DNA from: a virus
Taxonomy: Duplodnaviria; Caudoviricetes
Length of the DNA: 64,000 nt
IMG/VR virus record: IMGVR_UViG_3300020050_010385
Span: 31,132-95,131 of that record
Reading direction: 5' to 3' (one strand)
Shown: positions 1 through 64,000 of the stretch, piece by piece
Layout: every line of letters starts with the position of its first letter
Position numbering within the stretch: position 1 is the first letter of the stretch
Position numbers and translations under genes: made by a program
Notes under the pieces: model-generated
The model's input: only the letters and a program-made list of their open reading frames with translations
The model's database searches: none
Told to the model about the DNA's origin: nothing

Positions 1-171
1 ATCTTGATGCGTCGTGACATTGATACCTTGTTCCAAGAACTCCCGGTTGAGTATCAAACAACCGCTGTCGGGACGTTGAATAACTTCAACTTCCAGAACG
101 TCGCCTACGCTCAATACGCAGGCGTTACGGTTCTTAAACCATTGGAAATTCTCTACATTGATAAAACATAA
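1..171 (+). CDS. Major capsid protein, C-terminal fragment (copy A; 5' end outside window)
   Basis: Frame 1 reads ILMRRDIDTLFQELPVEYQTTAVGTLNNFNFQNVAYAQYAGVTVLKPLEILYIDKT*, nearly identical to the C-terminus of 45821..46876. Confidence 0.9.
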   Translation: MLMRRDIDTLFQELPVEYQTTAVGTLNNFNFQNVAYAQYAGVTVLKPLEILYIDKT

Positions 172-184
172 TCAATAGAGAAAT

Positions 185-220
185 GGGGAGGGTAGTTTTC
201 TAGCGACTTCTACCCTCTCC
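185..220 (+). promoter_or_regulatory. Stem-loop downstream of the capsid gene (mRNA-stabilising or attenuating hairpin)
   Basis: GGGGAGGGTAG...CTACCCTCTCC; an equivalent hairpin with different sequence is at 46889..46922. Confidence 0.6.
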
Positions 221-246
221 TTCCTAAAAACAAAAAGGAGTTAACG

Positions 247-462
247 ATGTATAGAATCACCAATAGTTCCAACCGTTCCTTTATCGTTAGGGCGGAAGAT
301 GTAATCAAAGGTGCCTCAGCAGGGCATAAAAAAGAAGAAAAAATCATTGAACCCGGTAAAGGTATCGTTGAAGTCTCCGATAAGCTCGGTAAGAACCTTG
401 TGGGTTACGCAGGAATAACCGTCGTAGAAATTGTCGAAGAGAAGAAAACAAAAGGAAAATAA
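247..462 (+). CDS. Small virion-module protein after MCP (copy A)
   Basis: AAGGAG RBS; conserved with 46942..47151. Confidence 0.8.
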   Translation: MYRITNSSNRSFIVRAEDVIKGASAGHKKEEKIIEPGKGIVEVSDKLGKNLVGYAGITVVEIVEEKKTKGK

Positions 463-463
463 A

Positions 464-907
464 ATGAGTTGGACACTGCCAACCGTAGCTGAATTTAAAA
501 CTCAATTTTACCGAGACTTTCCTTACGCTCCAGATAGCGATCCGAGTAACTTGGATTACGTAATTGACCTAGACATTACTAACGCAATTAACGAGGCTTT
601 CAACAACTTTAACTACGCCTTGTTTGGTGACTTAGCTGCCAAGATATTCCTTTACTTAGCCGCTCATACCTTGGTTTTGAATATTCGTAATTCGTCAATG
701 GGGCTTTCTTCTTTGGCAAAGTTTGCTTTGGATTCTAGTTCGGTTGGTGGTGTTTCGATTTCAAACAACATCAACGATAAGTTTGCAGGGGATCCGATGT
801 TTTCTGGATACCTAACAACGGGGTACGGAAAAAAGTACCTCGACCTTGTTTACCCGTTCACAGTCGGAAATGTCGGAATGAGTTGTGGGTGGACTACCGC
901 AGCCTAA
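464..907 (+). CDS. Head-tail adaptor (DUF4054-like), copy A
   Basis: F..FP.F-like start, YLAAH, SSSVGGVSIS and TTGYGKKY motifs; ATG at 464 after AAGGA. Confidence 0.75.
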   Translation: MSWTLPTVAEFKTQFYRDFPYAPDSDPSNLDYVIDLDITNAINEAFNNFNYALFGDLAAKIFLYLAAHTLVLNIRNSSMGLSSLAKFALDSSSVGGVSISNNINDKFAGDPMFSGYLTTGYGKKYLDLVYPFTVGNVGMSCGWTTAA

Positions 908-915
908 GGAGTTGA

Positions 916-1467
916 ATGAGTTCCAAGGTTACCAAAATCGGAAATTCAGGATCGGTTAAATTAGACTTAACCAACCTGAAGTCTTTGATTAAAAACATCA
1001 ACTCTCAGTACGTGGTCAAGGTAGGAATCCTTGGGGGAGACGCTTCCCAAGCGCATCAAAGAAAAGAGACGGGTGCTCCGGCTAAGGGTGGCGGTCATAA
1101 AAAAGGCAAAAACGATTCCCCCACAACCAACGCCGAAATAGGCTTGGCGCATGAAAAAGGGATTAAGTCCAAAAACCTACCCCGACGTTCTTGGTTAGAA
1201 GTTCCTCTCCAGGATCACCTGAACGAGTATTTTAAGAAACTTGGTCCAGAAGTTATTTCTGATATGTTAGTTAATCAACCCAAGTTAGCTTTTCAGAATT
1301 TAGGGTTTGTTTGTGAGCAAATTATTCTCAAGGGGTTCGAGACTAATGGTTTCGGGAAATGGAAGGCTCTTAAACAGTCTACCATTAATGCTAAAGGTTC
1401 GGATCGGATTCTCGTTGACACAGCACAACTTAAAAAATCCATAACTTCTGAGGTAGTGACCAAGTGA
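916..1467 (+). CDS. Neck/virion morphogenesis protein, copy A
   Basis: VKVGIL, AHEKG, PRRSWL, STINAKGS...LVDTAQLKKSI motifs typical of myovirus neck/tail-completion proteins. Confidence 0.75.
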   Translation: MSSKVTKIGNSGSVKLDLTNLKSLIKNINSQYVVKVGILGGDASQAHQRKETGAPAKGGGHKKGKNDSPTTNAEIGLAHEKGIKSKNLPRRSWLEVPLQDHLNEYFKKLGPEVISDMLVNQPKLAFQNLGFVCEQIILKGFETNGFGKWKALKQSTINAKGSDRILVDTAQLKKSITSEVVTK

Positions 1468-1871
1468 TTAAGAACGGTAAAGATAAAGCTTTTGGACAAT
1501 CTTCTGCAGGCTTACCCGACGTTTCTCCTGCCGTGATGAACCTGTTTCAACCTGTGACCGTGGGCATTATTAAAGCCACACAGGTGGGGGGTTACACTCA
1601 AACTATTGTTACCGAACGGATCCGGACAAAGGGCGTTCGTATCCAAAACCCCAATCAACTGGTAATGTCAAAGACGGGGGAAAGAATTTGGGACTCGGTC
1701 GAAATCTACTTTTTGAACGATATTAACCTAGCCGCCGACGATCTTTTTATCTTCCAGGGAATTCAGTATCGAGTAGTTGCGACCGAAGAATGGACCGAGT
1801 ATGGTTACAATCGTTATTCAGTTGTCCAGGATTACACTAAAATTTATAACCCGTTACCAAATGTCCTATGA
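1464..1871 (+). CDS. Head-closure/connector protein, copy A
   Basis: Position; D..F.G..YRV...EW..YGY motif; conserved in copy B. Confidence 0.6.
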   Translation: MIKNGKDKAFGQSSAGLPDVSPAVMNLFQPVTVGIIKATQVGGYTQTIVTERIRTKGVRIQNPNQLVMSKTGERIWDSVEIYFLNDINLAADDLFIFQGIQYRVVATEEWTEYGYNRYSVVQDYTKIYNPLPNVL

Positions 1872-2440
1872 TTAAATCCGACGGTATACCTCAAACTTCT
1901 CTTGACCTTTTGCGTTTGATTTTAATTAATCAAATGGGGTTGGAAGGCGACCGAGTCAATGTCTACGACGAAAAGTGGAAGATCCCTGCTTATGAGGATT
2001 TGTTCATTACCCTTGAATACCGTAACGCACGTTGTATTTCTAATCGTAATACCTTTGTTTCTACGGGCGGTGACCCCATTGAAGAGCAGGACGTTAACAT
2101 GCTGGAAAACATTACGGTGGGAGTTTTCTCCAGGGATCGTTCTGCAACGCAACGCAAAGAAGAAGTTTTGATGGCAATCATGTCTCAGTATGCTCAATTT
2201 ATCCAGGAGTCTTATGCATTCAAAATAGCGAGAGTGGGTTCTATCGATGATCTTTCAAGCTTAGAGGGTGCCGCAATGCTGAAAAGATACGACGTTAACT
2301 TAACCGTCTTTGCTTGGTACCAGAAAATTATTACACCCCGATATATTTCACCACCTTTCTTAGTTCGTGTAACAGCGAACGATTCGGGTAATGGGAAAAT
2401 GACAAATCAATTTACGCAGATATTAACTCAACCAACATAA
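1868..2440 (+). CDS. Tail terminator/completion protein, copy A
   Basis: Immediately upstream of the sheath gene; conserved in copy B. Confidence 0.6.
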   Translation: MIKSDGIPQTSLDLLRLILINQMGLEGDRVNVYDEKWKIPAYEDLFITLEYRNARCISNRNTFVSTGGDPIEEQDVNMLENITVGVFSRDRSATQRKEEVLMAIMSQYAQFIQESYAFKIARVGSIDDLSSLEGAAMLKRYDVNLTVFAWYQKIITPRYISPPFLVRVTANDSGNGKMTNQFTQILTQPT

Positions 2441-2453
2441 AGGAGTACGATGA

Positions 2454-3818
2454 ATGTCTACACTTCCGTTGTCTAATGTAATTTCCGTGAACGTCTTCTT
2501 CCCACCTACGGGAGTCGGGGCGTTTAATGTAAACAACTTAGCTTTGTTTACTTCTGATGCTTTTTTAAGTAATCCTGATAACGACGCCTATCGGGTTTAC
2601 ACTTCCGCTCAGCAGGTAGGGGTTGATTTCGGAACCACGACTGAAACCTACGAACAAGCCGTTGCAGTTTTCTCCCAGCAACCGAATATCTTAGCTGGTG
2701 GTGGTACGTTGATCATCTTCCCAAGCTTTGTTAATAGCGCAATCAACGCAGTTAGCATTGCAGCAGGTGGTACGGGATACGTGGTCGGGGATGTTCTTAA
2801 CGTGGTTCAGGGGGTTGCTTACGGTGGTGTGGTTCGTGTATCGAGCGTTTATGCAGGGGCGGTCACGGGAGTTACCGTGGTTTCGGGCGGTGCAGGGTAT
2901 TCTGCAGCAGTCGGTTTAACTACCACTGGCGGTACGGGTAGTGGATGCACCATTACTATCTCGACAGTTACCACTGAAACTTTAACGCAAGCTGTCGCTC
3001 GTGTGTCAGAAATGGTCTTCTTCTGCGGTATCATTTCCACGTCGTATGGTGCTAATTCAACCTGGGCAGCGTTGGCAACGGCGATTCAATCTTACGGTAA
3101 TAAGCTTTTGTTCTTACCTTCGAACGCTTTGACCGATATCCCTGGAGTTTTCACTACGATTAAAAATGCAACGAATTACTACACACGTTGTTTGTATTAC
3201 TCTGGTACGGCTTTGCAAGGTCGTTTGTTCGCAGCTTCTTATGCGGCTAGACTCTTGTCCGTGGACTTTACGGGTTCCTTCACAGCCATCACAATGAACC
3301 TGAAACAACTTTCGGGTGTCACAGCTGACGCAGGGATCAATACAACTGTTGCAGCGTTGTGCGTGACGGCAGGGGTTGACGTGTACGCTTCTTACGCCAA
3401 CGTTCCAGCAACCATCTCAAACGGAGCAAACAAATACGCTGATCAAGTTTTCAACCTTATCTGGTTCGTTCTCGCTCTCCAGGTAGCTGGGTATAACGCT
3501 TTAGCTACTTTGTCAACTAAGATTCCTCAGACAGATAGCGGTATGAATCTTTACAAAGGTGCTTTAAAACAAATCTGTGAGCAAGCAGTAGCCAACGGTT
3601 ACTTGGCTCCCGGGACTTGGACAGCGGTTGATACCTTCGGGAATCAGGCTGACTTCCTTAATAACATCCTTTCCAAAGGTTACTATATCTACTCTGCTCC
3701 GATCAATCTACAAACCGTTGCAGCAAGAGCAGCACGTCAAGCACCACTCGTTCAGATTGCAGTTAAAGAAGCCGGAGCAATCCAGTCCAGCGTCATCAAC
3801 GTATATGTTAATCCGTAA
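2454..3818 (+). CDS. Contractile tail sheath (DUF3383-like), copy A
   Basis: LPLSNVISVNV start; KIPQTDSG, AVANGYLAPGTW, GYYIY, AGAIQ motifs. Confidence 0.88.
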   Translation: MSTLPLSNVISVNVFFPPTGVGAFNVNNLALFTSDAFLSNPDNDAYRVYTSAQQVGVDFGTTTETYEQAVAVFSQQPNILAGGGTLIIFPSFVNSAINAVSIAAGGTGYVVGDVLNVVQGVAYGGVVRVSSVYAGAVTGVTVVSGGAGYSAAVGLTTTGGTGSGCTITISTVTTETLTQAVARVSEMVFFCGIISTSYGANSTWAALATAIQSYGNKLLFLPSNALTDIPGVFTTIKNATNYYTRCLYYSGTALQGRLFAASYAARLLSVDFTGSFTAITMNLKQLSGVTADAGINTTVAALCVTAGVDVYASYANVPATISNGANKYADQVFNLIWFVLALQVAGYNALATLSTKIPQTDSGMNLYKGALKQICEQAVANGYLAPGTWTAVDTFGNQADFLNNILSKGYYIYSAPINLQTVAARAARQAPLVQIAVKEAGAIQSSVINVYVNP

Positions 3819-3838
3819 TTCTAAAGAAGGAGAAAATA

Positions 3839-4294
3839 ATGTCAATTGTAGCATTAACTGGAAAAGACACTATCACGATCAATGGTCGTAATCTTAACGA
3901 CTTTGCGGATGGTGTGGTTGCAGAAATTACATTCCCAAATGACCTAGTGCAAATGAAAACGGGGAAAAATGGTAATACGCTTTACGGTTTGAACAACACA
4001 GGAAGACAAAGCGAAGTTAATTTGAGAGTCATTCTTGGTTCATCGGACGACATCTTTTTTAACAATCTACTCCTGAATATGCAGAGCAACTTTGCAGGCT
4101 TTGCCTTGATGGTCGGTACTTTCGTTAAAAACGTTGGGGACGGTGCTGGAAATGTGAAGCCCGTAACCTATGTTATGTCGGGTGGGGTTTTAAAACGTCC
4201 GGTCAGTGCAATGGAGAACTCTGACGGTGACACGAATCAGTCAGTTTCCGAATGGCACTTAATGTTTAGCAACGCTCCTAGAGCGATAGGTTAA
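3839..4294 (+). CDS. Tail tube protein, copy A
   Basis: 151 aa after the sheath; conserved in copy B. Confidence 0.8.
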   Translation: MSIVALTGKDTITINGRNLNDFADGVVAEITFPNDLVQMKTGKNGNTLYGLNNTGRQSEVNLRVILGSSDDIFFNNLLLNMQSNFAGFALMVGTFVKNVGDGAGNVKPVTYVMSGGVLKRPVSAMENSDGDTNQSVSEWHLMFSNAPRAIG

Positions 4295-4298
4295 GCCC

Positions 4299-4676
4299 AT
4301 GGAACCACTTAAAAAGACACTCGAGTCCGGAGTGGAACTGACAGTCAGTTTGGCTTCTTTTCCAGAAGGACACCGCTTGTTTAAAGCGGTAACAAAAGAA
4401 TTACAAAGTGTCGACTTGGCTGAGGACACCGTTCAAAAACTGTCCATGCAGTTAGTTTCCAGTGACGCAATCGAACAAGCTTTGTGGCCTTGCATGGCAC
4501 GGGCGACGTATAACGGTTTAAAAGTTAACCAAGAATTATTTGAAAATGCAGAAGCTAGATGTGACTTTCTGGAAGTCATGAAGGAGGTGCTGGCTTATAA
4601 CCTCGTCCCTTTCTCAAAAAACCTAGGTTCATTGTCAACGGCCATATTCCGAAAAGATACAGATATCCTAACGTAA
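4299..4676 (+). CDS. Tail assembly chaperone (short, G form), copy A
   Basis: Between tube and tape measure genes; contains slippery heptamers. Confidence 0.75.
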   Translation: MEPLKKTLESGVELTVSLASFPEGHRLFKAVTKELQSVDLAEDTVQKLSMQLVSSDAIEQALWPCMARATYNGLKVNQELFENAEARCDFLEVMKEVLAYNLVPFSKNLGSLSTAIFRKDTDILT

Positions 4677-4852
4677 GTATAAACGTTGACGATTCAGTAA
4701 TTATTGTTCTTAGGTTAAGTAAACACGGATATGGTAGTATTAAAGAATTAATGGAAATGTCTTCGGAGTGGATTTTAGCAGCACTGGAGTATGACAACTT
4801 TGTTAACGAGTTAGAAAGTGCTTTTGTAGAACTGAATAAGGACGCTCGATGA
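4299..4852 (+). CDS. Tail assembly chaperone, -1 frameshifted (GT form), copy A
   Basis: In-phase C_CCT_TTC (4607-4613) and A_AAA_AAC (4616-4622); the -1 frame is open to TGA 4850-4852, overlapping the TMP ATG; same in copy B. Confidence 0.75.
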
Positions 4853-5886
4853 AAATAGCTGAATTGTTTGCAGAAGTTGGTTTTAAGTTTGACTCCATTA
4901 AGTTGAGAGAGGTTACTAAGTTGCTAGGTAATCTTAATCTTTCTTCCGTGGTGGGAGCGACTTCACTAGCTACCCTAGGAAAGGGGATTGCTTCTATTAT
5001 GGATCAAGCAAGTAAGGCTTCCGTAGCGTTACTCAATCTAAGAGAAGCCACGGGTTTAGATCCCCTTAGACTCCACCAACTGGATGTTTACTTCCAGAAG
5101 TTTGGAGCCAGTGCGGGAGAAGCCCAACAAGCAATTTACAATTTAAACAAGTTACGTCTCGAAGTTCTACAGGGTAGAGGTGACGCTCAACCGTTCATTA
5201 TGACAGGGTTGTCTCCTACAACCGACACCCTTAAGCTACTGGATCAAATTCATGAAAAGTTTAGTGATACGTCCTTCTTGAAAAACTGGGCAGGATCTTT
5301 TGCTCAGGGTGCTCAGTCTCTTCAAGAAATGCGTGCTGCCTGGAAAGACATGATTGCAAGTCAGTTCGGTTTTACTTCAAGTATGTTACGGGGTTTAGAT
5401 CAATCTAATGAAAAATGGAAAGATCAATTAAAGATATTGGGTTTGAATCTGGAAGAAGTAAAAGCAAACGCTGAGGTGCATGAAAAATGGGTTGGTGCCA
5501 TGAATGACCTCAATCTTGAGACACAGAAATTAGTTACCAACTTAACTCCGATTGCTATTGAGGTTTTAAAAATTGTAGAAGCTACCACACGTTGGGTAGA
5601 CAATACAAAAATTTTAGAGAACTTGTTGAAACGAGGAGTTACCAACGTTAAAGCTTACGGGTACATGGCGCACGAGGTTGGGAACAAAGGGAGTCAGTTT
5701 ATAAAAGATATAATCCCTAACCTCAGAGGGATGCTGTTACCAAGCGTAGATCGTCAAATGAAACAAACAAACAATGTTACGGTGCACGTCAATGCTAACA
5801 ATCCCGAAGAGTTTGTAACTAAATTTGATTCAGTATTTAAAAAATATCTTTCTAACGCTGACATTCAATTCGGACAACAACGATGA
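4849..5886 (+). CDS. Tape measure protein (short, 345 aa), copy A
   Basis: MKIAELF..VGF start, helical composition, follows chaperone genes. Confidence 0.75.
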   Translation: MKIAELFAEVGFKFDSIKLREVTKLLGNLNLSSVVGATSLATLGKGIASIMDQASKASVALLNLREATGLDPLRLHQLDVYFQKFGASAGEAQQAIYNLNKLRLEVLQGRGDAQPFIMTGLSPTTDTLKLLDQIHEKFSDTSFLKNWAGSFAQGAQSLQEMRAAWKDMIASQFGFTSSMLRGLDQSNEKWKDQLKILGLNLEEVKANAEVHEKWVGAMNDLNLETQKLVTNLTPIAIEVLKIVEATTRWVDNTKILENLLKRGVTNVKAYGYMAHEVGNKGSQFIKDIIPNLRGMLLPSVDRQMKQTNNVTVHVNANNPEEFVTKFDSVFKKYLSNADIQFGQQR

Positions 5887-6773
5887 GCCTAAATTTAAAC
5901 TTTGCTTCAAAGAAACCTAACTTAGTTCAGAATGCAGCCAATCTCCTTTCTTCAGTTGTTAACCAGGCTATCGTTAGACCTCTTGGAATGCCGAACGTCA
6001 TTGGTGTTTCTGGATTCGTAATGGACATTCTGGAGGATGAAGAAATAAGTTTAGATTCGGACATTACTGATCATTACGTTGAACAGAACTACGCTATTCA
6101 AGATCACATAGCTTTGAAACCCGTGCGGTTTTCCCTCAAAGGATTAGTGGGAGAACAGGTAGACTCTTTACCCAATTCGCTCGCTACTATCTTTACCCAG
6201 GTAACAGGGCTGTCTACGTTAGGGGGACTGACTCCGCAGTTTAACGTTCAGGATGCTCAATTCTACGCAAAGGTGAATGACGTAGTTCAGCTTGGAACTA
6301 ACGTTTTGAAACAGGTTAAGAATGTCTTTCAACTTTTCAATCAGTCTTCCACAACCACCAACAAACAACAAACGGTGTACCAATTCTTCTACAACATGTG
6401 GAAGACTCGACAACTTTGTTCGGTAGAAACTCCTTTTGCGGTATTTGAAAACATGGCTATTGAGTCCGTCCGGGCATTCCAATCTGGTGACACGGACATG
6501 ATTAGTGAATTCGTGGTTACTTTTAAACAGATTCAAACCGTTTCAACCGTAGTTTTTTCGGGTAACGTGGGATCGATGGTTTCACAAAACCTCGGATCAA
6601 TTTCTAACCTACCCCGTGAACCCGGAGGACGTTTTGAGCAGATGGTTTCTTCTCCAGTAAGCTTGGGAACCGATCCGGGTAAAGCTAATGACGTAAACGG
6701 TAACTTGATTTCCGTAGCAAATACTTCTCAAAACCTATATGTTCAACAAGCTGGTGCACCGAATGAGTATTAA
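5883..6773 (+). CDS. Baseplate/tube-initiator (Dit-like) protein, copy A
   Basis: ITDHYVE...IQDH..LKP and VETPF..FENMAI motifs. Confidence 0.7.
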   Translation: MSLNLNFASKKPNLVQNAANLLSSVVNQAIVRPLGMPNVIGVSGFVMDILEDEEISLDSDITDHYVEQNYAIQDHIALKPVRFSLKGLVGEQVDSLPNSLATIFTQVTGLSTLGGLTPQFNVQDAQFYAKVNDVVQLGTNVLKQVKNVFQLFNQSSTTTNKQQTVYQFFYNMWKTRQLCSVETPFAVFENMAIESVRAFQSGDTDMISEFVVTFKQIQTVSTVVFSGNVGSMVSQNLGSISNLPREPGGRFEQMVSSPVSLGTDPGKANDVNGNLISVANTSQNLYVQQAGAPNEY

Positions 6774-6776
6774 TCT

Positions 6777-7148
6777 ATGAAACAGATAACCTCTTTAACG
6801 AATGATGCAAATCAGATTTTAGCTGTCATCCTGGACGATGGAACAAAGGTTAGTATTAATTTAACCTATTGTCCGAATCAATTGGGGTGGTTTTATTCTT
6901 TAACTTACGGGGAGTTTTCGGTGAACAATCGGAGAGTGGTTAATTCCCCAAATATGTTAAGACAATTCAGAACCTTTATTCCTTTCGGTTTAGCTTGTTT
7001 AGTCGTTGATGGGTATGAGCCGATTTACCAAAGTGACTTTGTGGACGGAAGGGCTTCGTTGTATATTCTGAATGCTGAGGATTTAGTAGAAACTGAAACT
7101 CTGATTACCGTAACGTTACCGAACTTTGTCGGGTATCCTTTAAACTAA
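6777..7148 (+). CDS. Small baseplate protein, copy A
   Basis: Position between initiator and hub; conserved in copy B. Confidence 0.6.
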   Translation: MKQITSLTNDANQILAVILDDGTKVSINLTYCPNQLGWFYSLTYGEFSVNNRRVVNSPNMLRQFRTFIPFGLACLVVDGYEPIYQSDFVDGRASLYILNAEDLVETETLITVTLPNFVGYPLN

Positions 7149-8089
7149 TGACACTTATAACTAGTACCAATAAATTCCAAAGAACTTACACAATGCAAAT
7201 CCAAGGCATTGATGGTACTATTTATAATGTGGGTTCGGAAAATGGTGGTTCTCTTTTGACCTTAGAGTTTTCCGTTAAACGTGACGTGTTAGCTTCGGCT
7301 CAATCGGGAACTTTCCGCATTCGAAATCTTAACCCCAGTGTTCGATCCCAGATCTATAAAGACTGGTTTGACACCGGAAGGTTACCAACGGTGATCGTTA
7401 AAGCTGGATACCTCGGGACGCCTTTGTCCACTATTTTCAACGGGATTGCTTTGTCGATAACCTCGTATCGTGAAGAAGGTGGAACGGACTTTATTACCGA
7501 AATCGAAGGGCAAGATTACTCTTTGGTAATGTCCAATAGCTTTTCGAACTGGACAATTGGGGACAACAACAACCCTGTAAATCAGGAAGACGTGATTAAT
7601 CGTTTGATTGGAGATCTCAAACTTACTGCCCAGAAGTACGGTAAGACTCTCGCTACGGGAATAGTGGGGGGTTTTCTTGCAAACCGTTACACGTATACGG
7701 CTAACGATTACACCTGGAATTTGTTGCAAGTTGAGACCAATCGCCTTTCATACATTGACAATGGTAAAATTTATTGCCTCCCAAACAACTATGTTTTTGA
7801 AGGCGACGTTAACTTAGTTTCTTCCGAGACGGGTTTGTTGGGAAGTCCTCGTAGATACCAGAGCAATTTGATTGCAGAAATGATCTTTGAACCGTCAATT
7901 ATTCCTGGACAACAAATTTACTTAGACACCAATCTTGACAAATCGTTTAATAGTTCTAAGAACGGAACCTATAAAGTTACGGGCGTGCAGCATGCGGGAG
8001 TTATCTCTTCAGCTGTGAGCGGTAAATGTAAAACCTTAATAACCATGCAAATTATAGGGACTCCGTTTGTAGCGAGTTTTGGTTTATGA
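7148..8089 (+). CDS. Baseplate hub protein, copy A
   Basis: IRNL, KAGY, IFNG, TGLLGSP, P.IIPG, G.YKV..V.H.G motifs. Confidence 0.78.
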   Translation: MTLITSTNKFQRTYTMQIQGIDGTIYNVGSENGGSLLTLEFSVKRDVLASAQSGTFRIRNLNPSVRSQIYKDWFDTGRLPTVIVKAGYLGTPLSTIFNGIALSITSYREEGGTDFITEIEGQDYSLVMSNSFSNWTIGDNNNPVNQEDVINRLIGDLKLTAQKYGKTLATGIVGGFLANRYTYTANDYTWNLLQVETNRLSYIDNGKIYCLPNNYVFEGDVNLVSSETGLLGSPRRYQSNLIAEMIFEPSIIPGQQIYLDTNLDKSFNSSKNGTYKVTGVQHAGVISSAVSGKCKTLITMQIIGTPFVASFGL

Positions 8090-9114
8090 CAGAAAATACT
8101 TCAAACAATAGGTACATAGTTCCCGACCTAGCTGAGTTTCTTTCCAGAAGAATGGACGATATTTCAGCTAGGATCAATTGCTTAACTATGGGTACAATCA
8201 TTTCTTTTAATGCCACAAACCAAACTGCGGTCGTATCTGTCAATTTTCAAAAAGTGATTAAAGGCGTTAATCCTACTGACAATATTGGTGAAGTTTCGGA
8301 CATGGTTGTGAATTATCCCACACTGGTGAATGTACCCGTAGCATTTATGAACGGTGGAGGAGGTTATTTAACTTTCCCGATTATTCCAGGTGACTCATGT
8401 ATTCTTCTTTTCTGTGACCGAGACATGGACATTTGGTTTGCAACGGGGCAAGTAACCCCTCCGAATTCTGAAAGATTGCATGACATTAATGACGCTGTTG
8501 CTTTAATTGGAATCCGTAATTTACAGCAATCTCTAAGTGGATATTCTACTACGAAAGTTCAATTGAACTTTCCTACGGGGTTGGTAACGGTAACCGACCT
8601 AACTGGAGAAAGACTAAATCAGGCGGGATTCCTCCAACCGTACGCTGGTTCCAGTGCACCTTCGGGTTGGTTATTATGCTACGGTCAAGCCATCAGCCGT
8701 ACCACTTACGCTACTCTGTTTGCTGTGATCGGGACTACGTACGGTTCAGGGGACGGTTCCACAACCTTTAATGTACCCGATTTACGTGGTAGAACTGTTG
8801 CAGGGTTGGATAACATGGGCGGTTCGAACGCAAATGTTTTGACCAATACTTACAACCCGAACCGTAACACTCTGGGAGGAAATACTGGAGAAGAAGCTCA
8901 TCAGCTTTCTATTCCAGAAATGCCAGAACATGACCATCCGGGCAGTACTGCTAATACTCGGAATGATAGTTCAGCTGCTGGTGCTGCTGATGCGGCGGTT
9001 CAAGCTCAATTAATTAATAGTCTTATAAATGTTACCGTAGCTCCTCAGGGTAGTGACACACCTCACCAGAACGTTCAACCTACAAAGATGGTTAATTGGA
9101 TTATAAAAATATGA
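8086..9114 (+). CDS. Baseplate spike (Gp138 N-terminal type) fused to a tail-collar domain, copy A
   Basis: N-half LVNVPV..GGG.LTFPI.PGD.C.LLFCDRD.D.W...R.HD.NDA; C-half APSGWLLCYGQAISRTTYA.LFA.IGTTYG.GDGSTTFNVPDLRGR. Confidence 0.85.
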   Translation: MTENTSNNRYIVPDLAEFLSRRMDDISARINCLTMGTIISFNATNQTAVVSVNFQKVIKGVNPTDNIGEVSDMVVNYPTLVNVPVAFMNGGGGYLTFPIIPGDSCILLFCDRDMDIWFATGQVTPPNSERLHDINDAVALIGIRNLQQSLSGYSTTKVQLNFPTGLVTVTDLTGERLNQAGFLQPYAGSSAPSGWLLCYGQAISRTTYATLFAVIGTTYGSGDGSTTFNVPDLRGRTVAGLDNMGGSNANVLTNTYNPNRNTLGGNTGEEAHQLSIPEMPEHDHPGSTANTRNDSSAAGAADAAVQAQLINSLINVTVAPQGSDTPHQNVQPTKMVNWIIKI

Positions 9115-9476
9115 TCATTAGAGCCTTAGACATAAATCACGATTGGACATTTGGTAAAGGTAAAGAGAATTACCTCTCAGGGCAGTTAGCAATTGCTGAA
9201 AATATCCAAACTCGGATATTGTCTTTTTTCGGTAATTGTTTTTTCGACATGTCGGCAGGGATTAATTGGTTCACACTTTTAGGGATACCGAATAGTGAAC
9301 AGCAAATCATGCTGAATGTGCGAGCAGTAATCCTTCAGTCTTACGGAGTTGTGAGCGTAAATAGCATCAGCTTAAACTTGGTTAATTCAAATCGCAGAGC
9401 AACTTTGACTTACAGTATAAACACAATCTACACTCAAAATTATACTCAAACCTTACAGGTGGTACAAGATGTCTAA
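9111..9476 (+). CDS. Baseplate wedge/sheath initiator (gp25-like), copy A
   Basis: MIIRALD...DWTFG, F.G.CFFD...GI.W motifs. Confidence 0.7.
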   Translation: MIIRALDINHDWTFGKGKENYLSGQLAIAENIQTRILSFFGNCFFDMSAGINWFTLLGIPNSEQQIMLNVRAVILQSYGVVSVNSISLNLVNSNRRATLTYSINTIYTQNYTQTLQVVQDV

Positions 9477-10644
9477 TCAGATAACAGCAGCAGGGATTCA
9501 AATCGAAACTTTCGAACAAATCGTATCGAATATCATTAATGGGACTTCCGATACCCCTGGTTTGATTCAGATTTACGGAGCCGATATTAATGTGGCTTCA
9601 AATTCCCCGGACGGGCAAGCGGTCAACATTTACGCTCTTTCAAAAATGGACATTTTGAATCTCTGCGTAGCTATCTACAATTCCATGGATCCTGATCAAG
9701 CTGTGGGGGTGTCCTTAGACCGCATTGCTCAAATTTCGGGGTTGACACGTAAACCTGGAACTTACACACAGGTAGACATTGACGTGGTAACCAACCAAAG
9801 CGTTAACCTAAATGGACTGGATACTTCCACCCCGTTTACTATCCAGGATTCCAACGGTAATTTATTCTACCTTATTACCTCAGCTTCTCTTTCTTCTGGA
9901 ACCACTAGCCTCAGTTTTCAATCTGCAGCAATCGGCTTTATCCAGGTATTAGCAAATACCTTAACAACTGCGGTAACGATCGTAGCAGGGGTAGTGAGTG
10001 TAAACAATCCAGCAGTTCCTACGCAGGTGGGTACGAATCAAGAGACCGACGCTAATTTCAGATTACGTCGACAAGCCTCCACTGCTTTCCCAGCACAGAG
10101 TTCTTTGAAGGCTCTTTTCTCAGGATTAAATTCTCTGGTAGGGGTAACCGAAGCGGTCGTATACGAGAACACTACCAACGCAGTTGACGCTGACGGGATC
10201 CCTGCGCACGGCATTTGGGTGGTAATGGACGGGGGAACAAACGCTGAAATCGGGGAAACCATTTATACTTATCGAAACTTGGGTATCCCGATGAAAGGGG
10301 CTGAGACTTACGTAGTGACTCAGATAGACAGTTCTACAATTACCATGCAATACGACAACGTGGTAAATGAAGACCTATACCTCGAAGCTACCTTGGTATC
10401 TTTGACAGGTTCAGCTATCGATCGTACCGCTATCAAAGCGGCTTTAGTAACGAATTATGTTTTAGGTATCTATGATACAGCTGACGTTTCAACTCTGAAT
10501 CAGCAAATTCGTGCTATAAATCCTGACGTAGTTTGTTCTGGTTTAGGGGTTTCCGATGACGGGATTGCTTGGGTAAATCTTTTAAGTCCTTCATCCAAAC
10601 AGAATAAATTTGTTCTATCAACCGCTAGAATAACCTTGAGCTAA
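9469..10644 (+). CDS. Baseplate J-like wedge protein, copy A
   Basis: SPDGQ, DPDQA.G..LD, G...ETDA.FR.R, VYEN.T...DADGIPAH.I motifs. Confidence 0.88.
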   Translation: MSNQITAAGIQIETFEQIVSNIINGTSDTPGLIQIYGADINVASNSPDGQAVNIYALSKMDILNLCVAIYNSMDPDQAVGVSLDRIAQISGLTRKPGTYTQVDIDVVTNQSVNLNGLDTSTPFTIQDSNGNLFYLITSASLSSGTTSLSFQSAAIGFIQVLANTLTTAVTIVAGVVSVNNPAVPTQVGTNQETDANFRLRRQASTAFPAQSSLKALFSGLNSLVGVTEAVVYENTTNAVDADGIPAHGIWVVMDGGTNAEIGETIYTYRNLGIPMKGAETYVVTQIDSSTITMQYDNVVNEDLYLEATLVSLTGSAIDRTAIKAALVTNYVLGIYDTADVSTLNQQIRAINPDVVCSGLGVSDDGIAWVNLLSPSSKQNKFVLSTARITLS

Positions 10645-10648
10645 GTCT

Positions 10649-11251
10649 ATGACCTTAAGTGAAGCTTTAGATTACTACGCAAACCAGTTAATAATTCAGT
10701 ACGCTAAACTACCAAAAGCAGAAGATACGATAAAGTGCTTGGTAAACAACGCCGTGTGCGATGGATTGGTTTTTTCTCTCCAGGACGCTTTTAACTTAGA
10801 TACGGCTTCTGGAGAACAACTCACTATTCTTGGAAGAATTGTGGGAGTCCCTAGAGAAATCTTTGGTTTAGACTTGACACACGAGTTTTTCAACTTTACC
10901 AGGTATTCTGGAGTTCCTGCTAGTTTTGGATTCAATCGATTCAGTACTCCAAACGATACGTATTATATTTCAAGATGGCAAACCACAGCTTCTTATACGA
11001 CAACTGATTTTGAGTTACTAGCCTTAATTAAAATTAAAATTATCGCTAACAATAATTATACCTCTTTAAAAACAATTAAAGAAGCTTTGTACGAAATTTT
11101 TGAAGGAGCAATTGACGTGGTAGATAATTTAGATTATACCATAACTTACAATCTTCAAAATCCGTATCACAACGTGGGAACTATCTGTGACTTTTTAGAC
11201 AACATACTACCGAAACCGATGGGCGTAGGTATCAATATTATCAATGTATAG
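10649..11251 (+). CDS. Baseplate protein (DUF2612/gpI-like), copy A
   Basis: FNLDTASG.QL..LGRIVG..R and LPKPMGV motifs. Confidence 0.8.
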   Translation: MTLSEALDYYANQLIIQYAKLPKAEDTIKCLVNNAVCDGLVFSLQDAFNLDTASGEQLTILGRIVGVPREIFGLDLTHEFFNFTRYSGVPASFGFNRFSTPNDTYYISRWQTTASYTTTDFELLALIKIKIIANNNYTSLKTIKEALYEIFEGAIDVVDNLDYTITYNLQNPYHNVGTICDFLDNILPKPMGVGINIINV

Positions 11252-11260
11252 GAGACTTGA

Positions 11261-12106
11261 ATGGCAAAACTAACCAGGAAAACCTTACTACAATTTGGTA
11301 GCACAGTAAATGCTGGGTCAGAAATTGGTCAGTTTGGTTCTTACGCTGCCCCAATTTACACTGCTGACATTGCTACCCTCCAAGCAGGTACTGCGTGGCC
11401 ACGAGGGTGGGCGGCTGAAACTGTTGCAACAAATCGACCGTTCCTTGAAGACATGAACGCCATTGACTATGTGTACGGTTACATGCTTTCTTACATTTTG
11501 CAAATGGGCATCCCTGAGTATGATTCAGCAACGACCTATTATATTGACAGCTTTGTGCAGGTAGCTGGACAAATCTATCAATCCTTGGCCGACAACAATA
11601 CCGGGAATACTCCTTCTTCTTCTCCAGCAAGTTGGCAACCTGGAATCGGATCTAAGAATACTGAAACCGCTGGTGTGGTTAAAATGTTTGCTGGATCAAT
11701 TGCTCCTACGGGTTACTTGATATGTAACGGTGCCGCAGTTAGTAGAGCTACGTATGCGGCGTTGTTTGCTATTTGTGGTACAACTTACGGGGCTGGAGAC
11801 GGTGCAACAACTTTCAATATTCCCGACTTGAGAGGGAATGTAGCAGTAGGGTATAAGGCGTCTGATTCTGATTTTGGTACGTTGGGCGCGAACCCTGGTG
11901 CAAAGACACATACTTTGATTACTGCAGAAATGCCAGCACACAGTCACTCTACCTGGTATGCTCATAACTCTGGAAGCGGTAGTGAATCTCCGGCAGGTGG
12001 TAGTAATACCAATAGACAAGACGCTTCTACTTCAACCGAAGGTGGTGGAGGAGCACACAATAATATCCAACCTTCATTGGTTCTTAATTACATCATCAAA
12101 ACTTAA
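11261..12106 (+). CDS. Tail fibre with small aromatic (CBM-like) module and tail-collar domain, copy A
   Basis: Q.GIPEYDS.TTY...W module; APTGYLICNGAAVSRATYAALFAICGTTYGAGDG.TTFNIPDLRG; HSH motif; HNNIQP.LVLNYIIK end. Confidence 0.85.
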   Translation: MAKLTRKTLLQFGSTVNAGSEIGQFGSYAAPIYTADIATLQAGTAWPRGWAAETVATNRPFLEDMNAIDYVYGYMLSYILQMGIPEYDSATTYYIDSFVQVAGQIYQSLADNNTGNTPSSSPASWQPGIGSKNTETAGVVKMFAGSIAPTGYLICNGAAVSRATYAALFAICGTTYGAGDGATTFNIPDLRGNVAVGYKASDSDFGTLGANPGAKTHTLITAEMPAHSHSTWYAHNSGSGSESPAGGSNTNRQDASTSTEGGGGAHNNIQPSLVLNYIIKT

Positions 12107-12115
12107 GGATCTTAT

Positions 12116-12487
12116 ATGCAGAATGATTGTGAAGTAGCTATCGATATCGTAAGAGGAACAGATTTTTATTTACCAATTATTTATATGGTAAGTGTAGAAT
12201 CGATCGGACTAAAATACCCAGTTAATATTACTGGGTACAGCGTGCAAATGCAGGTAAGACCAACGGTGGGTTCTACGGGTACACCACTAGTGAATATCTC
12301 TACGGCACTGGGTACAATTTTAATCGATGGACCAAGTGGAAAAATAGAATTACTAATCCCCAAAAGCGTAACCACTACTCTTCCAGTAGGAAGCTGGAGT
12401 TATGATGTTTTAGTAACAAACGTAAGTGGGTGGACAGAACAAATTATCTTTGGGACGGCTAATGTTATTGAAAGGACTACTAAATGA
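12116..12487 (+). CDS. Ig-like fibre adaptor protein, copy A
   Basis: I.RG.DF, P.NITGY...MQVR, G.I.L.I, YD motif pattern. Confidence 0.6.
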   Translation: MQNDCEVAIDIVRGTDFYLPIIYMVSVESIGLKYPVNITGYSVQMQVRPTVGSTGTPLVNISTALGTILIDGPSGKIELLIPKSVTTTLPVGSWSYDVLVTNVSGWTEQIIFGTANVIERTTK

Positions 12488-12999
12488 ATCCAGGAATAGT
12501 GCTACTACAACAGCAGAAAGTAATTGAGGCACTATCTCAATTCCCTATTTTACCCCAGTATCGAAACTTCTCGATTGTCGCTACTTCAGACGGACAAACG
12601 GATTTTGAACTTGACGACTACCCGGTATTGACGGGGATTATTTCCGTGAATATAAATGGGATAGCTCAGGATCCTTTAAACGGGGATTATACTATTTTGG
12701 ACAGTACCCTGACTGTAAGCCCTGGAAGAGACATCGGAGACAAGGTGGCTGGTTTTTATCAAGTCATGACTCCGGTGGTGGGGGCTAATGTTCTTAATTT
12801 TGCCTCGTATTATGAGTTGGTCGGCACAGCTGACAAGACCGTGTTCACGCTTTCTTTCCAGCCTAACCCTATTGTATATGTAGCAGTGAACGGAGTCGTA
12901 CAAGACAACTTAGACTATACAATAAACGGTTACACATTGACCTTGAACGTAGGATTAGATATAAACGATAAACTATATGTAGTCGGAATTAACAGCTAA
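12484..12999 (+). CDS. Fibre-associated protein with two internal beta repeats, copy A
   Basis: Two repeats of A..GQT.F.L...V.(I/V)NG..Q...DYTI....LT. Confidence 0.6.
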
Positions 13000-13009
13000 G
13001 GAGAAACAA

Positions 13010-15379
13010 ATGAAAAAATGGTTTTTAAGTTTACTTGCAATCCTACTTTCGTCGTCTTTAGCTTTTGCTGATACGAAAGTCCCGGCCAAGGACGTTACAG
13101 TTAATACGTCTACTTTCGGAGACAACATACCTGTCGACGCAAACACGGTTCAAAAGGCTCTTCAGGCTGTCAACGATGCCACCTTTGGTGGTACCCCAGC
13201 AGGTTCTACTGGGCAGTTTCAGTATAATAACGGAGGGATCTTTGCTGCCGGTAACATGCTTTACACGGACGGCACAAACATCGGGATTGGTAATGCTTCT
13301 CCTACCCAGAAACTGGACGTTACTGGAACTGTAAAAGCCACCACGTTCAGTGGTAGTGGTTCAGGGTTAACAGGTATTCCATTAAGTGGTGCGGTTACTG
13401 GTAATCTTCCCGTGGGTAATTTAAACAGCGGTACTTCCGCAAGTTCTTCAACTTTCTGGAGGGGGGATGGGACGTGGGCTGCACCTACAAGTAGCGGCGG
13501 AGCTATTGCTACGTATACGGTATGTGCCTCTAATAAAACCGCTACGTATAAGTGCGATTATACGGCGGACGGAACTGCGGATCAGGTAGAGATTAATGCT
13601 GCTATAGTTGCAGCTAATGCTCTTACGTACGGAGGAAAAGTATTTTTAACTGAAGGAAGTTTTAATATTTCTCAAAGTATAAAACCACTACCTAATGTGT
13701 GGGTTCAAGGCTCAGGTATGTTAGGTCAAACAACGTTGTTTGGTCTACAATCGCTAAATAATACGGGTATCTTTCAAAATTGGGATGGAACTGCTGGTTC
13801 TCCAACAAATAATATCCGTATAAGCGATATGAAAATGGTAGGAACCGATATGCGAAATGCTACGTATGGGGTATCTCAAAAAGGAATAAGTATAATTTAT
13901 TTAAACAATAGTAAAATTGATCATACTTGGATATATGATACTCCAGCTACGTGCTTAGCAACCGATCACGCTACTCGAACAGTTATTGACAATAATATTG
14001 TTGAAAGTTGTGGTAGTGCTGCTAGATCGATTGGCGGTCACGGTGTACCGCTGGGAAGTAATGGTATCGGATTTGGAACGAACGGTACTGGCATAGATGA
14101 AAATGTTATTATAACAAATAACCAGGCTGTAAATGTCTTATACGATGCAGGAATTCTTTTAGAAGAACAAACGGGATCTACTTCTCCGAATTATAATTTT
14201 GTTATTGCTAATAATACCACTTCAGGTTGTTTTGATGGCATTCGTATTAGTGGGACTTCCGGAGTAATTATTGCAAATAACACCGCAGTTAATAATAGTA
14301 ATGATGGAATAGTAGTTACTACGGGCACCTTTGTTAATCTTACGGTAAATGATTTCACAGTTACAGGAAACATAGTATTAAATAATACCCTTAATGGTGT
14401 TGAATTCCGTGGGTATTCAACAGATACAAATTCTCGAATAATCTTTACTAATAACATTGTGAGGAATAACGGAGGCTACGGTGTTAGAACAATGTTCAAT
14501 CGATCCCTCATCAGTGGAAATATTATTTCAGCCAACGGGTTAGAAGGCATCTACGCAGATTTAACCATTCTTCGGAACGTGGATAATGTAAATATTTCCA
14601 ATAATACCATTACCAACAATGGTACATTAGGAACAGCAGGAAGAAATGACGGGATTAATATCGTTATACCTGCTGGTAAAGCTATAAATGCTTTACAGAT
14701 TAAGAGCAATATCATCACCGATACTCAAACCACCCCTACTCAAAGATATGGTATTACTATTGACAACGCAGGATTACTATCTAACTTTGCTATGGATAAT
14801 AATTACTTAGCAGACAACAGTACAGGGGAGACTAATTTTACAAAGGTTCCTTTAGATCGAGTTATCTTAGCTGGCGGAGAAGGTATCTCTACTCTTGCTG
14901 GAGGGCTAAACGTTCCTACAACTGCGGATATTCAATCAGGGGGTTCAAGAATAAATTACAATTTAATTGGCTACGGTACAGGAACCGCTTACACACTTAC
15001 TAACGCTTCAGCATTTGTTGACATGGGTACCAGTGACCCCACCATGGTAATCGATAAAGCTGGAACATACACCCTTTCAGGGAGTGCTCAACTAAAGTAT
15101 AATGCGGTTACTTACGCGGCTGATCAGACAGCAAACTGTGTACTTTATCGTACCAACAATACCGCAGGAGCAGTTCCCTTAGCTACAAGTACTGTTAACC
15201 TAAGAATTATTGCTTCACCTATTACCGATAATGCTGGCACTATTACCTTACCCCCTGTTCTATACACCACAACAAATACAAGTGATCAAGTTCAGTTATG
15301 GTGTTCAGTATCAGCTACTCCAGGAGCAGGTAGTGTACAGGTTATTTCCGCTTGGGTAAGAGCACATAGAGAATTCTAA
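13010..15379 (+). CDS. Signal-peptide-bearing tailspike/adhesin with right-handed parallel beta-helix (allele A)
   Basis: [20 protein letters not shown]|DT leader; [13 protein letters not shown] motif; [14 protein letters not shown]...GGKVFL..G.F pectate-lyase-like start; many I.NN repeats. Confidence 0.75.
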
Positions 15380-15410
15380 AAACTTATAAAAATATAAAGG
15401 AGATTATGCA

Positions 15411-16667
15411 ATGAAAAAATTAATATTACTACTACTACTAATCTTTGGGTTCTGCAGTAACGCTTTTGCTACAAAATTCATGTACAATTTCGGGTCAAAT
15501 ACTAATAATTCAGCTGACGTATCCTACTGGTATATCGACGGTATCGGAACATCTTCGGCTTTCGAAGCCCAAAGATTTATGCCTGTAGCTTTACCTGTAA
15601 AACTTAGTAACCTATCGGTAGTAACAACAATTGCTCCCACAGCAGGACAGGGAGTTATTTATACAGTATTCGTTAATGGTGTTGCAACAGCTTTAACGTG
15701 TACTATTCCTGATCTGCTTCTAGTATGTACTGATACTACGCATACCCTCTATCTGAATAAAAATGACAATGTTTCTATCTACGTTACAAAATCAGGGACT
15801 CCAACCTATGGTCCATTTGTAGGATATGTACAGGCTGAAATTGAAAATAATAACTATGACTCATTGGTGGGAAGTGGTGCAAATAATACGTCAGTGAGTA
15901 ATGCGGTAACTAATTACCTTGGGTTATTTACTGAGACCCCCTCAACAAGTGAAGCAGCCCACCAATTCGTCATTCCCTTAGATGGATATCTGTCTAAATT
16001 ATACGTTCAGCTCTCAGGAATTCCTGGAGCAGGAAAAAGCTATACTATTACTGTCAGAAAAAATGGAGCCGATACTGCTTTAACTATCCCAGTTGCAGAT
16101 AGTGCAACAACTAATGAAGATTTATTTAATAGAATAGCAGTATCTGCTGGTGATCTTATTGCGGTATCAGTGGTACCTTCAGGAACCCCCACAGCTAGAA
16201 TTGTATCATTTTCTGCTGTCTATACTTCTTCAATCTCGGGGTATTTTATTAAAGGTATGAACACGGGTTCTACCTCACTCTCCCCATCTTCCACTTACTA
16301 TACTGCCTTTGTAGGTACCATAGCCCCCACTACGTCAGGTCTAACGCAGAATGAACTTATCCCACCGAATCTTTACTTAAAAAGAATGTACGCCTATTTA
16401 GCCACTGCTCCTGACACGGGAGTAGGGACTCAAAGTTACGCAATTACCCTCAGAGATTCAACAGCTTCCAGTAACACCACAGCAACGTGTACTATATCCG
16501 ATATCGCTCAATCTTGTTTATTCAAATACCCAGTACCTTTACCTGCTACCGATATGCGAGCATCTTATAGTGCAGTTCCTTCTGGTACACCGGCAGCGTC
16601 AACCTTAACTGTAGGTGGAGCATTTACTCTAATCCCTCCTCAAGCATCTAATATTAAAGGTTACTAA
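15411..16667 (+). CDS. Signal-peptide-bearing beta-rich repeat protein (allele A)
   Basis: MKKLILLLLLIFGFCSNAFA|T; about three repeats of Y..TV..NG..TALTCTI......C.D; homolog of 62538..63806. Confidence 0.7.
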   Translation: MKKLILLLLLIFGFCSNAFATKFMYNFGSNTNNSADVSYWYIDGIGTSSAFEAQRFMPVALPVKLSNLSVVTTIAPTAGQGVIYTVFVNGVATALTCTIPDLLLVCTDTTHTLYLNKNDNVSIYVTKSGTPTYGPFVGYVQAEIENNNYDSLVGSGANNTSVSNAVTNYLGLFTETPSTSEAAHQFVIPLDGYLSKLYVQLSGIPGAGKSYTITVRKNGADTALTIPVADSATTNEDLFNRIAVSAGDLIAVSVVPSGTPTARIVSFSAVYTSSISGYFIKGMNTGSTSLSPSSTYYTAFVGTIAPTTSGLTQNELIPPNLYLKRMYAYLATAPDTGVGTQSYAITLRDSTASSNTTATCTISDIAQSCLFKYPVPLPATDMRASYSAVPSGTPAASTLTVGGAFTLIPPQASNIKGY

Positions 16668-16668
16668 T

Positions 16669-16845
16669 ATGATAGAAAACGTAGTCTTGACTATTCCTCC
16701 AGAAAAATACAAGTTCATGGTAAAGACCCTAGAATCCTTCAAGTCAGGAATACGTTTATTAAACCTAAATGCACTTTATAAACAAAGCCTAATAAAAGAA
16801 CTCCACACCATAGAGAGCATCATTAAAACTAATAGGAGTCAGTGA
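16669..16845 (+). CDS. Small hypothetical protein (58 aa; not in ORF track)
   Basis: MIENVVLTIPPEKYKF...TNRSQ*; the differences I found from the copy at 63808..63984 are all synonymous. Confidence 0.7.
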   Translation: MIENVVLTIPPEKYKFMVKTLESFKSGIRLLNLNALYKQSLIKELHTIESIIKTNRSQ

Positions 16846-17186
16846 TGGAATTCACTCAAGAATTTAAAGATGAAATGCTAAAGGAGATTAAAAATTTCAG
16901 AGTCCTACTCGTAGGTGACGGCACACTAGAAAATACTGGATTGATCGGTGTTGTAAAAGATCACGACAATTACGTCCGTGACGGTAAGAAGTGGCGGTGG
17001 GCGATTATTGGATTGATCGGATCCTTTGCCACGTACGTTGTCGGAGGGTTCATACTATACGGCAAAATGGAAGAACGAATTGAGTGGCACGACAAATATA
17101 TTAAATACTTTATTGACGAGAGAATGAATGCAAAAACACCAGTGCAACCCAATTACTATGACCCCCGAACAACTAAAAAACATTAA
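16845..17186 (+). CDS. Single-TM membrane protein of the lysis region
   Basis: TM segment WAIIGLIGSFATYVVGGFILY; AGGAG RBS. Confidence 0.6.
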   Translation: MEFTQEFKDEMLKEIKNFRVLLVGDGTLENTGLIGVVKDHDNYVRDGKKWRWAIIGLIGSFATYVVGGFILYGKMEERIEWHDKYIKYFIDERMNAKTPVQPNYYDPRTTKKH

Positions 17187-17325
17187 GGACTGTGTGAGGA
17201 AGATTGTGATACTGGAGAAAGCTATACAATTAAATAAACTCGAATTAGCCATTACTCTCATTGATCAGCTTAGGTTTGATTTAGGTCTACTAAATGAAGA
17301 AAGAAAACAAAGGAGACACGAATGA
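17128..17325 (+). CDS. Hypothetical protein (start uncertain)
   Basis: ORF fills the gap and couples (ATGA) to the next gene. Confidence 0.45.
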   Translation: MQKHQCNPITMTPEQLKNIKDCVRKIVILEKAIQLNKLELAITLIDQLRFDLGLLNEERKQRRHE

Positions 17326-17534
17326 ACTTGATTATCAAACTACTCAATCTTTTAAACGGCTACAAGACTTACCTAACAGCAACAGCTGCTGTTCTAACGG
17401 CTATCGTTGCCTACCTTAATCACGCTATCACAATCGAGGAGTTGCTCACAGCAGTCTTTACCGCTATCCAAAGTATGAACATTCGACACGCCATTACTAC
17501 AACCGTATCCAAAGCAACTGGAGAAAAACTATGA
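17322..17534 (+). CDS. Putative holin (70 aa, two hydrophobic segments)
   Basis: LNGYKTY motif, two TM-like stretches, charged C-terminus, AAGGAG RBS. Confidence 0.6.
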   Translation: MNLIIKLLNLLNGYKTYLTATAAVLTAIVAYLNHAITIEELLTAVFTAIQSMNIRHAITTTVSKATGEKL

Positions 17535-17704
17535 GGGATTTCATTCTAGTGATTTTAATGATGGGTATTATCGGCTGCACTTTTTCCAGACAAATGGAAG
17601 TCACGGCAACGGGTACGAATGTTGAGAGCATTTACGGTAGCGGTAGCTTGAACACTGGGTATAAATCTAACACAACCACGGGGTTCTTAAATGGAAGAAA
17701 TTAA
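17531..17704 (+). CDS. Small lipoprotein, spanin candidate (57 aa; not in ORF track)
   Basis: MRDFILVILMMGIIG|C lipobox; GGAGA RBS; overlaps the stop of the putative holin. Confidence 0.6.
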   Translation: MRDFILVILMMGIIGCTFSRQMEVTATGTNVESIYGSGSLNTGYKSNTTTGFLNGRN

Positions 17705-18251
17705 AGAGGGAAAAGTGTATACCGATCCTAGGAGATTCACCGAAGCTGATTTACCTTTAATTGTTTTAGCTGATGACCTAAGGGGGTTCATTGGTTACGC
17801 CATCAAGTCCCATACCAAAGGAAATTACAACCACGCCTTCATTATGCATCGTCCAGGTTTCTGTGTTTCCCAGGACTTCGGGGGGTTCAAAGAACACCCG
17901 ATCGATGTCTATCTTACGGAAGGGATGATGCTGAAATTCTGGAAAGTAAGAAACTTGACTCTGGTAGAAAAAAGTATTATCCTCTTGAACATTAAAAAGA
18001 GACTGGGAAGAAAGCGGTGGCAAAATAGCTATGACTTCCTAGGGGTTCTTGTTGGCCAGGTAACCCGACTCCGTTGGATCCAGAATCCTTTTCAAATGTT
18101 TTGCAGTGAGCAGGTAAGATGGGATTTCCTTAAACCCTTAGACCGAGCAATTAAGTTCATACGTCAGCAACCAAGTCCAGCTGACCTGGATGCTAGTTTC
18201 AAGCCAAACCCCAACGTGTTTATTCCCGCAGGGTATTGGTGGAGTGACTAA
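17691..18251 (+). CDS. Permuted papain-like NlpC/P60 (YiiX/YaeF-type) enzyme
   Basis: YNHAFI (His) precedes YDF and FCSEQV (Cys), the permuted order. Confidence 0.75.
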   Translation: MEEIKEGKVYTDPRRFTEADLPLIVLADDLRGFIGYAIKSHTKGNYNHAFIMHRPGFCVSQDFGGFKEHPIDVYLTEGMMLKFWKVRNLTLVEKSIILLNIKKRLGRKRWQNSYDFLGVLVGQVTRLRWIQNPFQMFCSEQVRWDFLKPLDRAIKFIRQQPSPADLDASFKPNPNVFIPAGYWWSD

Positions 18252-18296
18252 GATACCCCTGCCGTAATTGGTAGGGCGGTTGGTGAAAAAACGGAA

Positions 18297-18340
18297 GAAT
18301 AGCCTTCGACCTTGAGCAAGTTGGAGGCTATTTCTTTTTA
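18297..18340. terminator. Intrinsic terminator between convergent late (+) and early (-) units
   Basis: AATAGCCTTCGAC-loop-GTTGGAGGCTATT followed by TCTTTTT. Confidence 0.7.
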
Positions 18341-18718
18341 CTCAGTAATTTTATCTAAAGCCCGGAGTAGTTTATGCCTTAAAACAATCGGTAGATCTTT
18401 ATCCAGTAGACATCTCAATTCCAGTTCATTAAACGAGAGTGTAAAACGTTTTTTACGCTCTGATACAAATCCCGTTCTATGCAAGGTTGGTAATTTAAAA
18501 CGAGGGATTCCATCACTGTCGTCGTAACCATAAGTTTTACCAATAACCGCATATAGCTTAGGAAACATACTAACCTGTAATAATTGTCCACAACACTTTA
18601 CCCAACCAGTGGTATCGATACTATTGGGGAACCTCTGTAATGCACCAACTGGCCAAAGCTTACTTTGTGCCCCTATGGTATCGTTATATCTTATGTACCA
18701 ATCCCATTTATTTTCCAT
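18338..18718 (-). CDS. Stand-alone degenerate tail-collar-domain protein
   Basis: PVGA..F.....GWVKCCGQ.L....FPKLYAVIGKTYG.......FKLP.L; GAGGAGG RBS before ATG 18718. Confidence 0.7.
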   Translation of the reverse strand: MENKWDWYIRYNDTIGAQSKLWPVGALQRFPNSIDTTGWVKCCGQLLQVSMFPKLYAVIGKTYGYDDSDGIPRFKLPTLHRTGFVSERKKRFTLSFNELELRCLLDKDLPIVLRHKLLRALDKITE

Positions 18719-18923
18719 CTTGAACCTCCTCTTCGTTTGACCACTCATTATATCTTTCAATAAATATTTGTTCTCTCTTTACAGCCGCAGATCCTTCTTG
18801 GATTTTCTTAATTAAAAAAGCAATCAAGCAATAGATCCCGTAGATTAACCAGAATAATAACCCTAAAGCTATGCCTATAAGAATTGCTAAATTCACAGTT
18901 AGTGTTGGATTTGACTCAGGCAC
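18708..18923 (-). CDS. Small membrane protein
   Basis: Long hydrophobic segment; GTG start with AAGGA RBS. Confidence 0.55.
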   Translation of the reverse strand: MPESNPTLTVNLAILIGIALGLLFWLIYGIYCLIAFLIKKIQEGSAAVKREQIFIERYNEWSNEEEVQDGK

Positions 18924-19057
18924 TTGTTAGTTCCTTTCCGAATGACTCATGTTCATGTATTAGTGTTCCTCTCTTAGTCCTATAGAATGTATCATGACAA
19001 GTAAAAAGGGTACCGTCTTGATTAAACTTGTGATAACAAAAACTCCAGTAGACCATT

Positions 19058-19249
19058 CTATTCTACCTTCTCTGAGTAATACATTCCCATACAAAAGGTC
19101 GTAACAATAGCTATAAATACGGTAGCTATGTAAGGAACGAAATACCAGGGAGTTTCTTCCAATGTAAGCTTACTGCCGATGTAAAAACCTACCCACAGTA
19201 AAATTAAACTTGCTGAGTATGAAATAATAGCTTTGGCACTGTTACTCAT
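19058..19249 (-). CDS. Small two-TM membrane protein
   Basis: Two hydrophobic segments. Confidence 0.6.
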   Translation of the reverse strand: MSNSAKAIISYSASLILLWVGFYIGSKLTLEETPWYFVPYIATVFIAIVTTFCMGMYYSEKVE

Positions 19250-19401
19250 TTTCCACTCTCTTTCTCTAACTTCTCAGCTAGGTGTTTTTTAAGACGCTCT
19301 ATCTCCTTTAAAATTTTTTCTTTACTCCAGTGGTTTTGTATAAATCCATCACAGGTTCTTCCACATTCATCCCAACAATAAGTACACTCTCGTAGGCTCA
19401 T

Positions 19402-19623
19402 TTATTTACCTCTCCTTGGTAACCCCATCATTTTAATTTTCATCTCTGAACAAGTTTCATTACTTTCTTTGAATAGTTTTTTATCCACCAAGAACGATTT
19501 CATAATCTCATTCTCAATATCTATTATCGTATTTTCAATGGCCTTTTTAATTCTTTTCTCAATAGCTTTTCTTTGGCGACTATTTACTTTTACAAACTCA
19601 AAAACTATGGTGGTATTATTCAC
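19402..19623 (-). CDS. Hypothetical protein
   Basis: ORF coupled to the upstream gene. Confidence 0.5.
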   Translation of the reverse strand: MNNTTIVFEFVKVNSRQRKAIEKRIKKAIENTIIDIENEIMKSFLVDKKLFKESNETCSEMKIKMMGLPRRGK

Positions 19624-20099
19624 TTTTTATCCTCTGTATTTACAAGACGTTGTTGGATTAAATAAATTAACATTTTGGCTCTGGCGTCGGCTTCGGTAAC
19701 TGCTTTCTCTCCGTGGTATAACTCAAATTGCTTATCGTAAGGCTTTGGTCGATATATTTGATAATCACAGTACCAAGCTTGCAATGGCTCAGGGGTTTTA
19801 AATTTACCACAGACAAGATGAGCTTCTTCTTTCCAAATTCCACCATTGGTAAACTGCTTATCTCCATTCTCAATATCAATCTTTGGCGGCAACAACTCCC
19901 CCAGCTCGGACGATAGGAAGGCGGAATATCTAAATGGTGAAGCCCAAGCCATAGCGTCTTCGCCAGAAAAAACATAAGCATCGTATCCTGTACCAGCCGC
20001 ATTATCTGTTTCAGTCCAATAGAAAAAAGAACTTTGCTTAACCCCCAACTCCTTAAGCTTCTTACTCAACTCCAAACTCGTAACATGATTCTCAATCAT
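19620..20099 (-). CDS. Hypothetical phage protein
   Basis: MIENHVTSLELSKKLKELGVKQ..S.FYW...TEADARAKMLIYL pattern; GGAGG RBS. Confidence 0.65.
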   Translation of the reverse strand: MIENHVTSLELSKKLKELGVKQSSFFYWTETDNAAGTGYDAYVFSGEDAMAWASPFRYSAFLSSELGELLPPKIDIENGDKQFTNGGIWKEEAHLVCGKFKTPEPLQAWYCDYQIYRPKPYDKQFELYHGEKAVTEADARAKMLIYLIQQRLVNTEDKK

Positions 20100-20761
20100 T
20101 GCTTTTCCTCCGTCTTGGCGAATAGGGCGTGGATGGCTTGCTCGACCATTAGAGCATTTTCGTAGGCTTTTGGTCCAGGTCCAAATAGGCAAACAATATC
20201 ATTGTTTTCTGCGGATATACAGTAACCAACATATTTTTCTTTGTCTGGAGATAACTGGTTGCATTGTTCTACAAACTCATTCCACGGACGGTCAAGACCA
20301 AAGAGTTTCCAAGGCAGAGGGGATAATTTATTCATCTCTTCCACCGTCGGAACCCTCCGCTCGGGGATTGACATGGTTATATTTGTTTTTAACTGCTCAT
20401 TTTTAATTGTGTGTTGAAGAATGTTGTTCTGCCCCTCTTTAAATCCGTTACTATAACCACGGCTGTAATGGTATTCTTCCAGATTCTTCTCCGGCGCATA
20501 CATCTCAGACATACACTTACCACACATCGGAACAGAGTTTAATCCATAAGTATCGGTTGGGGTCTTACATTTTATACACTTCTTCTCTGACGTGTTCTCT
20601 ACAAGATACTTGCGGGTGTTCCATTGGATTATTGTGGGAGCATTAAATCCGCAATCCTCGCATAAAACTGCCATTTCAATTGCTCTTCGCCACTTGGTTA
20701 ATTTAATACCCATACAACCAGGACACGGCAATAACTCTTCACTCTTATTTGCGTCGCTCAT
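20096..20761 (-). CDS. Lar-like (restriction alleviation) zinc-finger protein
   Basis: ELLPCPGC...CEDCG...WNTR, plus a second CxxC...CxxC. Confidence 0.55.
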   Translation of the reverse strand: MSDANKSEELLPCPGCMGIKLTKWRRAIEMAVLCEDCGFNAPTIIQWNTRKYLVENTSEKKCIKCKTPTDTYGLNSVPMCGKCMSEMYAPEKNLEEYHYSRGYSNGFKEGQNNILQHTIKNEQLKTNITMSIPERRVPTVEEMNKLSPLPWKLFGLDRPWNEFVEQCNQLSPDKEKYVGYCISAENNDIVCLFGPGPKAYENALMVEQAIHALFAKTEEKQ

Positions 20762-20988
20762 TTTGGCTCCTTAATAGCTTCATCGCCAACGTAAATGAAA
20801 TAACCTTTACCTGTATCAATATAAATATCGTATACCCACGAAAAACGTTCACCAAAACCACTTTTATAAGCAACGCCTCTAACTTCTCCCTCTTGCCATA
20901 CTTTTGGTGTCTTCCTGTAATTTAAAACAAGAACAGTGTCGCCATATTTAGCTTTCGGTTTACTTATGGTTATCTTTCCCACGCTCAT
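20758..20988 (-). CDS. Hypothetical protein (small SH3-like beta pattern)
   Basis: KYGDTV...G.V..V pattern; GGAGAGG RBS. Confidence 0.55.
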   Translation of the reverse strand: MSVGKITISKPKAKYGDTVLVLNYRKTPKVWQEGEVRGVAYKSGFGERFSWVYDIYIDTGKGYFIYVGDEAIKEPK

Positions 20989-21164
20989 CTCTTCACCTCT
21001 CCTCGGTCGATTGCGGTTGTGGGCTTTTCATATATTGTTGATAGTGATACCGACACATACAGGTGTTTCCGATTTTAATAACCGATGGATATTTACACAT
21101 ACGAGCATAAGCAGTACCCTCGTATCTAACATTGACTTGACATGGCTTAAGCTCCTTGCTCATC

Positions 21165-21536
21165 TCACCCGTCCTTTAGTTGTTGGAGTTGGTGCTTAAT
21201 TTCAAATATTCTATCGTTCATGTCTTCGCACCATTTATTACTGACAATTTCATCAATCCTTGCCTCAAGTGTCCGCTGAATATGGAATTTACCGAGTTTT
21301 AAATAATTCTTCTTTAAACTAGGCTGCTGGTCTGCGGCTTCCCAAGTCAATGGGTCACATAAATGCTCAAACATATCAGCTGCCACCTTTTCTATCTGCT
21401 CTCTGAGTTCTTTATCCATAAAATATTCTCCTGCGGGTTTTCCATCTATATAGGCTATCGTTGGAGGAGTTTTTGCTACTGAACCGTCCATGAAACTATT
21501 TAAAGCATCTATTGATTTCTTAAGTTCGTTATCCAT
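21165..21536 (-). CDS. Hypothetical protein
   Basis: ORF in the early-gene run. Confidence 0.55.
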   Translation of the reverse strand: MDNELKKSIDALNSFMDGSVAKTPPTIAYIDGKPAGEYFMDKELREQIEKVAADMFEHLCDPLTWEAADQQPSLKKNYLKLGKFHIQRTLEARIDEIVSNKWCEDMNDRIFEIKHQLQQLKDG

Positions 21537-21553
21537 CTGTTTTATCCCCCTTG

Positions 21554-21925
21554 CTATCTACTCTCATCAATATTGATAAATTTCCCAAAGGCCGGATCGT
21601 AGTTATAAACCTTGCCGTTCTTCTCGTATCTAATCCAAGCGTGCCCGATATTCTGCTTTGTACCAATCATCATCGACGGGTTCTTGATGTCTTTGTCTTT
21701 CCTGATTTGGTTGAGTGTGTCCAGAGCCCTTACCCAACACTCTTTGCTTAACTCCAGAAGAGGCTCGTAGGGAGCGTCGAAAACGGCTTTTTCGGATTTA
21801 ATTTCTAAGATATAGTTTTTGATCTCCCTTACTTGAAAGAAAGTCAAATAATACGGGATCAAGAATGATACGGCAAAAGCGATAAACCCAAAGTTATACC
21901 AAAAATCGTTATTATTTTTTTTCAT
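21554..21925 (-). CDS. Membrane-anchored transglutaminase-like cysteine protease
   Basis: N-terminal TM; ECW (Cys), GHAW (His), YDP (Asp) in triad order. Confidence 0.5.
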   Translation of the reverse strand: MKKNNNDFWYNFGFIAFAVSFLIPYYLTFFQVREIKNYILEIKSEKAVFDAPYEPLLELSKECWVRALDTLNQIRKDKDIKNPSMMIGTKQNIGHAWIRYEKNGKVYNYDPAFGKFINIDESR

Positions 21926-21936
21926 ACAATTCCCCT

Positions 21937-22509
21937 TTAAGGATGCCACAAAGTTACAGTGTTTGAACCAACATGAACCATTGCCGCGACCGCCGAGCTT
22001 GACTTTAGCTTCTCTTGCGCTTCTTTGATCATCTGTAAGGCGTAGTCAAATTTCTTTTCTTTAACTGCAATTCTTACATTGTTTCTTTCTTTTCTGGAAA
22101 AGAACTCAGTATCCTTCCCATCACGTGTCACCTGCTCGGAAAACAATGCCATGTCAAGGTGGAATAGATTAGGTTCTGCAATATTTTTTGAGAGTTCGTA
22201 CAAAAGCCATTCGTAATAAACTGCACTGGATGAACTTCCCTTTAAAACTTCATTTGCTTTTGCGAGATACTCATCGAGCTTCTCTTTACTCAAACCCTTC
22301 TGGCTTAACTCTTTTGCTTCCCGAATCTCTTCAGCAATCTCTTGCATTTCTTTATCGTTCTTGAGTTTGATAATACTTGTTACCTCAGATAGAGTTGAAA
22401 AATTACTTCCAGCACAAGCTTCCTTAGCGTGTAGACAAAATAGAACCATTAATACCAGTGCTATAAAGATATATACCACCATCCCTATCATGGCTAATTT
22501 TACTTTCAT
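21937..22509 (-). CDS. Exported/membrane helical protein
   Basis: N-terminal hydrophobic leader; AGGAGG RBS. Confidence 0.6.
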   Translation of the reverse strand: MKVKLAMIGMVVYIFIALVLMVLFCLHAKEACAGSNFSTLSEVTSIIKLKNDKEMQEIAEEIREAKELSQKGLSKEKLDEYLAKANEVLKGSSSSAVYYEWLLYELSKNIAEPNLFHLDMALFSEQVTRDGKDTEFFSRKERNNVRIAVKEKKFDYALQMIKEAQEKLKSSSAVAAMVHVGSNTVTLWHP

Positions 22510-22653
22510 TGATACTTCCCTCCTTTTCTTTTACCTTTCATTGCCTTAAACTTACAAGCTTGACCACAATATTTTTGGTCTTTATTATCCCCATATAGTT
22601 TAATCATCTTCTTGCATAATATACTCTCACACTTTACTTCTCCGTGGTATATT

Positions 22654-23031
22654 TTAGGTCTTGGCATATAAGGCCTCACTTAATCTTAATGACTGTTCTT
22701 TTAATAATTTTACAAAACCAGCAGTAGGGTACTTAATTCTTTCTAATCTATGAATAAACATGTGCTCTCCTCTACTCATAACTACTCCTTTAGCTGTCCA
22801 TAAGGCCCTGCACTTAATGGCCTCTTCTACAGTAGTAATATTATTCTCTACTATGATTTTACTAATGTGTCTAAGGTGGTGTACTTGAGTAAACTTCTTT
22901 ACCTTTGGATACGTAGGACACTGAGCTTTAATAATCTTTAACTTCCACCTTAAATACTCTTTAGTCTTTCTTATCTTAGCTATAAGAACTTTCATGGGAC
23001 TGAGCTTCTTTTTCCTTCTTCTCTTTGGCAT
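22654..23031 (-). CDS. Basic protein, degenerate HNH-like
   Basis: EY..WK..I, VHHL, G......H...H pattern. Confidence 0.45.
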   Translation of the reverse strand: MPKRRRKKKLSPMKVLIAKIRKTKEYLRWKLKIIKAQCPTYPKVKKFTQVHHLRHISKIIVENNITTVEEAIKCRALWTAKGVVMSRGEHMFIHRLERIKYPTAGFVKLLKEQSLRLSEALYAKT

Positions 23032-23046
23032 TTTATTTCCTTTAAC

Positions 23047-23628
23047 TTAACGATAGTTTCTCAGTTCCCAGTAGATTGGATTTTTCTGTAAACTACCAAC
23101 TTTTATTTTATAATAACTCCACTCTACTATACAAGATCCTTCATCCCAGCATAGGTCTCTTACTTCATAGATTATTTCATTGATCTCTCGATAAAAGGGA
23201 GATAGCTCATTAGTAACCCATTTAAGGCTCCCCGCAGGGATCTCAAGGCTCTTTTTGTGTGGGTGGGTGTCTAGTTCCCTTACCAGCCCAATTCCCTCTA
23301 CGAACTCCACCAAAATACCTCCCTCGGGGAGGGTAGCTACTGTCCCAAAGGCTAAGCTATCCTTCTTATCTAAGGCAGGATATAATAAGAGTAAATAGCC
23401 TTCTTCTAGGTGCCTTATTACTTTAGGTAAGAGGTCCATGGGCTTTAAGAGGTAATAAAAGGGGCATAGGAATTCATAGCCCCTTTCAGTCCTCATAGAC
23501 AATAGAGTACCTTCATTCTTATCTAAGTAGGCACAAGCTTCAATAAGATCCCTGGTCATAAAGCACTCTAGGGTATTTAGTCCCAGTTCTTGCATTTTAA
23601 TAATACTCTCTGATTTTCTTAGTGCCAT
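23047..23628 (-). CDS. Hypothetical protein, possible ATP-grasp/PPDK-type nucleotide-binding fold
   Basis: SMRT, VEF..G.GLVRELD, IVEWS, IYWELR spacing recalls PEP-synthase N-domain motifs. Confidence 0.35.
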   Translation of the reverse strand: MALRKSESIIKMQELGLNTLECFMTRDLIEACAYLDKNEGTLLSMRTERGYEFLCPFYYLLKPMDLLPKVIRHLEEGYLLLLYPALDKKDSLAFGTVATLPEGGILVEFVEGIGLVRELDTHPHKKSLEIPAGSLKWVTNELSPFYREINEIIYEVRDLCWDEGSCIVEWSYYKIKVGSLQKNPIYWELRNYR

Positions 23629-23629
23629 A

Positions 23630-24058
23630 TTAGTAATTACTTTTTTGTCTAAAAAGGTTAACCATAGACTTTTTGAAATATAGGATATAAACTTGGGTAG
23701 AGGTAAGTCCTAACTCCAAAAATAGCTGGATCATAAAATGAAGAGCATCTGCTAGTTCTTCTAGGAAATGGTCTTTATCCGTAGGTACATGAGTATTCTT
23801 CCAAGCTTTATTTCTTAAGCAATTACCAGCTTCATATAGCTCTTCAGTAATACGATATATGATAGCTCTTGCTCTTCTCTGCCCTTCAAAAGTATCAATA
23901 TCTATGGGGAAACTAGGTAATGCTTCTCCATTTTTTATTTCAATTTCATAGTACTTCTTTTCAAGCTCTTCCTGTCTTTTAAAAATATCGGTGAGCATAT
24001 CACCACTAGTTTGGAATTCCTTTTGAATATCTTCTTTAGTTATATTTTGAATATTCAT
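23630..24058 (-). CDS. All-alpha nucleotide pyrophosphatase (MazG/dimeric dUTPase-dCTPase type)
   Basis: EELYEA...K.WK...EELADALHF...K..VN..RQ...Y. Confidence 0.85.
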   Translation of the reverse strand: MNIQNITKEDIQKEFQTSGDMLTDIFKRQEELEKKYYEIEIKNGEALPSFPIDIDTFEGQRRARAIIYRITEELYEAGNCLRNKAWKNTHVPTDKDHFLEELADALHFMIQLFLELGLTSTQVYILYFKKSMVNLFRQKSNY

Positions 24059-24062
24059 TTTA

Positions 24063-24248
24063 CTACTCCTTTGTTAGTCCTAAGCTTTCTGCAATGAGTT
24101 GATCCTGTAGGCCCCTAATATCTTCAATATCCCACCCTCTTTCTAGTAGGTATTTTTCAACCATCCTTAAAGCTTTAGTAAATAGTTTAACAAGCTTATC
24201 ATCATATTTAGTCTTCTCCATCATATTCTCCTTCACTTGTAGTTTCAT
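24063..24248 (-). CDS. Hypothetical protein (start uncertain)
   Basis: ORF in operon. Confidence 0.5.
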   Translation of the reverse strand: MKLQVKENMMEKTKYDDKLVKLFTKALRMVEKYLLERGWDIEDIRGLQDQLIAESLGLTKE

Positions 24249-24589
24249 TTTAAGCCTATTCTATAAGCATGTTTAATATTCTCACTAGCTGTTACATATT
24301 CCAGATTACCCTTACAATTATTTAGCCTATCACCGTCCTTATGGTTTATTTGAAGTTTTCTAGGTTTTCTACCTATAAAAGCCCTTGCTACGATACTAGC
24401 AACTGAAATACTATTACCTAGTAAAGTAACATTTAAATATCTTCCCTTACCTCTCTTTTGTCCTTTTAATATTCTTCCTGGCCAAGTACCACACATGGCT
24501 TTACCGTCTCTTCTTATTCTACCCAGTGAAGAAACTGAGTATAATTTTTTATAACCAATTACTGGTTTCCATACCTCAATCTTCGCCAT
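24245..24589 (-). CDS. NUMOD4-HNH homing endonuclease (compact)
   Basis: EVWKPVIGY..LYSVSSLGRIR; INHKDGDRLNN...NLEYVT.SEN..HA. Confidence 0.88.
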   Translation of the reverse strand: MAKIEVWKPVIGYKKLYSVSSLGRIRRDGKAMCGTWPGRILKGQKRGKGRYLNVTLLGNSISVASIVARAFIGRKPRKLQINHKDGDRLNNCKGNLEYVTASENIKHAYRIGLK

Positions 24590-25484
24590 CGTAATCAACC
24601 TCTGAAGTAGTTTCACCACCATCATTTTCCATGAACAACCGATGTTCTTTGGGTAAATCCATCCACTCACCTCTCTTTGTACATCTATTCCAGTAGCCGC
24701 ACATTTGGGGAGAGCAGAACATATTATTTTCTCTTTGTGGTAGGAATACTCCTCTTCTTACCTGAAGAACTATTTTATAAACTAGATTAATAAACTGTCT
24801 AGTATCTTCTGGAGTAATGATCCTTAGCTCACTGCTTCTCATTTCAGGCTCAGCCTTCTTAATTAGAGTATCAAGTACAAAGCCAGAAGGATTCTTATTA
24901 AACTTAGCTTGATACCCCAGCCAATAAGAAACTCCCTGAGTAGACTTTATAGCTTCTAACCAATTAGGGGCCCTACTCTTATTCTTTAAGTCCCTAATCA
25001 TATGCCTAGTGGTAACCAAGTCAATAGTACCAGTAATACTAGCATTGACCTCTTTAAACTCTATGGCAAAGGGTTCTTCAACGTATAAGGGATCTACTCT
25101 CTTAGCTAGTTTCTCATAATAAACTGGTAATGCTTTCCTAATACCGTACTCCCTCATAGCCTCAGGCTTTTCATCCTGAGTAAACCTAGTTAAGACTGCT
25201 CTCTCTTTCCATGATTCATTGAAAACATCCTGAAGCACTGATAATTTAGCATCTCTACCTTTTCTTAATTTGTACTTATTTTGATGCTCAGCTGACTTGT
25301 GCATTGAGGTACCGAAGGTAGCATAGCTACGAGGTGGTTCTATAATACCCTTGTGGTACCTAAATAAAGCCTGGGCAGAACATTTTAAGGCCATTTTAAT
25401 ATAGGAGGTTCTTAGAACAATGTGCTTATTAGGCGGTATCATCCAGCCCTCAGTATTATCTAATGCTTCAGGATGTTCTCTCAT
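24576..25484 (-). CDS. PD-(D/E)XK (Cas4/RecB-like) exonuclease
   Basis: C...Y, GTSMH, VEEPF, GTIDL..IRDLK, C-terminal C....CGY...C. Confidence 0.8.
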   Translation of the reverse strand: MREHPEALDNTEGWMIPPNKHIVLRTSYIKMALKCSAQALFRYHKGIIEPPRSYATFGTSMHKSAEHQNKYKLRKGRDAKLSVLQDVFNESWKERAVLTRFTQDEKPEAMREYGIRKALPVYYEKLAKRVDPLYVEEPFAIEFKEVNASITGTIDLVTTRHMIRDLKNKSRAPNWLEAIKSTQGVSYWLGYQAKFNKNPSGFVLDTLIKKAEPEMRSSELRIITPEDTRQFINLVYKIVLQVRRGVFLPQRENNMFCSPQMCGYWNRCTKRGEWMDLPKEHRLFMENDGGETTSEVDYDGED

Positions 25485-25486
25485 GA

Positions 25487-26404
25487 TTATTTCCTTACTC
25501 TGTTGCGTGGTTTACGGGTACGAGCTGGTTCTTCTTCCTCTTCTTCAACTACCTTCTTCTTTTTAGTGACCTTAGCTGGCTCTTCATCATCATCTTCAGA
25601 GTCATCATCTGAGTCATCTGAGTCATCTGAGTCATCGGAATCATCATCATCATCAGCTACTTTCTTTGATTTACCTTTTGGTTCCTCATCTTGATCATCA
25701 TCATCGTTATCAGAGTCATCATCGTCGTCATCACTGTCTTTGGATTTCTTGGCCTTAGTACTCTTTCCAAAGTTCTCAGCAATAACATCTTCTTGTTCAT
25801 CTTCATCTAATTCCTCAGATACCTCATCTTCTAAATCAAACATCTTAGAAAGATCTGGTTCACCATCTGCATTTAAGGCAGGAGTAGATTTTGGTCTAAC
25901 TCTTACTTCATATCGAGTATCAGTCATACCAGTTCCTTCACGATCGATAATTACGTCGAAGCCTTCTTCGAGGTCGGTAATATCACCAATGTCCTCATCA
26001 TCCATAGCTCCAAGTAATACCTTTAAGGTCTTCTTACTAAATCCCCAAATGCAAATCATACCAGTTTTACGATCAATGATATTAGCAAAGTACTTAGTCT
26101 TTGGTTCTAGTCTCTTAGCTAATTTTTCTCCTTCAGCCCCTTCTTGCTTTAACTTATTGATATACTGCATGATAGGGGAATCATTACCAGTAAACTTAAC
26201 TGAGATACCTCTACCATCTTTTTTAAGACCATAGTGAATACTTTCCTCATGATAAAAATTACCTGAATCATTATTAGGAGGTAGGATTCTTACTCTATTA
26301 GGCCCAACTACGGGCTTAAAAAATTTACCACTTCCGATCTCAGCTAATTTTTGTTTAGCCTTATCCATGTTTGTTTTACCAATTTTACTTTTTTGCTTTA
26401 CCAT
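25487..26404 (-). CDS. Single-stranded DNA-binding/annealing protein (gp32-like) with long acidic tail
   Basis: FFKP..G.N.VRILPP, YFANIIDR, DITD..EG.D..I...G.G..T.Y.V; Asp/Glu-rich tail; AAGGAG RBS before ATG 26404. Confidence 0.75.
   Translation of the reverse strand: MVKQKSKIGKTNMDKAKQKLAEIGSGKFFKPVVGPNRVRILPPNNDSGNFYHEESIHYGLKKDGRGISVKFTGNDSPIMQYINKLKQEGAEGEKLAKRLEPKTKYFANIIDRKTGMICIWGFSKKTLKVLLGAMDDEDIGDITDLEEGFDVIIDREGTGMTDTRYEVRVRPKSTPALNADGEPDLSKMFDLEDEVSEELDEDEQEDVIAENFGKSTKAKKSKDSDDDDDDSDNDDDDQDEEPKGKSKKVADDDDDSDDSDDSDDSDDDSEDDDEEPAKVTKKKKVVEEEEEEPARTRKPRNRVRK
25560..25740. repeat. Low-complexity coding repeats (GAGTCATCT tandem; TCA runs) encoding the Asp/Ser tail of the SSB
   Basis: gagtcatctgagtcatctgagtcat and (TCA)n seen directly. 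Confidence 0.8.
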
Positions 26405-26612
26405 TTTTTTCTCCTTTACTTTTGTTTGCTTTGATTTCTTCTGGGGTAGCTTTACCGATGATCCTAAAAATAACATCCCCATTTTCCTTTGACTTACCAC
26501 GAATAGCCTTCATATTATTTTTCATGATAATAGTTTCACAATCTACCATCTCTACTTTCTTACCCAGCCGTACTGAATAACCATAGACTTTTTCACTCTT
26601 ATCTTTTTTCAC
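26385..26612 (-). CDS. Small basic DUF5679-like protein lacking the usual Zn cysteines
   Basis: Y.V...KKVEM.D.E...MKN...A.RG.....G...FRI.G. Confidence 0.5.
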   Translation of the reverse strand: MKKDKSEKVYGYSVRLGKKVEMVDCETIIMKNNMKAIRGKSKENGDVIFRIIGKATPEEIKANKSKGEKNGKAKK

Positions 26613-28423
26613 AGACTAACCTCCTTAAGGTCACTCCAACGTTCTCCAATTTTAATGTCCATTTTCATTGGTACTCTTAATTCTATAGGTGGATTCTCGG
26701 CTATGGATTTTAGCATCTTACCTATCTTTAAAGCATCCTCTTTCTTACAGTCTATGATTACTGAGTCGTGTACATTACATACCACCTTTCCGTTTAGTTT
26801 TAGTTTCTTAAGAGCATAATGTGCTCTAGTCCCTACCCACTTAGTTAAGTCTCCTGCTCCACCTTGTATGGGTGAATTAACTCCTTGTCTAAGCTTTCCT
26901 CTACCTGGTCCAGTATTATAGTTAGCTCCTGGTAGTCTTCTCTTCCTTCCAAAAAGATTAGTTACAAAGCCATTCTCTATAGTATTTTCTTTCTGGTCAT
27001 CAATATATCTCTTAACTCTTTTAAATTCTCTGAACCAATCATTAATCAATTCCCTAGCTCTTTCCTCACTACAGTCTAATTTATCCGATAATCCCAGTGG
27101 TCCAATCATATAAACTATACCGAAGTTTACCTGCTTAGCAAATTTCCTCTGCTCTTCAGTTACCTTTTCATAAGCAATATTAAATACCTTAGCAGCAACC
27201 TCTTGATGAATGTCTCTCCCTGACTTAAAGGCTCCTATTAAAGATTTATCACCGCTATGATGGGCTAATAGCCTAAGCTCAGCCTGAGAATAATCTCCTT
27301 GTACTAATACACCATTGGTATATGAAGAAATAAATAATCTTTTAATATCTCCATTCCTTGGAATATTCTGTAGGTTTGGTCCTTCACATGACATCCGCCC
27401 GGTTACTGTAAACATCTTATAGTTGCAATGTACTTTACCATCAGACTTCATAATATAGTTATCTGTTAATCCAGCAACATAGGTAGAGTACATCTTAGCA
27501 GTATAGCGATACTTTAGCAGATCTAATAGTGGTTGCTTATGTACTTTATTTAATTTCATCCTACCCAATTTTAAAAGAGTATCTTCATCACAAGAAGGTG
27601 CTCCTGGTTTATCTGGATTCTTCTTAGTGGGTGGATTCCTTTTAATAATGGGAAACTTATATTCTCCATATAACTTTTCACTTAGCTGCTTTGAAGAATT
27701 AAAATTCATATCACCGAAGTGGTGCAGTAGTGTCTTTTCACTTTCCTTTAATTCCTTTTCGTACTTAGTTCTTAGTTCACGTCTTACTCCATCATCTATC
27801 TTAAACCCATTCATTTCCATATAACACAGAACCTTTAGATTTTTCATCTCAAAATCCATGAGGTCAGATAGCTCTTCTTTCTCTAGTAGCCTTTTTTGAG
27901 CTGAGAATACTTGAAAGGCTGCATCAACATCTCCCCCATTATAATCAGTCCATTGTTTTAAATTCCAGCCTTCTCCGTATTTACTCTTCTTAAATAAATC
28001 CTTTTGCTTAGTAAGGTATTTCCCAAGCTCTGGGTTATACTTTCTTGTTAAAGCATCTAAGGTATTCTGCCATTGGTTTTCATCTAATAAATGCTCAGCA
28101 ACATGGGTGCAGAATATTTTAGACTTAATTGATTTAATTAGCTCATGTCTTAATAGCCACTTTAAATCAAATTTAATATCCTGGTTGATTAACATTTCAC
28201 ATGAATTTAAAATCTCTGAGATATTCTTAAAGTATCTTTCATGATATGGAAATACATAGCCTAAATCTGGCTTATTAGTAAAACCTACAAATTTAATAGT
28301 TTTAGAATTATCAAAGCAATCTAGTCCTTCAGTTTCAAGGTCACAAACTAAATTCTCAGATCCCTGCAGTAACTCGGTAATTCTTTTTAAATTTGTTTTA
28401 TCTACCAATTTATAGTGGGCCAT
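26609..28423 (-). CDS. DNA polymerase family A with 3'-5' exonuclease
   Basis: Exo DLETEG, NQDIKFD, YNGGD; TGRMS..PNLQNIP; motif A DYSQAELR; motif B RKFAKQVNFGIVY; motif C VHDS. Confidence 0.97.
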   Translation of the reverse strand: MAHYKLVDKTNLKRITELLQGSENLVCDLETEGLDCFDNSKTIKFVGFTNKPDLGYVFPYHERYFKNISEILNSCEMLINQDIKFDLKWLLRHELIKSIKSKIFCTHVAEHLLDENQWQNTLDALTRKYNPELGKYLTKQKDLFKKSKYGEGWNLKQWTDYNGGDVDAAFQVFSAQKRLLEKEELSDLMDFEMKNLKVLCYMEMNGFKIDDGVRRELRTKYEKELKESEKTLLHHFGDMNFNSSKQLSEKLYGEYKFPIIKRNPPTKKNPDKPGAPSCDEDTLLKLGRMKLNKVHKQPLLDLLKYRYTAKMYSTYVAGLTDNYIMKSDGKVHCNYKMFTVTGRMSCEGPNLQNIPRNGDIKRLFISSYTNGVLVQGDYSQAELRLLAHHSGDKSLIGAFKSGRDIHQEVAAKVFNIAYEKVTEEQRKFAKQVNFGIVYMIGPLGLSDKLDCSEERARELINDWFREFKRVKRYIDDQKENTIENGFVTNLFGRKRRLPGANYNTGPGRGKLRQGVNSPIQGGAGDLTKWVGTRAHYALKKLKLNGKVVCNVHDSVIIDCKKEDALKIGKMLKSIAENPPIELRVPMKMDIKIGERWSDLKEVSL

Positions 28424-28424
28424 T

Positions 28425-28856
28425 TTAATCTACCTGCTCATATATTAGTTCTGATTCACCGCCAAGTAGGTTAAGAATAAACCGGTCTCTGGCTAGATCC
28501 TTGTATAAATTAATAAAATAGAACTCTCTTACTCCTACTGAGTATAGATGCTTAAAGCAATCTTTGCAAGGTTCGTGAGTACAAAACATAATAAGTCTTG
28601 AGTAATTATGTTCCAAGTGTAGAAGGGCATTCATCTCAGCATGAATAGTTCTAATGCAATGACCTTCGTGTATAAGACAACCAATATCTATACAATGGGC
28701 TTCTCCAGGAGGAGAGCCGTTATAGCCTGTTGCTACTATCCTATTGTTATAGACTAATACTGCTCCTACTTGAGCCCGGGAACAGGTAGATCTCAAGGCT
28801 ACTAACTTAGCTATCTTTGTGTAATACTTTATTCGATCTATTCTTTTGAAGGTCAT
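28425..28856 (-). CDS. dCMP deaminase
   Basis: RSTC.RAQVGAV, TGYNG.P.G..HC, HAEMNA, PC..C. Confidence 0.93.
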   Translation of the reverse strand: MTFKRIDRIKYYTKIAKLVALRSTCSRAQVGAVLVYNNRIVATGYNGSPPGEAHCIDIGCLIHEGHCIRTIHAEMNALLHLEHNYSRLIMFCTHEPCKDCFKHLYSVGVREFYFINLYKDLARDRFILNLLGGESELIYEQVD

Positions 28857-29586
28857 TCCATTCTCCAGTCTTATAGTTAAGTAAAGGTAGCATACCATTC
28901 TTTACCTGTTTTTCTCCATAGATACCCATTAAGTAGTTTCTATAGTTTGTTAATCTTCTTATAGTAGGTAACTGATATCCACCAAAGTCTTTTTCTAAGT
29001 CTAAGCTGGTCCCTACATTTTCACCAAAGATTGTTTTGTAGCTTCTCATAGTTACCATAGAGAAAAATATTACAGTACAATTAAAGACTACCTTTACCTT
29101 CTCTAGCTTCAATTGATTTAACATGTAAGAGATTAATCTTAGGTCAGCTAAGAATTTCTTGGGTACTTCAGCTATCTTACTGGTTACTACTACGGTTATT
29201 TGTTTATTAGCTTTAAAAATATGGAAAGAAGATAAGCACCCTCCCTTACCACTGGGCTTCATTTTAAAGTTCATACCAATAGCGAAATACCTAGTATTTT
29301 TAATCTCCTCAAACTTTTCCCTTAATTCTCTCCACTGTTCTTGGTCAATATAAGTATTAACTAACCTAGTCATTTTATTACTTACTGTCCTCTCATAGCC
29401 CACAGTATGAAATAGTGCCATACCAGTCCATGATTTTTCCCAGCTCTTTATGACCATACGATTATTTAAAGAGATAATTCTTGTTCCCAGATCACAATCT
29501 ATAATCCCACTTTGGTCATTATTTAAAGCCATATCACCTAATTTTATCCATAAATGAGTTGGATTCTCTACAGTAATATCGATCAT
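28807..29586 (-). CDS. Divergent thymidylate-synthase-fold paralog
   Basis: GGCL...H, then ..EV.KKF.ADL aligning loosely with the PC...RS.D....PxD region; translationally coupled to the TS homolog. Confidence 0.45.
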   Translation of the reverse strand: MIDITVENPTHLWIKLGDMALNNDQSGIIDCDLGTRIISLNNRMVIKSWEKSWTGMALFHTVGYERTVSNKMTRLVNTYIDQEQWRELREKFEEIKNTRYFAIGMNFKMKPSGKGGCLSSFHIFKANKQITVVVTSKIAEVPKKFLADLRLISYMLNQLKLEKVKVVFNCTVIFFSMVTMRSYKTIFGENVGTSLDLEKDFGGYQLPTIRRLTNYRNYLMGIYGEKQVKNGMLPLLNYKTGEWNDLQKNRSNKVLHKDS

Positions 29587-30293
29587 TAAAACACCTTTTT
29601 CTTGTTCCAGTCTTTACGATAAGCATGTAAAGATCCAATAAATTGTGTAAATCTACCAGGCTCAATATCTAAATAATCTGCTAGTGCTCTTTGGAAACCC
29701 ATTGTTAGGGCTATATCATAGGGGAAATGAGTATAGAAATCACATGAGCGCATGGTATAAATACAATCTAGGTACTCTACATTATCACGAACTCTTCTTA
29801 AAAATTGGTAGTACATACTGCACGGTATTCTAGCTTTACCACCAATATTAGCTAAGTCTTTGTCCTTGTCATATAAAGTAATAATAGCCTGTCTAGTATT
29901 AGGATTTTTAATTAAGTTTTCAAGGATAGGAGTAAGTTGTTCACGAATTCTTTCATTGTAGGTATAAGAAAACTTACCGTCATGTAGGAATTGTTGCCAT
30001 ACCTCTAATCTATTTAGATAAGCCTCTCCTGGATTAAGGTAGGTACTTGAAATACGGGCATCTACTTCTTCATCGATATAGGCTCTATTTAACCCTAGCT
30101 CTTTAATATCTTGCCAGATAAATTTTTGGCTAGTAATCATAAAAGAATAACCCTGAATTTCTTTAGTAATGAAGTCATCATTATCTTTTACATTTTTATC
30201 CTGCATAGTTTCTGGGTGTACTAAAGTTCCCATTTCATTTAGATCTCTTTCCACTTCATTTACTGCTTGTGCTAATCCTTCATAGATACGCAT
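29586..30293 (-). CDS. Thymidylate-synthase-family enzyme, predicted dCMP (hydroxy)methylase
   Basis: YTY.ER, TRQA, RIPCS (catalytic Cys), MRSCDF..HFPYD (Asp at the specificity position), GSLHAY. Confidence 0.85.
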   Translation of the reverse strand: MRIYEGLAQAVNEVERDLNEMGTLVHPETMQDKNVKDNDDFITKEIQGYSFMITSQKFIWQDIKELGLNRAYIDEEVDARISSTYLNPGEAYLNRLEVWQQFLHDGKFSYTYNERIREQLTPILENLIKNPNTRQAIITLYDKDKDLANIGGKARIPCSMYYQFLRRVRDNVEYLDCIYTMRSCDFYTHFPYDIALTMGFQRALADYLDIEPGRFTQFIGSLHAYRKDWNKKKVF

Positions 30294-31117
30294 TTTTTAT
30301 TTCCTCCTATTATTTTACGAAGTTCACGAGCTGGAATATCATCTGGATCTTTATAATTATCTAAGAAGATATACTTAGTAGGTATATGAAAACTTAGTTG
30401 CTTAATTAATTCCCATTGCTCCTTAACAGCATCTCGATCGAGCATAATGGTGGCACTATTAGCTACTTTAGCTATCTCCTGGAGTTGAGCAGCATCTGCT
30501 CTCTTCCCTAGTAATGAAATAGCTGGCTTTACTCGACCAATTTTTATTGCATCGAATACTCCCTCTACTACAATAGCATGGTCTACTCTTCCAGCAAAAG
30601 TAGTGAATAATACTCCTTTCTTTGAGAAACTAATTGAATTAAAGTATCTGGGTTCCTTATTAGTAAATGATCTACCAACAAAATAAATTAATTTACTCAA
30701 TCGATAAATTGGCAAAATTATTCTTTCTGAGTAGTCTCCATCACTGCAATACCCCATATTGTACTGAGCAACCTCATCTGGATTAATTCCTCTATTAATG
30801 AGGTAGTTATAGGGAAGGCCACTATTAGAATTAAGCTTGTTAAAATGTTCTGGTAATTTCATTATCTTTCTTTCTTTAATTTCCCTTGATTCTTTTGTTA
30901 AAAACTTATTAGCTCTATCTTGAAAGTTGTCTAGGGTAGGGCCTAAGTCTTCTACCTTTCCCTTAAAGGCACATTTTTGACAATAGAATAGTTTTTTACC
31001 GAGGTGGACATATAAGTGATATTTCTGGTCATCGCAATTAGTACAGCAGAATCTTACCTGCCTGGGATTATTAGTTCTTTTAGATTCTCCTAATGATAGA
31101 AGATTAATTCTTACCAC
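30272..31117 (-). CDS. DNA primase (Zn-finger plus TOPRIM)
   Basis: C..C...H...C..C; YL..RG; RIILP; GRS; VEGVFDA; LD.DA; KDPDD. Confidence 0.9.
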   Translation of the reverse strand: MVRINLLSLGESKRTNNPRQVRFCCTNCDDQKYHLYVHLGKKLFYCQKCAFKGKVEDLGPTLDNFQDRANKFLTKESREIKERKIMKLPEHFNKLNSNSGLPYNYLINRGINPDEVAQYNMGYCSDGDYSERIILPIYRLSKLIYFVGRSFTNKEPRYFNSISFSKKGVLFTTFAGRVDHAIVVEGVFDAIKIGRVKPAISLLGKRADAAQLQEIAKVANSATIMLDRDAVKEQWELIKQLSFHIPTKYIFLDNYKDPDDIPARELRKIIGGNKKCVSMKD

Positions 31118-32375
31118 TTTTATATTCTCCCATAAACATAGTCTCTGGCTCTAATGCTAAACGTATTGTTGGATGCCCAGACTTCTTTCTAGACTTAGCA
31201 ATAAATAGTCTTACTAACTTTTCTTCTTCCTCTTCTGGTGTTTGACAAATACCAATAACTACATCAGCTACCTTTACTTTACCAAAAGACTCAGCTACGT
31301 CCCTGAGGCCAACCAGGTTCCTATTTAAGCTTTCTCTATTACTTTGACTTGCCGTATAAATTGGTACTTGTAGCTTTACAGCTAATCTCCTTAGGTCAGT
31401 ATATACTTCTTCTAAGCTATGGCGGGTATCTTTGTGCTTTTGCCCAGGAGCTAATAAATCACCATAGTCAACCACTATAATATCAAACTGCTCATTATTC
31501 CGACTTTGATAATTAAGGACCATTGAGTAAATATCTTGTACTCTAGGTGATTCCATTGAGTAGTCTTTAATAACTAGGTTGCATCCTTTAGCCTTTAGTC
31601 TACTAAGTGGGTTCTTAATGGCTCCGGGATTATCTCTGAGACTCTGGAAAGTATTTTTAGTTATCCTCATATCATATCTACGAGCTATTTTCCGATCGGA
31701 TATTTCTAGAGTTAAGTGTAGTACCTTTAGTCCCTGCATTAAAGCTCCCATACCCATATTGATTAAAGCGGTAGTCTTACCTCTACCAGGAGGGCCTAGA
31801 AATACCAGTAATTCTCCTGGACTCATTCCTCCATCTAGTTCAAGATCTAGCCTTTTAATTCCAGTGGAAATCTTCTTTTCTTTTACCTCATCTATCATCC
31901 TTTGTCCTGGATCTTCAAAATATGAATAAGTATCAGAGGCTACTCCTACGTCTAAGTTCATGGCCTTATCAATATATTCTTTTACCGTTAGGAAATCAGG
32001 ATTGCTGTGGTCCAATAAAGCTAAGGCCTCTGTTATAGCTAATTTAACTAATTGAATCTTAGCAAAATGACTAATAGTTTCTTGAATGATTTTATTATCT
32101 GTACTATTTTGCCTTCTAATTAAACTAACTATCGATAGGCAACTTTCTCTTAAGTCTTCATCCTTAATATTCTTATTAATTAGAAGCCTCATATTTCCTG
32201 TGCTTAGCTTATATGAATCATACTTTTGAAAGAAGCCTTCAATAATCTGGAATAATTGCTTTGTCTCTTCACTAGCAAAGAAGGCTGGCTGTAGGATAGA
32301 CTTATACTTGAACCAATTTTCTTTTACTCTTATGGTACTTAGAATGCGGATTTCAGTTTGCTTGGTTGCTTCCAT
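31104..32375 (-). CDS. DnaB-like (SF4) replicative helicase
   Basis: TGI..LD..L.GG, GPPGRGKT, TLE, IVVDYGDL, TASQSNR, AESFGK..VAD, KSR. Confidence 0.93.
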   Translation of the reverse strand: MEATKQTEIRILSTIRVKENWFKYKSILQPAFFASEETKQLFQIIEGFFQKYDSYKLSTGNMRLLINKNIKDEDLRESCLSIVSLIRRQNSTDNKIIQETISHFAKIQLVKLAITEALALLDHSNPDFLTVKEYIDKAMNLDVGVASDTYSYFEDPGQRMIDEVKEKKISTGIKRLDLELDGGMSPGELLVFLGPPGRGKTTALINMGMGALMQGLKVLHLTLEISDRKIARRYDMRITKNTFQSLRDNPGAIKNPLSRLKAKGCNLVIKDYSMESPRVQDIYSMVLNYQSRNNEQFDIIVVDYGDLLAPGQKHKDTRHSLEEVYTDLRRLAVKLQVPIYTASQSNRESLNRNLVGLRDVAESFGKVKVADVVIGICQTPEEEEEKLVRLFIAKSRKKSGHPTIRLALEPETMFMGEYKSGKN

Positions 32376-32622
32376 AACTAAAATGCTCCTTTTCTGCATG
32401 AATCAAATACTTTATCAGGCACCGTAACTCTTTTTGATTAAAGCTCAGCCCATTGCTGGTAAACATAAAACCTTTTGAATTATGAGTACATTCTCTTAAG
32501 TCTAAAACTAGATTGTAGTTTCTAATTAGCACTCTAATCCTATATTTGATTATCTTCTCAGAATCATTCCTTTTTATGATTGAAGGATATTCAGTAATTT
32601 TCTCTTCTTGGAATTTGCCCAT
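32353..32622 (-). CDS. PC4-like ssDNA-binding protein
   Basis: IRV......LDLRE......FT.NGLSF. Confidence 0.5.
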   Translation of the reverse strand: MGKFQEEKITEYPSIIKRNDSEKIIKYRIRVLIRNYNLVLDLRECTHNSKGFMFTSNGLSFNQKELRCLIKYLIHAEKEHFSYGSNQAN

Positions 32623-32903
32623 GGTGAGGACTACCTTTTTAAAATATTTTTTCTATAGTTGATATAAATGGCTAGTAGTTCTTTTTTTGAGTATTTAGCC
32701 CATGAGATAACTTTATTGCTTTTGTCTATTGAGTAGTGATTTGATAGCCACTCAACTAGTTGATACTTAAATGAAGGAATCCAAAAATCTATTTTTAAAT
32801 TGTACATCGGTATTTTACCTGATTAAACTATTAAGAGAATCTTTCCTTAAATAGGGATTTGAACCCTTATCTCCGAAGTAATAATAATAAGATACCTATT
32901 GGA

Positions 32904-33188
32904 TTAAATGCCATCCTCATCAGAATCATCATCATCGTCATCTTCAGCTTTAGCCTTCTTTGAAGAAACCTTCTTAGAAACTTTAGAAGACTTGACTGCA
33001 TCTTTTTTAGCTACTGGTTTTTCTTTAGCCTTGGTAGTTTCTTTTGCTTCTTTCTTTTTACCATCACCGCGTAATGAATAACCTTCAGCTCGTAACTGGC
33101 GGCGAATATTAGCAGCTTCTTTACTAGCACGATCTGAGATTTTTTCTAATTTCTTTAAGAGTTCTTCAACTTTTTTATTTGTAGCCAT
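32904..33188 (-). CDS. Lys-rich small protein with acidic tail (possible DNA-binding)
   Basis: Composition; AAGGAG RBS. Confidence 0.65.
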   Translation of the reverse strand: MATNKKVEELLKKLEKISDRASKEAANIRRQLRAEGYSLRGDGKKKEAKETTKAKEKPVAKKDAVKSSKVSKKVSSKKAKAEDDDDDDSDEDGI

Positions 33189-33192
33189 TTTC

Positions 33193-33633
33193 TTATTCTC
33201 CTTTATTTCGTTTATAATCTAATTTTCTTAATTGCATCCTTATTTTTCTTGCTTTAGTTTTATCACCGCATTTGAAAGCTTCCTCCTTTTCTTTTAGTAG
33301 TTTTTTTACTTCATCAGTAACATTTACTCCTAGTTGAATAGCCTTCTTAAGTGATGTTACTTTTTCTTTACCGTGAGTGGGTATTTGACTGTAGATTTCT
33401 ATTTCTTCTTGTAGATCTTTTTTATTCTTATAGGATTGTTCATCTGGACTACGTTCTGGTATTTCATTTAAGTGCCTAATATGTGGCCTCTTATCTAATG
33501 GCATTCTTTTAATATCTTCTAGGGTTTGAATACTTTCCATGATTGCGAATAACTTACCATCTACTAATACGAAGGTAGGTCTACCGTCTTTATGAAAGCT
33601 TCTTGTTGTTTTTCTTTCGATTCTTTTTTCCAT
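33193..33633 (-). CDS. Hypothetical protein
   Basis: ORF; shares an A..IR.QLR...Y motif with 32904..33188. Confidence 0.6.
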   Translation of the reverse strand: MEKRIERKTTRSFHKDGRPTFVLVDGKLFAIMESIQTLEDIKRMPLDKRPHIRHLNEIPERSPDEQSYKNKKDLQEEIEIYSQIPTHGKEKVTSLKKAIQLGVNVTDEVKKLLKEKEEAFKCGDKTKARKIRMQLRKLDYKRNKGE

Positions 33634-34042
33634 GAGATACCTTTTTCTTTTCTTTATAGAAAATATGATCTTTTATTTTATAGGTTTCTACCATGGCCTT
33701 AGCCCAGTAGGGTTCTCCGAAGGAAGTAATATTTTCCCAGTGGGTTGCTCCTTTTGTTGGGTCCTCTTTTAGGGAATTCTTTACTGCCTTTTTTGCTAAG
33801 TCCCATACCCACTTAGGTTCTCTATTAGGTAAAGAACTTGTAAATCCATATACTCCTTTTAAAGTTCCTCTATTTCTTATTGCACAGGCTACAGCTAACA
33901 TTCCATTGTAGCCTTGATTACTAGCTTCTCCTACAATGGCCCTAGCTAAGTCTTCATCACTAATTTGATTAGCCTTTACTTCTTTATCTGAGAAAATAAA
34001 GGTCAACATGGAAATAATAATTATGGTTCTTAGTGAATTCAT
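33590..34042 (-). CDS. Cell-wall hydrolase (SleB/Hydrolase_2-like) with N-terminal signal
   Basis: LARAIVGEA..Q...GMLAVA..IRNR; DPTKGATH; I.DHIFY. Confidence 0.85.
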   Translation of the reverse strand: MNSLRTIIIISMLTFIFSDKEVKANQISDEDLARAIVGEASNQGYNGMLAVACAIRNRGTLKGVYGFTSSLPNREPKWVWDLAKKAVKNSLKEDPTKGATHWENITSFGEPYWAKAMVETYKIKDHIFYKEKKKVSHGKKNRKKNNKKLS

Positions 34043-34043
34043 T

Positions 34044-34346
34044 TTAGTAGATTAGATATTCTTTAGCAATTACTTTTTCTAAGTATTCACCATACTTCAT
34101 AAAATTGTAGTGGCCTAATGCTTTTTCTTTACGGCAATAACTTAACCATAATTTGTAAGTTTGATCTATAGTAAGATAAGGTGGATTATGTAAAGAACCC
34201 TGCCCCCGTGTGTCTCGATTGTTTCCAACCGAGCTTTCTTGCTTTAGGAGCGGATAACTCTTTTGGCTGGGGGCTAGGGTTCGTAATATATTTAAAATTG
34301 ATTTTAGGGTATTACTTAATTTTGAACTGTTAATTACCATTTCCAT
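34044..34346 (-). CDS. Hypothetical protein
   Basis: GGAGCGGATAATG start context downstream of a predicted promoter. Confidence 0.55.
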   Translation of the reverse strand: MEMVINSSKLSNTLKSILNILRTLAPSQKSYPLLKQESSVGNNRDTRGQGSLHNPPYLTIDQTYKLWLSYCRKEKALGHYNFMKYGEYLEKVIAKEYLIY

Positions 34347-34384
34347 TATCCGCTCCGTTTGAAGAATGTTTAAGTTACTTAGCT

Positions 34385-34415
34385 ATAATACCATACTTTA
34401 AAATCTTCGCAAGGA
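34385..34415 (-). promoter_or_regulatory. Predicted sigma70-type early promoter
   Basis: TTGCGA-16 nt-TATTAT with TGn extension; matches the promoter at 37125-37158. Confidence 0.55.
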
Positions 34416-34868
34416 CTATTTTAAAATATTTTTCTCCCAAGATTCTACCTCCTTTATTTCTTTAATAGTAAATAGTGGATGCATTTCAATATTTCTATAG
34501 CCCTTAGTTAAGATGGATTTTACTAAGTGCATTCTTTCTCGGTCATTGCGATAAACTAGTTTCTTATAAATCCATTGCATTTCAAAAATAAGTTGTCCAG
34601 CTGATACTGGAATACAATCTACTTTTCTTGGTGGATCTATTTCTTTAAAATTATATCCTCTTTCAATTGATTCATTTTTTAATCCTTGAAGATAAGAAAG
34701 AATAGCGGCTTTTGGATCTGGGTGTGCTTTAAATCTTATTAGCTGAGAATGATTCTTATAACCAATAGTTTCATTTCTCAGAACAGCCTGGGCTAAAAGT
34801 GATTCTCTCCAACATGCTACTAAACCTTTTGAATCTAAATACTTGGGATGAATACTCCATAGTCTCAT
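34416..34868 (-). CDS. denV: Pyrimidine-dimer DNA glycosylase (T4 endonuclease V family)
   Basis: MRLWSIHPKYLD.KGLVA.WRE.LLAQ.VL...T.GY.NH.QL.RF; AAGGAG RBS before ATG 34868. Confidence 0.88.
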   Translation of the reverse strand: MRLWSIHPKYLDSKGLVACWRESLLAQAVLRNETIGYKNHSQLIRFKAHPDPKAAILSYLQGLKNESIERGYNFKEIDPPRKVDCIPVSAGQLIFEMQWIYKKLVYRNDRERMHLVKSILTKGYRNIEMHPLFTIKEIKEVESWEKNILK

Positions 34869-34881
34869 TTCTATATTCTCC

Positions 34882-35136
34882 TTATCCATTGAATCCCTTT
34901 TCTGGAGCTTGTAAAGGCTCATTAGTTGGTACATCTACTATTTTAACTAAATCTTTTTCTTTGTAAAGGGAACATTTAGCTGGAAGTAAATTAGGATCTC
35001 TATGTAAAGAGAACTTACCTACTCCGCAAAGATATGTGCTCTTCTCTTCCTTCTGATTGAGATTAGTGAATCCTTTGTTAAGAATTAAATATCTGCATTT
35101 TGCTTGACTGAGACAAATACCAATTTCAGCTTTCAT
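34882..35136 (-). CDS. Cys-containing hypothetical protein
   Basis: ORF with AAGGAG RBS. Confidence 0.55.
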   Translation of the reverse strand: MKAEIGICLSQAKCRYLILNKGFTNLNQKEEKSTYLCGVGKFSLHRDPNLLPAKCSLYKEKDLVKIVDVPTNEPLQAPEKGFNG

Positions 35137-35153
35137 TTATTGCTCCTTTTGTA

Positions 35154-35364
35154 GGGCTATATAGTATATACGGTATATATAGCATATAGCCTATGTGGCA
35201 TATGGCCTACATAATTGCTATTGCTAATTGCATTTGCTATGGCTATTGCTACAGCAGACAGAATACTTTTACTTTACTTTAATACTTTATCTTTACTGCT
35301 ATTGCTAATGCTAATTGCAATAGCTGCAGCAATAGATAATCTAGTCTATAATATACTATAGCCC
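35154..35364. repeat. Non-coding AT-rich element with TTGCTA/TAGCAA-type repeats and imperfect terminal inverted repeats; origin candidate
   Basis: GGGCTATATAGTATAT ... ATATACTATAGCCC; two clusters of (A)TTGCTA flank a TACTTT-rich core. Confidence 0.55.
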
Positions 35365-35574
35365 AAAGTTTATTCTTTGTGATCTTGTAAGGGTGAGTTT
35401 AGGTACTGTGTATCCAAATCCTTTACAGCCCTTTACTCCTCTCATATTGTTTCTTAGCATAGGGCCTTCTTCTAGTTGCTCTTTAAAAATATTCTCAGTA
35501 TGTCCATGATTAATTGAATCTATTTTATTGGAGTATGATTCGGGGTATAACAGAGCGAGTTGTTCTTCATCCAT
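35356..35574 (-). CDS. Hypothetical protein
   Basis: ORF in early run. Confidence 0.5.
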   Translation of the reverse strand: MDEEQLALLYPESYSNKIDSINHGHTENIFKEQLEEGPMLRNNMRGVKGCKGFGYTVPKLTLTRSQRINFGL

Positions 35575-35576
35575 TT

Positions 35577-35843
35577 CTAATTCCGATCTAGATAGTCTAT
35601 TGCTATCTGTTCTAGTGTTATTCCCATTGTCTCAATTTGATCTTCTAGTCCGTATGTAGCTACCATTTCAGCTGCATCTTTCTTTAGGGCATTAATTCTC
35701 TCTTCTCGGGATATTAAAGAGAAGGCAAAGAATGAGCTTTGGTTATGTTTAGGTCCGTAAAAGTAGAATAAATCTGAGAGACTGACTTGAATCATTCGAT
35801 TATGTATCTTTTCAGGATTTAGCGAGGGATTCACTTTTAGCAT
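35577..35843 (-). CDS. Hypothetical protein
   Basis: ORF in early run. Confidence 0.55.
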   Translation of the reverse strand: MLKVNPSLNPEKIHNRMIQVSLSDLFYFYGPKHNQSSFFAFSLISREERINALKKDAAEMVATYGLEDQIETMGITLEQIAIDYLDRN

Positions 35844-36084
35844 AACTCACTTTCTCATTAATCTTATTTTGGATAGCTTGTTGTACTAATTTTTGAAAGG
35901 CTGATCTCCAACCCATTCCCTTTGGTCTTTTACTTACTGCATTCTTCTTATTACATTTTGCACATAGATATCCAATTACTTTACTTTCTTTTGTTTGGGG
36001 ATTGGTGGATATAATCTCAGCCTGCATCTTGGTTTCTTTGTGGTGGGTATTGCAGCTATAACAAATTAACTTTAATAAAGCCAT
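35812..36084 (-). CDS. Zn-finger hypothetical protein
   Basis: CYSC...CAKC. Confidence 0.55.
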   Translation of the reverse strand: MALLKLICYSCNTHHKETKMQAEIISTNPQTKESKVIGYLCAKCNKKNAVSKRPKGMGWRSAFQKLVQQAIQNKINEKVSYAKSESLAKS

Positions 36085-36230
36085 CTTAGTAGGCCCTTTC
36101 TGTTTTAAGACTCATTATGGTTGAATTAAGTGTATCTAGTTTAGTACTAATGCTACTTATTAAAGAACACATTACTAATAAGATGAAGATGATTATTACT
36201 CTACCCATTCTATTATCCTCCTTTCCTTTA

Positions 36231-36440
36231 TTATAATTCTGCTTTGACTAAACAGCCTTGAACTATTTTAATTAATTCTCTTGCCTCTTTTAATTTATTT
36301 TCTATCATTTGATCATAGAAGTATTTAGCATGAGGATTATCCATTCTTCTTTTAAGGTCTAAATAGAGTTCTGTATTATCCCTTATGAATAAGACTTCAG
36401 CTAATTTATTTGCATCTATGGTTATTATTAGTTTGCTCAT
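36231..36440 (-). CDS. Hypothetical protein
   Basis: ORF in early run. Confidence 0.5.
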   Translation of the reverse strand: MSKLIITIDANKLAEVLFIRDNTELYLDLKRRMDNPHAKYFYDQMIENKLKEARELIKIVQGCLVKAEL

Positions 36441-36552
36441 TTTCTACCCCAGGTCTTTGTTTCATATTCTATTTCTTTATCTTTCTCTACCTCACTTGGT
36501 GGATCTGGAGTGAAGACTAATAAGATAAGATTATAAATAAAATTAAAGAACT

Positions 36553-36816
36553 TCATTTAAGTATTCCTTCTAATGAGTTAACGGCTACCTGGTTTTTTAA
36601 TGCTTGTATTTTAGCTAAGCAATGATTCATTGATCCTATCATAACTATTTGAGAATAGTCAGAGTCTGAATAACCATTTCCTAACCTAGTGATCATGTAA
36701 GAAGTTTTGGCAAAGACGCTTGGTTGAATTACATACCATACTTTTTCGGTGGGATGGAAATATCTAAGTTCTTTAGATTCTCGAAGATAAGCTGTTTTCA
36801 TTTTAATTTCCTCCAT
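36553..36816 (-). CDS. Hypothetical early protein (likely start MKTAY)
   Basis: GGAGG RBS upstream of the second Met. Confidence 0.55.
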   Translation of the reverse strand: MEEIKMKTAYLRESKELRYFHPTEKVWYVIQPSVFAKTSYMITRLGNGYSDSDYSQIVMIGSMNHCLAKIQALKNQVAVNSLEGILK

Positions 36817-36959
36817 TGGTTAGAAAATTGCATGTTAAGATTTTGAAATCCAATCCTGATAAATAAATTCCGAAGAAATAAAAATGTAATATCAATACCC
36901 AGGTTTTTTCAAATTCAGAGCCTTTTTCTCCAAAGGCAAAAGTTAAAAATTTATTCATT

Positions 36960-37097
36960 TTATTCTCCTCCATAAAGAATGGTTAATGAGTGCCAATATC
37001 CATAGCTACCATATTGGACTTTGTTATACATGATGTCGAGTCTAGCTTGGGCTTTTTCTAATTTCTCTTGAAGTATTGTTTTGTATGGGTGGTCCAT
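36960..37097 (-). CDS. First leftward early ORF (45 aa; not in ORF track)
   Basis: AAGGAGCGGATAATG start; MDHPYKTILQEKLEK... Confidence 0.5.
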   Translation of the reverse strand: MDHPYKTILQEKLEKAQARLDIMYNKVQYGSYGYWHSLTILYGGE

Positions 37098-37124
37098 TAT
37101 CCGCTCCTTCCTTTATTTACACTC

Positions 37125-37158
37125 TAAATATACCACATCAAGTTGAGCTTCGCAAGGA
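37125..37158 (-). promoter_or_regulatory. Predicted sigma70-type leftward early promoter
   Basis: TTGCGA-17 nt-TATATT with TGn extension. Confidence 0.6.
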
Positions 37159-37234
37159 TAATTCTAAAATATATTCATGTAAAGTTCCGGTACGCTCTAC
37201 ACTTACAAGAGGCATTATTTATTTTAAAATAGTT

Positions 37235-37266
37235 ATTTACATGGCCGGAACTAGTGGTGGTATATT
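37235..37266 (+). promoter_or_regulatory. Predicted rightward promoter for the packaging/structural arm
   Basis: Extended -10 GTGGTATATT, the same as the leftward promoter, upstream of terS. Confidence 0.45.
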
Positions 37267-37310
37267 GTAAGTGTAATCAAACACACCATTTACAAGAAAT
37301 TTTAAAGGCA

Positions 37311-37964
37311 ATGACCAAGAAGAACCTCACAGCTGCTACCCCTAAACCTCTCCTTAATAAAGAACAGCAACTCTTCGTACGTGAATATCTTAAAGATCTT
37401 AATGCCACACAAGCAGTAATGCGTTCTTATGGTATGAAACAATCTTCAGCACAAGCTAAGGGTAGCCGCCTCTTATCAAATCTCAAGGTAGCTCAAGAAA
37501 TCCAAAAAGAATTTTCTAAAAGAACCGAGAAGGTTGAGATTGATGTAGAGATGGTTCTTAAAGGATTAAAAGATTTTGCAATGGCCAATCCAAAGGATGC
37601 TTATGAAGAAGATGGAACCCTTAAGAGCATTCATGATATGCCAGAATCATTGCAGAAATCAATATCTTCACTTGAAGTAGATGAGATCTGGGAATTCCAA
37701 GGTAATGGTAAAGAGAAGCGAAAGACTAAAATTGGTGAGACAAAGAAAATAAGATTCTGGGATAAAGCTAAAGGACTAGAATTACTTGGTAAGTATTTAG
37801 CGATGTTTATAGATAGACAAAGATTAGAAGATCCTAATGGCCAACCATTACCTGCAGTAGAAGTTCATGTGCATCGTCATATAGCTCATACTCAACCAAC
37901 ATCAGAAATACCAACACAACAAATTGATCTTCAGATACGACCAGAGGTTCAGAGTAATGTATGA
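37311..37964 (+). CDS. terS: Terminase small subunit
   Basis: QQLFVREYLKDLNATQA...Y...A...GSRLL; DKAKGLELLGKYL.MF. Confidence 0.92.
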   Translation: MTKKNLTAATPKPLLNKEQQLFVREYLKDLNATQAVMRSYGMKQSSAQAKGSRLLSNLKVAQEIQKEFSKRTEKVEIDVEMVLKGLKDFAMANPKDAYEEDGTLKSIHDMPESLQKSISSLEVDEIWEFQGNGKEKRKTKIGETKKIRFWDKAKGLELLGKYLAMFIDRQRLEDPNGQPLPAVEVHVHRHIAHTQPTSEIPTQQIDLQIRPEVQSNV

Positions 37965-39181
37965 TAGCATCAGCCTTAAAATTAGACATCGAAGTAGTGG
38001 ATTTAGTAGGAGCAGTACTCTATGAAGTCGCTAGATATAAAGTCTTATATGGAGGTAGAGGGTCTACTAAGTCTTGGGCAATTGCAGACTATATTGTTCA
38101 AAAGACTGCTTTCGGTAAGTTTAGGGTATTGTGTACTAGGGAAATTCAAGGAAGCATTAAGGATTCTGTATATCGTCTACTTGTTGATCGTATTTACTTT
38201 CATAAACTTCAGAAGTATTTCCTTATCAACAAAGACTCTATATCGAGTATATACGGCTCTGAGATTATCTTTAAGGGACTTAGACAAAATATCTCAGAGG
38301 TTAAGTCAACAGAGGGAATTGATATATGTTGGGTAGAAGAAGCAGAGAAGGTAGCTCAAGACTCTTGGGATGTACTTATACCCACAGTGAGAAAGGAAGG
38401 CTCCGAGATTATCGTGAGCTTCAACCCAGAAGATGAGAAATCTGCCACATACAATATGTTCATTGAAAAAGATGGGAAGCCAGTTAATCTCCCAGACTGC
38501 CTTAAAGCTTTTGTCAATTGGTGGGACAATCCTTGGTTCCCTAATGTTCTCTATCGAGAAATGGATTGGTGTCGTAAGAATGATCCTGAGAAATATGAAC
38601 ACGTTTGGGGAGGCAGGCCTAAGAAATATGGTCAAGCAGTTATATTTAAGAATAAGCTTAAGGTTGAAGACTTTGAACCAGCCGGTGAAGGTACCCAATT
38701 TTACCTTGGTGCAGACTGGGGTTTTGGTTCTGACCCTTGTTGCTTGGTTCGTATGTTTATTAGGGACCGTAAATTGTATATTGATCGAGAGTTCTACGGG
38801 TATGGTATTGAGATTGATGATTTACCTACCTGCTTTGATAGCGTTGAACATTCTCGTAAGTTTACAATTCGTGGTGATTCTTCCAGGCCTGATACAATCT
38901 CTTATATGGCAAATAAAGGATTTAATTGTATCGGTGCAGAGAAAGGTCCAGGGAGCGTAGAAGATGGAATCGAATTCCTTAAAAACTTTGAATCTATCAT
39001 CATCCATCCCTCTTGCACAGGTTCTGTCGGAGACTTCTCAAACTATCGCTGGAAGGTTGATAGAATTACAGACCAAGTACTCCCAATACCCATTGACAAA
39101 TCAAATCATGCTTGTGATGCCGCAAGATACGCATTGGAACCTTATATGAAAGGTGACGTCAGTATCTATGACGTAATGTGA
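37961..39181 (+). CDS. terL: Terminase large subunit (PBSX type)
   Basis: YGGRGSTKS, CTREIQ.SI.DSV, WVEEA, SFNP, GADWGF..DP, DSSRP, NHACDA.RYA. Confidence 0.96.
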   Translation: MIASALKLDIEVVDLVGAVLYEVARYKVLYGGRGSTKSWAIADYIVQKTAFGKFRVLCTREIQGSIKDSVYRLLVDRIYFHKLQKYFLINKDSISSIYGSEIIFKGLRQNISEVKSTEGIDICWVEEAEKVAQDSWDVLIPTVRKEGSEIIVSFNPEDEKSATYNMFIEKDGKPVNLPDCLKAFVNWWDNPWFPNVLYREMDWCRKNDPEKYEHVWGGRPKKYGQAVIFKNKLKVEDFEPAGEGTQFYLGADWGFGSDPCCLVRMFIRDRKLYIDREFYGYGIEIDDLPTCFDSVEHSRKFTIRGDSSRPDTISYMANKGFNCIGAEKGPGSVEDGIEFLKNFESIIIHPSCTGSVGDFSNYRWKVDRITDQVLPIPIDKSNHACDAARYALEPYMKGDVSIYDVM

Positions 39182-39183
39182 TT

Positions 39184-39882
39184 ATGGATAGTGAAATTAA
39201 ATTCTCAATTGTATTCCCTACTAGAGAAAGACCTGAACTACTTGAGAAGCTTATGACCTCGGTATTAGAGAATACCAGAAACCTTAGTGAGGTAGAAGTT
39301 TTAATTGCCATAGATGAAGATGATAATAGCTATAACCATTTAAAATTCTATTCTTGCTTTAAAGTCTTTAGAGTTAAGCGTTCACTCAATTTTTCTCAGG
39401 ATTACTATACCTTCCTTGCTCATCAATCAAAAGGTAAATGGATTATAGCCGCTAATGATGATTGCTGCTTTGAGACTATGGACTGGGATGTGGTTGCTTA
39501 TGATATTCTCAAGGACCTACCAAATACTATCTATGGCTGGTGTGAGGACGGCCTGGGTGAGTATAGAGCTAAAGGACACGGCAATTACTGCTGCTTCCCA
39601 CTTCAAGGACGTAAAGGGTTTGAAGCTCTTGGATTTATCTTTCCAGCTAGAATACCCACTTGGGGGGCTGATATATGGTGCAAGAATATTTATGATGCCA
39701 TTGATTCAGTAGTTTATTTACCAATTAAACTTATACATTATAACTATCATAACTTTACTCGTGAGCAAGATAAGGTCAGTATTCGTATTGCTGAGAACCA
39801 AGTAGCTTTTGACGTAAGGCCACATTATAGTGAAGTCAATGCCTTATTAGCTTCTCTTCGTAAGGAGCTTACTAATGAGTGA
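39184..39882 (+). CDS. Glycosyltransferase family 2-like protein
   Basis: FSIVFPTRERP..L, EVLIAID.DD, ANDD (DxD-like), W..D.W. Confidence 0.8.
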   Translation: MDSEIKFSIVFPTRERPELLEKLMTSVLENTRNLSEVEVLIAIDEDDNSYNHLKFYSCFKVFRVKRSLNFSQDYYTFLAHQSKGKWIIAANDDCCFETMDWDVVAYDILKDLPNTIYGWCEDGLGEYRAKGHGNYCCFPLQGRKGFEALGFIFPARIPTWGADIWCKNIYDAIDSVVYLPIKLIHYNYHNFTREQDKVSIRIAENQVAFDVRPHYSEVNALLASLRKELTNE

Positions 39883-40417
39883 TATTATCTTTGATCCTCA
39901 GATGACCTCTTATGATATGGCTTCACTAGAAGCTTTAGTTGAACAAAAGAGGCCTCATTGTGCTGTTGAGATCGGATCATGGAAAGGCCTTTCATCTAGT
40001 ATCATTGCTAGATACTCTGATCTTTTATATTGTGTAGATACTTGGCAAGGTGCCATGAATGAGGAGCACATGGTAGCAGAAGCTTCTTTGAGATCAGTAT
40101 TAGAGATCTTTCGTAGTAATATGAAGAACTTGAATTTAACTGAAAAAGTTAAGCCAATGGTAATGACCTCAGCCCAAGCACAAAAGATCTTTATCCCGGG
40201 TATTATTGATTTCATTTATATCGATGGAGATCATAGCTATGAGGCAGTAATGGAAGACTTTAATTGGTTCGAGAAGCTTATGCCGGGTGCTATTATGGCT
40301 GGTCATGACAATGATTCCGCACATCCCGGTGTACAGAGAGCATTAAAGGAAAGCTTTGGAGATAGCTTCAAGGCTATGGACAAATCTTCAGTTTGGTTTA
40401 TACAGAAGGCTTTATAA
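39875..40417 (+). CDS. Class I SAM-dependent methyltransferase (Methyltransf_24-like)
   Basis: VEIGSWKG.S, YCVDTW, IDFIYIDGDHSYE.V..D, L.PG..MAGHD. Confidence 0.88.
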   Translation: MSDIIFDPQMTSYDMASLEALVEQKRPHCAVEIGSWKGLSSSIIARYSDLLYCVDTWQGAMNEEHMVAEASLRSVLEIFRSNMKNLNLTEKVKPMVMTSAQAQKIFIPGIIDFIYIDGDHSYEAVMEDFNWFEKLMPGAIMAGHDNDSAHPGVQRALKESFGDSFKAMDKSSVWFIQKAL

Positions 40418-40418
40418 A

Positions 40419-41825
40419 ATGGCAATTAAGAAGAACAATTCAAAGCTTAAAGGTAAGACTCTTAAGAACAATTCTATTGGACCATTAACTAATCCTATGA
40501 GCGGTGTTTTTGATTCATTTGGATTAGGTGGAGGAGCAGCAGCTTCTCTTCCCTATGAAATGGCCAATAATAATTCTTATAATCTTATCTCCCTTCAAAG
40601 AGTATTACTTACTTATGCCTATGTCCTTCATGGTCCACTTCGTACTCTAGTAGATCAACCAGTATATGATGCCTTTCGTGGCGGTATTAAAATTAAGACT
40701 GATGAAGTAAGTCCTGAAGAAATTGAAGATCTACAAAGAGAATTAAAGAAGCTTCGAGTAGTAAAGAAGGTAGTAGAAGCCATGAGATGGGATGGCCTAT
40801 TTGGTGGAGCTGGTATAATCGTTAATACCAACCAAAACTTTAGTAGTCCTTTAAATATAAAGCAGATCAAAGAAGATTCTCCTATTGAATTAATTGCAGC
40901 TGATCGTTGGGAATTAAGTTGGAATGGAGTACCCACCTCTAAGGATGCTTCTTTTACATATTATACTAAGAATGTGCATCAATCTCGTGTAGCTCGTATT
41001 ATTGGTGAGCAGGCCCCCTCTCTAGTAAGACAGAGATTGCAAGGTTGGGGTATGTCAAAGATTGAATGTGTCATTCGTGAGATCTCTGCTTACTTTAAAA
41101 ATAATAATGTTATCTTTGAGTTATTAGATGAGGCCAAGATAGATATTTGGAAGATCAAAGGATTTAATTCTCAGGTACTATCTCAATTAGCTCAAGGTAA
41201 GACAGCTAAGAGAATTCAAATGGCTACTTATATGAAGAACTTCCTTAATGCCATTACTCTAGATGCCGAGGATGATTACCAGCAAAAGACTATGACATTT
41301 ACTGGCCTCTCTGATATGCTTGAGCAAATTCGTATTGGTATTGCAGCAGCAGTAAGAATGCCCATGGCTAAGATCTTTGGTTTAGCGGCTAAAGGCTTTG
41401 CTAGTGGGGAAGATGATATTGAGAATTACAATGCTATTGTTGAGAATGAAAGAGAGAAAGCTGAAGAGATCCTAGAGCTTATTATCCCAGTCATAATGAT
41501 GAAGGTATGGGGCTTTGTGCCAGATGATTGGGCAATTGAGTGGAAGCCTTTAAGAGTATTATCTGCTGAGCAAGAAGAGAATGTTAAGACCGCTAAATTT
41601 GCTAGATATTCTTCTCTTTATTCTCAGGGCATCCTTAATCCTCAAGAATATTGTGAAGTGCTCAAGCAGGAAGGCATCCTTCAAATTGAGACTGAAGTTT
41701 CCAAAGGTACCGAACCTGAACCGCCAATGATGCAGCAAATGGACATGGGTGGAGAAGAAGGTGAAGACATTTCTGGAGCAAAAAAACCAAGCAGTGGAAA
41801 GAGTCCGACAAAGGAGAAAGAATAA
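40419..41825 (+). CDS. Portal protein (DUF1073-like)
   Basis: LVD.P..DA.R.G, W..LFGG..I, H.SR, GWG.S, P..K.FG....G..SGEDD..NY, W.PL. Confidence 0.88.
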   Translation: MAIKKNNSKLKGKTLKNNSIGPLTNPMSGVFDSFGLGGGAAASLPYEMANNNSYNLISLQRVLLTYAYVLHGPLRTLVDQPVYDAFRGGIKIKTDEVSPEEIEDLQRELKKLRVVKKVVEAMRWDGLFGGAGIIVNTNQNFSSPLNIKQIKEDSPIELIAADRWELSWNGVPTSKDASFTYYTKNVHQSRVARIIGEQAPSLVRQRLQGWGMSKIECVIREISAYFKNNNVIFELLDEAKIDIWKIKGFNSQVLSQLAQGKTAKRIQMATYMKNFLNAITLDAEDDYQQKTMTFTGLSDMLEQIRIGIAAAVRMPMAKIFGLAAKGFASGEDDIENYNAIVENEREKAEEILELIIPVIMMKVWGFVPDDWAIEWKPLRVLSAEQEENVKTAKFARYSSLYSQGILNPQEYCEVLKQEGILQIETEVSKGTEPEPPMMQQMDMGGEEGEDISGAKKPSSGKSPTKEKE

Positions 41826-42046
41826 TGAGACGACATGAGCTAGTTGAAAAGATGAACTCAGATTATGATTCTACGGGAACTCGGGTGCTACGTCCTGGGG
41901 ATACGGTTATGGGGTTCGGAGGTCGGAGAGGGGTTATTGAACAAATTATTTCAGGGGTTGCCTCTATAAGAATTACTCAAAGTCATCGTAGAGAGGATAT
42001 TAATAGAATTATTCAAAGACCGTTAGGCGAACTTATTAAAGGCTAA
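41825..42046 (+). CDS. Small head-module protein with MRRHELVE leader
   Basis: Coupled to portal; leader shared with 43808..44173. Confidence 0.65.
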   Translation: MRRHELVEKMNSDYDSTGTRVLRPGDTVMGFGGRRGVIEQIISGVASIRITQSHRREDINRIIQRPLGELIKG

Positions 42047-43033
42047 ATGAACACCCTTAAACCAATATACGACCACGATTCTTATTCAGCCCCGATTGCA
42101 AAGGAGATTTACTATGCTTTGTATTTGGCTATTTTCGCTCCTCTCTTCCAGATCATGGAAGGCAAGTCGACGGTTGAGAATGCTTCCAGTCGTTACTTGA
42201 TCCAGGCTTTACGTTCGGGAAAATTGCAATACGTTGAAGGATTTTTCATTGGACAACTCAATTCAAACCTTTCAAAAGAACTTCGGGGCATCGGCGCAGT
42301 TTACAATAAAGTAAAAAAGGCCTATAAGCTGGAGACTGGCGACCTGCCCCAAGATGTACTGTTGGCAATCACAGAAGGTAACATCGAAGCAAAAGCAAAG
42401 CTAAGACAGGTCGAGGATTTCCTTAAAGCCGTCGAAGGGCAAAAGATCAAGGTGGGTGACTTAACTCCGCTCTTCGGAAAAACCTTACAGGGGTTGGACA
42501 AGCAATTCGACACCACCACAAAGAAGGTCACAGGCAAAGAGTTAGGGATTCCTTTACGTCCAGAGTTGGTGGAAAAGCTTAAAGACGACTACACCGAAAA
42601 CTTAGATCTTTATATTCAGAAGTGGCACGACGAACAAATCCTGCGTTTAAGACAAAAAGTGTCTTCAAACGTACAGCAAGGTTTCCGAGCAGAGAACTTG
42701 ATTCAGGACATTCAAGCGGAAAAGAAGGTGTCCTACAATAAGGCAAAGTTTTTAGCTAAACAGGAAACATCATTAATGGTATCTAAGTATCGACAGGTAA
42801 GGTATGAAGATGCCGGTATTAATCAGTATCAGTGGAGTACTTCAAGAGATCAACGTGTTCGTGATTCTCATAAACATCTACAGGGGAAGATCTTTAGGTT
42901 TGATCAACCTCCTGTAACTGATCTTGCAACCGGAGCTCGAAACAATCCCGGAGAAGACTTTAACTGCCGCTGTGTAGCAATCCCCGTTTTATCAACCGCT
43001 AATATGTTGGAGTTTGATTATGCAGACAAATAA
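42047..43033 (+). CDS. Head morphogenesis protein (Mu gpF/SPP1 gp7-like)
   Basis: YQWSTSRD.RVR.SH..L.GKIF....PP; PGEDFNCRC.A.P. Confidence 0.9.
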   Translation: MNTLKPIYDHDSYSAPIAKEIYYALYLAIFAPLFQIMEGKSTVENASSRYLIQALRSGKLQYVEGFFIGQLNSNLSKELRGIGAVYNKVKKAYKLETGDLPQDVLLAITEGNIEAKAKLRQVEDFLKAVEGQKIKVGDLTPLFGKTLQGLDKQFDTTTKKVTGKELGIPLRPELVEKLKDDYTENLDLYIQKWHDEQILRLRQKVSSNVQQGFRAENLIQDIQAEKKVSYNKAKFLAKQETSLMVSKYRQVRYEDAGINQYQWSTSRDQRVRDSHKHLQGKIFRFDQPPVTDLATGARNNPGEDFNCRCVAIPVLSTANMLEFDYADK

Positions 43034-43811
43034 TAAACCACTTAAGGTATTAATTGCTTGTCCTACTTTAGGACTAGATCCAGATCCAGATCGCTGGCTT
43101 AATTCATTGCTCAAGATCCTTAATAATATTCGTCGTGAAGGTATTACTCATGCCCTATTTGCTCCTTATAGACAGAACTGGTGGCCTGCCAATAACGAGA
43201 TCTGGGATGTAGCTTTTGCTAATAAATTTGACTATATCCTTCGTATTGATGATGATATTCATGGAGTACCAGTGGATGGCTTTAGCAAATTATTTAATGC
43301 TAATAAGACGGTAATAGGAGCTGCTTATCCTAATCGTCGGTATCCATATACAGTACAGGCTATGCTAAGGAAAGATCCTTCTAAGAGCCTAATTGAGACA
43401 TTCGATAAGAATGAGCAGACACTTGAATCGGTACAATTCCATGGCTATACAGGTGATGATATTCAAAAGGTAGATCTAATTGGCTTTGGTATGACCCTAA
43501 TTAAAGTAGCTCCTTTTAAATATCTGGAAAGACCTATTTATAAGGGAGATGAAGTTTGTCCTGATGATTCTTATTTTGCTCAGATATGCCTAGATAATAA
43601 TATTCCTCAGTATGTGCACTGGGGAGTAAGACTTAATCATGCACATGTAAGCTTTGCTAATTCTGGTCATCTATTTAATGCTGATGTCTTGGCTGCTCAT
43701 CCTGGACTAAATGAAGATAGTAAGAATGTTTATTTAGCTGAACCACTGGATCCACCAAGTGATAATAACTTACCTAATAAAGAGTTTGAAATGAAAGGGG
43801 CAGATGCATGA
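43020..43811 (+). CDS. Glycosyltransferase (GT-A fold)
   Basis: KVLIACP, DYIL.IDDD, IGAAY..R, IGFGMTLIK, DD.YF...C, L.H. Confidence 0.75.
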   Translation: MQTNNKPLKVLIACPTLGLDPDPDRWLNSLLKILNNIRREGITHALFAPYRQNWWPANNEIWDVAFANKFDYILRIDDDIHGVPVDGFSKLFNANKTVIGAAYPNRRYPYTVQAMLRKDPSKSLIETFDKNEQTLESVQFHGYTGDDIQKVDLIGFGMTLIKVAPFKYLERPIYKGDEVCPDDSYFAQICLDNNIPQYVHWGVRLNHAHVSFANSGHLFNADVLAAHPGLNEDSKNVYLAEPLDPPSDNNLPNKEFEMKGADA

Positions 43812-44173
43812 GAAGACACGAGTTAGTTGAAAGAAGAAATAGTAAATACAAAAACTATGAAATCCGAGAGCATAAAGGCGGATTCATGGTTTATGATGAC
43901 CGTGGTGTATTTATTGATGGAGCATTTGAAACCTTAGAAAAAGCTAGGGCTTTTGTAGACAAAGCTTATCAATCTGAAAAGAAAAATGGCTACTATGGAG
44001 TAGGTGATGAGATATTAGAAAAGAGAAATAAGAAGTTTAAAATTACCATGGAAGATGGAGAAGCCTATACTTTAGAAGCTCCTAATGAAGAGGCTGCAGC
44101 AAAGAAACACTCACAAACTGTAGGCGGCAAGGGTTCTAAAATTAAGACTATTGAGGAACAAAATGGAAATTAA
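43808..44173 (+). CDS. Small head-module protein with MRRHELVE leader and two modules
   Basis: Leader shared with 41825..42046; internal EKKN and EKRN motifs. Confidence 0.65.
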   Translation: MRRHELVERRNSKYKNYEIREHKGGFMVYDDRGVFIDGAFETLEKARAFVDKAYQSEKKNGYYGVGDEILEKRNKKFKITMEDGEAYTLEAPNEEAAAKKHSQTVGGKGSKIKTIEEQNGN

Positions 44174-45299
44174 GAATGGTAAAGATTGGCCTGAAGTATA
44201 TTCCTGCAAATTCCTTGAGGCAGGTATAGTCTCTTATGAAGATTCTGGTGCTGGTATAGCCCTATTGAAAAAAGAGACTATTGATAAGATGAAGCATACT
44301 TTTATTGGTAGACCAGTTATTATTGATCACCAGAATGTGACTCCTGAGAATTACGATAAAGTAGCCGTTGGTTATGTAATTAATGTAAGATTCAATTCAG
44401 AAGATGCTTGGTTCTATGCAGACTTCATTATCACGGACGACGAAGCAAGGGCTTTGATCGACGACAAGGGATATTCAGTTTCCTGCGCATATAACGTACT
44501 AGACGTAGCAGAAGGGGGTTTATGGCACGACATCAAATTCGACGGAGAGATTACTGACGGTTCATTCACGCATTTAGCGTTAGTGAATTCTCCACGGTAC
44601 GAGGATTCTAAAATCACAAAGCAGTTACCAGCTATGCTGGTGAATGGAAAGACTGCTCATTATCTAAACAATCAAGAGGAGAGTGAAATGTCAATCTTTA
44701 AATTATTCAAAAAGAAGGAGAATGAAAAACAAGAAGACGCTTCTGCTCTTCATGTTGCTTTAAATGACAAAGCCGTTCCCCTTGCAGACGTTCTTCGGTA
44801 CTGCATTAATGGCAAGAAATTAGAGTTTGAAAATTATGCCGCCAGTAATGACAAAGAAAAATATGTTGCCAAAGATGAAGACATCGTTGATATGAATGGC
44901 AACACGGTCAGTATTGGTGAACTCAAAGCCTGCTATCTTATGAAATCTGAGAATGAAAAGAAAAACTCTGATGACAAAAAGATGGAAGAAGATGAAGCCA
45001 AGAATGAGAAAGAAGAAGAGGAAAAGAAGAAAGCTGAAGAAGATAAAAAGAATGCTAAGGAAGAGGAAGAGAAAAAAGCTAAGGAGGACGAAGAGAAAAA
45101 GAACGCTGCAGCTGAAGAAGAAAAGGCTAAGGAAGAAGAGAAGAAGAACTCCAAAGCTAAGTCCGATGCTTTCTTCCTTGAATTAAGTAACGCAAGCAAA
45201 AACTTTGATGCTCTAGAAAATGAATCTGGTTCTCCTGCTCCTAAAACTCGTGCAGAGAGAGCAGCTGAATTTAGAGCTAAAACCAATAAAAAGTCTTAA
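44163..45299 (+). CDS. Prohead protease-scaffold (DUF2213-like)
   Basis: G.PV.IDH, VG.V, SVSCAY, HLALV..PR; charged EK-rich C-terminal half. Confidence 0.85.
   Translation: MEIKNGKDWPEVYSCKFLEAGIVSYEDSGAGIALLKKETIDKMKHTFIGRPVIIDHQNVTPENYDKVAVGYVINVRFNSEDAWFYADFIITDDEARALIDDKGYSVSCAYNVLDVAEGGLWHDIKFDGEITDGSFTHLALVNSPRYEDSKITKQLPAMLVNGKTAHYLNNQEESEMSIFKLFKKKENEKQEDASALHVALNDKAVPLADVLRYCINGKKLEFENYAASNDKEKYVAKDEDIVDMNGNTVSIGELKACYLMKSENEKKNSDDKKMEEDEAKNEKEEEEKKKAEEDKKNAKEEEEKKAKEDEEKKNAAAEEEKAKEEEKKNSKAKSDAFFLELSNASKNFDALENESGSPAPKTRAERAAEFRAKTNKKS
44688..45299 (+). CDS. Nested in-frame scaffold protein
   Basis: Internal GAGGAGAG RBS before in-frame ATG (MSIFKLFKKK). Confidence 0.6.
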   Translation: MSIFKLFKKKENEKQEDASALHVALNDKAVPLADVLRYCINGKKLEFENYAASNDKEKYVAKDEDIVDMNGNTVSIGELKACYLMKSENEKKNSDDKKMEEDEAKNEKEEEEKKKAEEDKKNAKEEEEKKAKEDEEKKNAAAEEEKAKEEEKKNSKAKSDAFFLELSNASKNFDALENESGSPAPKTRAERAAEFRAKTNKKS

Positions 45300-45329
45300 C
45301 AATCGAAAATAAAACAGGAGGTTATAGCA

Positions 45330-45788
45330 ATGCCTATTCAATTGAATCAGTTTAAACTCAGCAACCAACTTGGTGAAGTGATGAACCCGGCAGCTAATGT
45401 TATTGCCGTTCGTCTTTCTAGTACTTATACGCCTTCTGGTGCAGCTGGTGACGTAGTTAAATTCAATGCCACCGAAGACGGTGATACCCCAGTGGTTAAT
45501 CCAGCTATCTCTGGTGATGCCGGTCAGGGTGTTATTCTCTTCAATGCAAAGAAAGCTACCTATGCTGCTTTAGATGTAACTGAAATTGCCTTGGAAGGTA
45601 CAATCGTTACCATGGCTGCTGCTGGTACATTACCGAGACGACAATTAGTTTCTTGGAACTCAGTTAGTAAGTATGTTCAAGCAACTGCTACGAACCAGAA
45701 CTACATTGGTATTACCCTTGATGAAGCTTCAGCTGCAGGTGATATTGTTCGGGTATTAATTCGTCCTACACCTAACGCTTTGGCATAA
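45330..45788 (+). CDS. Capsid decoration/cement protein
   Basis: Between scaffold and MCP; C-terminal G..LD.A.AAGDIVRV. Confidence 0.7.
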   Translation: MPIQLNQFKLSNQLGEVMNPAANVIAVRLSSTYTPSGAAGDVVKFNATEDGDTPVVNPAISGDAGQGVILFNAKKATYAALDVTEIALEGTIVTMAAAGTLPRRQLVSWNSVSKYVQATATNQNYIGITLDEASAAGDIVRVLIRPTPNALA

Positions 45789-45820
45789 TTTTAAAATAAA
45801 AACTAAGGAGGAAATTAAAA

Positions 45821-46876
45821 ATGAATTACAAAGGTATTGAACCAGCTAAGTTCCAAAAAATGATGGAAGAGAAGTATAATACCAAGAAGTTCAGAGGATT
45901 GGAACTCATGAACGCTAATGGTGATATTGCTACTTCTTCTTTATCATACCAATATGCTACTGATCGTTTGACCTACATTCGTCAACGTATCGTGGAGCAA
46001 TCGTTCTATGAGATTAATCCTTCTGACTACTTTGATGTCATCCCTGGTGAAGGAGCATTCTCTGCTCAGATCATTACCCAGGCTTCCATCAAAACAGGAG
46101 CTAGTTTTAAATCTGGTAAGATCAACACGGCTGGTCATAACAGCAAATTAGCTACTGCTGATGCTGCTGTTACACCGTTCTACACCTACGTCCGTAACTG
46201 GGCCTTAGCTATCGAATACAGCATTTTCGATATTCAACAGGCTTTGTTCACGGGTTCTTGGGATCCAGTTGAAGCTAAAGAACGTGCCCGTAAAATGGAC
46301 TACGATCTTGGTATTCAGGAAATTGCCTTCTTAGGTGATACTGATGATCTTACAAACTTCCCTGGTCTCTATACTCAGCCGAATGTTAATATCAACACCA
46401 CGTTGATTCCAGCTGACATCCAGAGCATGAGCACAGCACAGTTCTCTACATTAGTTGCTGGTTTAATCGGTGCCTTCTTATCTAACTGTAATCAAACCCG
46501 GTTCCCGAATACGTTTATTATTCCTCAAGACGTATATGCAGGTTTGGCTACTCCTCTTTCTCAAACCTATCCTAACATTAGCATGTTGAATTACTTAACT
46601 CAGGCTTTCAATCAGATTGTCCCGAATGGTAATTTCAAGATCTTACCGTGTGCTTATGGTATGGATGATTACAATACGGTGGCTGGTGTCAATAAACAAC
46701 GCTACATCTTAATGCGTCGTGATATTGATACTGTCTTCCAAGAACTTCCGGTTGACTATCAAACAACGGCAGTTGGTACATTGAATAACTTCAACTTCCA
46801 GAACGTTGCCTATGCTCAATATGCAGGGGTTACGGCCTTGAAACCATTGGAGATCTTGTACTTAGATAAAACCTAA
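45821..46876 (+). CDS. Major capsid protein (DUF2184/encapsulin-like HK97 fold)
   Basis: IAFLG......PGL..P.V; P.T..IP; terminal G.....P....Y.D; AAGGAGG RBS. Confidence 0.88.
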   Translation: MNYKGIEPAKFQKMMEEKYNTKKFRGLELMNANGDIATSSLSYQYATDRLTYIRQRIVEQSFYEINPSDYFDVIPGEGAFSAQIITQASIKTGASFKSGKINTAGHNSKLATADAAVTPFYTYVRNWALAIEYSIFDIQQALFTGSWDPVEAKERARKMDYDLGIQEIAFLGDTDDLTNFPGLYTQPNVNINTTLIPADIQSMSTAQFSTLVAGLIGAFLSNCNQTRFPNTFIIPQDVYAGLATPLSQTYPNISMLNYLTQAFNQIVPNGNFKILPCAYGMDDYNTVAGVNKQRYILMRRDIDTVFQELPVDYQTTAVGTLNNFNFQNVAYAQYAGVTALKPLEILYLDKT

Positions 46877-46888
46877 TTACCATAGACT

Positions 46889-46922
46889 TGGGAGGGTGGG
46901 GAATAATAGTCCTGCCCTCCCA
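46889..46922 (+). promoter_or_regulatory. Stem-loop downstream of the capsid gene (copy B)
   Basis: TGGGAGGGTGGGG...TCCTGCCCTCCCA. Confidence 0.6.
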
Positions 46923-46941
46923 CAAATAAAAGGAGTTAACG

Positions 46942-47151
46942 ATGTATAGAATTACAAATGGTTCCAACCGGTCCTTTATCGTTAGGTCGGAAGATGTAAT
47001 CAAGGGAGCAAGTGCTGGGCATAAGAAGGAAGAAAAGATTATTGAACCTGGTAAGGGTATTATTGAAGTTACAGATAAGCTTGGTAAGAATTTAGTAAGC
47101 TATCCCGGAATTACCGTTATTGAAATTGTTAAAGAAACCAAAGGAAAATAA
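46942..47151 (+). CDS. Small virion-module protein, copy B
   Basis: Homolog of 247..462. Confidence 0.8.
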   Translation: MYRITNGSNRSFIVRSEDVIKGASAGHKKEEKIIEPGKGIIEVTDKLGKNLVSYPGITVIEIVKETKGK

Positions 47152-47152
47152 A

Positions 47153-47596
47153 ATGAGTTGGACACTACCAACCGTAGCTATTTTTAAGACTCAGTTTTAT
47201 CGAGACTTTCCTTATGCTCCAGATAGTGACTCAAGTAACCTAGATTATGTGATTGATCTAGACATTACCAATGCTATTAATGAAGCTTTTACTAACTTCA
47301 ATTATAGTTTATTTGGTGATCAGGCTGTTACGATATTTTTATATCTAGCAGCTCATACCTTAGTTACTAATATTAGAAATTCATCTATGGGCCTCTCATC
47401 TTTAGCAAAGTTTGCCTTAGAATCTAGTTCAGTTGGTGGAGTATCAATATCAAATAACATTAATGATAAGTTTGCAGGTGATCCTGCATTCTCTGGTTAT
47501 CTAACAACTGGTTATGGTAAGAAGTATTTAGATCTCGTCTATCCATATACAGTTGGAAACGTTGGCATAAGCTGTGGTATTACTACTGCTGCCTAA
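47153..47596 (+). CDS. Head-tail adaptor (DUF4054-like), copy B
   Basis: Homolog of 464..907. Confidence 0.75.
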   Translation: MSWTLPTVAIFKTQFYRDFPYAPDSDSSNLDYVIDLDITNAINEAFTNFNYSLFGDQAVTIFLYLAAHTLVTNIRNSSMGLSSLAKFALESSSVGGVSISNNINDKFAGDPAFSGYLTTGYGKKYLDLVYPYTVGNVGISCGITTAA

Positions 47597-47604
47597 GGAT
47601 TAAT

Positions 47605-48156
47605 ATGAGCTCCAAGGTTACCAAAATTGGAAATTCAAGTTCAGTTAAACTAGATCTAACTGGTCTTAAATCCTTGATAAAAAATATCAATTCTCAGTAT
47701 ACAGTTAAGGTTGGTATCCTTGGAGGAGATGCTACACAAGTCCATCAAAGAAAGGAAACAGGTGCATTAGCTAAAGGAGGCGGTCACAAGAAGGGTAAAA
47801 ATGACTCACCTACTACTAATGCTGAGATTGGTCTAGCTCATGAAAAGGGTATTAAGTCAAAGAATTTACCCAGACGTTCATGGCTTGAAGTACCACTACA
47901 GGATCACCTAAATGAATACTTTAAGAAGCTAGGGCCTGAAGTAATTTCTAATATGTTAGTCAATCAACCTAAATTAGCTTTTCAACACCTAGGGCTTGTT
48001 TGTGAGCAAATAATTTTAAAGGGCTTTGAGACTAATGGTTTTGGGAAGTGGAAAGCCCTTAAGCAGTCTACCATTAACGCTAAAGGATCAGACCGTATTC
48101 TAGTAGATACAGCACAACTTAAAAAATCTGTTACCTCTGAGGTTGTAAGTAAATGA
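47605..48156 (+). CDS. Neck/virion morphogenesis protein, copy B
   Basis: Homolog of 916..1467. Confidence 0.75.
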   Translation: MSSKVTKIGNSSSVKLDLTGLKSLIKNINSQYTVKVGILGGDATQVHQRKETGALAKGGGHKKGKNDSPTTNAEIGLAHEKGIKSKNLPRRSWLEVPLQDHLNEYFKKLGPEVISNMLVNQPKLAFQHLGLVCEQIILKGFETNGFGKWKALKQSTINAKGSDRILVDTAQLKKSVTSEVVSK

Positions 48157-48560
48157 TTAAGAATGGTAAAGACAAAGCTTTTGGACAATCATCTGCTGGA
48201 CTACCTGATGTCTCACCTGCTGTGATGAACTTATTTCAACCAGTAGCTGTAGGCATAATTAAAGCTACACAGATTAATGGATATACTCAAACTATTATTT
48301 CCAGCAGGATAAAGACTAAAGGCGTACGTATTCAAACCTCCAATCAACTAGTTATATCAAAGACCGGTGAAAGAATCTGGGACTCAGTTGAAATATACCT
48401 TTTAAATGATATTAACCTAGAGGCTGATGACTTATTTTTATTTCAAGGAATACAGTATCGAGTAGTGACTACTGAGGAGTGGTCAGAGTATGGCTATAAT
48501 AAATACTCAGTTGTCCAAGATTATACTAAAATTTATAACCCATTACCTAATGTCCTATGA
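48153..48560 (+). CDS. Head-closure/connector protein, copy B
   Basis: Homolog of 1464..1871. Confidence 0.6.
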   Translation: MIKNGKDKAFGQSSAGLPDVSPAVMNLFQPVAVGIIKATQINGYTQTIISSRIKTKGVRIQTSNQLVISKTGERIWDSVEIYLLNDINLEADDLFLFQGIQYRVVTTEEWSEYGYNKYSVVQDYTKIYNPLPNVL

Positions 48561-49129
48561 TTAGATCTGATGGTATACCACAAACTTCTCTTGACCTTTT
48601 ACGCCTGATTCTAATTAATCAAATGGGCCTAGAAGGTGATCGGGTTAATATTTATGATGAAAAATGGAAGATCCCAGCTTATGAAGATCTATTCATTACT
48701 CTAGAATATCGTAATGCTAGGTGCATAGCTAATCGTAATACCTTTATCTCTACCGGTGGAGATCCCATAGAAGAGCAGGATGTGAATATGCTTGAGAACA
48801 TTACGGTAGGAGTTTTCTCAAGAGACCGCTCAGCTATGCAAAGAAAAGAAGAAGTCTTAATGGCGATCATGTCACAATATGCTCAATTTATCCAGGAGTC
48901 TTATGCATTCAAAATAGCAAGAGTTGGTTCTATAGATGATCTTTCTAGCTTAGAGGGTGCTGCAATGCTGAAAAGATATGATATTAATTTAACTATATTT
49001 GCTTGGTATCAAAAGATTATTACAGCTAAATATATTTCACCTCCATTCCTAGTGAGAGTTACTGCTAATGATCCAGGAGTTGGAAAAATGACAAACCAAT
49101 TTACTCAGATATTAACTCAACCAACATAA
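48557..49129 (+). CDS. Tail terminator/completion protein, copy B
   Basis: Homolog of 1868..2440. Confidence 0.6.
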   Translation: MIRSDGIPQTSLDLLRLILINQMGLEGDRVNIYDEKWKIPAYEDLFITLEYRNARCIANRNTFISTGGDPIEEQDVNMLENITVGVFSRDRSAMQRKEEVLMAIMSQYAQFIQESYAFKIARVGSIDDLSSLEGAAMLKRYDINLTIFAWYQKIITAKYISPPFLVRVTANDPGVGKMTNQFTQILTQPT

Positions 49130-49142
49130 AGGAGCATAATGA

Positions 49143-50507
49143 ATGTCTACACTTCCACTAAGTAACGTAATTTCTGTGAATGTCTTTTTTCCACCTACTG
49201 GGGTGGGAGCATTCAATGTTAATAACTTAGCTTTATTTACCAGTGATGCTTTTCTAAGCAATCCGAGTCTTGATACTTATCGTGTTTATACTTCTGCCCA
49301 ACAAGTAGGAGTAGATTTTGGTACAACTACAGAAACCTATCAACAGGCAGTAGCGGTATTTTCTCAGCAGCCTAATATTCTAGCAGGTGGTGGTACTCTA
49401 ATTATCTTTCCGAGTTTTGTTAATAGTGCTATTAATGCTATTAGTATTGGAGCAGCTGGAACTGGCTATGTAATTGGTGATCTTCTTAATGTAGTTCAAG
49501 GATCAGCTTATGGTGGGGTAGTTAGGGTTACTACAGTATATGCAGGAGCAGTTACAGGAGTTACCTTAGTTTCAGGTGGTGCTGGCTACTCAGCAGCAGC
49601 TGGCTTAGCTACTACTGGTGGTACGGGTGGTGGATGTACTATTACTATTGCTTCAGTTACTACAGAAACATTAACTCAAGCCATTGCTCGGGTATCTGAA
49701 ATGGTTTACTTCTGTGGTATTATCTCAACAGCTTATGGACTAAATTCTACCTGGGCGGCATTAGCTACAGCAGTTCAGTCCTATGGTAATAAGCTTTTAT
49801 TCTTACCCTCTAATGCTCTTACTGATATTCCAGGGGTATTTACTACTATTAAAGATGCCACTAATTACTATACTCGGTGCCTATATTACTCAGGTACTGC
49901 TTTACAATCAAGACTATTTGCAGCGTCCTATGCAGCTAGACTCTTATCTGTAGACTTCACTGGATCATTTACTGCTATTACTATGAACCTTAAGCAGCTC
50001 TCAGGAGTTACAGCTGATAGTGGTATTAGTACTACAGTAGCTGCCTTATGTGCTACAGCTGGGGTTGATGTATATGGCTCCTATGCCAATGTGCCGGCTA
50101 CTATCTCAAATGGTACGAATAAATATGCAGATCAAGTATTCAATCTTATCTGGTTTGTCTTAGCTCTTCAAGTAGCTGGGTATAATGCTTTAGCTACCGT
50201 ATCGACTAAGATTCCTCAAACTGATAGTGGAATGAATCTTTATAAAGGAGCATTAAAACAAATTTGTGAACAGGCAGTTGCTAATGGGTATCTTGCTCCT
50301 GGTACTTGGACAGCGGTAGATACTTTTGGTAATCAGGCTGACTTCCTAAATAATATTCTTTCAAAGGGATACTATATTTATTCAGCTCCTATTAACCTAC
50401 AAACAGTAGCAGCTCGTGCAGCACGTCAAGCACCACTAGTTCAGATAGCAGTTAAAGAAGCTGGAGCTATTCAATCCAGTGTTATCAACGTATATGTTAA
50501 TCCGTAA
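49143..50507 (+). CDS. Contractile tail sheath, copy B
   Basis: Homolog of 2454..3818, same length. Confidence 0.88.
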   Translation: MSTLPLSNVISVNVFFPPTGVGAFNVNNLALFTSDAFLSNPSLDTYRVYTSAQQVGVDFGTTTETYQQAVAVFSQQPNILAGGGTLIIFPSFVNSAINAISIGAAGTGYVIGDLLNVVQGSAYGGVVRVTTVYAGAVTGVTLVSGGAGYSAAAGLATTGGTGGGCTITIASVTTETLTQAIARVSEMVYFCGIISTAYGLNSTWAALATAVQSYGNKLLFLPSNALTDIPGVFTTIKDATNYYTRCLYYSGTALQSRLFAASYAARLLSVDFTGSFTAITMNLKQLSGVTADSGISTTVAALCATAGVDVYGSYANVPATISNGTNKYADQVFNLIWFVLALQVAGYNALATVSTKIPQTDSGMNLYKGALKQICEQAVANGYLAPGTWTAVDTFGNQADFLNNILSKGYYIYSAPINLQTVAARAARQAPLVQIAVKEAGAIQSSVINVYVNP

Positions 50508-50527
50508 TTCTAAAGAAGGAGACGATA

Positions 50528-50983
50528 ATGTCAATTGTAGCAATGACTGGTAAAGATACTATTACTATCAACGGTCGAAACTTTAATGACTTTGCCGATG
50601 GTATAGTAGCAGAAATTGATTTCCCAAATGATGTAGTTCAAATGAAAACTGGAAAGAATGGTAATACAATTTATGGCCTTAACAATACTGGAAAACAATC
50701 AGGAGTAAATTTAAGACTAATCTTAGGCTCTTCAGATGATATTTTCTTAAATAATCTTTTATTAAACATGCAGGCTAACTTTGCTGGCTTTGCTTTAATG
50801 GCTGGTACCTTCGTTAAGAATGTTGGTGATGGAGCTGGTAATATTAAGTCGGTCACTTATGTTATGTCAGGTGGAGTATTTAAGGGAGCAGTCAAGGCCA
50901 TGGAAAATTCTGATGGTGATACCAATCAATCAGTTTCCGAATGGCGTCTATTATTTAGCAATGCGCCCAGAGCGATAGGTTAA
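50528..50983 (+). CDS. Tail tube protein, copy B
   Basis: Homolog of 3839..4294. Confidence 0.8.
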   Translation: MSIVAMTGKDTITINGRNFNDFADGIVAEIDFPNDVVQMKTGKNGNTIYGLNNTGKQSGVNLRLILGSSDDIFLNNLLLNMQANFAGFALMAGTFVKNVGDGAGNIKSVTYVMSGGVFKGAVKAMENSDGDTNQSVSEWRLLFSNAPRAIG

Positions 50984-50987
50984 GCCC

Positions 50988-51365
50988 ATGGAACCATTTA
51001 AAAAGACACTCGAGTCCGGAGCGGAATTGACCATCAGCCTAGCGTCTTTTCCGGAAGGACACCGTCTATTCAAAGCGGTAACAAAAGAATTACAAAGTAT
51101 TGATCTAGCTGAAGATACAGTTCAAAAGCTATCCATGCAATTAGTTTCCAGTGAGGCAATTGAACAAGCTTTATGGCCTTGCATGGCCAGAGCAACATAT
51201 GATGGCTTAAAGGTAAATCAGGAACTATTTGAAGACGCAAAAATAAGATGTGACTTTTTAGAAGTCATGAAGGAGGTACTTGGTTTTAACCTCGTCCCTT
51301 TCTCAAAAAACCTAGGTTCATTGTCAACAGCCATATTCCGAAAAGATATAAATATCCTAGAGTAG
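50988..51365 (+). CDS. Tail assembly chaperone (G form), copy B
   Basis: Homolog of 4299..4676. Confidence 0.75.
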   Translation: MEPFKKTLESGAELTISLASFPEGHRLFKAVTKELQSIDLAEDTVQKLSMQLVSSEAIEQALWPCMARATYDGLKVNQELFEDAKIRCDFLEVMKEVLGFNLVPFSKNLGSLSTAIFRKDINILE

Positions 51366-51541
51366 AAATACATGTTGACGAATCAATAGTTATTGTGCTT
51401 AGGTTAAGTAAAAATGGATATGGCAGTATTAAAGAATTAATGGAGTTACCATCTGAAATGGTTTTAGCAGCTTGGGAATATGATAACTTTATTCAGGATT
51501 TAGAAAGTGCCACTATGGAATTAAATAAGGACCAAAAATGA
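50988..51541 (+). CDS. Tail assembly chaperone, -1 frameshifted (GT form), copy B
   Basis: CCCTTTC 51296-51302 and AAAAAAC 51305-51311; -1 frame open to TGA 51539-51541. Confidence 0.75.
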
Positions 51542-52578
51542 AAGTAGCAGAATTATTCGCAGAGGTTGGTTTTAAATTTGATTCTATTAAATTAAGAGAA
51601 GTAGGTAAGTTACTCGGTGACCTTAACCTCTCTTCTATTATTGGTGCTACATCATTAACTGCTTTAGGACTAAAGATAGTTGATGTAATGGGAGCAGCTA
51701 GTAAAGCTTCAGTAGCACTATTAAACCTAAAACAAGCTACGGGATTAGACCCAGTTAGACTACAGCAACTTGATGTTTACTTTCAAAAATTTGGTGCTAG
51801 TGCAGGTGAAGCTCAACAAGCACTTTATAATTTGAATAAACTAAGACTAGAAGTTTTACAGGGTAAAGGAGATCCTCAGGCTTTTATTTTAACTGGCTTA
51901 TTACCCACTACTGATACTTTGAAACTCCTTGATCAAATTCATGAAAAGTTTAGCGATACTTCTTTCCTTAAGAATTGGGCTGGGTCATTTGCTCAAGGTG
52001 CACAATCTCTTCAAGAAATGAGAGCAGCCTGGAAAGATATGATAGCCAACCAATTTGGTATTCCTTCTAGTATGTTAAGAGGCCTAGATCAATCAAATGA
52101 AAAGTGGAGAGAGATGAGTAAGATCTTAGCCTTAAATGAGGAAGAGATTAGGCTCAATGCTGAAGTCCATGAGAAATGGGTTGCATCAATGAATGACCTA
52201 AATGTAGAAATACAAAAGGTAGTTACTAACCTTACTCCTATAGCTATTGAAGTATTAAAGATTGTAGATGCTGTAGTAATCCTAGAAAATAAATTTCAAG
52301 TTCTCGGTGGCTTTATTGAGAGACTAAAAATAATTGGTACTTTTACTAAAGCAGCTGCAGCAGATTTTAATAATTCCATACTGAGTAAGAGAGATAAGTT
52401 CAATAGGTTCTTGAATCCAGTTCCAGCTAATTCTCCCGCTGGTCAAAGTATGAAACAAACAAATAATGTTACTGTTCACGTCAATGCTAATAATCCCGAA
52501 GAGTTTGTAACTAAATTTGATTCGGTATTTAAAAAATATCTTTCTAACGCTGACATTCAATTCGGACAACAACGATGA
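51538..52578 (+). CDS. Tape measure protein (346 aa), copy B
   Basis: Homolog of 4849..5886. Confidence 0.75.
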   Translation: MKVAELFAEVGFKFDSIKLREVGKLLGDLNLSSIIGATSLTALGLKIVDVMGAASKASVALLNLKQATGLDPVRLQQLDVYFQKFGASAGEAQQALYNLNKLRLEVLQGKGDPQAFILTGLLPTTDTLKLLDQIHEKFSDTSFLKNWAGSFAQGAQSLQEMRAAWKDMIANQFGIPSSMLRGLDQSNEKWREMSKILALNEEEIRLNAEVHEKWVASMNDLNVEIQKVVTNLTPIAIEVLKIVDAVVILENKFQVLGGFIERLKIIGTFTKAAAADFNNSILSKRDKFNRFLNPVPANSPAGQSMKQTNNVTVHVNANNPEEFVTKFDSVFKKYLSNADIQFGQQR

Positions 52579-53465
52579 GCCTAAACTTAAACTTTGCTTC
52601 AAAGAAACCAAACTTAGTTCAGAATGCTGCTAATCTACTTTCTTCAGTAGTGAATCAAGCTATAGTTAGGCCACTAGGAATGCCCAATGTTGTAGGAGTT
52701 TCTGGGTTTGTAATGGACATACTTGATGATGAAGAAATAAGCTTAGACTCAGATATTACTGATCACTATGTAGAACAGAATTATGCTATACAAGACCACA
52801 TAGCACTAAGGCCGGTTAGGTTTTCTCTTAAGGGATTAGTAGGCGAACAAGTAGATACCATACCAAATTCTTTAGCTAGTATCTTTACCCAGGTAACTGG
52901 TCTTTCTACTTTGGGTGGACTAACTCCTCAATTCAATATCCAGGATGCTCAATTCTATGCTAAGGTAAATGATGTAGTTCAGTTAGGCACTAATGTTCTA
53001 AAGCAGGTAAAGAACGTATTTCAACTATTTGATCAATCCTCTACTACAACTAATAAGCAACAAACTGTATATCAGTTCTTCTACAATATGTGGAAAACTA
53101 GACAACTGTGCTCAGTAGAAACTCCATTTGCAGTATTTGAGAACATGGCCATAGAATCAGTTCGTGCCTATCAATCTGGGGATACTAACCTTATTAGTGA
53201 ATTTGTAGTTACCTTTAAACAAATACAAACGACTTCTACTACAGTCTTCTCTGGCAATACCAGTTCTATAGTAGCTCAGAACCTTGGGTCTATTTCTAAT
53301 TTACCTCGTGAGGCAGGCGGACGCTTTGAACAAATGACTTCTCAACCTGTAAGTTTAGGCACAGATCCTGGGAAGTCCAATGACTCAAATGGCAATTTAA
53401 TTTCAGTAGCAAATACTTCTCAAAATCTCTATATTCAACAAGCCGGTGCCCCAAATGAGTATTAG
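52575..53465 (+). CDS. Baseplate/tube-initiator protein, copy B
   Basis: Homolog of 5883..6773. Confidence 0.7.
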   Translation: MSLNLNFASKKPNLVQNAANLLSSVVNQAIVRPLGMPNVVGVSGFVMDILDDEEISLDSDITDHYVEQNYAIQDHIALRPVRFSLKGLVGEQVDTIPNSLASIFTQVTGLSTLGGLTPQFNIQDAQFYAKVNDVVQLGTNVLKQVKNVFQLFDQSSTTTNKQQTVYQFFYNMWKTRQLCSVETPFAVFENMAIESVRAYQSGDTNLISEFVVTFKQIQTTSTTVFSGNTSSIVAQNLGSISNLPREAGGRFEQMTSQPVSLGTDPGKSNDSNGNLISVANTSQNLYIQQAGAPNEY

Positions 53466-53468
53466 TCT

Positions 53469-53840
53469 ATGAAGCAGATAACCTCTTTAACTAATGATGC
53501 AAATCAAGTATTGGCCATCTTGCTAGATGATGGGACCAGGGTTAATATTACTCTAAGCTATTGCCCCAATCAGCTGGGATGGTTTTACTCCCTAACCTAC
53601 AATGACTTTGTAGTTAATAATCGTAGGATAGTTAATTCACCTAATATGCTAAGACAGTTCAGAGACATTATCCCATTTGGATTAGCCTGCTTAGTCGTAG
53701 ATGGTTATGAACCAATATACCAAAGTGATTTCGTAGATGGTAGAGCAGCATTATATATTTTAAATGAACTGGATTTAGTTGAGACTGAGACTTTAATAAC
53801 AATAACTTTACCAAACTTTGTAGGCTATCCCTTAAACTAA
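53469..53840 (+). CDS. Small baseplate protein, copy B
   Basis: Homolog of 6777..7148. Confidence 0.6.
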   Translation: MKQITSLTNDANQVLAILLDDGTRVNITLSYCPNQLGWFYSLTYNDFVVNNRRIVNSPNMLRQFRDIIPFGLACLVVDGYEPIYQSDFVDGRAALYILNELDLVETETLITITLPNFVGYPLN

Positions 53841-54781
53841 TGCCATTAATTACTAGCACAAATAAATTCCAGAGAACCTACACTATGCAAATTCAAGGCA
53901 TAGATGGTACCCTTTTCAATATAGGTTCCGAGAATGGTGAAAGCCTTCTAACTATGGAATTTTCTGTAAGACGTGATGTTTTAGCTTCTGCTCAATCAGG
54001 TACCTTTCGTATTCGTAATCTAAATTCCAGTATTAGATCACAGATTTATAAGGATTGGTTTGATACTGGAAGATTGCCTACACTAATAGTAAAAGCTGGG
54101 TACTTAAATACTCCTCTCTCTACCATATTTAATGGCATTGCTTTATCTATATCCTCATGTCGGGAAGAGGGAGGTACAGATTTTATTACTGAGATTGAAG
54201 CACAAGACTACTCATTAATCATGTCTAATAGCTTCTCTCATTGGACTATAGGGGACAATAGCAATCCAGTAAATCAAGAAGGAATAATTAATAGGCTGAT
54301 AGATGACCTTAAACTTACTGCTACTAAGTATGGTAAAACCCTTTCAACAGGGGTAGTAGGTGGCTTCTTAGCTAATCGTTATACCTATACCGCCAATGAT
54401 TATACCTGGAATCTACTACAGGTAGAAACTAATAGGCTTTCATATATTGATAATGGAAAAATCTATTGCCTACCTAACAATTATGTATTTGAAGGTGATG
54501 TTAATTTGGTATCTTCTGAGACTGGGCTGCTGGGTAGTCCTCGCAGATACCAAAGTAATCTAGTAGCCGAAATGGTATTTGAACCTTCTATTATTCCTGG
54601 ACAACAGATTTACCTAGATACAAATTTAGATAAGTCTTTTAATAGCTCTCAGAATGGAACCTATAAGGTTACAGGAGTTCAACATGCCGGAGTAATTTCT
54701 TCAGCTGTAAGTGGTAAATGTAAGACGCTAATAACTATGCAACTTATTGGAACTCCCTTTGTGGCAAGGTTTGGATTATGA
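53840..54781 (+). CDS. Baseplate hub protein, copy B
   Basis: Homolog of 7148..8089. Confidence 0.78.
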   Translation: MPLITSTNKFQRTYTMQIQGIDGTLFNIGSENGESLLTMEFSVRRDVLASAQSGTFRIRNLNSSIRSQIYKDWFDTGRLPTLIVKAGYLNTPLSTIFNGIALSISSCREEGGTDFITEIEAQDYSLIMSNSFSHWTIGDNSNPVNQEGIINRLIDDLKLTATKYGKTLSTGVVGGFLANRYTYTANDYTWNLLQVETNRLSYIDNGKIYCLPNNYVFEGDVNLVSSETGLLGSPRRYQSNLVAEMVFEPSIIPGQQIYLDTNLDKSFNSSQNGTYKVTGVQHAGVISSAVSGKCKTLITMQLIGTPFVARFGL

Positions 54782-55806
54782 CAGATAATATTTCAAATAA
54801 TAGGTATATAGTACCAGACTTAACTGAGTTTCTTTCTAGAAGAATGAATGACATTTCAGCAAGAATTAATTGCTTGACTATGGGGACGATCATCTCTTTT
54901 AATGCCACTAATCAAACGGCAATAGTCTCGGTTAATTTCCAGAAGGTAATAAAAGGAGTAAACCCTACTAGTATTGTTGGTGAAGTTTCAGATATGGTTA
55001 TTAATTATCCCACTTTAGTAAATGTACCAGTAGCCTTTATGAATGGAGGAGGTGGATATTTAACCTTCCCGATTACTCCAGGAGATACTTGTATTTTATT
55101 ATTTTGTGATCGTGATATGGATATCTGGTTTGCTACTGGACAGGTAGTTCCACCAAACTCTGAAAGACTACATGATATAAATGATGCTGTTGCTTTAATA
55201 GGTATAAGAAACCTACAGCAATCATTAGTAGGATATTCAACTACTCAAGTACAGCTAAACTTTCCAACTGGCCTAGTAACAGTAAATGACTTAACCGGGG
55301 AAAGACTAAATCAAGCTGGATTCCTTCAGCCTTATGCGGGATCAACTGCTCCCTCAGGCTGGTTATTGTGCTATGGTCAAGCTATCAGTCGTACTACCTA
55401 TGCTACGCTCTTTGCCATTATAGGCACAACCTATGGTTCTGGAGATGGATCAACTACCTTTAATGTACCAGACTTAAGAGGCCGTACAGTAGCTGGCCTT
55501 GATAATATGGGTGGTTCCAATGCTAATGTTTTAACTAATGCCTACAACCCTAATAGAAATACCTTAGGTGGTAATACTGGAGAAGAAGCCCACCAACTTA
55601 GTATTCCAGAGATGCCAGAACATGATCACCCCGGTAGTACTGCTAATACTAGAAATGACTCCTCAGCTGCTGGTGGTGCTGATGCAGCAGTTCAAGCTCA
55701 ATTAATCAATAGTCTTATAAACGTTACAGTAGCTCCTCAAGGTAGTGACACACCTCACCAGAACGTTCAACCTACAAAGATGGTTAATTGGATTATAAAA
55801 ATATGA
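54778..55806 (+). CDS. Gp138-type spike fused to a tail-collar domain, copy B
   Basis: Homolog of 8086..9114. Confidence 0.85.
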   Translation: MTDNISNNRYIVPDLTEFLSRRMNDISARINCLTMGTIISFNATNQTAIVSVNFQKVIKGVNPTSIVGEVSDMVINYPTLVNVPVAFMNGGGGYLTFPITPGDTCILLFCDRDMDIWFATGQVVPPNSERLHDINDAVALIGIRNLQQSLVGYSTTQVQLNFPTGLVTVNDLTGERLNQAGFLQPYAGSTAPSGWLLCYGQAISRTTYATLFAIIGTTYGSGDGSTTFNVPDLRGRTVAGLDNMGGSNANVLTNAYNPNRNTLGGNTGEEAHQLSIPEMPEHDHPGSTANTRNDSSAAGGADAAVQAQLINSLINVTVAPQGSDTPHQNVQPTKMVNWIIKI

Positions 55807-56168
55807 TCATTAGAGCATTAGATATAAATCACGATTGGACATTTGGTAAGGGTAAAGAGAACTACCTATCAGCTCAATTAGCTATTGCTGAGAATATCCA
55901 GACGAGAATATTATCATTTTTTGGTAATTGCTTTTTTGATATGTCAGCTGGTATTGAGTGGTTCACTCTTTTAGGTACTCCTAATAGTGACCAGCAAATC
56001 CTATTAAATGTCAGAGCTATAATCCTTCAATCCTATGGAGTTGTAAGTGTGAATAGTTTAACACTAAATTCTACTAACTCTAGTCGTAGAGCAACTCTGA
56101 CTTACAACATAAATACTATCTATACTCAAAATTATACCCAAACCTTAGAGGTAGTCCCAAATGTCTAA
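55803..56168 (+). CDS. Baseplate wedge (gp25-like), copy B
   Basis: Homolog of 9111..9476. Confidence 0.7.
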   Translation: MIIRALDINHDWTFGKGKENYLSAQLAIAENIQTRILSFFGNCFFDMSAGIEWFTLLGTPNSDQQILLNVRAIILQSYGVVSVNSLTLNSTNSSRRATLTYNINTIYTQNYTQTLEVVPNV

Positions 56169-57336
56169 TCAAATAACAGCAGCTGGAATTCAAATTGAAA
56201 CCTTTGAACAAATTGTAGCAAATATCACTAATGGTACTTCAGATACTCCTGGTTTGATTCAGATTTACGGGGCTGATATTAACGTGGCCTCAAATTCACC
56301 AGATGGACAAATGATTAATATCTATGCTCTTTCAAAAATGGATATTTTAAATCTCTGTGTAGCTATCTATAATTCCATGGATCCAGATCAAGCTGTGGGA
56401 GTATCATTAGACCGTATTGCTCAAATTTCAGGATTGACAAGGAAGCCGGGAACTTATACACAAGTGGCCATCGATGTGGTAACTAACCAGAGTGTTAACC
56501 TGAACGGACTTGATACTTCCACTCCCTTTACTATACAGGACTCTAATGGTAATTTATTCTACCTTATTACTTCAGCTTCTCTTTCTTCTGGAACTACTAG
56601 CCTTAGTTTCCAATCAGCAGCAATTGGTTTTATCCAGGTATTGGCAAATACTTTAACTACTCCAGTAACAATTGTAGCCGGGGTAGTGAGTGTAAATAAT
56701 CCAGCAGTTCCTACTCAAGTAGGTACGAATCAAGAGACGGATGCTAATTTCAGATTACGTCGACAAGCTTCTACTGCTTTCCCAGCACAAAGTTCTTTGA
56801 AGGCTCTCTTTTCAGGACTAAATTCTCTGGTAGGAGTAACTGAGGCTGTAGTTTATGAGAATACTACTAATGCAGTAGATGCTGATGGTATTCCAGCACA
56901 TGGCATTTGGGTAGTTACTGACGGAGGTACAGCAGCACTAATTGGAGAAACAATTTATACTTATCGGAACTTAGGTATACCGATGAAAGGAACCTTAACT
57001 TACGTTATTACTCAAGTAGATCTTTCAACTATTACTATGCAATATGATTCAGCAGTAAATGAAAATCTTTACCTACAGGCAACTCTAGTTTCCATTAGTG
57101 GTTCAGCCATTGATCGGACGGCAATAAAAGAAGCTCTAGTAACTAACTACATTTTAGGTATTTATGATCCAGCAGATGTTTCAACTCTAAATATACAGAT
57201 CAGAGCTATTAACCCAGATGTAGTTTGCTCAGGATTAGGAGTTTCTAATGATGGAGTTACCTGGGTAAATCTTTTGAGTCCCTTATCTAAAAAGAATAAA
57301 TTTGTTCTATCAACCGCTAGAATAACGTTGAGCTAA
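56161..57336 (+). CDS. Baseplate J-like protein, copy B
   Basis: Homolog of 9469..10644. Confidence 0.88.
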   Translation: MSNQITAAGIQIETFEQIVANITNGTSDTPGLIQIYGADINVASNSPDGQMINIYALSKMDILNLCVAIYNSMDPDQAVGVSLDRIAQISGLTRKPGTYTQVAIDVVTNQSVNLNGLDTSTPFTIQDSNGNLFYLITSASLSSGTTSLSFQSAAIGFIQVLANTLTTPVTIVAGVVSVNNPAVPTQVGTNQETDANFRLRRQASTAFPAQSSLKALFSGLNSLVGVTEAVVYENTTNAVDADGIPAHGIWVVTDGGTAALIGETIYTYRNLGIPMKGTLTYVITQVDLSTITMQYDSAVNENLYLQATLVSISGSAIDRTAIKEALVTNYILGIYDPADVSTLNIQIRAINPDVVCSGLGVSNDGVTWVNLLSPLSKKNKFVLSTARITLS

Positions 57337-57340
57337 AGCC

Positions 57341-57943
57341 ATGACACTAACTGAAGCACTAGACTATTATGCAAATCAATTAATTATCCAATATGCCGAA
57401 TTACCTAAGGCAAAAGATACCATTAAGTGCCTAGTGAACAATGCTGCTTGTGATGGATTAGTCTTTTCTCTTCAAGATGCTTTTAATCTAGACACAGCTT
57501 CTGGTCAACAACTAACCATCTTAGGAAATATTGTAGGAGTTCCCAGAGAAATATTTGGCCTTGATCTTACCCATGAATTTTTTAATTTTACTAGGTACTC
57601 AGGAGTTCCAGCTAGTATTGGATTTAATCGCTTTAGTACTCCAACAGATACTTACTATATTTCACGTTGGCAAACTACAACTTCATATACCACTACAGAC
57701 TTTGAATTACTATCACTAATAAAGATTAAGATCATTGCTAACAATAATTATACTTCTTTGAAAACTATTAAGGAAGCTTTATATGAGATCTTTGAAGGAG
57801 CAATAGACGTGGTAGATAACCTTGATTATACTATTACTTATAATCTACAAAATCCGTACCATAACGTTGGAACAATTTGTGCTTTTCTTGGCAACATACT
57901 ACCTAAACCAATGGGCGTAGGTATCACGATTGTTAATATCTAG
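57341..57943 (+). CDS. Baseplate protein (DUF2612-like), copy B
   Basis: Homolog of 10649..11251. Confidence 0.8.
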   Translation: MTLTEALDYYANQLIIQYAELPKAKDTIKCLVNNAACDGLVFSLQDAFNLDTASGQQLTILGNIVGVPREIFGLDLTHEFFNFTRYSGVPASIGFNRFSTPTDTYYISRWQTTTSYTTTDFELLSLIKIKIIANNNYTSLKTIKEALYEIFEGAIDVVDNLDYTITYNLQNPYHNVGTICAFLGNILPKPMGVGITIVNI

Positions 57944-57952
57944 GAGAATTAA

Positions 57953-58798
57953 ATGGCAAAGCTACTTAGAAAAACACTATTACAATTCGGGAGCACAGTA
58001 AATGCTGGATCTGAAATTGGTCAGTTTGGTTCTTATGCTGCTCCAATATATTCAGCAGATATTGCTACTCTACAAGCAGGAACTGCCTGGCCAAGAGGTT
58101 GGGCAGCTGAAACAATAGCAACCAATCGACCTTTTCTTGAAGACATGAATGCAGTAGACTATGTCTATGGCTATATGCTGGCCTACTTACTTCAAATGGG
58201 TATTCCCGAATATGACTCAGCAACAACCTATTACCTTGATAGCTATGTTCAGATTGCTGGACAGATCTACCAATCACTTGCAGACAACAACACTGGTAAT
58301 GCTCCTGCTTCTTCTCCTGCAAGTTGGCAGCCTGGTATTGGTGCTAAGAACACTGAGACTTCAGGGGTTGTAAAGATGTTTGCTGGAGCAATTGCTCCTA
58401 CTGGCTATTTAATATGTAACGGTGCCGCAGTTAGTAGAGCGACCTATGCAGCCCTTTTTGCAATTTGCGGTACAACTTATGGTGCAGGAGATGGGGCAAC
58501 AACCTTCAATATTCCAGACTTAAGAGGAAATGTAGCAGTAGGATATAAAGCAGCTGATTCTGATTTTGGTACTCTAGGAGCGAACCCTGGAGCAAAGACA
58601 CATACCTTAACTACCTCAGAAATGCCAGCACATAGTCACTCTACCTGGTATGCTCATAACTCTGGAAGCGGTAGTGAATCTCCGGCAGGTGGTAGTAATA
58701 CCAATAGACAAGACGCTTCTACTTCAACTGAAGGTGGTGGAAATGCACACAATAATATTCAACCTTCATTGGTTCTTAATTACATCATCAAAACTTAA
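57953..58798 (+). CDS. Tail fibre with collar domain, copy B
   Basis: Homolog of 11261..12106. Confidence 0.85.
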   Translation: MAKLLRKTLLQFGSTVNAGSEIGQFGSYAAPIYSADIATLQAGTAWPRGWAAETIATNRPFLEDMNAVDYVYGYMLAYLLQMGIPEYDSATTYYLDSYVQIAGQIYQSLADNNTGNAPASSPASWQPGIGAKNTETSGVVKMFAGAIAPTGYLICNGAAVSRATYAALFAICGTTYGAGDGATTFNIPDLRGNVAVGYKAADSDFGTLGANPGAKTHTLTTSEMPAHSHSTWYAHNSGSGSESPAGGSNTNRQDASTSTEGGGNAHNNIQPSLVLNYIIKT

Positions 58799-58807
58799 GG
58801 ATCTTAT

Positions 58808-59179
58808 ATGCAGAATAATTGTGAAGTAGCTATCGATATCGTAAGAGGAACAGATTTTTATTTACCAATTATTTATATGGTAAGTGTAGAATCGATCGGA
58901 CTAAAATATCCAGTTAATATCACTGGGTACAGTGTGCAAATGCAGGTAAGACCAACGGTGGGTTCTACGGGTACACCACTAGTGAATATTTCTACGGCAC
59001 TGGGTACAATTTTAATTGATGGACCAAATGGAAAAATAGAATTATTAATCCCTAAAAGCGTAACCACTACTCTTCCAGTAGGAAGCTGGAGTTATGATGT
59101 TTTAGTAACAAACGTAAGTGGGTGGACAGAACAAATTATTTTCGGGACGGCTAATGTTATTGAAAGGACTACTAAATGA
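58808..59179 (+). CDS. Ig-like fibre adaptor, copy B
   Basis: Two aa differences from 12116..12487. Confidence 0.6.
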   Translation: MQNNCEVAIDIVRGTDFYLPIIYMVSVESIGLKYPVNITGYSVQMQVRPTVGSTGTPLVNISTALGTILIDGPNGKIELLIPKSVTTTLPVGSWSYDVLVTNVSGWTEQIIFGTANVIERTTK

Positions 59180-59691
59180 ATCCAGGAATAGTGCTACTAC
59201 AACAGCAGAAAGTAATTGAGGCACTATCTCAATTTCCCATTCTACCCCAGTATCGAAACTTCTCGATTGTCGCTACTTCAGACGGACAAACGGATTTTGA
59301 ACTTGACGACTATCCGGTATTGACTGGAATTATTTCCGTGAACATAAATGGGATAGCTCAGGATCCTTTAAACGGAGATTACACTATTTTGGACAGTACC
59401 CTGACTGTAAGTCCTGGAAGAGACATCGGAGACAAGGTGGCTGGTTTTTATCAAGTCATGACTCCGGTGGTGGGGGCTAATGTTCTTAATTTTGCCTCGT
59501 ACTATGAATTGGTCGGCACAGCTAGCAAGACCGTATTCACACTTTCTTTCCAGCCTAACCCTATTGTGTACGTAGCAGTGAACGGAGTTGTACAAGACAA
59601 CTTAGACTATACAATAAATGGTTACACATTAACCTTGAACGTAGGATTAGATATAAACGATAAACTATATGTAGTCGGAATTAACAGCTAA
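59176..59691 (+). CDS. Fibre-associated two-repeat protein, copy B
   Basis: One aa difference from 12484..12999. Confidence 0.6.
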   Translation: MNPGIVLLQQQKVIEALSQFPILPQYRNFSIVATSDGQTDFELDDYPVLTGIISVNINGIAQDPLNGDYTILDSTLTVSPGRDIGDKVAGFYQVMTPVVGANVLNFASYYELVGTASKTVFTLSFQPNPIVYVAVNGVVQDNLDYTINGYTLTLNVGLDINDKLYVVGINS

Positions 59692-59701
59692 GGAGAAACA
59701 A

Positions 59702-62509
59702 ATGAAAAAATGGTTTTTAAGTTTACTTGCAATCCTACTTTCGTCATCTTTAGCTTTTGCTGATACGAGAGTCCCAGCCAAGGACGTGACAGTTAATACG
59801 TCTACCTTCGGAGACAATATACCTGTCAACGCAAACACAGTCCAAAAGGCTCTTCAGGCTGTCAACGATGCCACCTTTGGTGGTACCCCAGCAGGTTCTA
59901 CTGGGCAGTTTCAGTATAATAACGGAGGGATCTTTGCTGGCGGTAACATGCTTTACACGGACGGTACAAACATCGGGATTGGTAATGCTTCCCCAACCCA
60001 GAAACTGGACGTTACTGGAACTGTGAAAGCCACCACGTTTAGTGGTAGTGGTTCGGGATTAACCTCCATTCCTGCAGCGCAACTTTCTGGACAGGTGCCC
60101 TTAGCTAACGGTGGTACTGGTCTTTCTAGTGCTGCTGATGACGCTACTGTGGTATCTAATGGTACAGCATTTCAGGCTACGATACTTCCTTCGTGTACTG
60201 ACTCTGGAGGGAACCATTTGAACTATGATGCTACTACGAATTCATTTAGTTGTGGAACTAGTAGTGGAGGAGGTAGTCAGGTTACTGGAGCCTTCACACA
60301 GCTGACATCTTGTCCAGCTGACATTGTAGCTTATATGGCAGCATTACCAGAAAGTACAAGAGTTCAATTTCCTGCGGGATGTTCATATACTCTTACTACC
60401 GCTTCAACGGTTGAAATTCCTAGCGGTGTGTGGGTAGACTTTGCTAATACTCTATTTAATAGAACAGCTACGGCTGCAGCTATTATTACAGCTACTACCA
60501 AAGACGTAACTAAACCTATGTATATTGGTAATGTCCGTTGCACGGGAGCCTTTGCTACTTCGTGTATAAGTATTAATCAAAATGCTGGTACGGTGGGTAG
60601 CGAAAATGCTTTCATATTAAGGAATATTCAGTTTGATTTTACTCCCGATGCCTCCATGACAACTGTTTACGGTTTTGTTATTAACGATTCAGGTTACGTA
60701 ATCGATGGAGTACGTGGGAATATTTTAACTTCTTCAGCAACAACAAGCGCATGGGGTATTCGTACTCCGATGAATTCAACTGCAGAAGCAGACATGTCGG
60801 GGTCAATCAATGATTGGAACGTTAGAGTTGATTGCCAATCCTACGCACCGACTTTCTGTAGAGGTCTTGATGTTGCCTACCAGAACGCATCCGCAGGCGG
60901 AAGTTTATTTAATACGTATGCAAAGGTAAGTAATTTTTATAGCTATGCTCACTCTGGTGGTGCGACCGGAACAGGTGAAGCCTGTAAGGTTACCAATGAC
61001 TCAGGGCATGGAACAGTAAACGAAACCTGGTGGTCTAACGGGGTATGTGATGGGGTATCTTCTGACTTCCGTGACGGTTCTGGATTTGGTGATCCAGTAA
61101 TAGCCCATATTGATAACGTGGAATTCACGAACGGTAAATACTCCCTCAAATCAACGGGTACTTATACTCTAAAGGGATCTTCTGGAAAGACAAGTAACTT
61201 TTGGACAATTAGTTCTAGTGCAACTACTTCAATAGACTCACAGAGCTACATAGCTCCTTTTATAGCCTATGTTGTTGCTACCAACGATCGAGTTTACTTC
61301 CCACCATCAATGCAATTCAATGCGGCTCTCTCTATTACTAAGTCGGTACACCTGATTGGAAGCGGTACTGATGGATGTACTCACATAGCTACTTACGGAG
61401 GAACAAACACACAGCTTTTCAATGTTACAGCAGACAACGTTTCTATTGAAAATTTCTGCTTAGATCTTATCGGAGGTTGGAGCGGAATCCTGGTTAACGG
61501 TACGGGGGGAACCAGCCTTGCTAGTGTTAATCTCAGGAATATTAAAATTAATAAACCAACTGCAAGCGGTAACAGTACGGGAATTATATACAATGACGCT
61601 GGAGGATCAATCTATAATCCAGTAATCAACATAGCTTGTGCCTCTGGAACCTGTCTCGGTATTTCTAGTACACAAGCTTCTACTTTAGATGCGGTCTCCA
61701 CTCTGAGTGTGTATAGTCCGAATATTATCATTCCAGCGACTACCGGGGTATCTAAGGCGTTTGAATTTACGGATACCGGAGCTACGTTTGCTTCTACCTT
61801 CAACGTGTACGGAGGATACTATCGTACCAGTAAATCCACAGGATCAGCCTACGGTATTTACGCTAGTGGTCCACTGATTACGGCTAACCAATACGGTCTC
61901 ATGGGAGCAGCTGATACCATAAACACGTACGCAGTAAATGACGCCGTCATCAATAGCAATTCTTCTCCGTTCATTTCTCCACTTACTATCGGAGGATCTG
62001 GAATTTCTGCCTCAGGGTTCTCTTCATTCGCAGGAGGAATTAATCTACCCAGTGGTCAAGAATACGCTTCAAACGGAGTACAACTTAATTACACTATCTC
62101 GGCCTACGCTGCAGGTACCGTGTACTCATTAACTAACGCTTCAGCAGCAGTAACCTTTGGGACTACTTCTCCAGTAATAACCATTGATCAACCTGGAACG
62201 TATCGATTAAACGCTAGTGCACAGCTTAAGTATAATGCTGCTACATTTGCAGCACCGCAAACAGCCACGTGTCTTCTCTATCGTACGAACAATACCGCTG
62301 GAGCATTAACCAATGCCACACGTACGGTGGACTTAAGAATACTAAGTGCAATCACGGATAGTGCAGGCTTAGTTGCTATTCCAGAAATTCAGTATATCAC
62401 AACGAATTACAACGATCAAATCCAACTCTATTGCGGAATGTCAGCGGCTACTGGAGGAGGAACGGTGGACGTTGTTTCAGCTAATGTTATTGCTAAACTT
62501 GACTATTAA
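59702..62509 (+). CDS. Signal-peptide-bearing tailspike/adhesin (allele B), probably two beta-helix segments
   Basis: First about 120 aa near-identical to 13010..15379; centre unrelated and Cys-rich; last about 130 aa homologous (Y.LTNASA...[29 protein letters not shown]). Confidence 0.75.
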   Translation: MKKWFLSLLAILLSSSLAFADTRVPAKDVTVNTSTFGDNIPVNANTVQKALQAVNDATFGGTPAGSTGQFQYNNGGIFAGGNMLYTDGTNIGIGNASPTQKLDVTGTVKATTFSGSGSGLTSIPAAQLSGQVPLANGGTGLSSAADDATVVSNGTAFQATILPSCTDSGGNHLNYDATTNSFSCGTSSGGGSQVTGAFTQLTSCPADIVAYMAALPESTRVQFPAGCSYTLTTASTVEIPSGVWVDFANTLFNRTATAAAIITATTKDVTKPMYIGNVRCTGAFATSCISINQNAGTVGSENAFILRNIQFDFTPDASMTTVYGFVINDSGYVIDGVRGNILTSSATTSAWGIRTPMNSTAEADMSGSINDWNVRVDCQSYAPTFCRGLDVAYQNASAGGSLFNTYAKVSNFYSYAHSGGATGTGEACKVTNDSGHGTVNETWWSNGVCDGVSSDFRDGSGFGDPVIAHIDNVEFTNGKYSLKSTGTYTLKGSSGKTSNFWTISSSATTSIDSQSYIAPFIAYVVATNDRVYFPPSMQFNAALSITKSVHLIGSGTDGCTHIATYGGTNTQLFNVTADNVSIENFCLDLIGGWSGILVNGTGGTSLASVNLRNIKINKPTASGNSTGIIYNDAGGSIYNPVINIACASGTCLGISSTQASTLDAVSTLSVYSPNIIIPATTGVSKAFEFTDTGATFASTFNVYGGYYRTSKSTGSAYGIYASGPLITANQYGLMGAADTINTYAVNDAVINSNSSPFISPLTIGGSGISASGFSSFAGGINLPSGQEYASNGVQLNYTISAYAAGTVYSLTNASAAVTFGTTSPVITIDQPGTYRLNASAQLKYNAATFAAPQTATCLLYRTNNTAGALTNATRTVDLRILSAITDSAGLVAIPEIQYITTNYNDQIQLYCGMSAATGGGTVDVVSANVIAKLDY

Positions 62510-62537
62510 ATTAATTAATATAAAGGAGATTTAAAAT

Positions 62538-63806
62538 ATGAAACTAAGTAAAGTATTTATAATCACTCTGCTAATGCTACTTCAAACCTCATTGGCTCAT
62601 GCTTTGACTACGATGTGGTCACTAAGTAGTGCAGGTAATACGGTAACGGCCAATCATTACTTGTCTTTTGGTCAGGGTGGGGGTGGAGATGCTAGCAACA
62701 CTAAAAGAAGAATGGTAGTTGCTGGAAACATGAGTCTCAGGAACCTAAGTATCTCAGCGGCTACAGCACCAGGTGGGGGGACTGGAGCCATAGCTTATAC
62801 GGTGATTGTTAATGGTTCAGCTTCTTTGTTAACCTGCACAATGACCGACCCTGCAACTACCTGTACGGATAGTACCAACGTAATTAATCTTGTACGTGGT
62901 GACACAGTATCTTTACAAGCTACAACCGCAGCCGGAGCACCTACATATAGTGCAATTACTGGCTACGTTATAAAGGATATTACCAATACAAATCGTAATG
63001 ACTTCGTTGGTTGTCCAGCCTCAGCTACAATTTTTAGTGCTTCAGCTACAAATTACCTCGGTATCAATAGTAGTTGTGCTCCAAATGCTACCGAAGGTGG
63101 TGGGCTAATTCCCATCGTGGCACAAGTTTCACAGCTTTATGTTTACCTAGATGGTTCAGCAGGGGCAGGCGCATCAGGGAAATCTTACACGATAACCTTA
63201 CGAAAAAATCAAGTAGATACAGCTATTACCTGCGTAGTACTCGAAACAGCTACCACATGTCAAGATACAGTAAACAGTATAACTACGGCACCGGGAGATA
63301 TCCTTTCATTAAAAGTAGTACCTGCTAATACGCCCACAGCCAGGTACATATCCGCAGGTGTAAAATTGACTTCCAGTATTCCTGGAACTTTCGTAGTTCC
63401 CAGTGGAGCAGCGTCACCTTCGGTAAGTGTCGTTCACTATTCAGCCTTCTCAGGAGGAGCAACGACTACTGCTTCCACTACTACGAATAATCAATTATTA
63501 CCTGGTAATCTATATGCCATGGGATTTTATGCTAAGGCAGCCACGGCTCCGGGAAGTGGAGCAGGGGTACAATCTTGGACATTTAATTTAAGAGACCATA
63601 CTAACTCCTTGACTGACCTTACAGGTTGTGTGATATCGGAAGCAGCAACTACGTGTAGTGAAAGTTTCCGTGAAGCTTTATCAGCTTCGAACTTTGCAGT
63701 GAACTATCAACTTACCCCTTCAGGTACACCCGTAACTTCAACGATTAGATATGGTACGGTATTAACTTTTAACGCTCCGGGAACAACAACAATCAAAGGT
63801 TACTAA
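62538..63806 (+). CDS. Signal-peptide-bearing beta-rich repeat protein (allele B)
   Basis: MKLSKVFIITLLMLLQTSLAHA|L; repeats with C...C pairs; ends IKGY like 15411..16667. Confidence 0.7.
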   Translation: MKLSKVFIITLLMLLQTSLAHALTTMWSLSSAGNTVTANHYLSFGQGGGGDASNTKRRMVVAGNMSLRNLSISAATAPGGGTGAIAYTVIVNGSASLLTCTMTDPATTCTDSTNVINLVRGDTVSLQATTAAGAPTYSAITGYVIKDITNTNRNDFVGCPASATIFSASATNYLGINSSCAPNATEGGGLIPIVAQVSQLYVYLDGSAGAGASGKSYTITLRKNQVDTAITCVVLETATTCQDTVNSITTAPGDILSLKVVPANTPTARYISAGVKLTSSIPGTFVVPSGAASPSVSVVHYSAFSGGATTTASTTTNNQLLPGNLYAMGFYAKAATAPGSGAGVQSWTFNLRDHTNSLTDLTGCVISEAATTCSESFREALSASNFAVNYQLTPSGTPVTSTIRYGTVLTFNAPGTTTIKGY

Positions 63807-63807
63807 T

Positions 63808-63984
63808 ATGATAGAAAACGTAGTCTTGACTATTCCTCCAGAAAAATATAAGTTCATGGTAAAGACCCTAGAATCTTTTAAGTCAGGAATACGTTTATTA
63901 AACCTAAATGCACTTTATAAACAAAGCCTAATAAAAGAACTCCACACCATAGAGAGCATCATTAAAACTAATAGGAGTCAGTGA
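63808..63984 (+). CDS. Small hypothetical protein (58 aa), copy B
   Basis: Same protein as 16669..16845. Confidence 0.7.
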   Translation: MIENVVLTIPPEKYKFMVKTLESFKSGIRLLNLNALYKQSLIKELHTIESIIKTNRSQ

Positions 63985-64000
63985 TGGAATTCACTCAAGA

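Follow-up and report, generated by a model that had tools for sequence, protein, structure and literature searches.

Gene content and organization of the two units

The DNA analysed here (the window, 64,000 nucleotides) comprises positions 31132-95131, the right two-thirds, of a virus record of 95,131 bp. Record coordinates are obtained by adding 31131 to the window coordinates, which are used in the following list unless stated otherwise:

1..16740, plus strand: tail part of the unit A virion module, with head-completion genes followed by sheath, tube, baseplate, fibre and adhesin genes (from sequence comparison and ORFs)
Record 22153-31131, upstream of the window: head and packaging part of unit A
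11928..13370, plus strand: near-identical linker with genes for 123 aa and 171 aa proteins and the fibre N-terminus; left flank of the receptor-binding cassette
13010..16667, plus strand: receptor-binding cassette of unit A, 789 aa fibre (beta-helix) and 418 aa adhesin
16741..16861, plus strand: 121 bp exact repeat, copy 1, covering the 3' part of a 58 aa gene and the start of the next gene; left edge of R
16741..21907 (record 47872 to ~53038), ~5.2 kb: shared segment R, with small plus-strand genes at 16842-18251 and then minus-strand genes including that of a Collar-domain protein
21908..37019, minus strand: early/replication arm of unit B (X2), matching module B in GC3 and tetranucleotides
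37076..63879 (whole module), plus strand: unit B virion module, whose packaging and head part carries TerS (Terminase_2), TerL (Terminase_3), GT2, methyltransferase, portal, MuF and head genes
Within 37076..63879, plus strand: tail part of the unit B virion module, with sheath, tube, baseplate, 935 aa fibre and 422 aa adhesin
59702..63806, plus strand: receptor-binding cassette of unit B, fibre and adhesin, matched by a Logan contig
63880..64000, plus strand: 121 bp exact repeat, copy 2, whose end coincides with the end of the record

In the full record two units can be distinguished. Their structural modules are located at record 22.1-48.0 kb and 68.2-95.1 kb, and upstream of each lies a separate early arm on the minus strand that encodes a PolA, a primase and a thymidylate synthase of its own. 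A previous reading of the window from its sequence only had counted one replication arm and one terminase-portal block between the two module copies. This is correct for the window and does not hold for the record, where a second set is found upstream of the window. The further supposition that the rest of the contig might hold a second, diverged replication arm, giving a total near 94 kb, agrees with the organization of the 95,131 bp record.

The virion genes are those of a contractile-tail phage: together with a sheath of the DUF3383 family (PF11863) we found tube, sheath initiator, wedge, Collar baseplate, portal, MuF and Terminase_3 genes. Pfam domains identified on identical genes in sister loci are Dit_like, Sheath_initiator, Phage_Wedge1, Collar and Beta_helix. 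The early arm located upstream of the window (X1) encodes RusA, a RepO-like protein, a 747 aa primase-like protein, PolA (633 aa), DUF669, AAA_24 and DUF2130 proteins, dCMP deaminase, thymidylate synthase, dUTPase and ERCC4. The arm of unit B (X2) encodes PolA (604 aa), primase, a DnaB-like helicase, thymidylate synthase, dUTPase, a PD-(D/E)XK nuclease, a pyrimidine-dimer glycosylase and a cell-wall hydrolase. Both arms are collinear and weakly similar to each other, the PolA pair being 25% identical. The leftmost 6 kb of the record (V1), carrying RepO, RusA, DUF5681 and a TerL fragment, group by composition with a podovirus-type phage described below. V1 may belong to that phage or to genome A.

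Pfam scans of ~50 early and junction proteins revealed no integrase or recombinase, in agreement with the absence of an integrase noted before, and among the scanned early proteins there were no excisionase-like or repressor-type families. No tRNA was found, the 95 kb contain no host genes, and no repeat is common to the start, middle and end of the record. These results bear on the idea that two related temperate phages were integrated side by side as tandem prophages and extracted as one provirus. Units that follow each other head to tail at intervals of one genome length are what such an arrangement would give, but neither the lysogeny genes nor the tRNA, host genes and repeats were found, the replication genes of both arms (PolA, primase/helicase, nucleotide metabolism) form lytic-style sets, and the complete relative RXKB01000042.1 closes on itself. 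We consider this origin highly improbable. In a separate consideration of candidates, a Mu-like transposable phage, a tandem prophage and a true duplication were ruled out by the presence of PolA and primase, the absence of a transposase or integrase, and the composition.

Divergence between units A and B

The two ends of the window were compared by BLASTN. Positions 1-5583 align with 46706-52272 at 78.1% identity, 5758-13371 with 52450-60063 at 82.8% identity without gaps, and 16578-16861 with 63717-64000 at 88.8% identity. Over 1-16861 and 46706-64000 the virion modules A and B are collinear with a DNA identity of 78-83%, as expected from the earlier observation of the same genes in the same order. 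Self-comparison of the whole record extended this homology to record 22.7-48.0 kb and 69.3-95.1 kb, so that not only the tail but also the terminase, portal and head genes are included. Across the whole record the recurring blocks are 73-83% identical. All 27 ORF pairs are open, and their lengths are mostly equal (sheath 454/454, hub 313/313, J 391/391 aa), which again agrees with what had been read from the window. Protein identity between A and B ranges from 72 to 99% when fibre and adhesin are excepted, and amounts to 87% for the capsid proteins. The dN/dS ratio lies between 0.02 and 0.08, and most genes show saturation of dS.

Both halves have 53 exact matches of at least 25 bp in common, the longest of them 121 bp. 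The pattern of a homo-concatemer, in which the same k-mers are repeated across units, was not found. No repeat of at least 10 bp connects the start and the end of the record, and there is no identical start and end sequence of the kind that terminal redundancy (DTR) of one genome would produce; together with the 73-83% identity of the recurring blocks this upholds the earlier view that the arrangement is not ordinary terminal redundancy. The differences between A and B represent real evolutionary divergence under purifying selection, and neither sequencing noise nor terminal redundancy. Intact ORFs, low dN/dS and saturated synonymous sites show that both copies are old, functional and independently evolving versions of one module.

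Receptor-binding cassettes and their flanks

The region in which the copies had been described as differing, the adhesin cassette, is almost unalignable between A and B. BLASTN returned one sole, weak match (14971-15207 versus 62104-62340, 67.6%). On the protein level the fibres (789 aa in A, 935 aa in B) are 47% identical, and the adhesins (418 aa and 422 aa) 41%. The receptor-binding region of unit B was also encountered in a Logan contig from an unrelated run, the last 2983 bp of which are 100% identical to it.

On both sides the cassettes are bordered by sequence of far higher similarity, and the near-identical tracts reported for the window were recovered at these positions. Within the left linker, window ~12058-13370 (in 11928-13370) is 95-97% identical to 58620-60063 when assessed in 300 bp windows, dS is 0.11-0.18 as compared to saturation elsewhere, and exact matches reach up to 114 bp. 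To the right of the cassette follow the 58 aa gene (dS 0.09) and R (~99% identical), and positions 16741-16861 are identical to 63880-64000 over all 121 bp. This pattern points to a recent exchange of both cassette flanks between A and B.

In a third sample we found a locus (L005) in which the A cassette follows a baseplate of B type (98.9% identical), the switch from B to A being located inside the left linker. L005 could have arisen by a cassette swap in nature or by a further switch of the assembly. The arrangement resembles tail-fibre exchange as in T-even gp37/38 and in mosaics of the P2/Mu type, where divergent receptor-binding genes likewise lie between highly conserved flanks, and the recombinant L005 fits this likeness. 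In contrast to these systems there is neither an invertase nor an inverted alternative cassette. The exchange between A and B is deduced from sequence alone, and L005 may itself be an assembly switch. The A and B cassettes would thus be an ordinary case of modular host-range exchange, well displayed and not new.

Composition of the virion modules and early arms

Over 24 orthologous structural genes, mean GC3 is 42.0% in A and 28.8% in B, and the value is higher in A for every one of the 24 pairs (Wilcoxon p = 1.2e-7). The early arms show the same split: GC3 is ~40% in X1' (record 6200-22000) and ~28-31% in X2, so that each arm matches its own module. Tetranucleotide frequencies of X2 correlate with those of virion module B (S_B) at r 0.91 and with those of virion module A (S_A) at r 0.66. 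Since GC3 and tetranucleotides of the arms follow the neighboring modules, the natural partition of the record would be [X1' + S_A] and [X2 + S_B], with the crossing inside R. Genome B would then close as a ~47.1 kb circle in the order X2, S_B, R and back to X2. The corresponding closure of genome A, from R back to X1', was not seen in any contig.

Saturated dS and a GC3 difference of 13 points, seen in all 24 genes, argue that A and B did not have a common replicon during their divergence. They are best regarded as two long-separate genomes, and the comparison between them is valid as one of two natural strains, which is how the sequence-only reading had proposed to treat it if the two proved to be separate.

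Genome size of related phages

All of the 120 best sheath relatives are found on contigs of at most 51.5 kb, many of them at 45-51 kb. The nearest complete relative, RXKB01000042.1, is an uncultured contig of 45,199 bp that was binned with a Dependentiae MAG. An exact terminal repeat of 93 bp closes it, and its plus strand carries a single structural module in collinear gene order while the early arm is encoded on the minus strand. At the level of the capsid protein it shares 67-68% identity with both A and B. From the contig sizes of the relatives and the closure of RXKB01000042.1, the unit genome is therefore ~45-50 kb with one virion module. The record, with 95,131 bp, corresponds to a multiple of this length, while the relatives have a single module, and we infer that a 95 kb molecule would be too large for such a capsid.

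Among GenBank phages, megablast gave no DNA match to window 1-16000. The Bdellovibrio phage phi1422, a myophage with a DUF3383 sheath, is comparable in its genome size class (45.4 kb), and its sheath is 40% identical over 66% of the length; the kinship is distant, however, without a match at the DNA level.

These data also allow an assessment of whether the record could be a true phage genome of at least ~95 kb that encodes two diverged virion modules and makes two virion types. Intact ORFs under purifying selection throughout both modules and the differing receptor-binding cassettes would be in keeping with such a genome. It is difficult to reconcile, however, with family members of 45-51 kb that have one module, with the GC3 gap and saturated dS, which speak against a shared replicon during divergence, and with the end of the record inside a repeat. 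Moreover, 25 kb direct repeats with exact tracts of up to 121 bp would be unstable. A genuine two-module genome is therefore extremely improbable.

Record ends, segment R and sister assemblies

The longest exact match between A and B in the whole record is the 121 bp repeat, at record 47872-47992 and 95011-95131, and its second copy ends on the last base. The tract at window 16655-16861, which had been singled out as a possible joint, thus contains the left edge of the ~5.2 kb segment R, and the record stops where a second R begins. We found no assembler k value equal to 121 bp that is tied to a documented pipeline. At the opposite end the record opens with ~113 bp of foreign sequence. Matches to a 129 kb sister record and to a Logan contig reach only down to base 114-118, and record bases 1-124, when reverse-complemented, match a different part of the sister record. 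The foreign tip cuts a TerL gene of 497 aa (phrog_38), which is complete in the sister record, to an ORF of 309 aa. Because it is a truncated TerL, this ORF found only distant relatives when used as a metagenome query. The tip is in all probability a mis-join, and both ends of the record look like graph ends and not like genome ends. A circular record was considered and rejected: there is no terminal overlap, and in the sister record module B is followed by R and not by position 1.

The sister record was identified by exact-protein look-up, which located the adhesins of A and B together on JGI Ga0206652_1000010 (129,313 bp, sample 3300020049), with their order unchanged and a spacing of 47.1 kb. 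It is collinear with our record and 99.7-99.9% identical to it from base 114 to the end, and then runs on past the end of our record into a second copy of R after module B (L007). In the sister record R is thus located downstream of both the A and the B module, at ~99% identity. The two copies differ at 11 sites, of which 6 lie 197-359 bp from the left edge and 5 lie 431-466 bp from the right edge, while the central 4.3 kb are identical. Such a pattern fits a single collapsed repeat edge that was traversed twice and in which phasing was possible only near the unique flanks. In our record, L005 and L008, variants are scattered over the initial ~1.3 kb of R, the portion covered by those loci. 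Furthermore, the pairing of alleles and flanks is inconsistent between the assemblies: the allele at record 52572-52607 is followed by X2 in our record and by a run of N in the sister record.

This run of 99 N directly follows the second R, and across it the sequence steps back by 122 bp onto an 82% identical homolog. N run and back-step fit an unmerged scaffold join; alternatively, the N may have been introduced by the data provider as masking and would then not mark a scaffold gap. Upstream of X1 and on the same strand, yet another set of packaging and head genes, the third in the sister record, is podovirus-type (TerL phrog_38, T7-type portal, major head protein). With this module the sister record is a chain of at least three phage segments, namely two myophage units and the podovirus-type module.

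Of the six contigs that contain the A adhesin, four are 20-50 kb long. The two that were examined, with 43.9 and 43.3 kb, carry X1' genes and are without the RepO region; they therefore span at most one unit. In pattern scans of IMG/VR, neither the sheath peptides nor a 37-mer of the 121 bp repeat gave a match, and near-identical records may lie outside the scanned set.

Origin of the 95 kb record

We consider it very probable that the 95 kb record is an assembly artefact in which two related phage genomes of ~47 kb were joined via the near-identical ~5 kb segment R. A short-read metagenome assembler would have traced one path in the sequence graph formed by a mixture of related myophages that lack an integrase. 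Each of these phages would have a genome of ~47 kb with a virion module on the plus strand, a few small genes, and an early arm on the minus strand. Genome A would consist of X1' and module A and genome B of X2 and module B, as separate old lineages that have in common a recently exchanged, near-identical R just downstream of the fibre genes. The path would then have led through A into R, out of R into the early arm of B, through B, and would have stopped on its second meeting with R. Segment R is most likely the spot at which the assembly path crossed from genome A to genome B, and the walk across it would not be backed by single molecules.

This interpretation draws on several findings. The final base of the record coincides with that of the longest exact A/B match, which opens R, so that both a shared identical tract at the crossing point and a contig end where this tract recurs were found. 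The sister record has a collapsed-looking R, a run of 99 N and a podovirus-type module; the foreign first ~113 bp of our record truncate TerL; the relatives do not exceed 51.5 kb and include a complete one of 45.2 kb with a single module; and GC3 is split in such a way that the early arms match their own modules. On the other side, the order A-R-X2-B is found in two assemblies from different samples, as a real molecule would give. Related samples taken through the same pipeline would reproduce the same graph and hence this same order. If the record had been derived from long reads, the argument for an artefact would be sharply weaker.

Comparable cases have been described. IMG/VR contigs of more than 2x the expected length were found to hold repeated genomes and were judged probable metagenome-assembly artefacts (PMC8116208), and concatemers of several small phages were reported from wastewater assemblies (PMC10747093). 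Like the concatenated IMG/VR contigs of the CheckV analysis (PMC8116208), the present record has ~2x the expected length, a period of one genome and no host genes. Those contigs, however, repeat one genome and are caught by a k-mer frequency >1, whereas here the units are ~80% identical, the early arms differ and nearly all k-mers are unique, so that only the length check would flag the record. With the chains from wastewater (PMC10747093) it has in common that different phage genomes appear to be mis-assembled through shared or repeated regions, and the sister record is such a chain. Terminal repeats were blamed there, whereas in our case the genomes would be bridged by a shared ~5 kb module that is internal and follows the fibre genes.

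The sequence-only reading had offered two explanations: a real heterodimeric molecule, possibly making two virion types, or an assembler chimera. The evidence supports the latter, and positive support for the former was not obtained. In its more general form, this alternative assumes co-infection and recombination in R, leading to a head-to-tail A-B intermediate or a co-integrate circle as a transient intracellular form. Phages with a Terminase_3-type terminase commonly package by headful from concatemers, and a terminase of this type is present. A and B do exchange DNA, as seen in the 1.4 kb linker (95-97%), in R (~99%) and in L005 as a recombinant of B chassis and A fibre, and the order A-R-X2-B recurs in two samples. 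Short reads, however, cannot separate a dimer from two monomers across an identical segment of 4-5 kb, so the record gives no support to the dimer. With a capsid protein identity of 87% between A and B and of 67-68% to the 45 kb relative, the dimer could hardly be a virion genome. Recombination between A and B also leaves the podovirus-type module and the N run of the sister record unexplained, and the tip of our record is itself an apparent mis-join. Natural replicative concatemers of headful phages such as P22, SPP1 and T4 are similar in their head-to-tail units, their Terminase_3-type large subunit and the lack of an integrase, but they consist of copies of one genome, while a hetero-concatemer could arise only after co-infection and recombination and would be expected to be scarce and short-lived. 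Because of the family genome size, the signatures at the contig ends, the chain-like sister record and the differing codon composition, we regard a heterodimer as unlikely, and as a heritable or packaged form it would be less likely still. That the A-B tandem is a real co-integrate replicon, abundant enough in cells to have been assembled in two samples and serving as a standing intermediate that reshuffles receptor-binding cassettes and early arms, seems very unlikely.

We also considered an artefact in which the false step lies elsewhere, with S_A-R-X2 as one real genome and wrong joins between X1 and S_A and between X2 and S_B. In the sister record, X1 and V1 run on the same strand into the podovirus-type packaging module, and X1 could belong to that phage. 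X2, however, fits S_B and not S_A by GC, GC3 and tetranucleotides (r 0.91 versus 0.66), X1' genes and the A adhesin are found on the same 43-44 kb contigs in other samples, and no long repeat is present at the junctions of early arms and structural modules at which a path could cross. A displaced false step is thus very improbable, and a crossing within R remains the preferred interpretation.

Implications

The double-length phage is most likely not a molecule and deserves little weight as a biological claim. A hetero-concatemer of this kind escapes the k-mer-repeat test and would be counted as a complete or large virus of 95 kb, and such contigs would inflate inferences on genome size, gene content and the production of two virion types. 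A useful filter would combine the period of self-similarity at the protein level, the genome length of the family and a contig end located inside a repeat. What survives as a biological result is a pair of phage lineages that show saturated synonymous divergence and a 13-point gap in GC3, and yet appear to have freshly exchanged the flanks of their receptor-binding cassettes.

Composition, packaging genes and fibre cassette of the two units

Units A and B of the record, most likely two separate phage genomes of ~47 kb, differ strongly in base composition at third codon positions: GC3 is 42.0% in unit A (window 1-13000) versus 28.8% in unit B (46706-59700), and it is higher in A for all 24 of 24 orthologous genes. 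For phages which are still exchanging DNA, this is a large shift in composition. The front ends of the packaging block are also unlike between the units (window 37254-40417 in B versus L002:7153-10021, upstream of the window, in A). Unit B encodes a Terminase_2 small subunit of 236 aa and, after TerL, a GT2 glycosyltransferase of 234 aa, whereas unit A carries at the corresponding places a 149 aa protein, for which no family match was found, and an ORF of 159 aa. A Methyltransf_24 gene is retained in both.

In a contig from another sample (L005:1-12854, JGI 3300020047) the baseplate is B-type with 98.9% identity, while fibre and adhesin are A-type. The switch from B to A falls within the near-identical tract on the left flank of the fibre/adhesin cassette (window 11928-13370; 95-97% identity). 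Either the fibre cassette was swapped naturally, or the assembly crossed over at exact tracts, which reach up to 114 bp.

Collar-domain proteins and the early arms

Collar-domain and homing-endonuclease-like genes in the window
8086-9114: 342 aa Collar-domain baseplate protein, unit A
11261-12106: 281 aa Collar-domain baseplate protein, unit A
54778-55806: 342 aa Collar-domain baseplate protein, unit B
57953-58798: 281 aa Collar-domain baseplate protein, unit B
18338-18760, minus strand: small Collar-domain protein, 140 aa, directly after the fibre genes
24245-24670, minus strand: NUMOD4/HNH_3 homing-endonuclease-like gene, 114 aa (sister-locus annotation)

The 342 aa protein is a paralogue of the 281 aa protein from its own unit (39-42% identity over ~160 aa), and for the pair in unit B a DNA repeat of 147 bp is still detectable at 72% identity. 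The 140 aa protein shares 35-38% identity with part of the 342 aa protein; its gene lies where the early arm ends and is possibly a fibre-related gene, either spare or alternative.

The homing-endonuclease-like gene sits between the dUTPase and the PD-(D/E)XK nuclease of X2, the early arm of unit B, and the DNA of the sister locus is the same as that of the window at this gene. The shared segment R (at window 20985-21419) and the left part of the other early arm, X1 (at L001:4920-5355), are otherwise unrelated but have three collinear patches of ~40 bp in common, sited at gene boundaries (90-97% identity; one with an exact core of 36 bp). These patches could represent regulatory elements that have been conserved, or scars left by recombination.

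Terminase fragment at the record start and recurrence in unrelated runs

A 309 aa ORF at the start of the record, upstream of the window (L001:1-996), corresponds to the N-terminal portion of a large terminase (phrog_38) of 497 aa, which probably belongs to a different phage of podovirus type. Genes for a T7-type portal and a major head protein come after this terminase in the sister record. In place of the terminase end the 309 aa ORF has a foreign tip of ~113 bp, matching L007:18331-18454 of the sister record in reverse.

Both the B adhesin (100% identity across 2983 bp) and V1, the leftmost ~6 kb of the record (87-98% identity), are present in unrelated sequencing runs (L008 and L025 from Logan SRR33038083, L026 from SRR26425195). 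These phages therefore recur beyond the JGI sample series.

Follow-up and report, generated by a model that had tools for sequence, protein, structure and literature searches.

Sec-type leaders on fibre-region genes of an uncultured dwarf myovirus: a possible periplasmic route for tailed-phage host-recognition proteins

Filamentous phages assemble at the membrane, and tailed phages in the cytoplasm. The M13 adhesin pIII is a virion protein that is made with a Sec leader and folded with disulfide bonds in the periplasm. To our knowledge, every tailed phage studied assembles its fibres in the cytoplasm, and we know of none that assembles a fibre in the periplasm and then adds it to the virion. 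Export by tailed phages has been described for other proteins, with leader-bearing genes found in Porphyromonas phages (PMC10367356) as well as exported endolysins, for which release of the SAR type is established (PMC6116005). Disulfide bonds can be present in tailed-phage virions without export (phage Milano; PMC10811340). The MAT fibres of Bdellovibrio bacteriovorus have a signal peptide, a conserved N-terminal domain of ~130 aa and swappable tips (Caulton et al., 2024; PMC10769870). A literature search for an exported tail fibre of a tailed phage found none, and an export route for such fibres is described for no tailed phage found in the literature. The bacterial tailspike-like protein WceF was also found in this search.

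The window analysed here is a stretch of 64,000 nucleotides from an uncultured dwarf myovirus with a contractile tail, whose closest cultured relative by sheath protein is Bdellovibrio phage phi1422 (sheath 40% identical). The window contains sequence of two related phage genomes, each with a fibre pair at the end of the tail module (Table 1); of the four fibre genes, those at 13010-15379 and 15411-16667 alone fall within the interval initially annotated (13010-16667). Neither tRNA genes nor a terminal overlap were found in the contig. A leaderless 281-aa fibre is encoded separately from the putatively exported pair, and might suffice for adsorption. The probable lysis cassette was recognised from its predicted proteins: besides small membrane proteins it encodes a lipoprotein of 57 aa (17531-17704) and a protein of 186 aa that belongs to no known family, and Pfam gave no match.

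Table 1. Features of the two fibre loci, in positions of the window.
Feature	Position	Strand	Basis or remark
Leaderless 281-aa fibre with Collar domain	11261-12106		
Candidate fibre adaptor, 123 aa, leaderless	12116..12487; second copy 58808-59179	+	phrog_1084
171-aa protein, leaderless, Cys-free; candidate virion-side anchor	12484..12999; second copy 59176-59691	+	Complex model
789-aa fibre gene, copy 1	13010..15379	+	Leader-bearing ORF
Leader of 789-aa fibre, 20 codons, predicted cut after AFA	13010..13069	+	Identical in second copy, 59702-59761
Conserved mature N-terminal module: docking peptide (residues 21-28), helix, fibre motifs	13070..13360	+	Sequence comparison
Right-handed beta-helix, residues ~165-610 of 789-aa fibre	13502..14839	+	PF13229, E 1.8e-17; AF2 pLDDT >90
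C-terminal beta-sandwich, residues ~640-789	14927..15379	+	AF2; 47% identity to 935-aa C-terminus
418-aa protein gene, copy 1	15411..16667	+	Leader-bearing ORF
Probable lysis cassette	16669..18251	+	Directly 3' of 418-aa gene; read from sequences
935-aa fibre, second phage copy	59702..62509	+	Leader and N-terminal module as in 789-aa fibre
422-aa homologue of 418-aa protein, second phage copy	62538..63806	+	40% identity to 418-aa protein

The initial annotation proposed that the four large fibre-region genes encode proteins with Sec-type leaders, and closer reading bore this out. All four N-termini open with an n-region that holds two Lys; 10-14 uncharged residues follow as the hydrophobic core, and then comes a small-x-small site (AFA, AFA, AHA). 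Both direct reading and a simple hydrophobicity rule place the four among Sec leaders for signal peptidase I (charged n-region, core of ~7-15 residues, small residues at -3 and -1). Twin arginines and lipoboxes are absent from all of them, the Cys of the 418-aa leader being preceded by FGF. The leaders are translated, because a strong AAGGAGA ribosome site lies 6-9 nt before the ATG of each gene and the 789-aa gene starts 10 nt past the upstream stop codon. Real starts downstream of the leaders had been named as evidence that would count against export; no internal start codon with a ribosome site, from which a leaderless isoform might be made, was found in the genes of the window. The predicted leader has 20 residues in the 418-aa protein and 22, of differing sequence, in the 422-aa protein, and that of the 789-aa fibre forms an N-terminal helix of its own in the AF2 model. 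When 163 non-overlapping ORFs on the 95 kb contig were put through a crude leader scan, five more were flagged besides these four, and none of the five (0/5) is a head, tail or baseplate protein; among the structural proteins of the contig, leaders are present only on these four.

The 789-aa and 935-aa fibres are alike in leader and N-terminal module, unrelated in the middle and related in the C-terminal domain. The N-terminal module is also found in the fibres of loci L006 and L007 and in three further proteins, every one leader-bearing. The NIGIG...KLDV region is common to more than 4000 proteins, leaderless phage-type fibres and leader-bearing ones alike, and the C-terminal beta-sandwich is a widespread module in both kinds of protein. 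The suggested beta-helix body was recovered for the 789-aa fibre by Pfam, AF2 and Foldseek, with Foldseek matches to the tailspikes of Dettilon, HK620 and Sf6, to the AlgE4 and AlgE6 epimerases and to the RbmB lyase. As modelled, the 789-aa protein is a tailspike-like or polysaccharide-enzyme-like beta-helix; the 935-aa protein gave no Pfam match.

The beta-repeat body attributed to the 418-aa protein proved to be a three-fold repeat in both the sequence and the AF2 model (pLDDT 90.5, pTM 0.89), which is compact, with three domains on one chain. In this model one chain holds three TNF/C1q-like jelly rolls, and a hairpin Cys pair is present in two of them. The best Foldseek matches of the whole chain were engineered single-chain trimers of C1q, APRIL-BAFF and adiponectin, and VIA-align matched the domain fold to the tail fibre of phage 7-7-1 (Z 9.9, rmsd 3.6, 125 aligned) and to 4-1BBL (Z 9.2, rmsd 2.8, 114 aligned). 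The domains thus have the C1q/TNF jelly-roll fold, without the trimer of three chains. One domain also matched XepA of PBSX (Z 8.7, rmsd 2.7, 100 aligned), which was considered as a precedent and rejected because it is reported to belong to the non-classically secreted proteins (PMC1266369) and to form a pentamer (PMC6834076). The 418-aa protein has more than 167 relatives. Leaderless relatives occupy the same last position of the tail module, which makes a place in the virion the simplest interpretation for the family; members are also found as secreted proteins in cellular contexts (loci L014 and L016). Against 50,697 GenBank phages, tblastn gave no match to the 418-aa and 422-aa proteins and only partial matches to the 789-aa fibre; PHROGs returned nothing for any of the four proteins; a search of genome contigs with the 789-aa fibre gave one marginal match; and viral contigs searched with the 418-aa and 171-aa proteins, and metagenomes searched with the 171-aa alignment, gave nothing, in collections from which the phage of the window itself may have been removed.

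The two leaderless proteins encoded upstream of the fibre had been proposed as adaptors, and this proposal gained support from gene linkage and modelling. The 123-aa protein has a weak match to an L-shaped tail fibre assembly family, and its atlas features point, though weakly, to LtfC-like and BppU_N clusters as the nearest; in related phages its gene invariably lies just upstream of the fibre gene. The 171-aa protein weakly resembles Phage_T7_tail / DUF4183 and the N-terminal part of a K1 depolymerase (E 0.054). Both genes and the first 117 fibre codons form one block that is 93-100% identical between the two copies, against a background of ~80% between the two phages; identity collapses at 13361, where the distal part has been swapped. 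This arrangement argues for attachment to the virion, as virion-attached receptor-binding proteins likewise have a swapped distal part beside a conserved N-terminal block. Complex modelling of the fibre with the 171-aa protein, which had been recommended, was run. It gave a score of 0.78 in three runs, compared with 0.00 for the best of three controls; this mark was reached by 51/78 solved complexes and 2/108 mismatched pairs in a calibration on single-chain pairs rather than 3+3 copies, and 7/44 blind neighbour pairs pass. At least 92% of contacts recur between runs (partner pLDDT at least 86), which place fibre residues 21-28, the first eight after the predicted cut, on residues 57-89 of the 171-aa protein, where contact residues 57-68 fall within a block invariant in three phages. 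The model supports docking of the mature fibre N-terminus on the 171-aa protein, itself a candidate virion part and putative anchor.

Export with disulfide folding, the central proposal of the initial annotation, is well supported by sequence comparison. Among four orthologous fibres the leaders are 26-53% identical and the mature N-termini 58-95%, so the leaders turn over faster while retaining their n/h/c properties, and a leader is present in 6/6 proteins carrying the N-terminal module of the 789-aa fibre. In the 418/422-aa family, at least two close Cys pairs are present in 24/30 leader-bearing and 4/57 leaderless members (Fisher p 5e-12, uncorrected for kinship). This link is largely clade-structured, with only five independent contrasts on well-supported branches, two or three of which go the same way and none or one the opposite way, which is not significant. 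Several members of the family have a Met immediately after the predicted cut site, which marks the leader as an addition in front of an older start. A survey of related phages, which had also been called for, found leader status to be concordant between adjacent fibre genes in 8/8 phage loci read: adjacent genes carry leaders in L011 (3/3), L013 (3/3), L007 (2/2) and the window (2/2, twice), and are leaderless in L009, L010 and L015. The claim of paired Cys held, with 16 Cys in the 935-aa protein (eight sequential pairs), 8 in the 422-aa protein (four pairs) and 4 in the mature 418-aa protein; the 789-aa fibre has an odd number, 7, which counts against the explanation preferred below. Together, these comparisons suggest that the host-recognition proteins of these fibre genes are probably matured outside the cytoplasm.

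Our preferred explanation, which we advance tentatively and at somewhat less than an even chance, is that the distal part of the fibre apparatus is exported and becomes attached to virions at lysis. The two genes that close the tail module would encode a distal host-recognition module, comprising a fibre or tailspike (789 or 935 aa) and a chain of three jelly rolls (418 or 422 aa). Both would be made with a cleavable Sec leader, cross the inner membrane, be cut by signal peptidase I and reach their disulfide-bonded fold in the periplasm. Cleavage would expose the conserved N-terminal peptide DTKVPAKD, which would dock on the leaderless 171-aa anchor that remains in the cytoplasm with the baseplate. 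The separation of cytoplasmic virions from periplasmic fibres until lysis weighs against a virion route; the two halves could not come together before the inner membrane is opened by the holin, and virions would thus receive their distal fibres at lysis. A bolder form of the proposal is that of a tailed phage with a split tailspike, in which a leaderless anchor sits in the baseplate, a Sec-exported and periplasm-oxidised body and a single-chain TNF-like tip protein dock by an N-terminus made by signal peptidase, and particles become infectious only at lysis, the habit recurring in unrelated lineages as a general second maturation route; this we consider possible, with the balance against it.

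The same leaders could serve proteins that are exported and never join virions, acting instead on the envelope of the infected cell, whose capsule, EPS or O-antigen they might, for instance, cleave or alter from the inside. Such action could ease release, keep new virions from adhering to debris, or prevent superinfection if the receptor were masked or destroyed. We regard this as the main rival, only a little less probable than the preferred explanation. It would fit the carbohydrate-active or carbohydrate-binding domains (a beta-helix like those of alginate epimerases and lyases), the leader-bearing polysaccharide deacetylase at the second position of L007, the adjoining lysis cassette, the separate leaderless fibre of this phage and the secretion of family members outside phages, and exported phage proteins encoded beside receptor-binding genes are familiar (T5 Llp, Cor). 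However, inheritance of the N-terminal module with two leaderless neighbours and swapped distal parts is the signature of a virion-attached fibre, the mature N-terminus is docked by the model on a phage protein of the cytoplasm, leaderless relatives are found at this fibre position, and no large fibre candidate other than the leader-bearing genes was seen in L011 or L013. The proteins also differ from superinfection-exclusion lipoproteins, which are small and have a lipobox, in being 418-935 aa long and lacking one. Display on the surface of the infected cell, an option raised at the outset, found no support, as Pfam searches detected no outer-membrane translocation domain, including any T9SS or autotransporter C-terminal domain, with E limits of 5 for the 935-aa and 418-aa proteins and 0.01 for the 789-aa and 422-aa proteins.

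An improbable variant is that the leader stays uncleaved as a signal anchor, which would tether the fibre to the inner membrane with its body in the periplasm until depolarisation at lysis released it, as with SAR endolysins. The adjoining lysis cassette would suit this arrangement, but all leaders end in a good small-x-small site, the modelled docking residues are the first after that site, and the cores are rich in Leu, Ile and Phe rather than in Gly, Ala and Ser as SAR domains are. Least probable, indeed very unlikely, is that the hydrophobic N-termini go unused and the proteins fold in the cytoplasm as ordinary fibres with their Cys oxidised only after release, which accords with fibre building in studied tailed phages and with virion disulfides formed without export (PMC10811340), but not with an n/h/c architecture kept through sequence turnover, leaders that covary with Cys pairs, leaders gained in several lineages in front of an older start, or neighbours that agree in leader status.

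Every textbook tailed phage completes its virion in the cytoplasm, and export followed by docking at lysis, if correct, would add an extra step to phage assembly. It would also explain disulfide-rich fibres in environmental phages, make host Sec and Dsb determinants of phage infectivity, and imply that laboratory expression of such fibres or depolymerases in the cytoplasm would misfold them. If the proteins instead stay off the virion, they would represent an extensive and so far unrecognised group of exported phage proteins that modify the envelope. Both outcomes are testable, and phi1422 has a leader-bearing protein at the same position.

That protein, gp68 of phi1422 (PMC3391216), is a leader-bearing protein of 614 aa whose gene lies between the tail fibre gene gp67, which it follows directly, and genes for small membrane proteins; gp68 has no detectable sequence similarity to the four proteins. 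M13 pIII is likewise a virion adhesin with a Sec leader and periplasmic disulfide folding, without relation in sequence or fold. Lys44 of fOg44 and the SAR endolysins are likewise late phage proteins that use host Sec before lysis (PMC6116005); however, these are lysis enzymes, neither fibre-like nor parts of the virion. The MAT fibres resemble the present proteins in their signal peptide, conserved N-terminal domain and variable tips, a likeness of architecture only, and are chromosomally encoded and displayed on the predator surface, whereas the genes described here belong to a late operon of a phage. A Pfam search of these proteins detected no S74 chaperone domain. Each domain of the 418-aa protein has the jelly-roll fold of the trimeric C1q/TNF-like heads (C1q, BclA, 4-1BBL, the fibre of Agrobacterium phage 7-7-1), but here the three domains are on one chain, with no stalk or collagen region, and Pfam gave no C1q match to the protein. 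Finally, podovirus and myovirus tailspikes (P22, Sf6, HK620, Dettilon and the CBA120 TSPs) share with the 789-aa fibre a right-handed beta-helix, a conserved N-terminal module with an exchanged distal part, and a gene at the end of the tail module. The 789-aa fibre differs from them in its cleavable-looking Sec leader, its paired Cys and its extra C-terminal beta-sandwich, and its anchor appears to be a separate, leaderless protein of 171 aa.

The initial annotation had described basic-hydrophobic-AxA leaders on the four large genes that close the tail modules of the two phage copies, and this description holds. In each N-terminus two lysines are followed by a hydrophobic core without charge (10–14 residues) and then by AFA or AHA, and each gene carries AAGGAGA 6–9 nt ahead of its ATG, with the start of the 789-aa gene lying 10 nt past the upstream stop codon. 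Real starts downstream of the leaders, a possible objection, are not indicated, as no downstream start in the four genes has a ribosome site. A crude leader scan of 163 ORFs of the contig flagged these four proteins and five others (no head, tail or baseplate protein among the five). The description of paired cysteines also holds: they lie in close sequential pairs, except in the 789-aa protein, which has seven.

Comparison with relatives points to functional leaders. The mature N-terminal module of the fibre is common to six distinct proteins, all of them leader-bearing. Where four proteins were aligned in register, the leaders share 26–53% identity, whereas the following 38 residues share 58–95%; in one orthologue pair the values are 37% for the leader and 95% for the mature N-terminus. 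A fast-changing leader ahead of a conserved mature N-terminus is the sequence pattern expected of a cleaved signal peptide.

More than 167 proteins of about 400 aa are related to the 418-aa protein; around one-third carry leaders, and the others begin directly at the first strand. Among family members of 360–470 aa, at least two C-x6-12-C pairs occur in 24/30 leader-bearing and 4/57 leaderless proteins (Fisher p 5e-12), and the pairs fall at the same hairpin of each repeat. The family tree requires 13 changes of leader state, with five well-supported contrasts, two to three in the same direction as the leader-cysteine link and none or one opposite; the link is thus suggestive, being largely clade-structured and not proven. 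Several leader-bearing members have a Met immediately after the cut site, at the alignment position where leaderless relatives begin, which indicates that the leader was placed in front of an earlier start.

The survey of related phages proposed in the initial annotation found leaders on three consecutive end-of-module genes in two other phage lineages (L011 and L013) and on both distal-module genes of a syntenic relative (L007). In three further loci (L009, L010 and L015) neither the 418-aa-family member nor its neighbours bear a leader. Leader status is therefore a trait of the distal module as a unit. A leader is also found on gp68 of Bdellovibrio phage phi1422, directly after the tail fibre gene gp67; gp68 and gp75 are not discussed in the phi1422 genome paper (PMC3391216).

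Coordinates of features in the window and in related loci
Feature	Position	Remarks
Central spike	8086-9114	Gp138-like N-domain fused to Collar + Gp10_C-like; Phage Tail Collar domain
281-aa fibre	11261-12106	Leaderless; Phage Tail Collar domain
Large fibre gene, 789 aa	13010-15379	Leader-bearing
Large fibre gene, 935 aa	59702-62509	Leader-bearing
~420-aa gene	15411-16667; 62538-63806	Leader-bearing
Probable lysis cassette	16669-18251	Downstream of ~420-aa gene; small membrane proteins and lipoprotein
Small 126-140 aa protein	18338-18760 (- strand)	Directly after lysis genes; Phage Tail Collar domain
Early-region proteins	33590-34042, 21937-22509 (- strand); contig 19089-19532 (- strand)	Leader-like/membrane-anchor N-termini
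L007, second fibre-module gene	11127-12494	Unrelated 455-aa leader-bearing protein; polysaccharide deacetylase domain PF01522, E 2e-6
phi1422 (L012) gp68, 614 aa	40429-42273	Leader-bearing
phi1422 (L012) gp75, 170 aa	44298-44810	Leader-bearing
L016 locus with family member (cellular)	2741-6945	Member after run of leader-/membrane-anchored proteins; adjoins glycolysis genes and N_methyl pilin
L014 family member (cellular)	7001-8257	Among toxin-antitoxin genes, beside 2203-aa protein

The 789-aa model (pLDDT 82) comprises a leader helix, a short helix, an unmodelled stretch (60–162) bearing widespread fibre motifs, a beta-helix (165–610), one of the two body types named in the initial annotation, and a C-terminal beta-sandwich (640–787) of a kind common as an end module. 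Its beta-helix is matched in fold by alginate epimerases, RbmB lyase and the Dettilon, HK620 and Sf6 tailspikes. Of the beta-helix relatives listed as nearest, 12 of 13 bear a leader, and the remaining one looks truncated at the N-terminal end. Between the 789-aa and 935-aa proteins, residues 1–146 are 86% identical and the last ~210 residues 47%, with unrelated middles. The 418-aa model (pLDDT 90.5, pTM 0.89) has a separate leader helix followed by three jelly rolls. Over the whole chain, Foldseek ranks engineered single-chain C1q, APRIL-BAFF and adiponectin trimers highest (E 6e-10 to 1e-7). Taken one by one, the domains match the tail fibre of Agrobacterium phage 7-7-1 (Z 9.9, rmsd 3.6, 125 aligned), 4-1BBL (Z 9.2, rmsd 2.8, 114 aligned), C1q and BclA; uncultured Caudovirales proteins named C1q-domain proteins are also matched. 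On this model the protein is a naturally occurring one-chain form of a trimeric receptor-binding head. The three-jelly-roll family also occurs outside phages, where some members are cellular secreted proteins.

The last four genes of the tail module are the 123-aa, 171-aa, large (789 or 935 aa) and ~420-aa genes, in that order. DNA identity between the phage copies is ~80% in the 281-aa fibre gene, 93–100% across 11921–13360, which takes in the genes for the 123-aa and 171-aa proteins and the fibre's first 117 codons, and ~30% from 13361. The adaptor genes are thus inherited as a unit with the fibre leader and N-terminal module, and the distal part is exchanged, a pattern typical of receptor-binding proteins attached to virions. 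The multimer model suggested for the product of 12484–12999, three copies each of the 171-aa protein and fibre residues 21–145, scored 0.78 in 3/3 runs vs 0.00 for the best of three controls, with contact agreement of at least 92% and partner pLDDT of at least 86. This mark was reached by 51/78 solved complexes vs 2/108 mismatched pairs, counts that hold only roughly for 3+3 copies since the calibration used single-chain pairs; 7/44 blind neighbouring gene pairs passed. Modelled contacts involve fibre residues 21–25 and 27–28, the first after the predicted cut, and residues 57–63, 66, 68, 78–80, 83, 86–87 and 89 of the 171-aa protein, of which residues 57–59 and 62–68 are invariant across three phages. 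The model supports, and does not prove, binding of the fibre N-terminus to the 171-aa protein. The 171-aa protein weakly resembles T7-tail-fibre N-terminal/DUF4183 clusters and the K1 depolymerase N-terminal region (E 0.054), and the 123-aa protein LtfC-like and BppU_N clusters, weak leads that fit an adaptor role. The proposal that the proteins at 12116–12999 are adaptors gains support from the modelled docking and from the co-inherited block.

Export is the best-supported step and probably occurs. We favour, tentatively, a reading in which the exported proteins form the distal receptor-binding apparatus of the phage and would be added to virions once holin action has opened the inner membrane. 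On this reading, relatives with and without leaders at one genomic position share a single role, the co-inheritance of the adaptor block is accounted for, and the modelled docking of the new N-terminus falls into place. A slightly less likely alternative is that the exported proteins act only on the envelope of the infected cell, which is favoured by their carbohydrate-active domains, by another, leaderless fibre in the phage and by the adjoining lysis genes. Those genes encode a single-span membrane protein of 114 aa, a 70-aa holin-like protein, a 57-aa lipoprotein (lipobox IIGC; candidate o-spanin) and a 186-aa protein that has no Pfam family and may be the endolysin. An uncleaved signal anchor is improbable, and absence of any export more improbable still. 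A caveat is that disulfide-linked virions are also known in the absence of export (phage Milano; PMC10811340).

The window is the final 64 kb of a 95,131-bp contig that spans two genome units, two related ~47-kb phage genomes lying head to tail (structural modules 73–88% identical in DNA, early regions unrelated). No terminal overlap was found in the contig, which may represent a genuine tandem or concatemer, or may reflect an assembly that passed through shared segments. Three JGI metagenome contigs (43.3, 43.9 and 129 kb) carry the same phage, the last also with both fibre variants. Each genome encodes a small myovirus (sheath, tube, hub, Gp138-like spike, sheath initiator, wedge proteins and 281-aa Collar-domain fibre) and a family A DNA polymerase; phi1422 is the closest cultured relative by sheath protein (40% identity). 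Leader-like or membrane-anchor N-termini were also observed on three early-region proteins, one possibly a lipoprotein.

One review covers Sec-exported and SAR endolysins and describes no exported fibre (PMC6116005). For Porphyromonas phages, signal peptides have been reported on capsid, spanin and unknown genes, with 'tail fiber' absent from the main text (Matrishin et al., PMC10367356). The nearest cellular analogue in architecture is the Bdellovibrio MAT fibres (PMC10769870). New here are the setting in a myovirus whose baseplate is leaderless, a model that docks the post-cleavage N-terminus on a partner without a leader, the co-inherited block of adaptor genes and fibre N-terminal module, and the leader-cysteine test inside one protein family.

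What the first reader, a model, noticed from the sequence alone, without database searches (positions are those of the whole stretch)
23630..30293. Cytosine-modification-type nucleotide pathway: dCMP-specific TS homolog, divergent TS paralog, deaminase, pyrophosphatase
Seen: the TS-family protein has MRSCDFYTHFPYD. Established: the equivalent residue is Asn177 in dUMP-specific E. coli ThyA (RSCD...PFN) and Asp179 in T4 dCMP hydroxymethylase, so Asp points to dCMP. It is coupled to a 259-aa protein with remnant TS-like motifs, then dCMP deaminase and the polymerase, with a MazG-type pyrophosphatase downstream. Inference: either the DNA contains 5mC or 5hmC in place of C (the pyrophosphatase removing dCTP), or dTMP is made by dCMP to 5m-dCMP to dTMP. 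The paralog may form a heterodimer. A link to the C-to-T/CpG skew of this arm is attractive but unproven.
Basis: partly seen in the sequence, partly recalled or inferred. Interest (0 to 1): 0.72.

Follow-up and report, generated by a model that had tools for sequence, protein, structure and literature searches.

The report
Phage cytosine-modification genes with twin synthases
An uncultured tailed phage carries a recently described gene set for altering cytosine before it enters DNA, and its main enzyme sits beside a second, unstudied relative of the same enzyme that turns out to accompany it in most related phages.

Summary
On the minus strand, between primase and DNA polymerase, lie three genes. 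The first is a 235-aa thymidylate-synthase (TS) homolog with Asp at the E. coli Asn177 position. The second is a 259-aa protein (TSL) that no Pfam model recognises but that folds as a TS (pLDDT 91.7; Z 14.6 to a phage dCMP hydroxylase). The third is a dCMP-family deaminase. A T4 gp56-like dCTPase/dUTPase lies downstream.

The TS(Asp)–deaminase–PolA–pyrophosphatase neighbourhood is already described. It is tied experimentally to phage DNA with modified cytosine, to 5-methyl-dCMP synthesis, and to dTTP made by deaminating 5-methyl-dCTP. The pathway is therefore a new member of a known kind.

The product cannot be read from sequence. This TS family (Arg143/Ser147/Gln127/Asp177, no C-terminal tail) fails the signatures of ThyA, T4 hydroxymethylase and 5-hydroxy-dCMP synthase, and it differs from Xp12-type methylases. 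I favour 5-methyl-dCMP.

The new part is TSL. It keeps the catalytic Cys, a basic residue at 166, Tyr94 and Asp177 in all 55 distinct relatives. A TSL gene accompanies this TS family in 48 of 80 related viral loci, including cultured Clostridium phages. It is nearly exclusive with an adjacent C5 DNA methyltransferase. Its function is unknown.

The suggested link to CpG depletion is not supported. Earlier scan notes on this record agree on the tandem genomes, the enzyme trio and the CpG loss.

The parts
29586..30293 (-). TS-family enzyme (235 aa), predicted dCMP-specific C5 one-carbon transferase. It is a short form without the ThyA C-terminal tail.
   Evidence: PF00303 E 1.9e-16. Residues at E. 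coli positions: E58, W80, Y94, R126, Q127, R143, C146, S147, R166, S167, D169, D177, H207, Y209. Asp193 is invariant in 32 aligned relatives.
28807..29586 (-). TSL: divergent TS-fold paralog (259 aa) of unknown function, with conserved catalytic-type residues Y79, C117, K137, E140 and D148.
   Evidence: AF2 pLDDT 91.7. Foldseek and VIA top matches are all TS family, Z 14.6 to 9iqu. The spacings Cys-23-Glu-8-Asp equal E. coli C146-D169-N177. Conservation in 55 distinct relatives.
28425..28898 (-). dCMP/cytidine-family zinc deaminase. Its probable start is at 28856, overlapping the tail of TSL.
   Evidence: PF00383 E 8.8e-21 and phrog_174. Best solved relative is the 2hvv dCMP deaminase, E 3.9e-28; PBCV-1 dCMP/dCTP deaminase 7fh4 scores 2.8e-5.
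26609..28423 (-). Family A DNA polymerase with 3'-5' exonuclease domain, the presumed user of the altered dNTP pool.
   Evidence: PF00476 E 4.4e-96 and PF01612.
23630..24058 (-). All-alpha NTP pyrophosphatase of the dimeric dUTPase / T4 gp56 dCTPase type.
   Evidence: PF08761 E 2.5e-9 and phrog_12184 E 3.8e-26. 22% identity to T4 gp56, E 4e-9, reaching the C-terminal Tyr. Found next to this TS family in 73 of 84 loci.
23047..23628 (-). Minimal ATP-grasp protein (193 aa), conserved beside the pyrophosphatase in the closest relatives. Role unknown; a kinase for the modified nucleotide is only a guess.
   Evidence: AF2 pLDDT 94.6. Foldseek matches are D-Ala-D-Ala ligases, MdnC, succinyl-CoA synthetase beta and the rifampin phosphotransferase ATP domain. 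Present in 12 of 80 IMG/VR TS-family loci, never together with a thymidylate-kinase-like gene.
24576..26500 (-). SSB-like protein (25487-26500) and PD-(D/E)XK exonuclease (24576-25484). They are replication-module context between the polymerase and the pyrophosphatase.
   Evidence: phrog_1192 E 6e-27 and PF12705 E 6.3e-16. The same gene order occurs in relative L004.

Best explanation
This is the nucleotide-precursor arm of a phage cytosine-replacement pathway, embedded in the replication module.

Proposed flow:
1. The gp56-like pyrophosphatase converts dCTP (and dUTP) to the monophosphate.
2. The Asp177-type TS homolog uses methylene-tetrahydrofolate to add a one-carbon group to C5 of dCMP. 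I favour 5-methyl-dCMP at about 55%, 5-hydroxymethyl-dCMP at about 25%, and something else for the rest.
3. A kinase not identified here (host-encoded, or possibly the ATP-grasp protein) and host NDP kinase raise the product to the triphosphate.
4. The adjacent deaminase converts part of the modified cytosine nucleotide pool to thymidine nucleotides. This would explain why the phage has no dUMP-specific TS or ThyX.
5. The family A polymerase incorporates the modified dCTP.

What is shown: gene identities, active-site residues, the TS fold of TSL, and conserved gene neighbourhoods. What is inferred from published work on homologous neighbourhoods: substrates, the product, and modification of the DNA.

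The second TS-fold protein (TSL) is a regular partner of this TS family and probably an active enzyme on a cytosine nucleotide. Its reaction is unknown.
For: Active site and family:
- Asp at 177 is invariant, alongside intact Cys146, Arg166, Ser167, Asp169, Glu58, Trp80 and Tyr94.
- The whole 95-kb record has only two PF00303 matches, both Asp-type. It has no ThyX, DHFR or thymidylate-kinase family match.

Neighbourhood:
- The gp56-like pyrophosphatase occurs near this TS family in 73 of 84 loci, the deaminase in 51 and PolA in 53.
- Gene order is identical in a relative whose TSL is only 35% identical.

Literature:
- Asn177Asp switches TS to dCMP. Asp177 TSs are enriched on modified-cytosine contigs and co-occur with PRA-PH-type pyrophosphatases and dCMP deaminases (PMC8670742).
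- 70% of deaminases on modified contigs lie within 3 kb of a TS, and PolA is among their top neighbours. Five of seven such TSs made 5-methyl-dC in vivo. One such deaminase is selective for 5-methyl-dCTP and yields dTTP (bioRxiv 10.1101/2024.12.05.627091).

Against hydroxymethyl and hydroxyl products:
- There is no Asp/Glu three residues before the Cys (Arg155 instead). D145N inactivates T4 dCH (PMC6400193).
- Asp169 is kept, whereas 5-hydroxy-dCMP synthases have Asn there (PMC13326640).

Sister genome:
- Its virion genes are about 80% identical to this phage's. It carries the same trio built around an Xp12-like TS that is 35% identical to the proven 5-methyl-dCMP synthase.
Against: - No assay, and no read-level modification data.
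- This TS family lacks the C-terminal tail that seals the ThyA site for hydride transfer.
- In my tree it groups with T4 gp42 and RB69 gp48 (99/99, with a long-branch warning), not with Xp12/PaMx74. That fits a non-methyl product as well as a methyl one.
- Arg at position 143 occurs in none of the characterised enzymes aligned here (E. coli ThyA, Xp12, PaMx74, T4 gp42, RB69 gp48).
- I could not establish that the tested TSs of the preprint belong to this family; its supplements are not held.
- No dNMP kinase was found in the phage.
- The best solved relatives of the deaminase are ordinary dCMP deaminases, so selectivity for 5-methyl-C is unproven.
- The pyrophosphatase could be a plain dUTPase.
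Confidence: 0.65

Rival explanations
1. T4-like scheme. The TS homolog is a dCMP hydroxymethylase and the DNA carries 5-hydroxymethylcytosine, possibly further decorated, for example by the GT2 glycosyltransferase at 39178-39882. The deaminase only feeds dUMP to the host ThyA.
For: - Short form without the C-terminal tail, like T4 dCH. Length is similar to T4 gp42 and RB69 gp48.
- It clusters with those two enzymes at 99/99.
- The A1 profile scores RB69 gp48 above Xp12.
- A glycosyltransferase is present in the genome.
Against: - It lacks the dCH signature. Arg replaces Asp/Glu three residues before the catalytic Cys, and there is no Ser/Thr-x-Tyr. T4 D145N is inactive.
- The tree grouping carries a long-branch warning.
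- The GT2 and its neighbouring methyltransferase are shared at 66% and 87% identity with the sister genome, whose TS is Xp12-like. They sit in the packaging module, not the nucleotide module.
- A deaminase acting on 5hm-dC nucleotides would put 5hmU into the DNA.
Confidence: 0.2
2. Thymidylate bypass only. dCMP goes to 5-methyl-dCMP and then, by deamination, to dTMP (or the same at the triphosphate level), supplying T for an AT-rich genome. The DNA keeps ordinary cytosine.
For: - TS and deaminase are tightly linked, and the record has no dUMP-type TS, ThyX or dNMP kinase.
- Eighteen related loci carry a C5 DNA methyltransferase beside the TS. That enzyme would be redundant if every C were already modified.
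Against: - The gp56-like dCTPase co-occurs in 73 of 84 loci. This suggests dCTP is removed, not merely tapped.
- Asp177 TSs are enriched on contigs selected for modified cytosine.
- The published model has both full replacement and the bypass.
Confidence: 0.12
3. Ordinary dTMP supply module: the deaminase makes dUMP, the dUTPase cleans up dUTP, and the TS methylates dUMP.
For: Pfam names the three proteins thymidylate synthase, dCMP deaminase and dUTPase_2.
Against: Asp, not Asn, at position 177 in the window TS and in all 24 other TS sequences tabulated except E. coli ThyA, and invariant in 32 aligned family members. His147 is replaced by Ser and the C-terminal tail is absent.
Confidence: 0.03

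Closest known systems
Xp12 / PaMx74-type 5-methylcytosine phages and the MetaGPA 'TS(Asp177)-deaminase-PolA-pyrophosphatase' neighbourhood (eLife 2021 e70021; bioRxiv 10.1101/2024.12.05.627091)
   Same: An Asp177 TS next to a dCMP-family deaminase, with a nucleotide pyrophosphatase and PolA nearby and no dUMP-type TS. The sister genome in the same record even has an Xp12-like TS (35% identity).
   Different: - The window TS is only 26% identical to the Xp12 TS over the core.
- It is a short form without the C-terminal tail.
- It has Arg143/Ser147 where Xp12 has Asn143/Pro147.
- There is no DHFR.
- A second TS-fold gene sits between TS and deaminase, which Xp12, PaMx74 and the sister genome lack.
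T4 gp42 dCMP hydroxymethylase with gp56 dCTPase and cd deaminase
   Same: Asp at the 177 position, no C-terminal tail, similar length, a gp56-related pyrophosphatase and a deaminase in the genome.
   Different: No Asp/Glu at -3 from the catalytic Cys and no Ser-x-Tyr. No gp1-type kinase, no second dUMP-specific TS, and no T4-type glucosyltransferase.
5-hydroxy-dCMP synthases (RB69 gp48, DLP3 gp80, HY126 AfhB; PDB 9iqu/9iqc)
   Same: These are the best solved-structure matches for both the TS profile (E 2e-16) and the TSL model (Z 14.6). They share the short form and Asp177.
   Different: They carry the diagnostic Asp169Asn and Glu143. The window TS keeps Asp169 and has Arg143; TSL has Glu at position 169.
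PHROG 34294 (unknown function), the only library family that touches TSL
   Same: Weak match, E 5.3e-6, over residues 69-171.
   Different: It carries no annotation. The TS fold and the pairing with an Asp-type TS are not recorded in the libraries or papers I could search.

Membership tests
Thymidylate synthase / dCMP hydroxymethylase superfamily (PF00303): the 235-aa protein | Profile match above the curated cut-off | tested here: met
   60.5 bits against a cut-off of 24.3; 59.4 bits in the six-frame search.
Thymidylate synthase / dCMP hydroxymethylase superfamily (PF00303): the 235-aa protein | Catalytic Cys146, Arg166-Ser167, Asp169, Tyr94 and Glu58 equivalents | tested here: met
   All present in the alignment to E. 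coli ThyA. Cys158, Arg182, Ser183 and Asp185 are invariant in 32 relatives.
dUMP-specific ThyA | Asn at position 177 | tested here: not met
   Asp193.
dUMP-specific ThyA | C-terminal tail that closes the folate site, and hydrophobic Leu143 | tested here: not met
   The protein ends about 40 residues before ThyA does. Arg is at position 143.
T4-type dCMP hydroxymethylase | Asp at the 177-equivalent position (T4 Asp179) | tested here: met
T4-type dCMP hydroxymethylase | Asp/Glu three residues before the catalytic Cys, plus Ser/Thr two residues before the catalytic Tyr (signature proposed in PMC6400193) | tested here: not met
   Arg155 lies at -3. The sequence FSYTY has Tyr, not Ser/Thr, at -2.
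5-hydroxy-dCMP synthase (flavin-dependent TS homologs) | Asp169 replaced by Asn | tested here: not met
   Asp185 is retained, whereas RB69 gp48 has Asn.
Xp12-type 5-methyl-dCMP synthase | Asp177 TS encoded next to a dCMP-family deaminase | tested here: met
   TS-TSL-deaminase are contiguous. Xp12 and PaMx74 have TS-deaminase.
Xp12-type 5-methyl-dCMP synthase | Production of 5-methyl-dCMP from dCMP | not testable with these tools
   Needs expression with a dNMP kinase and LC-MS, as in the preprint read.
Xp12-type 5-methyl-dCMP synthase | Membership of the same clade as Xp12/PaMx74 | tested here: not met
   The window family forms a separate clade (99/97) that groups with T4 and RB69 enzymes, while Xp12, PaMx74 and the sister-genome TS group together at 95/87 (long-branch caveat).
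TS fold: the 259-aa TSL | Structural match covering the core sheet and helices | tested here: met
   Z 14.6, rmsd 3.0 over 180 residues to 9iqu. 396 of the 1000 chains aligned score Z>=8, and all 50 entries listed are TS-family enzymes. Foldseek probability 1.0.
TS fold: the 259-aa TSL | Sequence-profile membership (PF00303) | tested here: not met
   No Pfam hit. hhalign against the TS family gives probability 4.9%, although Cys and Asp align in register.
TS fold: the 259-aa TSL | Pair of arginines (126/127) donated across the dimer to bind the 5'-phosphate | tested here: not met
   The position is not conserved in the TSL family.
T4 gp56-type dCTPase/dUTPase (all-alpha NTP pyrophosphatase) | Sequence similarity to gp56 and to the dimeric dUTPase profile | tested here: met
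   E 4e-9 to gp56. PF08761 scores 38.1 bits against a cut-off of 22.9.
T4 gp56-type dCTPase/dUTPase (all-alpha NTP pyrophosphatase) | Hydrolysis of dCTP | not testable with these tools
   Needs an enzyme assay.
5-methylcytosine-selective deaminases (mSCD) | Preference for 5-methyl-dCTP over dCTP/dCMP | not testable with these tools
   The trait is reported as polyphyletic with no sequence signature. The fold family itself is met (PF00383).

The most novel reading that the evidence does not exclude
TSL defines an uncharacterised, catalytically active branch of the TS fold. It keeps Cys, Tyr, Arg/Lys and Asp but has lost the trans-arginine pair and the canonical folate loops. It would work with the Asp-type TS in one of two ways. 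It could be a heterodimer partner that changes the product. Or it could be a second enzyme that acts on a cytosine substrate other than dCMP (dCTP, the TS product, or cytosine in DNA). Its near-exclusive alternation with C5 DNA methyltransferases next to the same TS family would then mean the two do equivalent jobs.
Probability: 0.2. Interest if true: 0.8.

Novelty: new variant of a known kind. Interest (0 to 1): 0.55.

Why it matters
Phage DNA base replacement decides which restriction, CRISPR and other host defences can act. It has also supplied tools such as the 5mC-selective deaminases now proposed for methylome sequencing.

This locus adds three things:
- A large TS family of uncertain product (more than 900 proteins with E <= 0.001 in the homology search) that none of the published active-site signatures classifies.
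- A second TS-fold family that travels with it in most related phages and has no annotation in any library searched.
- Cultured Clostridium perfringens phages that carry the same pair, so the chemistry can be tested directly at the bench.

If TSL is an enzyme with a new substrate or product, it widens the known reaction range of one of the best-studied enzyme folds.

Tried and rejected
- Megablast of 23000-34000 against the phage collection: no match.
- PDB sequence search with TSL: nothing, even at E 10.
- hhalign of TSL against the TS family: probability 4.9%, so sequence alone does not establish homology. The fold search was needed.
I built an HMM and searched the ORFs of TS-family loci instead.
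- Four context look-ups failed on a machine outage and were repeated later (then 80-83).
- Supplements of the deaminase preprint are not held, so I could not check whether its seven tested TSs belong to this family.
- Independent-pairs test of TSL against C5 methyltransferase on the TS tree: only 5 supported pairs, so no power. The Fisher p of 7.8e-8 ignores relatedness and is only suggestive.
- ATP-grasp against thymidylate-kinase-like exclusivity: 0 overlap, but Fisher p 0.11. This is a lead only.
- A literature search for cultured carriers (CPD4 and relatives) found nothing on their DNA chemistry.
- Rejected, 5-hydroxy-dCMP synthase: Asp169 is kept.
- Rejected, plain ThyA: Asp177.
- Rejected, CpG depletion as a consequence of this pathway: the sister genome has the analogous trio and a normal CpG content.

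Full report
**What the window is.** It is the last 64 kb of a 95,131-base IMG/VR virus record. The record holds two related tailed-phage genomes of about 47 kb in tandem.
- Virion genes at window 1-17 kb recur at 46.7-64 kb with 78-90% identity.
- The terminase-portal block recurs upstream of the window at 73-82% identity.
- I call the upstream genome lineage A. I call the one holding the finding lineage B (window about 17.5-64 kb).
- Lineage B's replication genes lie on the minus strand from about 18 to 35 kb. The order is helicase, primase, TS homolog, 259-aa ORF, deaminase, PolA, SSB-like, PD-(D/E)XK exonuclease, an HNH endonuclease, a 61-aa ORF, a pyrophosphatase and a 193-aa ORF.

**The TS homolog (29586-30293).**
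- It matches PF00303 (E 1.9e-16) and aligns to solved TSs. Cys158 falls on the catalytic Cys, RSCD on RSCD, and Asp193 on Asn177.
- More than 900 proteins of about 235 aa are related to it. In 32 aligned members Cys158, Arg182, Ser183, Asp185, Asp193 and His223 are invariant.
- Against E. coli ThyA the family reads E58, W80, Y94, R126, Q127, R143, C146, S147, R166, S167, D169, D177, H207, Y209. The folate and catalytic machinery is therefore intact, while the base-specifying residue is Asp.
- It stops about 40 residues short of ThyA's C-terminus.

**What published signatures say about it.**
- Asn177Asp switches TS to dCMP. Asp177 TSs are enriched on phage contigs with modified cytosine (PMC8670742).
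- An acidic residue three positions before the Cys, plus Ser/Thr-x-Tyr, marks hydroxymethylases, and T4 D145N is dead (PMC6400193).
- Asp169Asn marks flavin-dependent 5-hydroxy-dCMP synthases (PMC13326640).
- The window enzyme has Arg at -3 and keeps Asp169, so it fails both of the last two signatures.
- It also differs from the proven methylases of Xp12 and PaMx74, which have Asn143, Pro147 and the long C-terminus.
- In a maximum-likelihood tree the family is one clade (99/97). It groups with T4 gp42 and RB69 gp48 (99/99) rather than with ThyA, Xp12 and PaMx74. The program warns that long branches meet there.
- The product is therefore not decidable from sequence.

**Why I lean towards 5-methyl-dCMP.**
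- The hydroxymethylase signature is absent.
- The enzyme is wired to a deaminase and a polymerase exactly as in the neighbourhoods studied in bioRxiv 10.1101/2024.12.05.627091. There, five of seven deaminase-linked Asp177 TSs made 5-methyl-dC, and one deaminase converted 5-methyl-dCTP to dTTP.
- Lineage A shares about 80% identical virion genes. It has a non-orthologous but equivalent trio built around an Xp12-like TS: a dUTPase_2 protein, a 266-aa TS with N143/P147/D177 that is 35% identical to the Xp12 enzyme, and a deaminase.

**The 259-aa protein (TSL, 28807-29586).**
- It has no Pfam or PDB sequence match.
- A full HMMER scan of 1.8 billion representatives found 32 relatives.
- With their alignment, AlphaFold2 gave pLDDT 91.7.
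- Foldseek ranks phage HY126 dCMP hydroxylase, T4 dCH and MilA first, then classical TSs. VIA-align gives Z 14.6 (rmsd 3.0, 180 residues) to 9iqu and about 11.4 to classical TSs.
- The spacings Cys117-(23)-Glu140-(8)-Asp148 equal E. coli Cys146-Asp169-Asn177, and Lys137 falls on Arg166.
- A profile of the family found TSL genes in 48 of 80 IMG/VR loci that had been fetched for their TS gene. All are on the TS strand and 31 lie within 400 nt of the TS gene.
- It also found the unannotated gene CPD4_74, just upstream of the TS of Clostridium phage CPD4.
- In 55 distinct members Cys117 and Asp148 are invariant. Position 137 is always Arg or Lys. Tyr79 is present in 96%, Lys/Arg71 in 95% and Glu140 in 73%.
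- The arginine pair that a TS subunit lends to its partner's phosphate site is not conserved.
- Six further contexts of distant TSL members all show a Pfam-recognisable TS within two genes, and five of the six show a deaminase.
- TSL is absent from the regions of Xp12, PaMx74, T4 and RB69 that I fetched, and from the fetched 32 kb of lineage A.
- So TSL is a regular, probably catalytic companion of this particular TS family, not a decaying duplicate.

**A further pattern around TSL.**
- Among the 32 loci without TSL, 17 have a C5 cytosine DNA methyltransferase (PF00145) beside the TS. Among the 48 loci with TSL only one does (Fisher p 7.8e-8).
- On the TS tree the two states alternate between close relatives several times. 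The formal independent-pairs test has too few supported pairs to say anything.
- I treat this as a lead that TSL and the DNA methyltransferase may serve equivalent roles.

**Other parts of the module.**
- The deaminase has the HAE and PCxxC motifs. Its best solved relatives are ordinary dCMP deaminases. Selectivity for 5-methyl-C cannot be read from sequence, because the trait is reported as polyphyletic.
- The pyrophosphatase is a dimeric-dUTPase-type all-alpha protein related to T4 gp56. It accompanies this TS family in 73 of 84 loci.
- The 193-aa protein next to it is a minimal ATP-grasp fold. It occurs in the closest relatives and never together with the thymidylate-kinase-like gene that 16 other loci carry. 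A kinase role is a guess.
- The whole record has no ThyX, DHFR or thymidylate-kinase family match, and no Asn-type TS.

**CpG content.**
- Lineage B has CpG observed/expected of 0.50-0.56, against 0.96-1.06 in lineage A.
- In aligned virion genes, 592 sites are CG in A. In B, 133 remain CG, 186 read TG, 75 read CA, 66 read AG and 65 read CT. Only 79 sites go the other way.
- Transversions contribute to the loss, and TpG and CpA are not in excess.
- Lineage A carries the analogous enzyme trio without any CpG loss.
- The module therefore does not explain the depletion. Earlier scan notes reached the same view.

**Verdict.** The pathway is a new member of a recently described kind. The product remains open, with methyl favoured. 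The TS-TSL pairing is a new and testable variant.

Noticed in passing
window 1-17500 versus 46689-64000, and the record upstream of the window (L092, L093): The record is two related phage genomes of about 47 kb in tandem, probably joined by the assembler. Virion genes are 78-90% identical, but the replication modules are non-orthologous. PolA is 24% identical, TS 26% and the deaminase 36%.
   Followed up: partly
window 18300-64000 versus 1-17500: Lineage B is CpG-depleted (observed/expected 0.50-0.56) while lineage A is not (0.96-1.06). Where A has CG in aligned genes, B has TG 186, CA 75, AG 66 and CT 65 times, and keeps CG 133 times.
   Followed up: partly
window 23047-23628 (-): A 193-aa minimal ATP-grasp protein lies immediately downstream of the gp56-like pyrophosphatase. 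It is conserved in the closest relatives and never co-occurs with the thymidylate-kinase-like gene found in 16 other TS-family loci.
   Followed up: partly
window 24245-24670 (-): A NUMOD4 + HNH_3 endonuclease gene overlaps the 3' end of the exonuclease gene. It is absent at this position in the syntenic relative L004, so it is probably a homing-endonuclease insertion.
   Followed up: no
window 39178-40417 (+): A GT2 glycosyltransferase and a Methyltransf_24 SAM methyltransferase lie between the large terminase and the portal. Both are shared with lineage A at 66% and 87% identity. Their target (DNA, virion or host surface) is unknown.
   Followed up: partly
L004, L094, L095 (PolA genes); L013:9413-9991 and 17 further loci: Relatives fuse a UDG-superfamily domain to the N-terminus of PolA, or encode it as a separate gene beside the TS. 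The window PolA (604 aa) has no such domain, and none turned up among the window ORFs I scanned with Pfam.
   Followed up: no
L012, L029, L034, L035, L039, L045, L047, L050, L057, L062, L075, L077: TS-family loci without TSL often carry an asparagine-synthase-like amidotransferase, together with a C5 DNA methyltransferase in 11 of the 12 (not L029). Four of the 12 (L029, L039, L045, L057) also carry a thymidylate-kinase-like gene and PolB. This may be a different cytosine hypermodification cluster.
   Followed up: no
window 34416-34934 (-): Pyrimidine-dimer DNA glycosylase (T4 DenV-like, PF03013 E 2e-21) at the edge of the replication arm.
   Followed up: no
window 28807-28898: The TSL reading frame runs 50-92 nt into the deaminase gene, whereas the overlap is 4-17 nt in relatives L003 and L004. 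The extra 17 residues of TSL lie past the conserved TGEW ending, and its last five residues (255-259) are modelled below pLDDT 50.
   Followed up: partly

Follow-up and report, generated by a model that had tools for sequence, protein, structure and literature searches.

A CpG-poor phage backbone with CpG-normal blocks, beside a CpG-normal sister phage, in a 95-kb record that is probably composite

Why should two sets of syntenic virion genes, found in a single virus record, differ so widely in one dinucleotide while the reverse dinucleotide, GpC, stays the same? The question is raised by a stretch of 64,000 nucleotides (hereafter the window) of the 95-kb IMG/VR record IMGVR_UViG_3300020050_010385. 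A sequence-only reading had described two copies of a structural arm, A and B, and proposed that B is a CpG-depleted synonymous version of A, shaped by methylation or modification of cytosine, or by selection against CG sites. The cause of CpG depletion is still open in bacteria and phages, and it is not known why the CpG of phages resembles that of their hosts (PMC11282364). Our main reading, to which we give a probability of roughly 0.6, is that A and B are sister genomes, that B is a mosaic, and that its backbone resided for long in a host lineage or regime that disfavours CpG.

The terms 'copy A' and 'copy B' do not seem apt: most likely, each belongs to a circular genome of its own, of about 47-48 kb, and the assembler probably fused these two sister phages through a shared repeat. 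The virion part of the structural arm of phage A, from the head-tail connector to the tail fibre, occupies positions 1..16741 (plus strand; CpG-normal, with an observed/expected ratio, rho, of 1.02), the arm itself starting before the window, at record 22574. It is syntenic with 46700-64000, at 79-83% nucleotide and 87-98% amino acid identity, and the virion proteins of the two phages are 90% identical. The longest exact match between the A and B parts is a repeat of 121 nt at 16741..16861 (plus strand; record 47872-47992), whose other copy (window 63880-64000) is the last 121 nt of the record and reaches its last base; it is likely here that the assembly linked one genome to the other. Next to the internal copy lies region X with three minus-strand genes (16862..22500; CpG-normal, o/e 0.6-1.0), which most likely would form part of the circular B genome, continuing its tail-fibre cassette: the B-like contig L011 carries B-type fibres and then X-like sequence at 94.6% identity, and another one, L006, spans 21320-24247 at about 96% identity. 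A conserved 40-nt leader with an SD and an ATG, GGAGAGGTGAAGAGATG, is present at 20985..21024 (minus strand) and again at record 4920-4959; the two copies are 39/40 identical, lie 47,196 bp apart, and each directly precedes a replication arm, with different CDSs downstream.

Besides the terminal repeat, the reading as two genomes rests on the unit size of relatives (45-51 kb, none being near 95 kb, and a 48-kb one, L104/L131, having its sheath gene divided over the contig ends) and on the occurrence of B-like phages alone, as in a 43.3-kb JGI contig with 98.5% identity to B and in further B-like contigs. These same points make it highly improbable that the 95 kb exist as a single molecule (a tandem heterodimer, or one genome carrying two diverged structural arms) and that the CpG contrast lies inside one replicon. 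The IMG/VR entry is indeed one linear record, a real 95-kb tandem is compatible with the short reads and contigs, and a short contig from an independent run reaches from X to the B side across the 40-nt element; that contig, however, probably lies inside B's own genome. Contigs from four runs at the X/B junction (150-590 nt, depth 2-4) tile both sides at 99-100% and, given their length, neither bridge nor phase A and B. Both phages are found in the same runs at similar low depth, and they co-occur in digester and wastewater samples.

To judge from their predicted tail genes, A and B are myoviruses with a tail of the phi1422/E217 type: Pfam families of the E217/Pam3-type contractile tails are matched, and the closest cultured relative is Bdellovibrio phage phi1422, which has a similar genome size (45 kb) and homology over the full length of the sheath (37% amino acid identity). 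It is a very distant relative, and cultured phages share no nucleotide similarity with B, megablast against them giving no match. No tRNA genes were found, and a PolA-based scan of genome contigs gave no match, hence no MAG or host lead.

The contrast in CpG is as large as first described. The hand count in the adaptor gene was exact (23 CpG in 464-907 and 5 in 47153-47596, for 17 and 16 GpC, respectively), each of the three hexamer pairs cited is present, as are the TTGG/TTAG changes, and AGCT and GGCC are still common in B (o/e 2.16 and 1.60). Along the window, CpG o/e stays at about 1.0 up to position 22000 and falls to 0.32-0.54 from 22001 to 58000, while GpC o/e is about 1 throughout; some 60% of CG dinucleotides have been lost in B, so that CpG content differs about 2.5-fold between the two phages for an identical GpC. 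About half of the raw drop corresponds to a general fall of GC3, from 0.40 to 0.25, and the depletion persists after GC3 is controlled. In 25 orthologous genes, CpG o/e at codon junctions (positions 3-1) is 1.01 for A and 0.46 for B; the share of NCG is 0.050 in B, against a G3 of 0.075 in other fourfold codons, the corresponding values in A being 0.181 and 0.195; and Arg is encoded by CGN in 70% of cases in A, for 43% in B. When synonymous codons were shuffled in the 16 shared genes of 47120-58798, keeping each copy's own codon usage, B had 148 CpG for 245.6±9.2 expected (z = -10.6), and A had 513 for 499.8±10.8 (z = +1.2). The relative L005 has a GC3 (0.264) close to that of B (0.248), yet contains 373 CpG in the same 17 genes where B contains 153. 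The deficit is moreover uniform over coding positions and non-coding DNA, with a junction o/e of 0.40-0.50, an NCG ratio of 0.3-0.6, CGN at 23-44% of Arg codons, and an intergenic o/e of 0.35 (1.06 in A). What is depleted is the dinucleotide in the DNA as such, as all codon contexts, intergenic DNA and every NCGN word are affected.

The deficit is not spread over all of B. Its most CpG-poor part is the replication and nucleotide-metabolism arm (22510..37000, minus strand; rho 0.34), which had rightly been singled out as CpG-poor from the letters. This arm encodes DnaB, a primase, a TS-like protein, a dCMP deaminase, PolA, an SSB-like protein, a PD-(D/E)XK nuclease, a MazG/dUTPase_2-like NTP pyrophosphatase and an endoV-like glycosylase, and has only 24-44% amino acid identity with the arm of A. 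The backbone extends over the packaging, head and tail arm (37254..58700, plus strand; rho about 0.45, and 0.15-0.5 in most 600-nt windows), which includes the interval 46942-58600 where the depletion was first noted. Within it, a Mu F-like head morphogenesis gene (42027..43200, plus strand) forms a CpG-normal island, 92% identical to A and with a CpG o/e of 0.90. The distal-tail and tail-fibre cassette (58700..64000, plus strand) is CpG-normal as well (rho 0.81); its first 1.3 kb are 96-97% identical to A, the later fibre genes are divergent (40-47% amino acid identity), and the junction 58592-60742 recurs with 100% identity in two contigs of other metagenomes, L012 and L013. At the opposite end, the CpG boundary between region X and the replication arm lies near 22,430-22,510. 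Where CpG changes sharply, at about 22,500 and 58,700, identity to A-type DNA also jumps, to 94-97%. B is a mosaic of a 36-kb CpG-poor backbone (22,510-58,700), an 11-kb CpG-normal tail-fibre and accessory cassette, and small islands. The pattern is block-wise and not graded, because divergent fibre alleles are also CpG-normal and because, over 600-nt windows, A-B identity is only weakly correlated with CpG in B (rank correlation, rho 0.21, p 0.19).

Phage genomes are mosaic, and imported DNA ameliorates in composition. As in such genomes, the compositional borders of B are sharp at recombination junctions and the imported host-range cassette retains the signature of its donor; unlike in these, where G+C content or codon usage is the usual marker, here it is one dinucleotide. 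The 11-kb cassette and the islands would be recent imports from CpG-normal relatives, their CpG being still uneroded. As to a possible ongoing decay of CpG within these imports, the CpG-only counts (10 versus 3 and 18 versus 9) are paralleled by those for GpC (5 versus 2; 12 versus 3).

Polarization with outgroups places the loss of CpG on the B branch, B being derived and depleted and A not. This rests on three outgroups (L003, L004 and L005; CpG rho 0.92-1.21), on 30 further members of the family (0.74-1.32) and on the protein tree, ((A,B),L003,(L004,L005)). Structural arms of the family remain CpG-normal at a GC content as low as 0.38-0.39, so that low GC alone fails to explain B. Members of the clade with a syntenic B-type replication arm have CpG values of 0.25-0.72, and 69 PolA-related IMG/VR loci with a GC content of 0.32-0.40 have a median CpG of 0.43, the same excess of ApG/CpT, and TpA near 1. 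The CpG shortage of B looks like the ordinary deficit of many low-GC uncultured phages.

The main proposal of the sequence-only reading, that host methylation of CpG by an enzyme like M.SssI or M.MpeI and subsequent deamination of 5mC eroded the CpG of lineage B, is very unlikely in the light of the substitutions. It is true that, of the CpGs found only in A, 53% correspond to TG or CA in B, and that, between B and its close relatives L006 and L007, CpG sites are 2.3 times more variable than other C/G sites. The majority of TG is, however, due to codon degeneracy, since C3 to T3 is the sole synonymous change at twofold sites; with fourfold sites near saturation (44.5% identity), the substitution tally mostly mirrors degeneracy and equilibrium composition. 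TG/CA is not in excess (rho 0.87-1.03 in B and 0.95-0.99 in A; o/e of TG at codon junctions 0.92-1.00), and the compensating gain in B concerns AG/CT (rho 1.24-1.33), as well as CC/GG. At fourfold sites before G, C-to-T is not enriched (0.49 versus 0.50), whereas C-to-A is (0.30 versus 0.18). The variability of CpG sites among B strains involves both transitions and transversions, and transitions represent, in small numbers, 70% of changes at CpG versus 85% at other C/G sites. Finally, no C5-methyltransferase (PF00145) was detected at E<=1 in six frames of the whole 95-kb record, in a search that gave a match in 12 of 14 control genomes. B shares a strong CpG deficit and a normal GpC with vertebrates, with Mycoplasma penetrans and its M.MpeI, and with M.SssI-type systems, but differs from them by the lack of TpG/CpA excess, of CpG-specific transition bias, and of a C5-methyltransferase gene in the record; 5-methylcytosine deamination is not a likely cause of the depletion.

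Selection against CpG by a nuclease or other defence that reads CG, perhaps in a modification-dependent manner, and that the B lineage met and A did not, is in our opinion unlikely, with more to be said for it. The depletion is strong and uniform and extends to non-coding DNA; the excess variability of CpG sites includes transversions; and the replacement is ApG and not the mutational product, TpG. The gene content points the same way, as both phages probably replace or modify cytosine. The divergent thymidylate synthase homologue of B (29586..30293, minus strand) retains the catalytic Cys (IPCS), and an Asp replaces the TS Asn, PYD being aligned to the TS motif PFN in A as well as in B. This Asp, at the position of dUMP/dCMP specificity (E. 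coli N177), is also found in L006, L014, L015 and L018; the protein scores far under the NCBIfam TS equivalog cut-offs and is predicted to act on dCMP. Compared to the T4-type deoxycytidylate hydroxymethylase pathway (gp42, dCTPase gp56, cd and glucosyltransferases), the gene content predicts a TS-fold enzyme with Asp at the Asn177 equivalent, together with a glycosyltransferase, a dCMP deaminase and an all-alpha NTP pyrophosphatase; a search for a dNMP kinase gave none, and the glycosyltransferase and a methyltransferase are located between terL and portal and may have other roles. The suggestion of modified cytosine, to which this predicted enzyme points, does not discriminate between A and B: carriers of the Asp (A, B, L014, L015 and L018) have CpG levels from 0.25 to 1.0, and the pathway is unrelated to the CpG contrast because it is present in both A and B. 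Nor does the earlier idea of selection against specific CG restriction sites hold as stated, as all NCGN words are depleted in B (o/e 0.04-0.67) and none beyond the trinucleotide level: the ten distinct words (reverse-complement pairs counted once) have non-significant Markov z values of -2.1 to +3.3 and do not figure among the words most under-represented. Avoidance of restriction sites, as known in phage genomes, is seen in A (CCGG z -7.7, CTAG o/e 0.37, CGCG and GGCC low) but not in B, where no CG palindrome is depleted beyond the trinucleotide prediction and CTAG is not avoided (o/e 1.29). McrA-type avoidance is rejected, YCGR being the least depleted of the NCGN words. Furthermore, the signature is common to many unrelated low-GC phages, as would be expected of a general regime more than of a single defence system, and an 11-kb cassette with normal CpG is tolerated. 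That lineage B is under direct selection by a defence reading CG in cytosine-modified phage DNA is quite improbable; if true, A and B, with their shared habitat and module exchange, would be a natural experiment on the purging of CpG from prokaryotic viruses, and the CpG-normal fibre cassette would be its internal clock.

A bias intrinsic to the phage, whereby the replication and nucleotide-modification enzymes of B (a PolA without the UDG-like insert, a different TS-like enzyme) would disfavour CpG by context, has little probability. The depleted backbone does accompany the B-type replication arm, itself the most depleted part, and PolA of the B clade lacks the UDG domain of relatives; but CpG varies between 0.25 and 0.72 among relatives that have this gene set, and the TS-like Asp enzyme occurs at any CpG level. 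Loss of the UDG-like insert as the cause is rejected, as L015 has a UDG-bearing PolA and a CpG of 0.48.

The reading that we favour is that the backbone of B would have reached its CpG-poor equilibrium, on the B branch, through long replication in a host lineage or cellular regime disfavouring CpG, the pressure being perhaps the same unexplained one that makes phage CpG track host CpG. The divergence of the fibre proteins (only 40-47% identical) is compatible with different hosts for A and B. Co-occurrence and the recent exchange of segments, at 92-97% identity, indicate however that their hosts are, or once were, overlapping, and an account based strictly on different hosts is weakened thereby. 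Like the host-resembling phages and the lineage-specific depletion in bacteria described by Forni et al. (NAR Genom Bioinform 2024, PMC11282364), B has a genome-wide deficit at the dinucleotide level, untied to methylation or R-M sites, variable between lineages and varying partly with G+C content. Here, the contrast is between co-occurring sister phages, and low GC goes with normal CpG in other members of their family. Thermophily, considered as a cause after the same study, has no specific support: pieces identical to B are found not only in digesters but also in runs from activated sludge and wastewater.

In practice, the 95-kb IMG/VR record should be flagged as probably two genomes. Methylation should not be deduced from a CpG deficit accompanied by many CG-to-TG differences, as codon degeneracy yields the same tally. 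The family-wide presence of a TS-like enzyme with a dCMP-type Asp hints at modified cytosine. Above all, A and B offer a clean comparison, in which virion proteins are 90% identical, synonymous sites are near saturation and CpG is about 2.5-fold apart with identical GpC, and in which imported CpG-normal blocks stand with sharp borders within a CpG-poor genome.

Phages A and B, probably two sister genomes joined in one record, differ in CpG content, and this contrast is a real, well-controlled compositional difference. The record (95,131 bp, classed as linear in IMG/VR; its bases 31132-95131 form the window) resolves on self-comparison into two syntenic units: phage A, with a replication arm on the minus strand (record 4960-22500) and a packaging, head and tail arm on the plus strand (record 22574-47992), and phage B, whose replication and structural arms span record 52300-68300 and 69092-95131, respectively. 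Between A and B, the structural arms show 79-83% DNA and 87-98% protein identity, while their replication arms share just 24-44% amino acid identity. The structural side encodes terS, terL, a glycosyltransferase, a Methyltransf_24 protein, portal, a Mu F-like protein, protease/scaffold, major capsid, an E217/Pam3-type contractile tail and fibres. In the replication arm are genes for DnaB, primase, PolA, an SSB-like protein, a nuclease, dCMP deaminase, a thymidylate synthase (TS)-like enzyme and a MazG/dUTPase_2-like NTP pyrophosphatase. No cultured phage gave a nucleotide match; the closest is Bdellovibrio phage phi1422 (sheath 37% identical in amino acids), and the runs in which the sequence occurs sampled anaerobic digesters, activated sludge and wastewater.

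The glycosyltransferase and Methyltransf_24 genes lie between terL and portal (window 39178-40417 (+); record 23707-25021) in A, B and the outgroup relative L003; another outgroup, L005, has radical-SAM and epimerase genes in their place. Paralogous Collar-domain tail proteins, about 39% identical to one another in amino acids, are encoded on the A side at window 8086-9114 and 11261-12106, and also at 18338-18760 (-), with B counterparts at 54778-55806 and 57953-58798; they account for a family of 147-nt repeats and its 3,046-nt spacing. The B SSB-like gene (window 25570-25732 (-)) contains short imperfect repeats, a 49-nt family that is TCATC-rich on the plus strand. A conserved 40-nt leader that contains CpG, an SD and an ATG precedes each replication arm (window 20985-21024; record 4920-4959); its two copies lie 47,196 bp apart with different genes downstream, and it possibly serves both phages as a regulatory element or marks a point of recombination.

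The sequence-only reading treated A and B as two copies, a framing that probably reflects an assembly artefact: the record probably merges, at a common repeat, two circular genomes each about 47-48 kb long. Contigs of relatives measure 45-51 kb, and in one 48-kb IMG/VR contig the sheath gene is divided between both ends (L104/L131), as expected of a circular or permuted genome. A 43.3-kb JGI contig, L006, matches B at 96-98.5% identity and contains no A, and B's junctions are confirmed by five contigs from other samples (L007, L008, L011-L013). The record closes with 121 nt that exactly duplicate record 47872-47992 (window 63880-64000 versus 16741-16861); no exact match between A and B is longer, and the repeat extends to the record's last base. 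The assembly graph would thus be a figure-8, two circles with one common repeat, read as X'-A-[repeat]-X-B-[repeat, stop], where X is the CpG-normal region at window ~16,860-22,500. In L011, X-like sequence follows B-type fibres; with the figure-8 graph, X would therefore belong to B. Record 1-4920, 5' of the window, is CpG-enriched (observed/expected ratio, o/e, 1.2-1.5) and encodes RusA, a phage replication protein O-like protein and DUF5681; it differs from the remainder of A and could be the end portion of an X region belonging to A. Short contigs did not phase A and B, which leaves some room for a real tandem molecule, but the terminal repeat, the 45-51 kb units and the presence of B alone on L006 make this highly unlikely.

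The CpG observation itself stands. Hand counts in the adaptor gene of 23 CpG in A (window 464-907) and 5 in B (47153-47596) proved exact, with 17 and 16 GpC in the same intervals, and the hexamer pairs cited are present. The symmetrised CpG odds ratio (rho) is 1.02 in the A structural arm, 0.45 in the B structural arm and 0.34 in the B replication arm, versus 0.86 to 1.12 for GpC over these arms. GC3 falls from 0.40 in A to 0.25 in B, and this general loss is part of the CpG fall; beyond it, a CpG-specific component of about two-fold is left, so that A and B still differ with GC3 controlled. CpG spanning codon junctions has an o/e of 1.01 in A against 0.46 in B, B uses NCG codons less than other fourfold codons ending in G, and CGN codons make up 70% of Arg codons in A and 43% in B. 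When synonymous codons were shuffled with B's own codon usage retained, 148 CpG were observed in B against 245.6±9.2 expected (z = -10.6), and A was at expectation. Intergenic DNA is as strongly depleted as coding DNA (0.35 in B, 1.06 in A).

Seventeen orthologous genes (about 3,880 codons) were compared among A, B and the outgroups L003, L004 and L005. CpG counts were 524 in A, 456 in L003, 635 in L004, 373 in L005 and 153 in B, with GpC at 405-509 throughout, and the GC3 of L005 is nearly that of B (0.264 versus 0.248). The concatenated protein tree is ((A,B),L003,(L004,L005)), with support of 1.0, and structural-arm CpG rho is 0.74-1.32 in 30 more family members, some with GC of 0.38-0.39. 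Together these comparisons place the loss of CpG on the B branch, the polarity guessed from the sequence.

Methylation decay, proposed in the sequence-only reading, is not supported. Fourfold-site identity between A and B is 44.5%, near saturation, so that counts of substitutions mirror equilibrium composition rather than events. Among 894 A-only CpGs, 53% are TG or CA in B and 28% AG or CT; the excess of TG (346) over CA (124) matches the coding-constraint prediction. CpG is asymmetric (894 lost versus 278 gained), whereas GpC, which gives a clean control, is symmetric (382 versus 392). Fourfold C is kept in B at 0.15 before G versus 0.30 before other bases; the share becoming T is equal (0.49 versus 0.50), and that becoming A rises (0.30 versus 0.18). 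B has no genome-wide TG/CA excess (0.87-1.03), its excess being in AG/CT (1.24-1.33) and CC/GG. Near-identical B strains differ at CpG sites 2.3 times as often as at other C/G sites, with a relative enrichment of transversions at CpG, and a six-frame search of the whole 95-kb record found no C5-methyltransferase. The lack of TG/CA excess, the C-to-A rise, the CpG transversions and the missing enzyme speak against 5mC deamination as the driving process, and host CpG methylation followed by such decay is very improbable; a phage-intrinsic mutational bias has an equally slim chance. Selection against CpG by a CG-reading defence system is also unlikely, if less so. In B, CGCG and each of the ten distinct NCGN tetranucleotides fall short (o/e 0.04-0.67), most deeply in GCG/CGC and most mildly in CCG/CGG contexts, and maximal-order Markov z-scores for CG-containing words are unremarkable, which places the signal at the di- and trinucleotide level rather than in avoidance of individual sites. 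Site avoidance is present in A (window 1-16800; record 4960-48000), with CCGG at a Markov z of -7.7, CTAG o/e 0.37, CGCG 0.46 and GGCC 0.67; B avoids neither CTAG (1.29) nor GGCC (1.60).

The deficit lies in B's backbone, with recombination junctions as its borders. Abrupt steps in CpG density at window about 22,430-22,510 and about 58,700 enclose this 36-kb CpG-poor backbone. In the circular reading, 58,700-64,000 and 16,741-22,500 form an 11-kb CpG-normal block (0.6-1.0) of distal-tail genes, fibres and small genes, whose initial 1.3 kb shares 96-97% identity with A; in X, L011 and the record are 94.6% identical. The fibre genes of A and B are divergent alleles (40-47% in amino acids), also CpG-normal, and a 1.1-kb Mu F island in B (window 42,027-43,200) is 92% identical to A, with o/e 0.90. 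The backbone signature is common to the syntenic B-type replication-arm clade (L018 0.25, L016 0.41, L015 and L008 0.48, L014 0.72); the L018 record has no homologous sheath. Across 69 PolA-related IMG/VR loci (GC 0.32-0.40), median CpG is 0.43, ApG/CpT 1.1-1.3 and TpA about 0.9-1.0. Judged from these loci and the clade, the signature is common among low-GC uncultured phages and unusual in its virion family.

A and B each encode a divergent TS homologue (window 29586-30293 (-) in B; record 17247-18047 (-) in A) scoring well under NCBIfam TS cut-offs. The catalytic Cys is present, and Asp occupies the dUMP-specifying Asn position (Asn177-equivalent; PYD aligned to PFN), as also in L006, L014, L015 and L018. 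This N-to-D change shifts TS towards dCMP and is a hallmark of dCMP hydroxymethylases. Together with the dCMP deaminase, NTP pyrophosphatase and glycosyltransferase, it makes modified cytosine plausible across the whole family. Genomes with the Asp enzyme range from CpG 0.25 to 1.0, and modified cytosine therefore does not account for the A/B contrast. The B-clade PolA (604 aa; window 26609-28423 (-)) lacks the UDG-superfamily (PF03167) domain present in relatives of about 750-820 aa (42-51% identity).

B's CpG deficit is thus derived, DNA-level and dinucleotide-wide, and it lacks the marks of decay through methylation. We infer that the backbone reached equilibrium in a lineage of hosts, or under a cellular regime, that disfavours CpG, and that B would recently have acquired a host-range cassette from its family's CpG-normal pool. 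Phage CpG content follows host CpG content, for unknown reasons (PMC11282364). Against this host-regime explanation, however, A and B co-occur and have recently exchanged DNA. The pair is another example of a known phenomenon, modestly interesting as a natural sister-pair system; the predicted family-wide dCMP-type TS homologue is a second point of modest interest.
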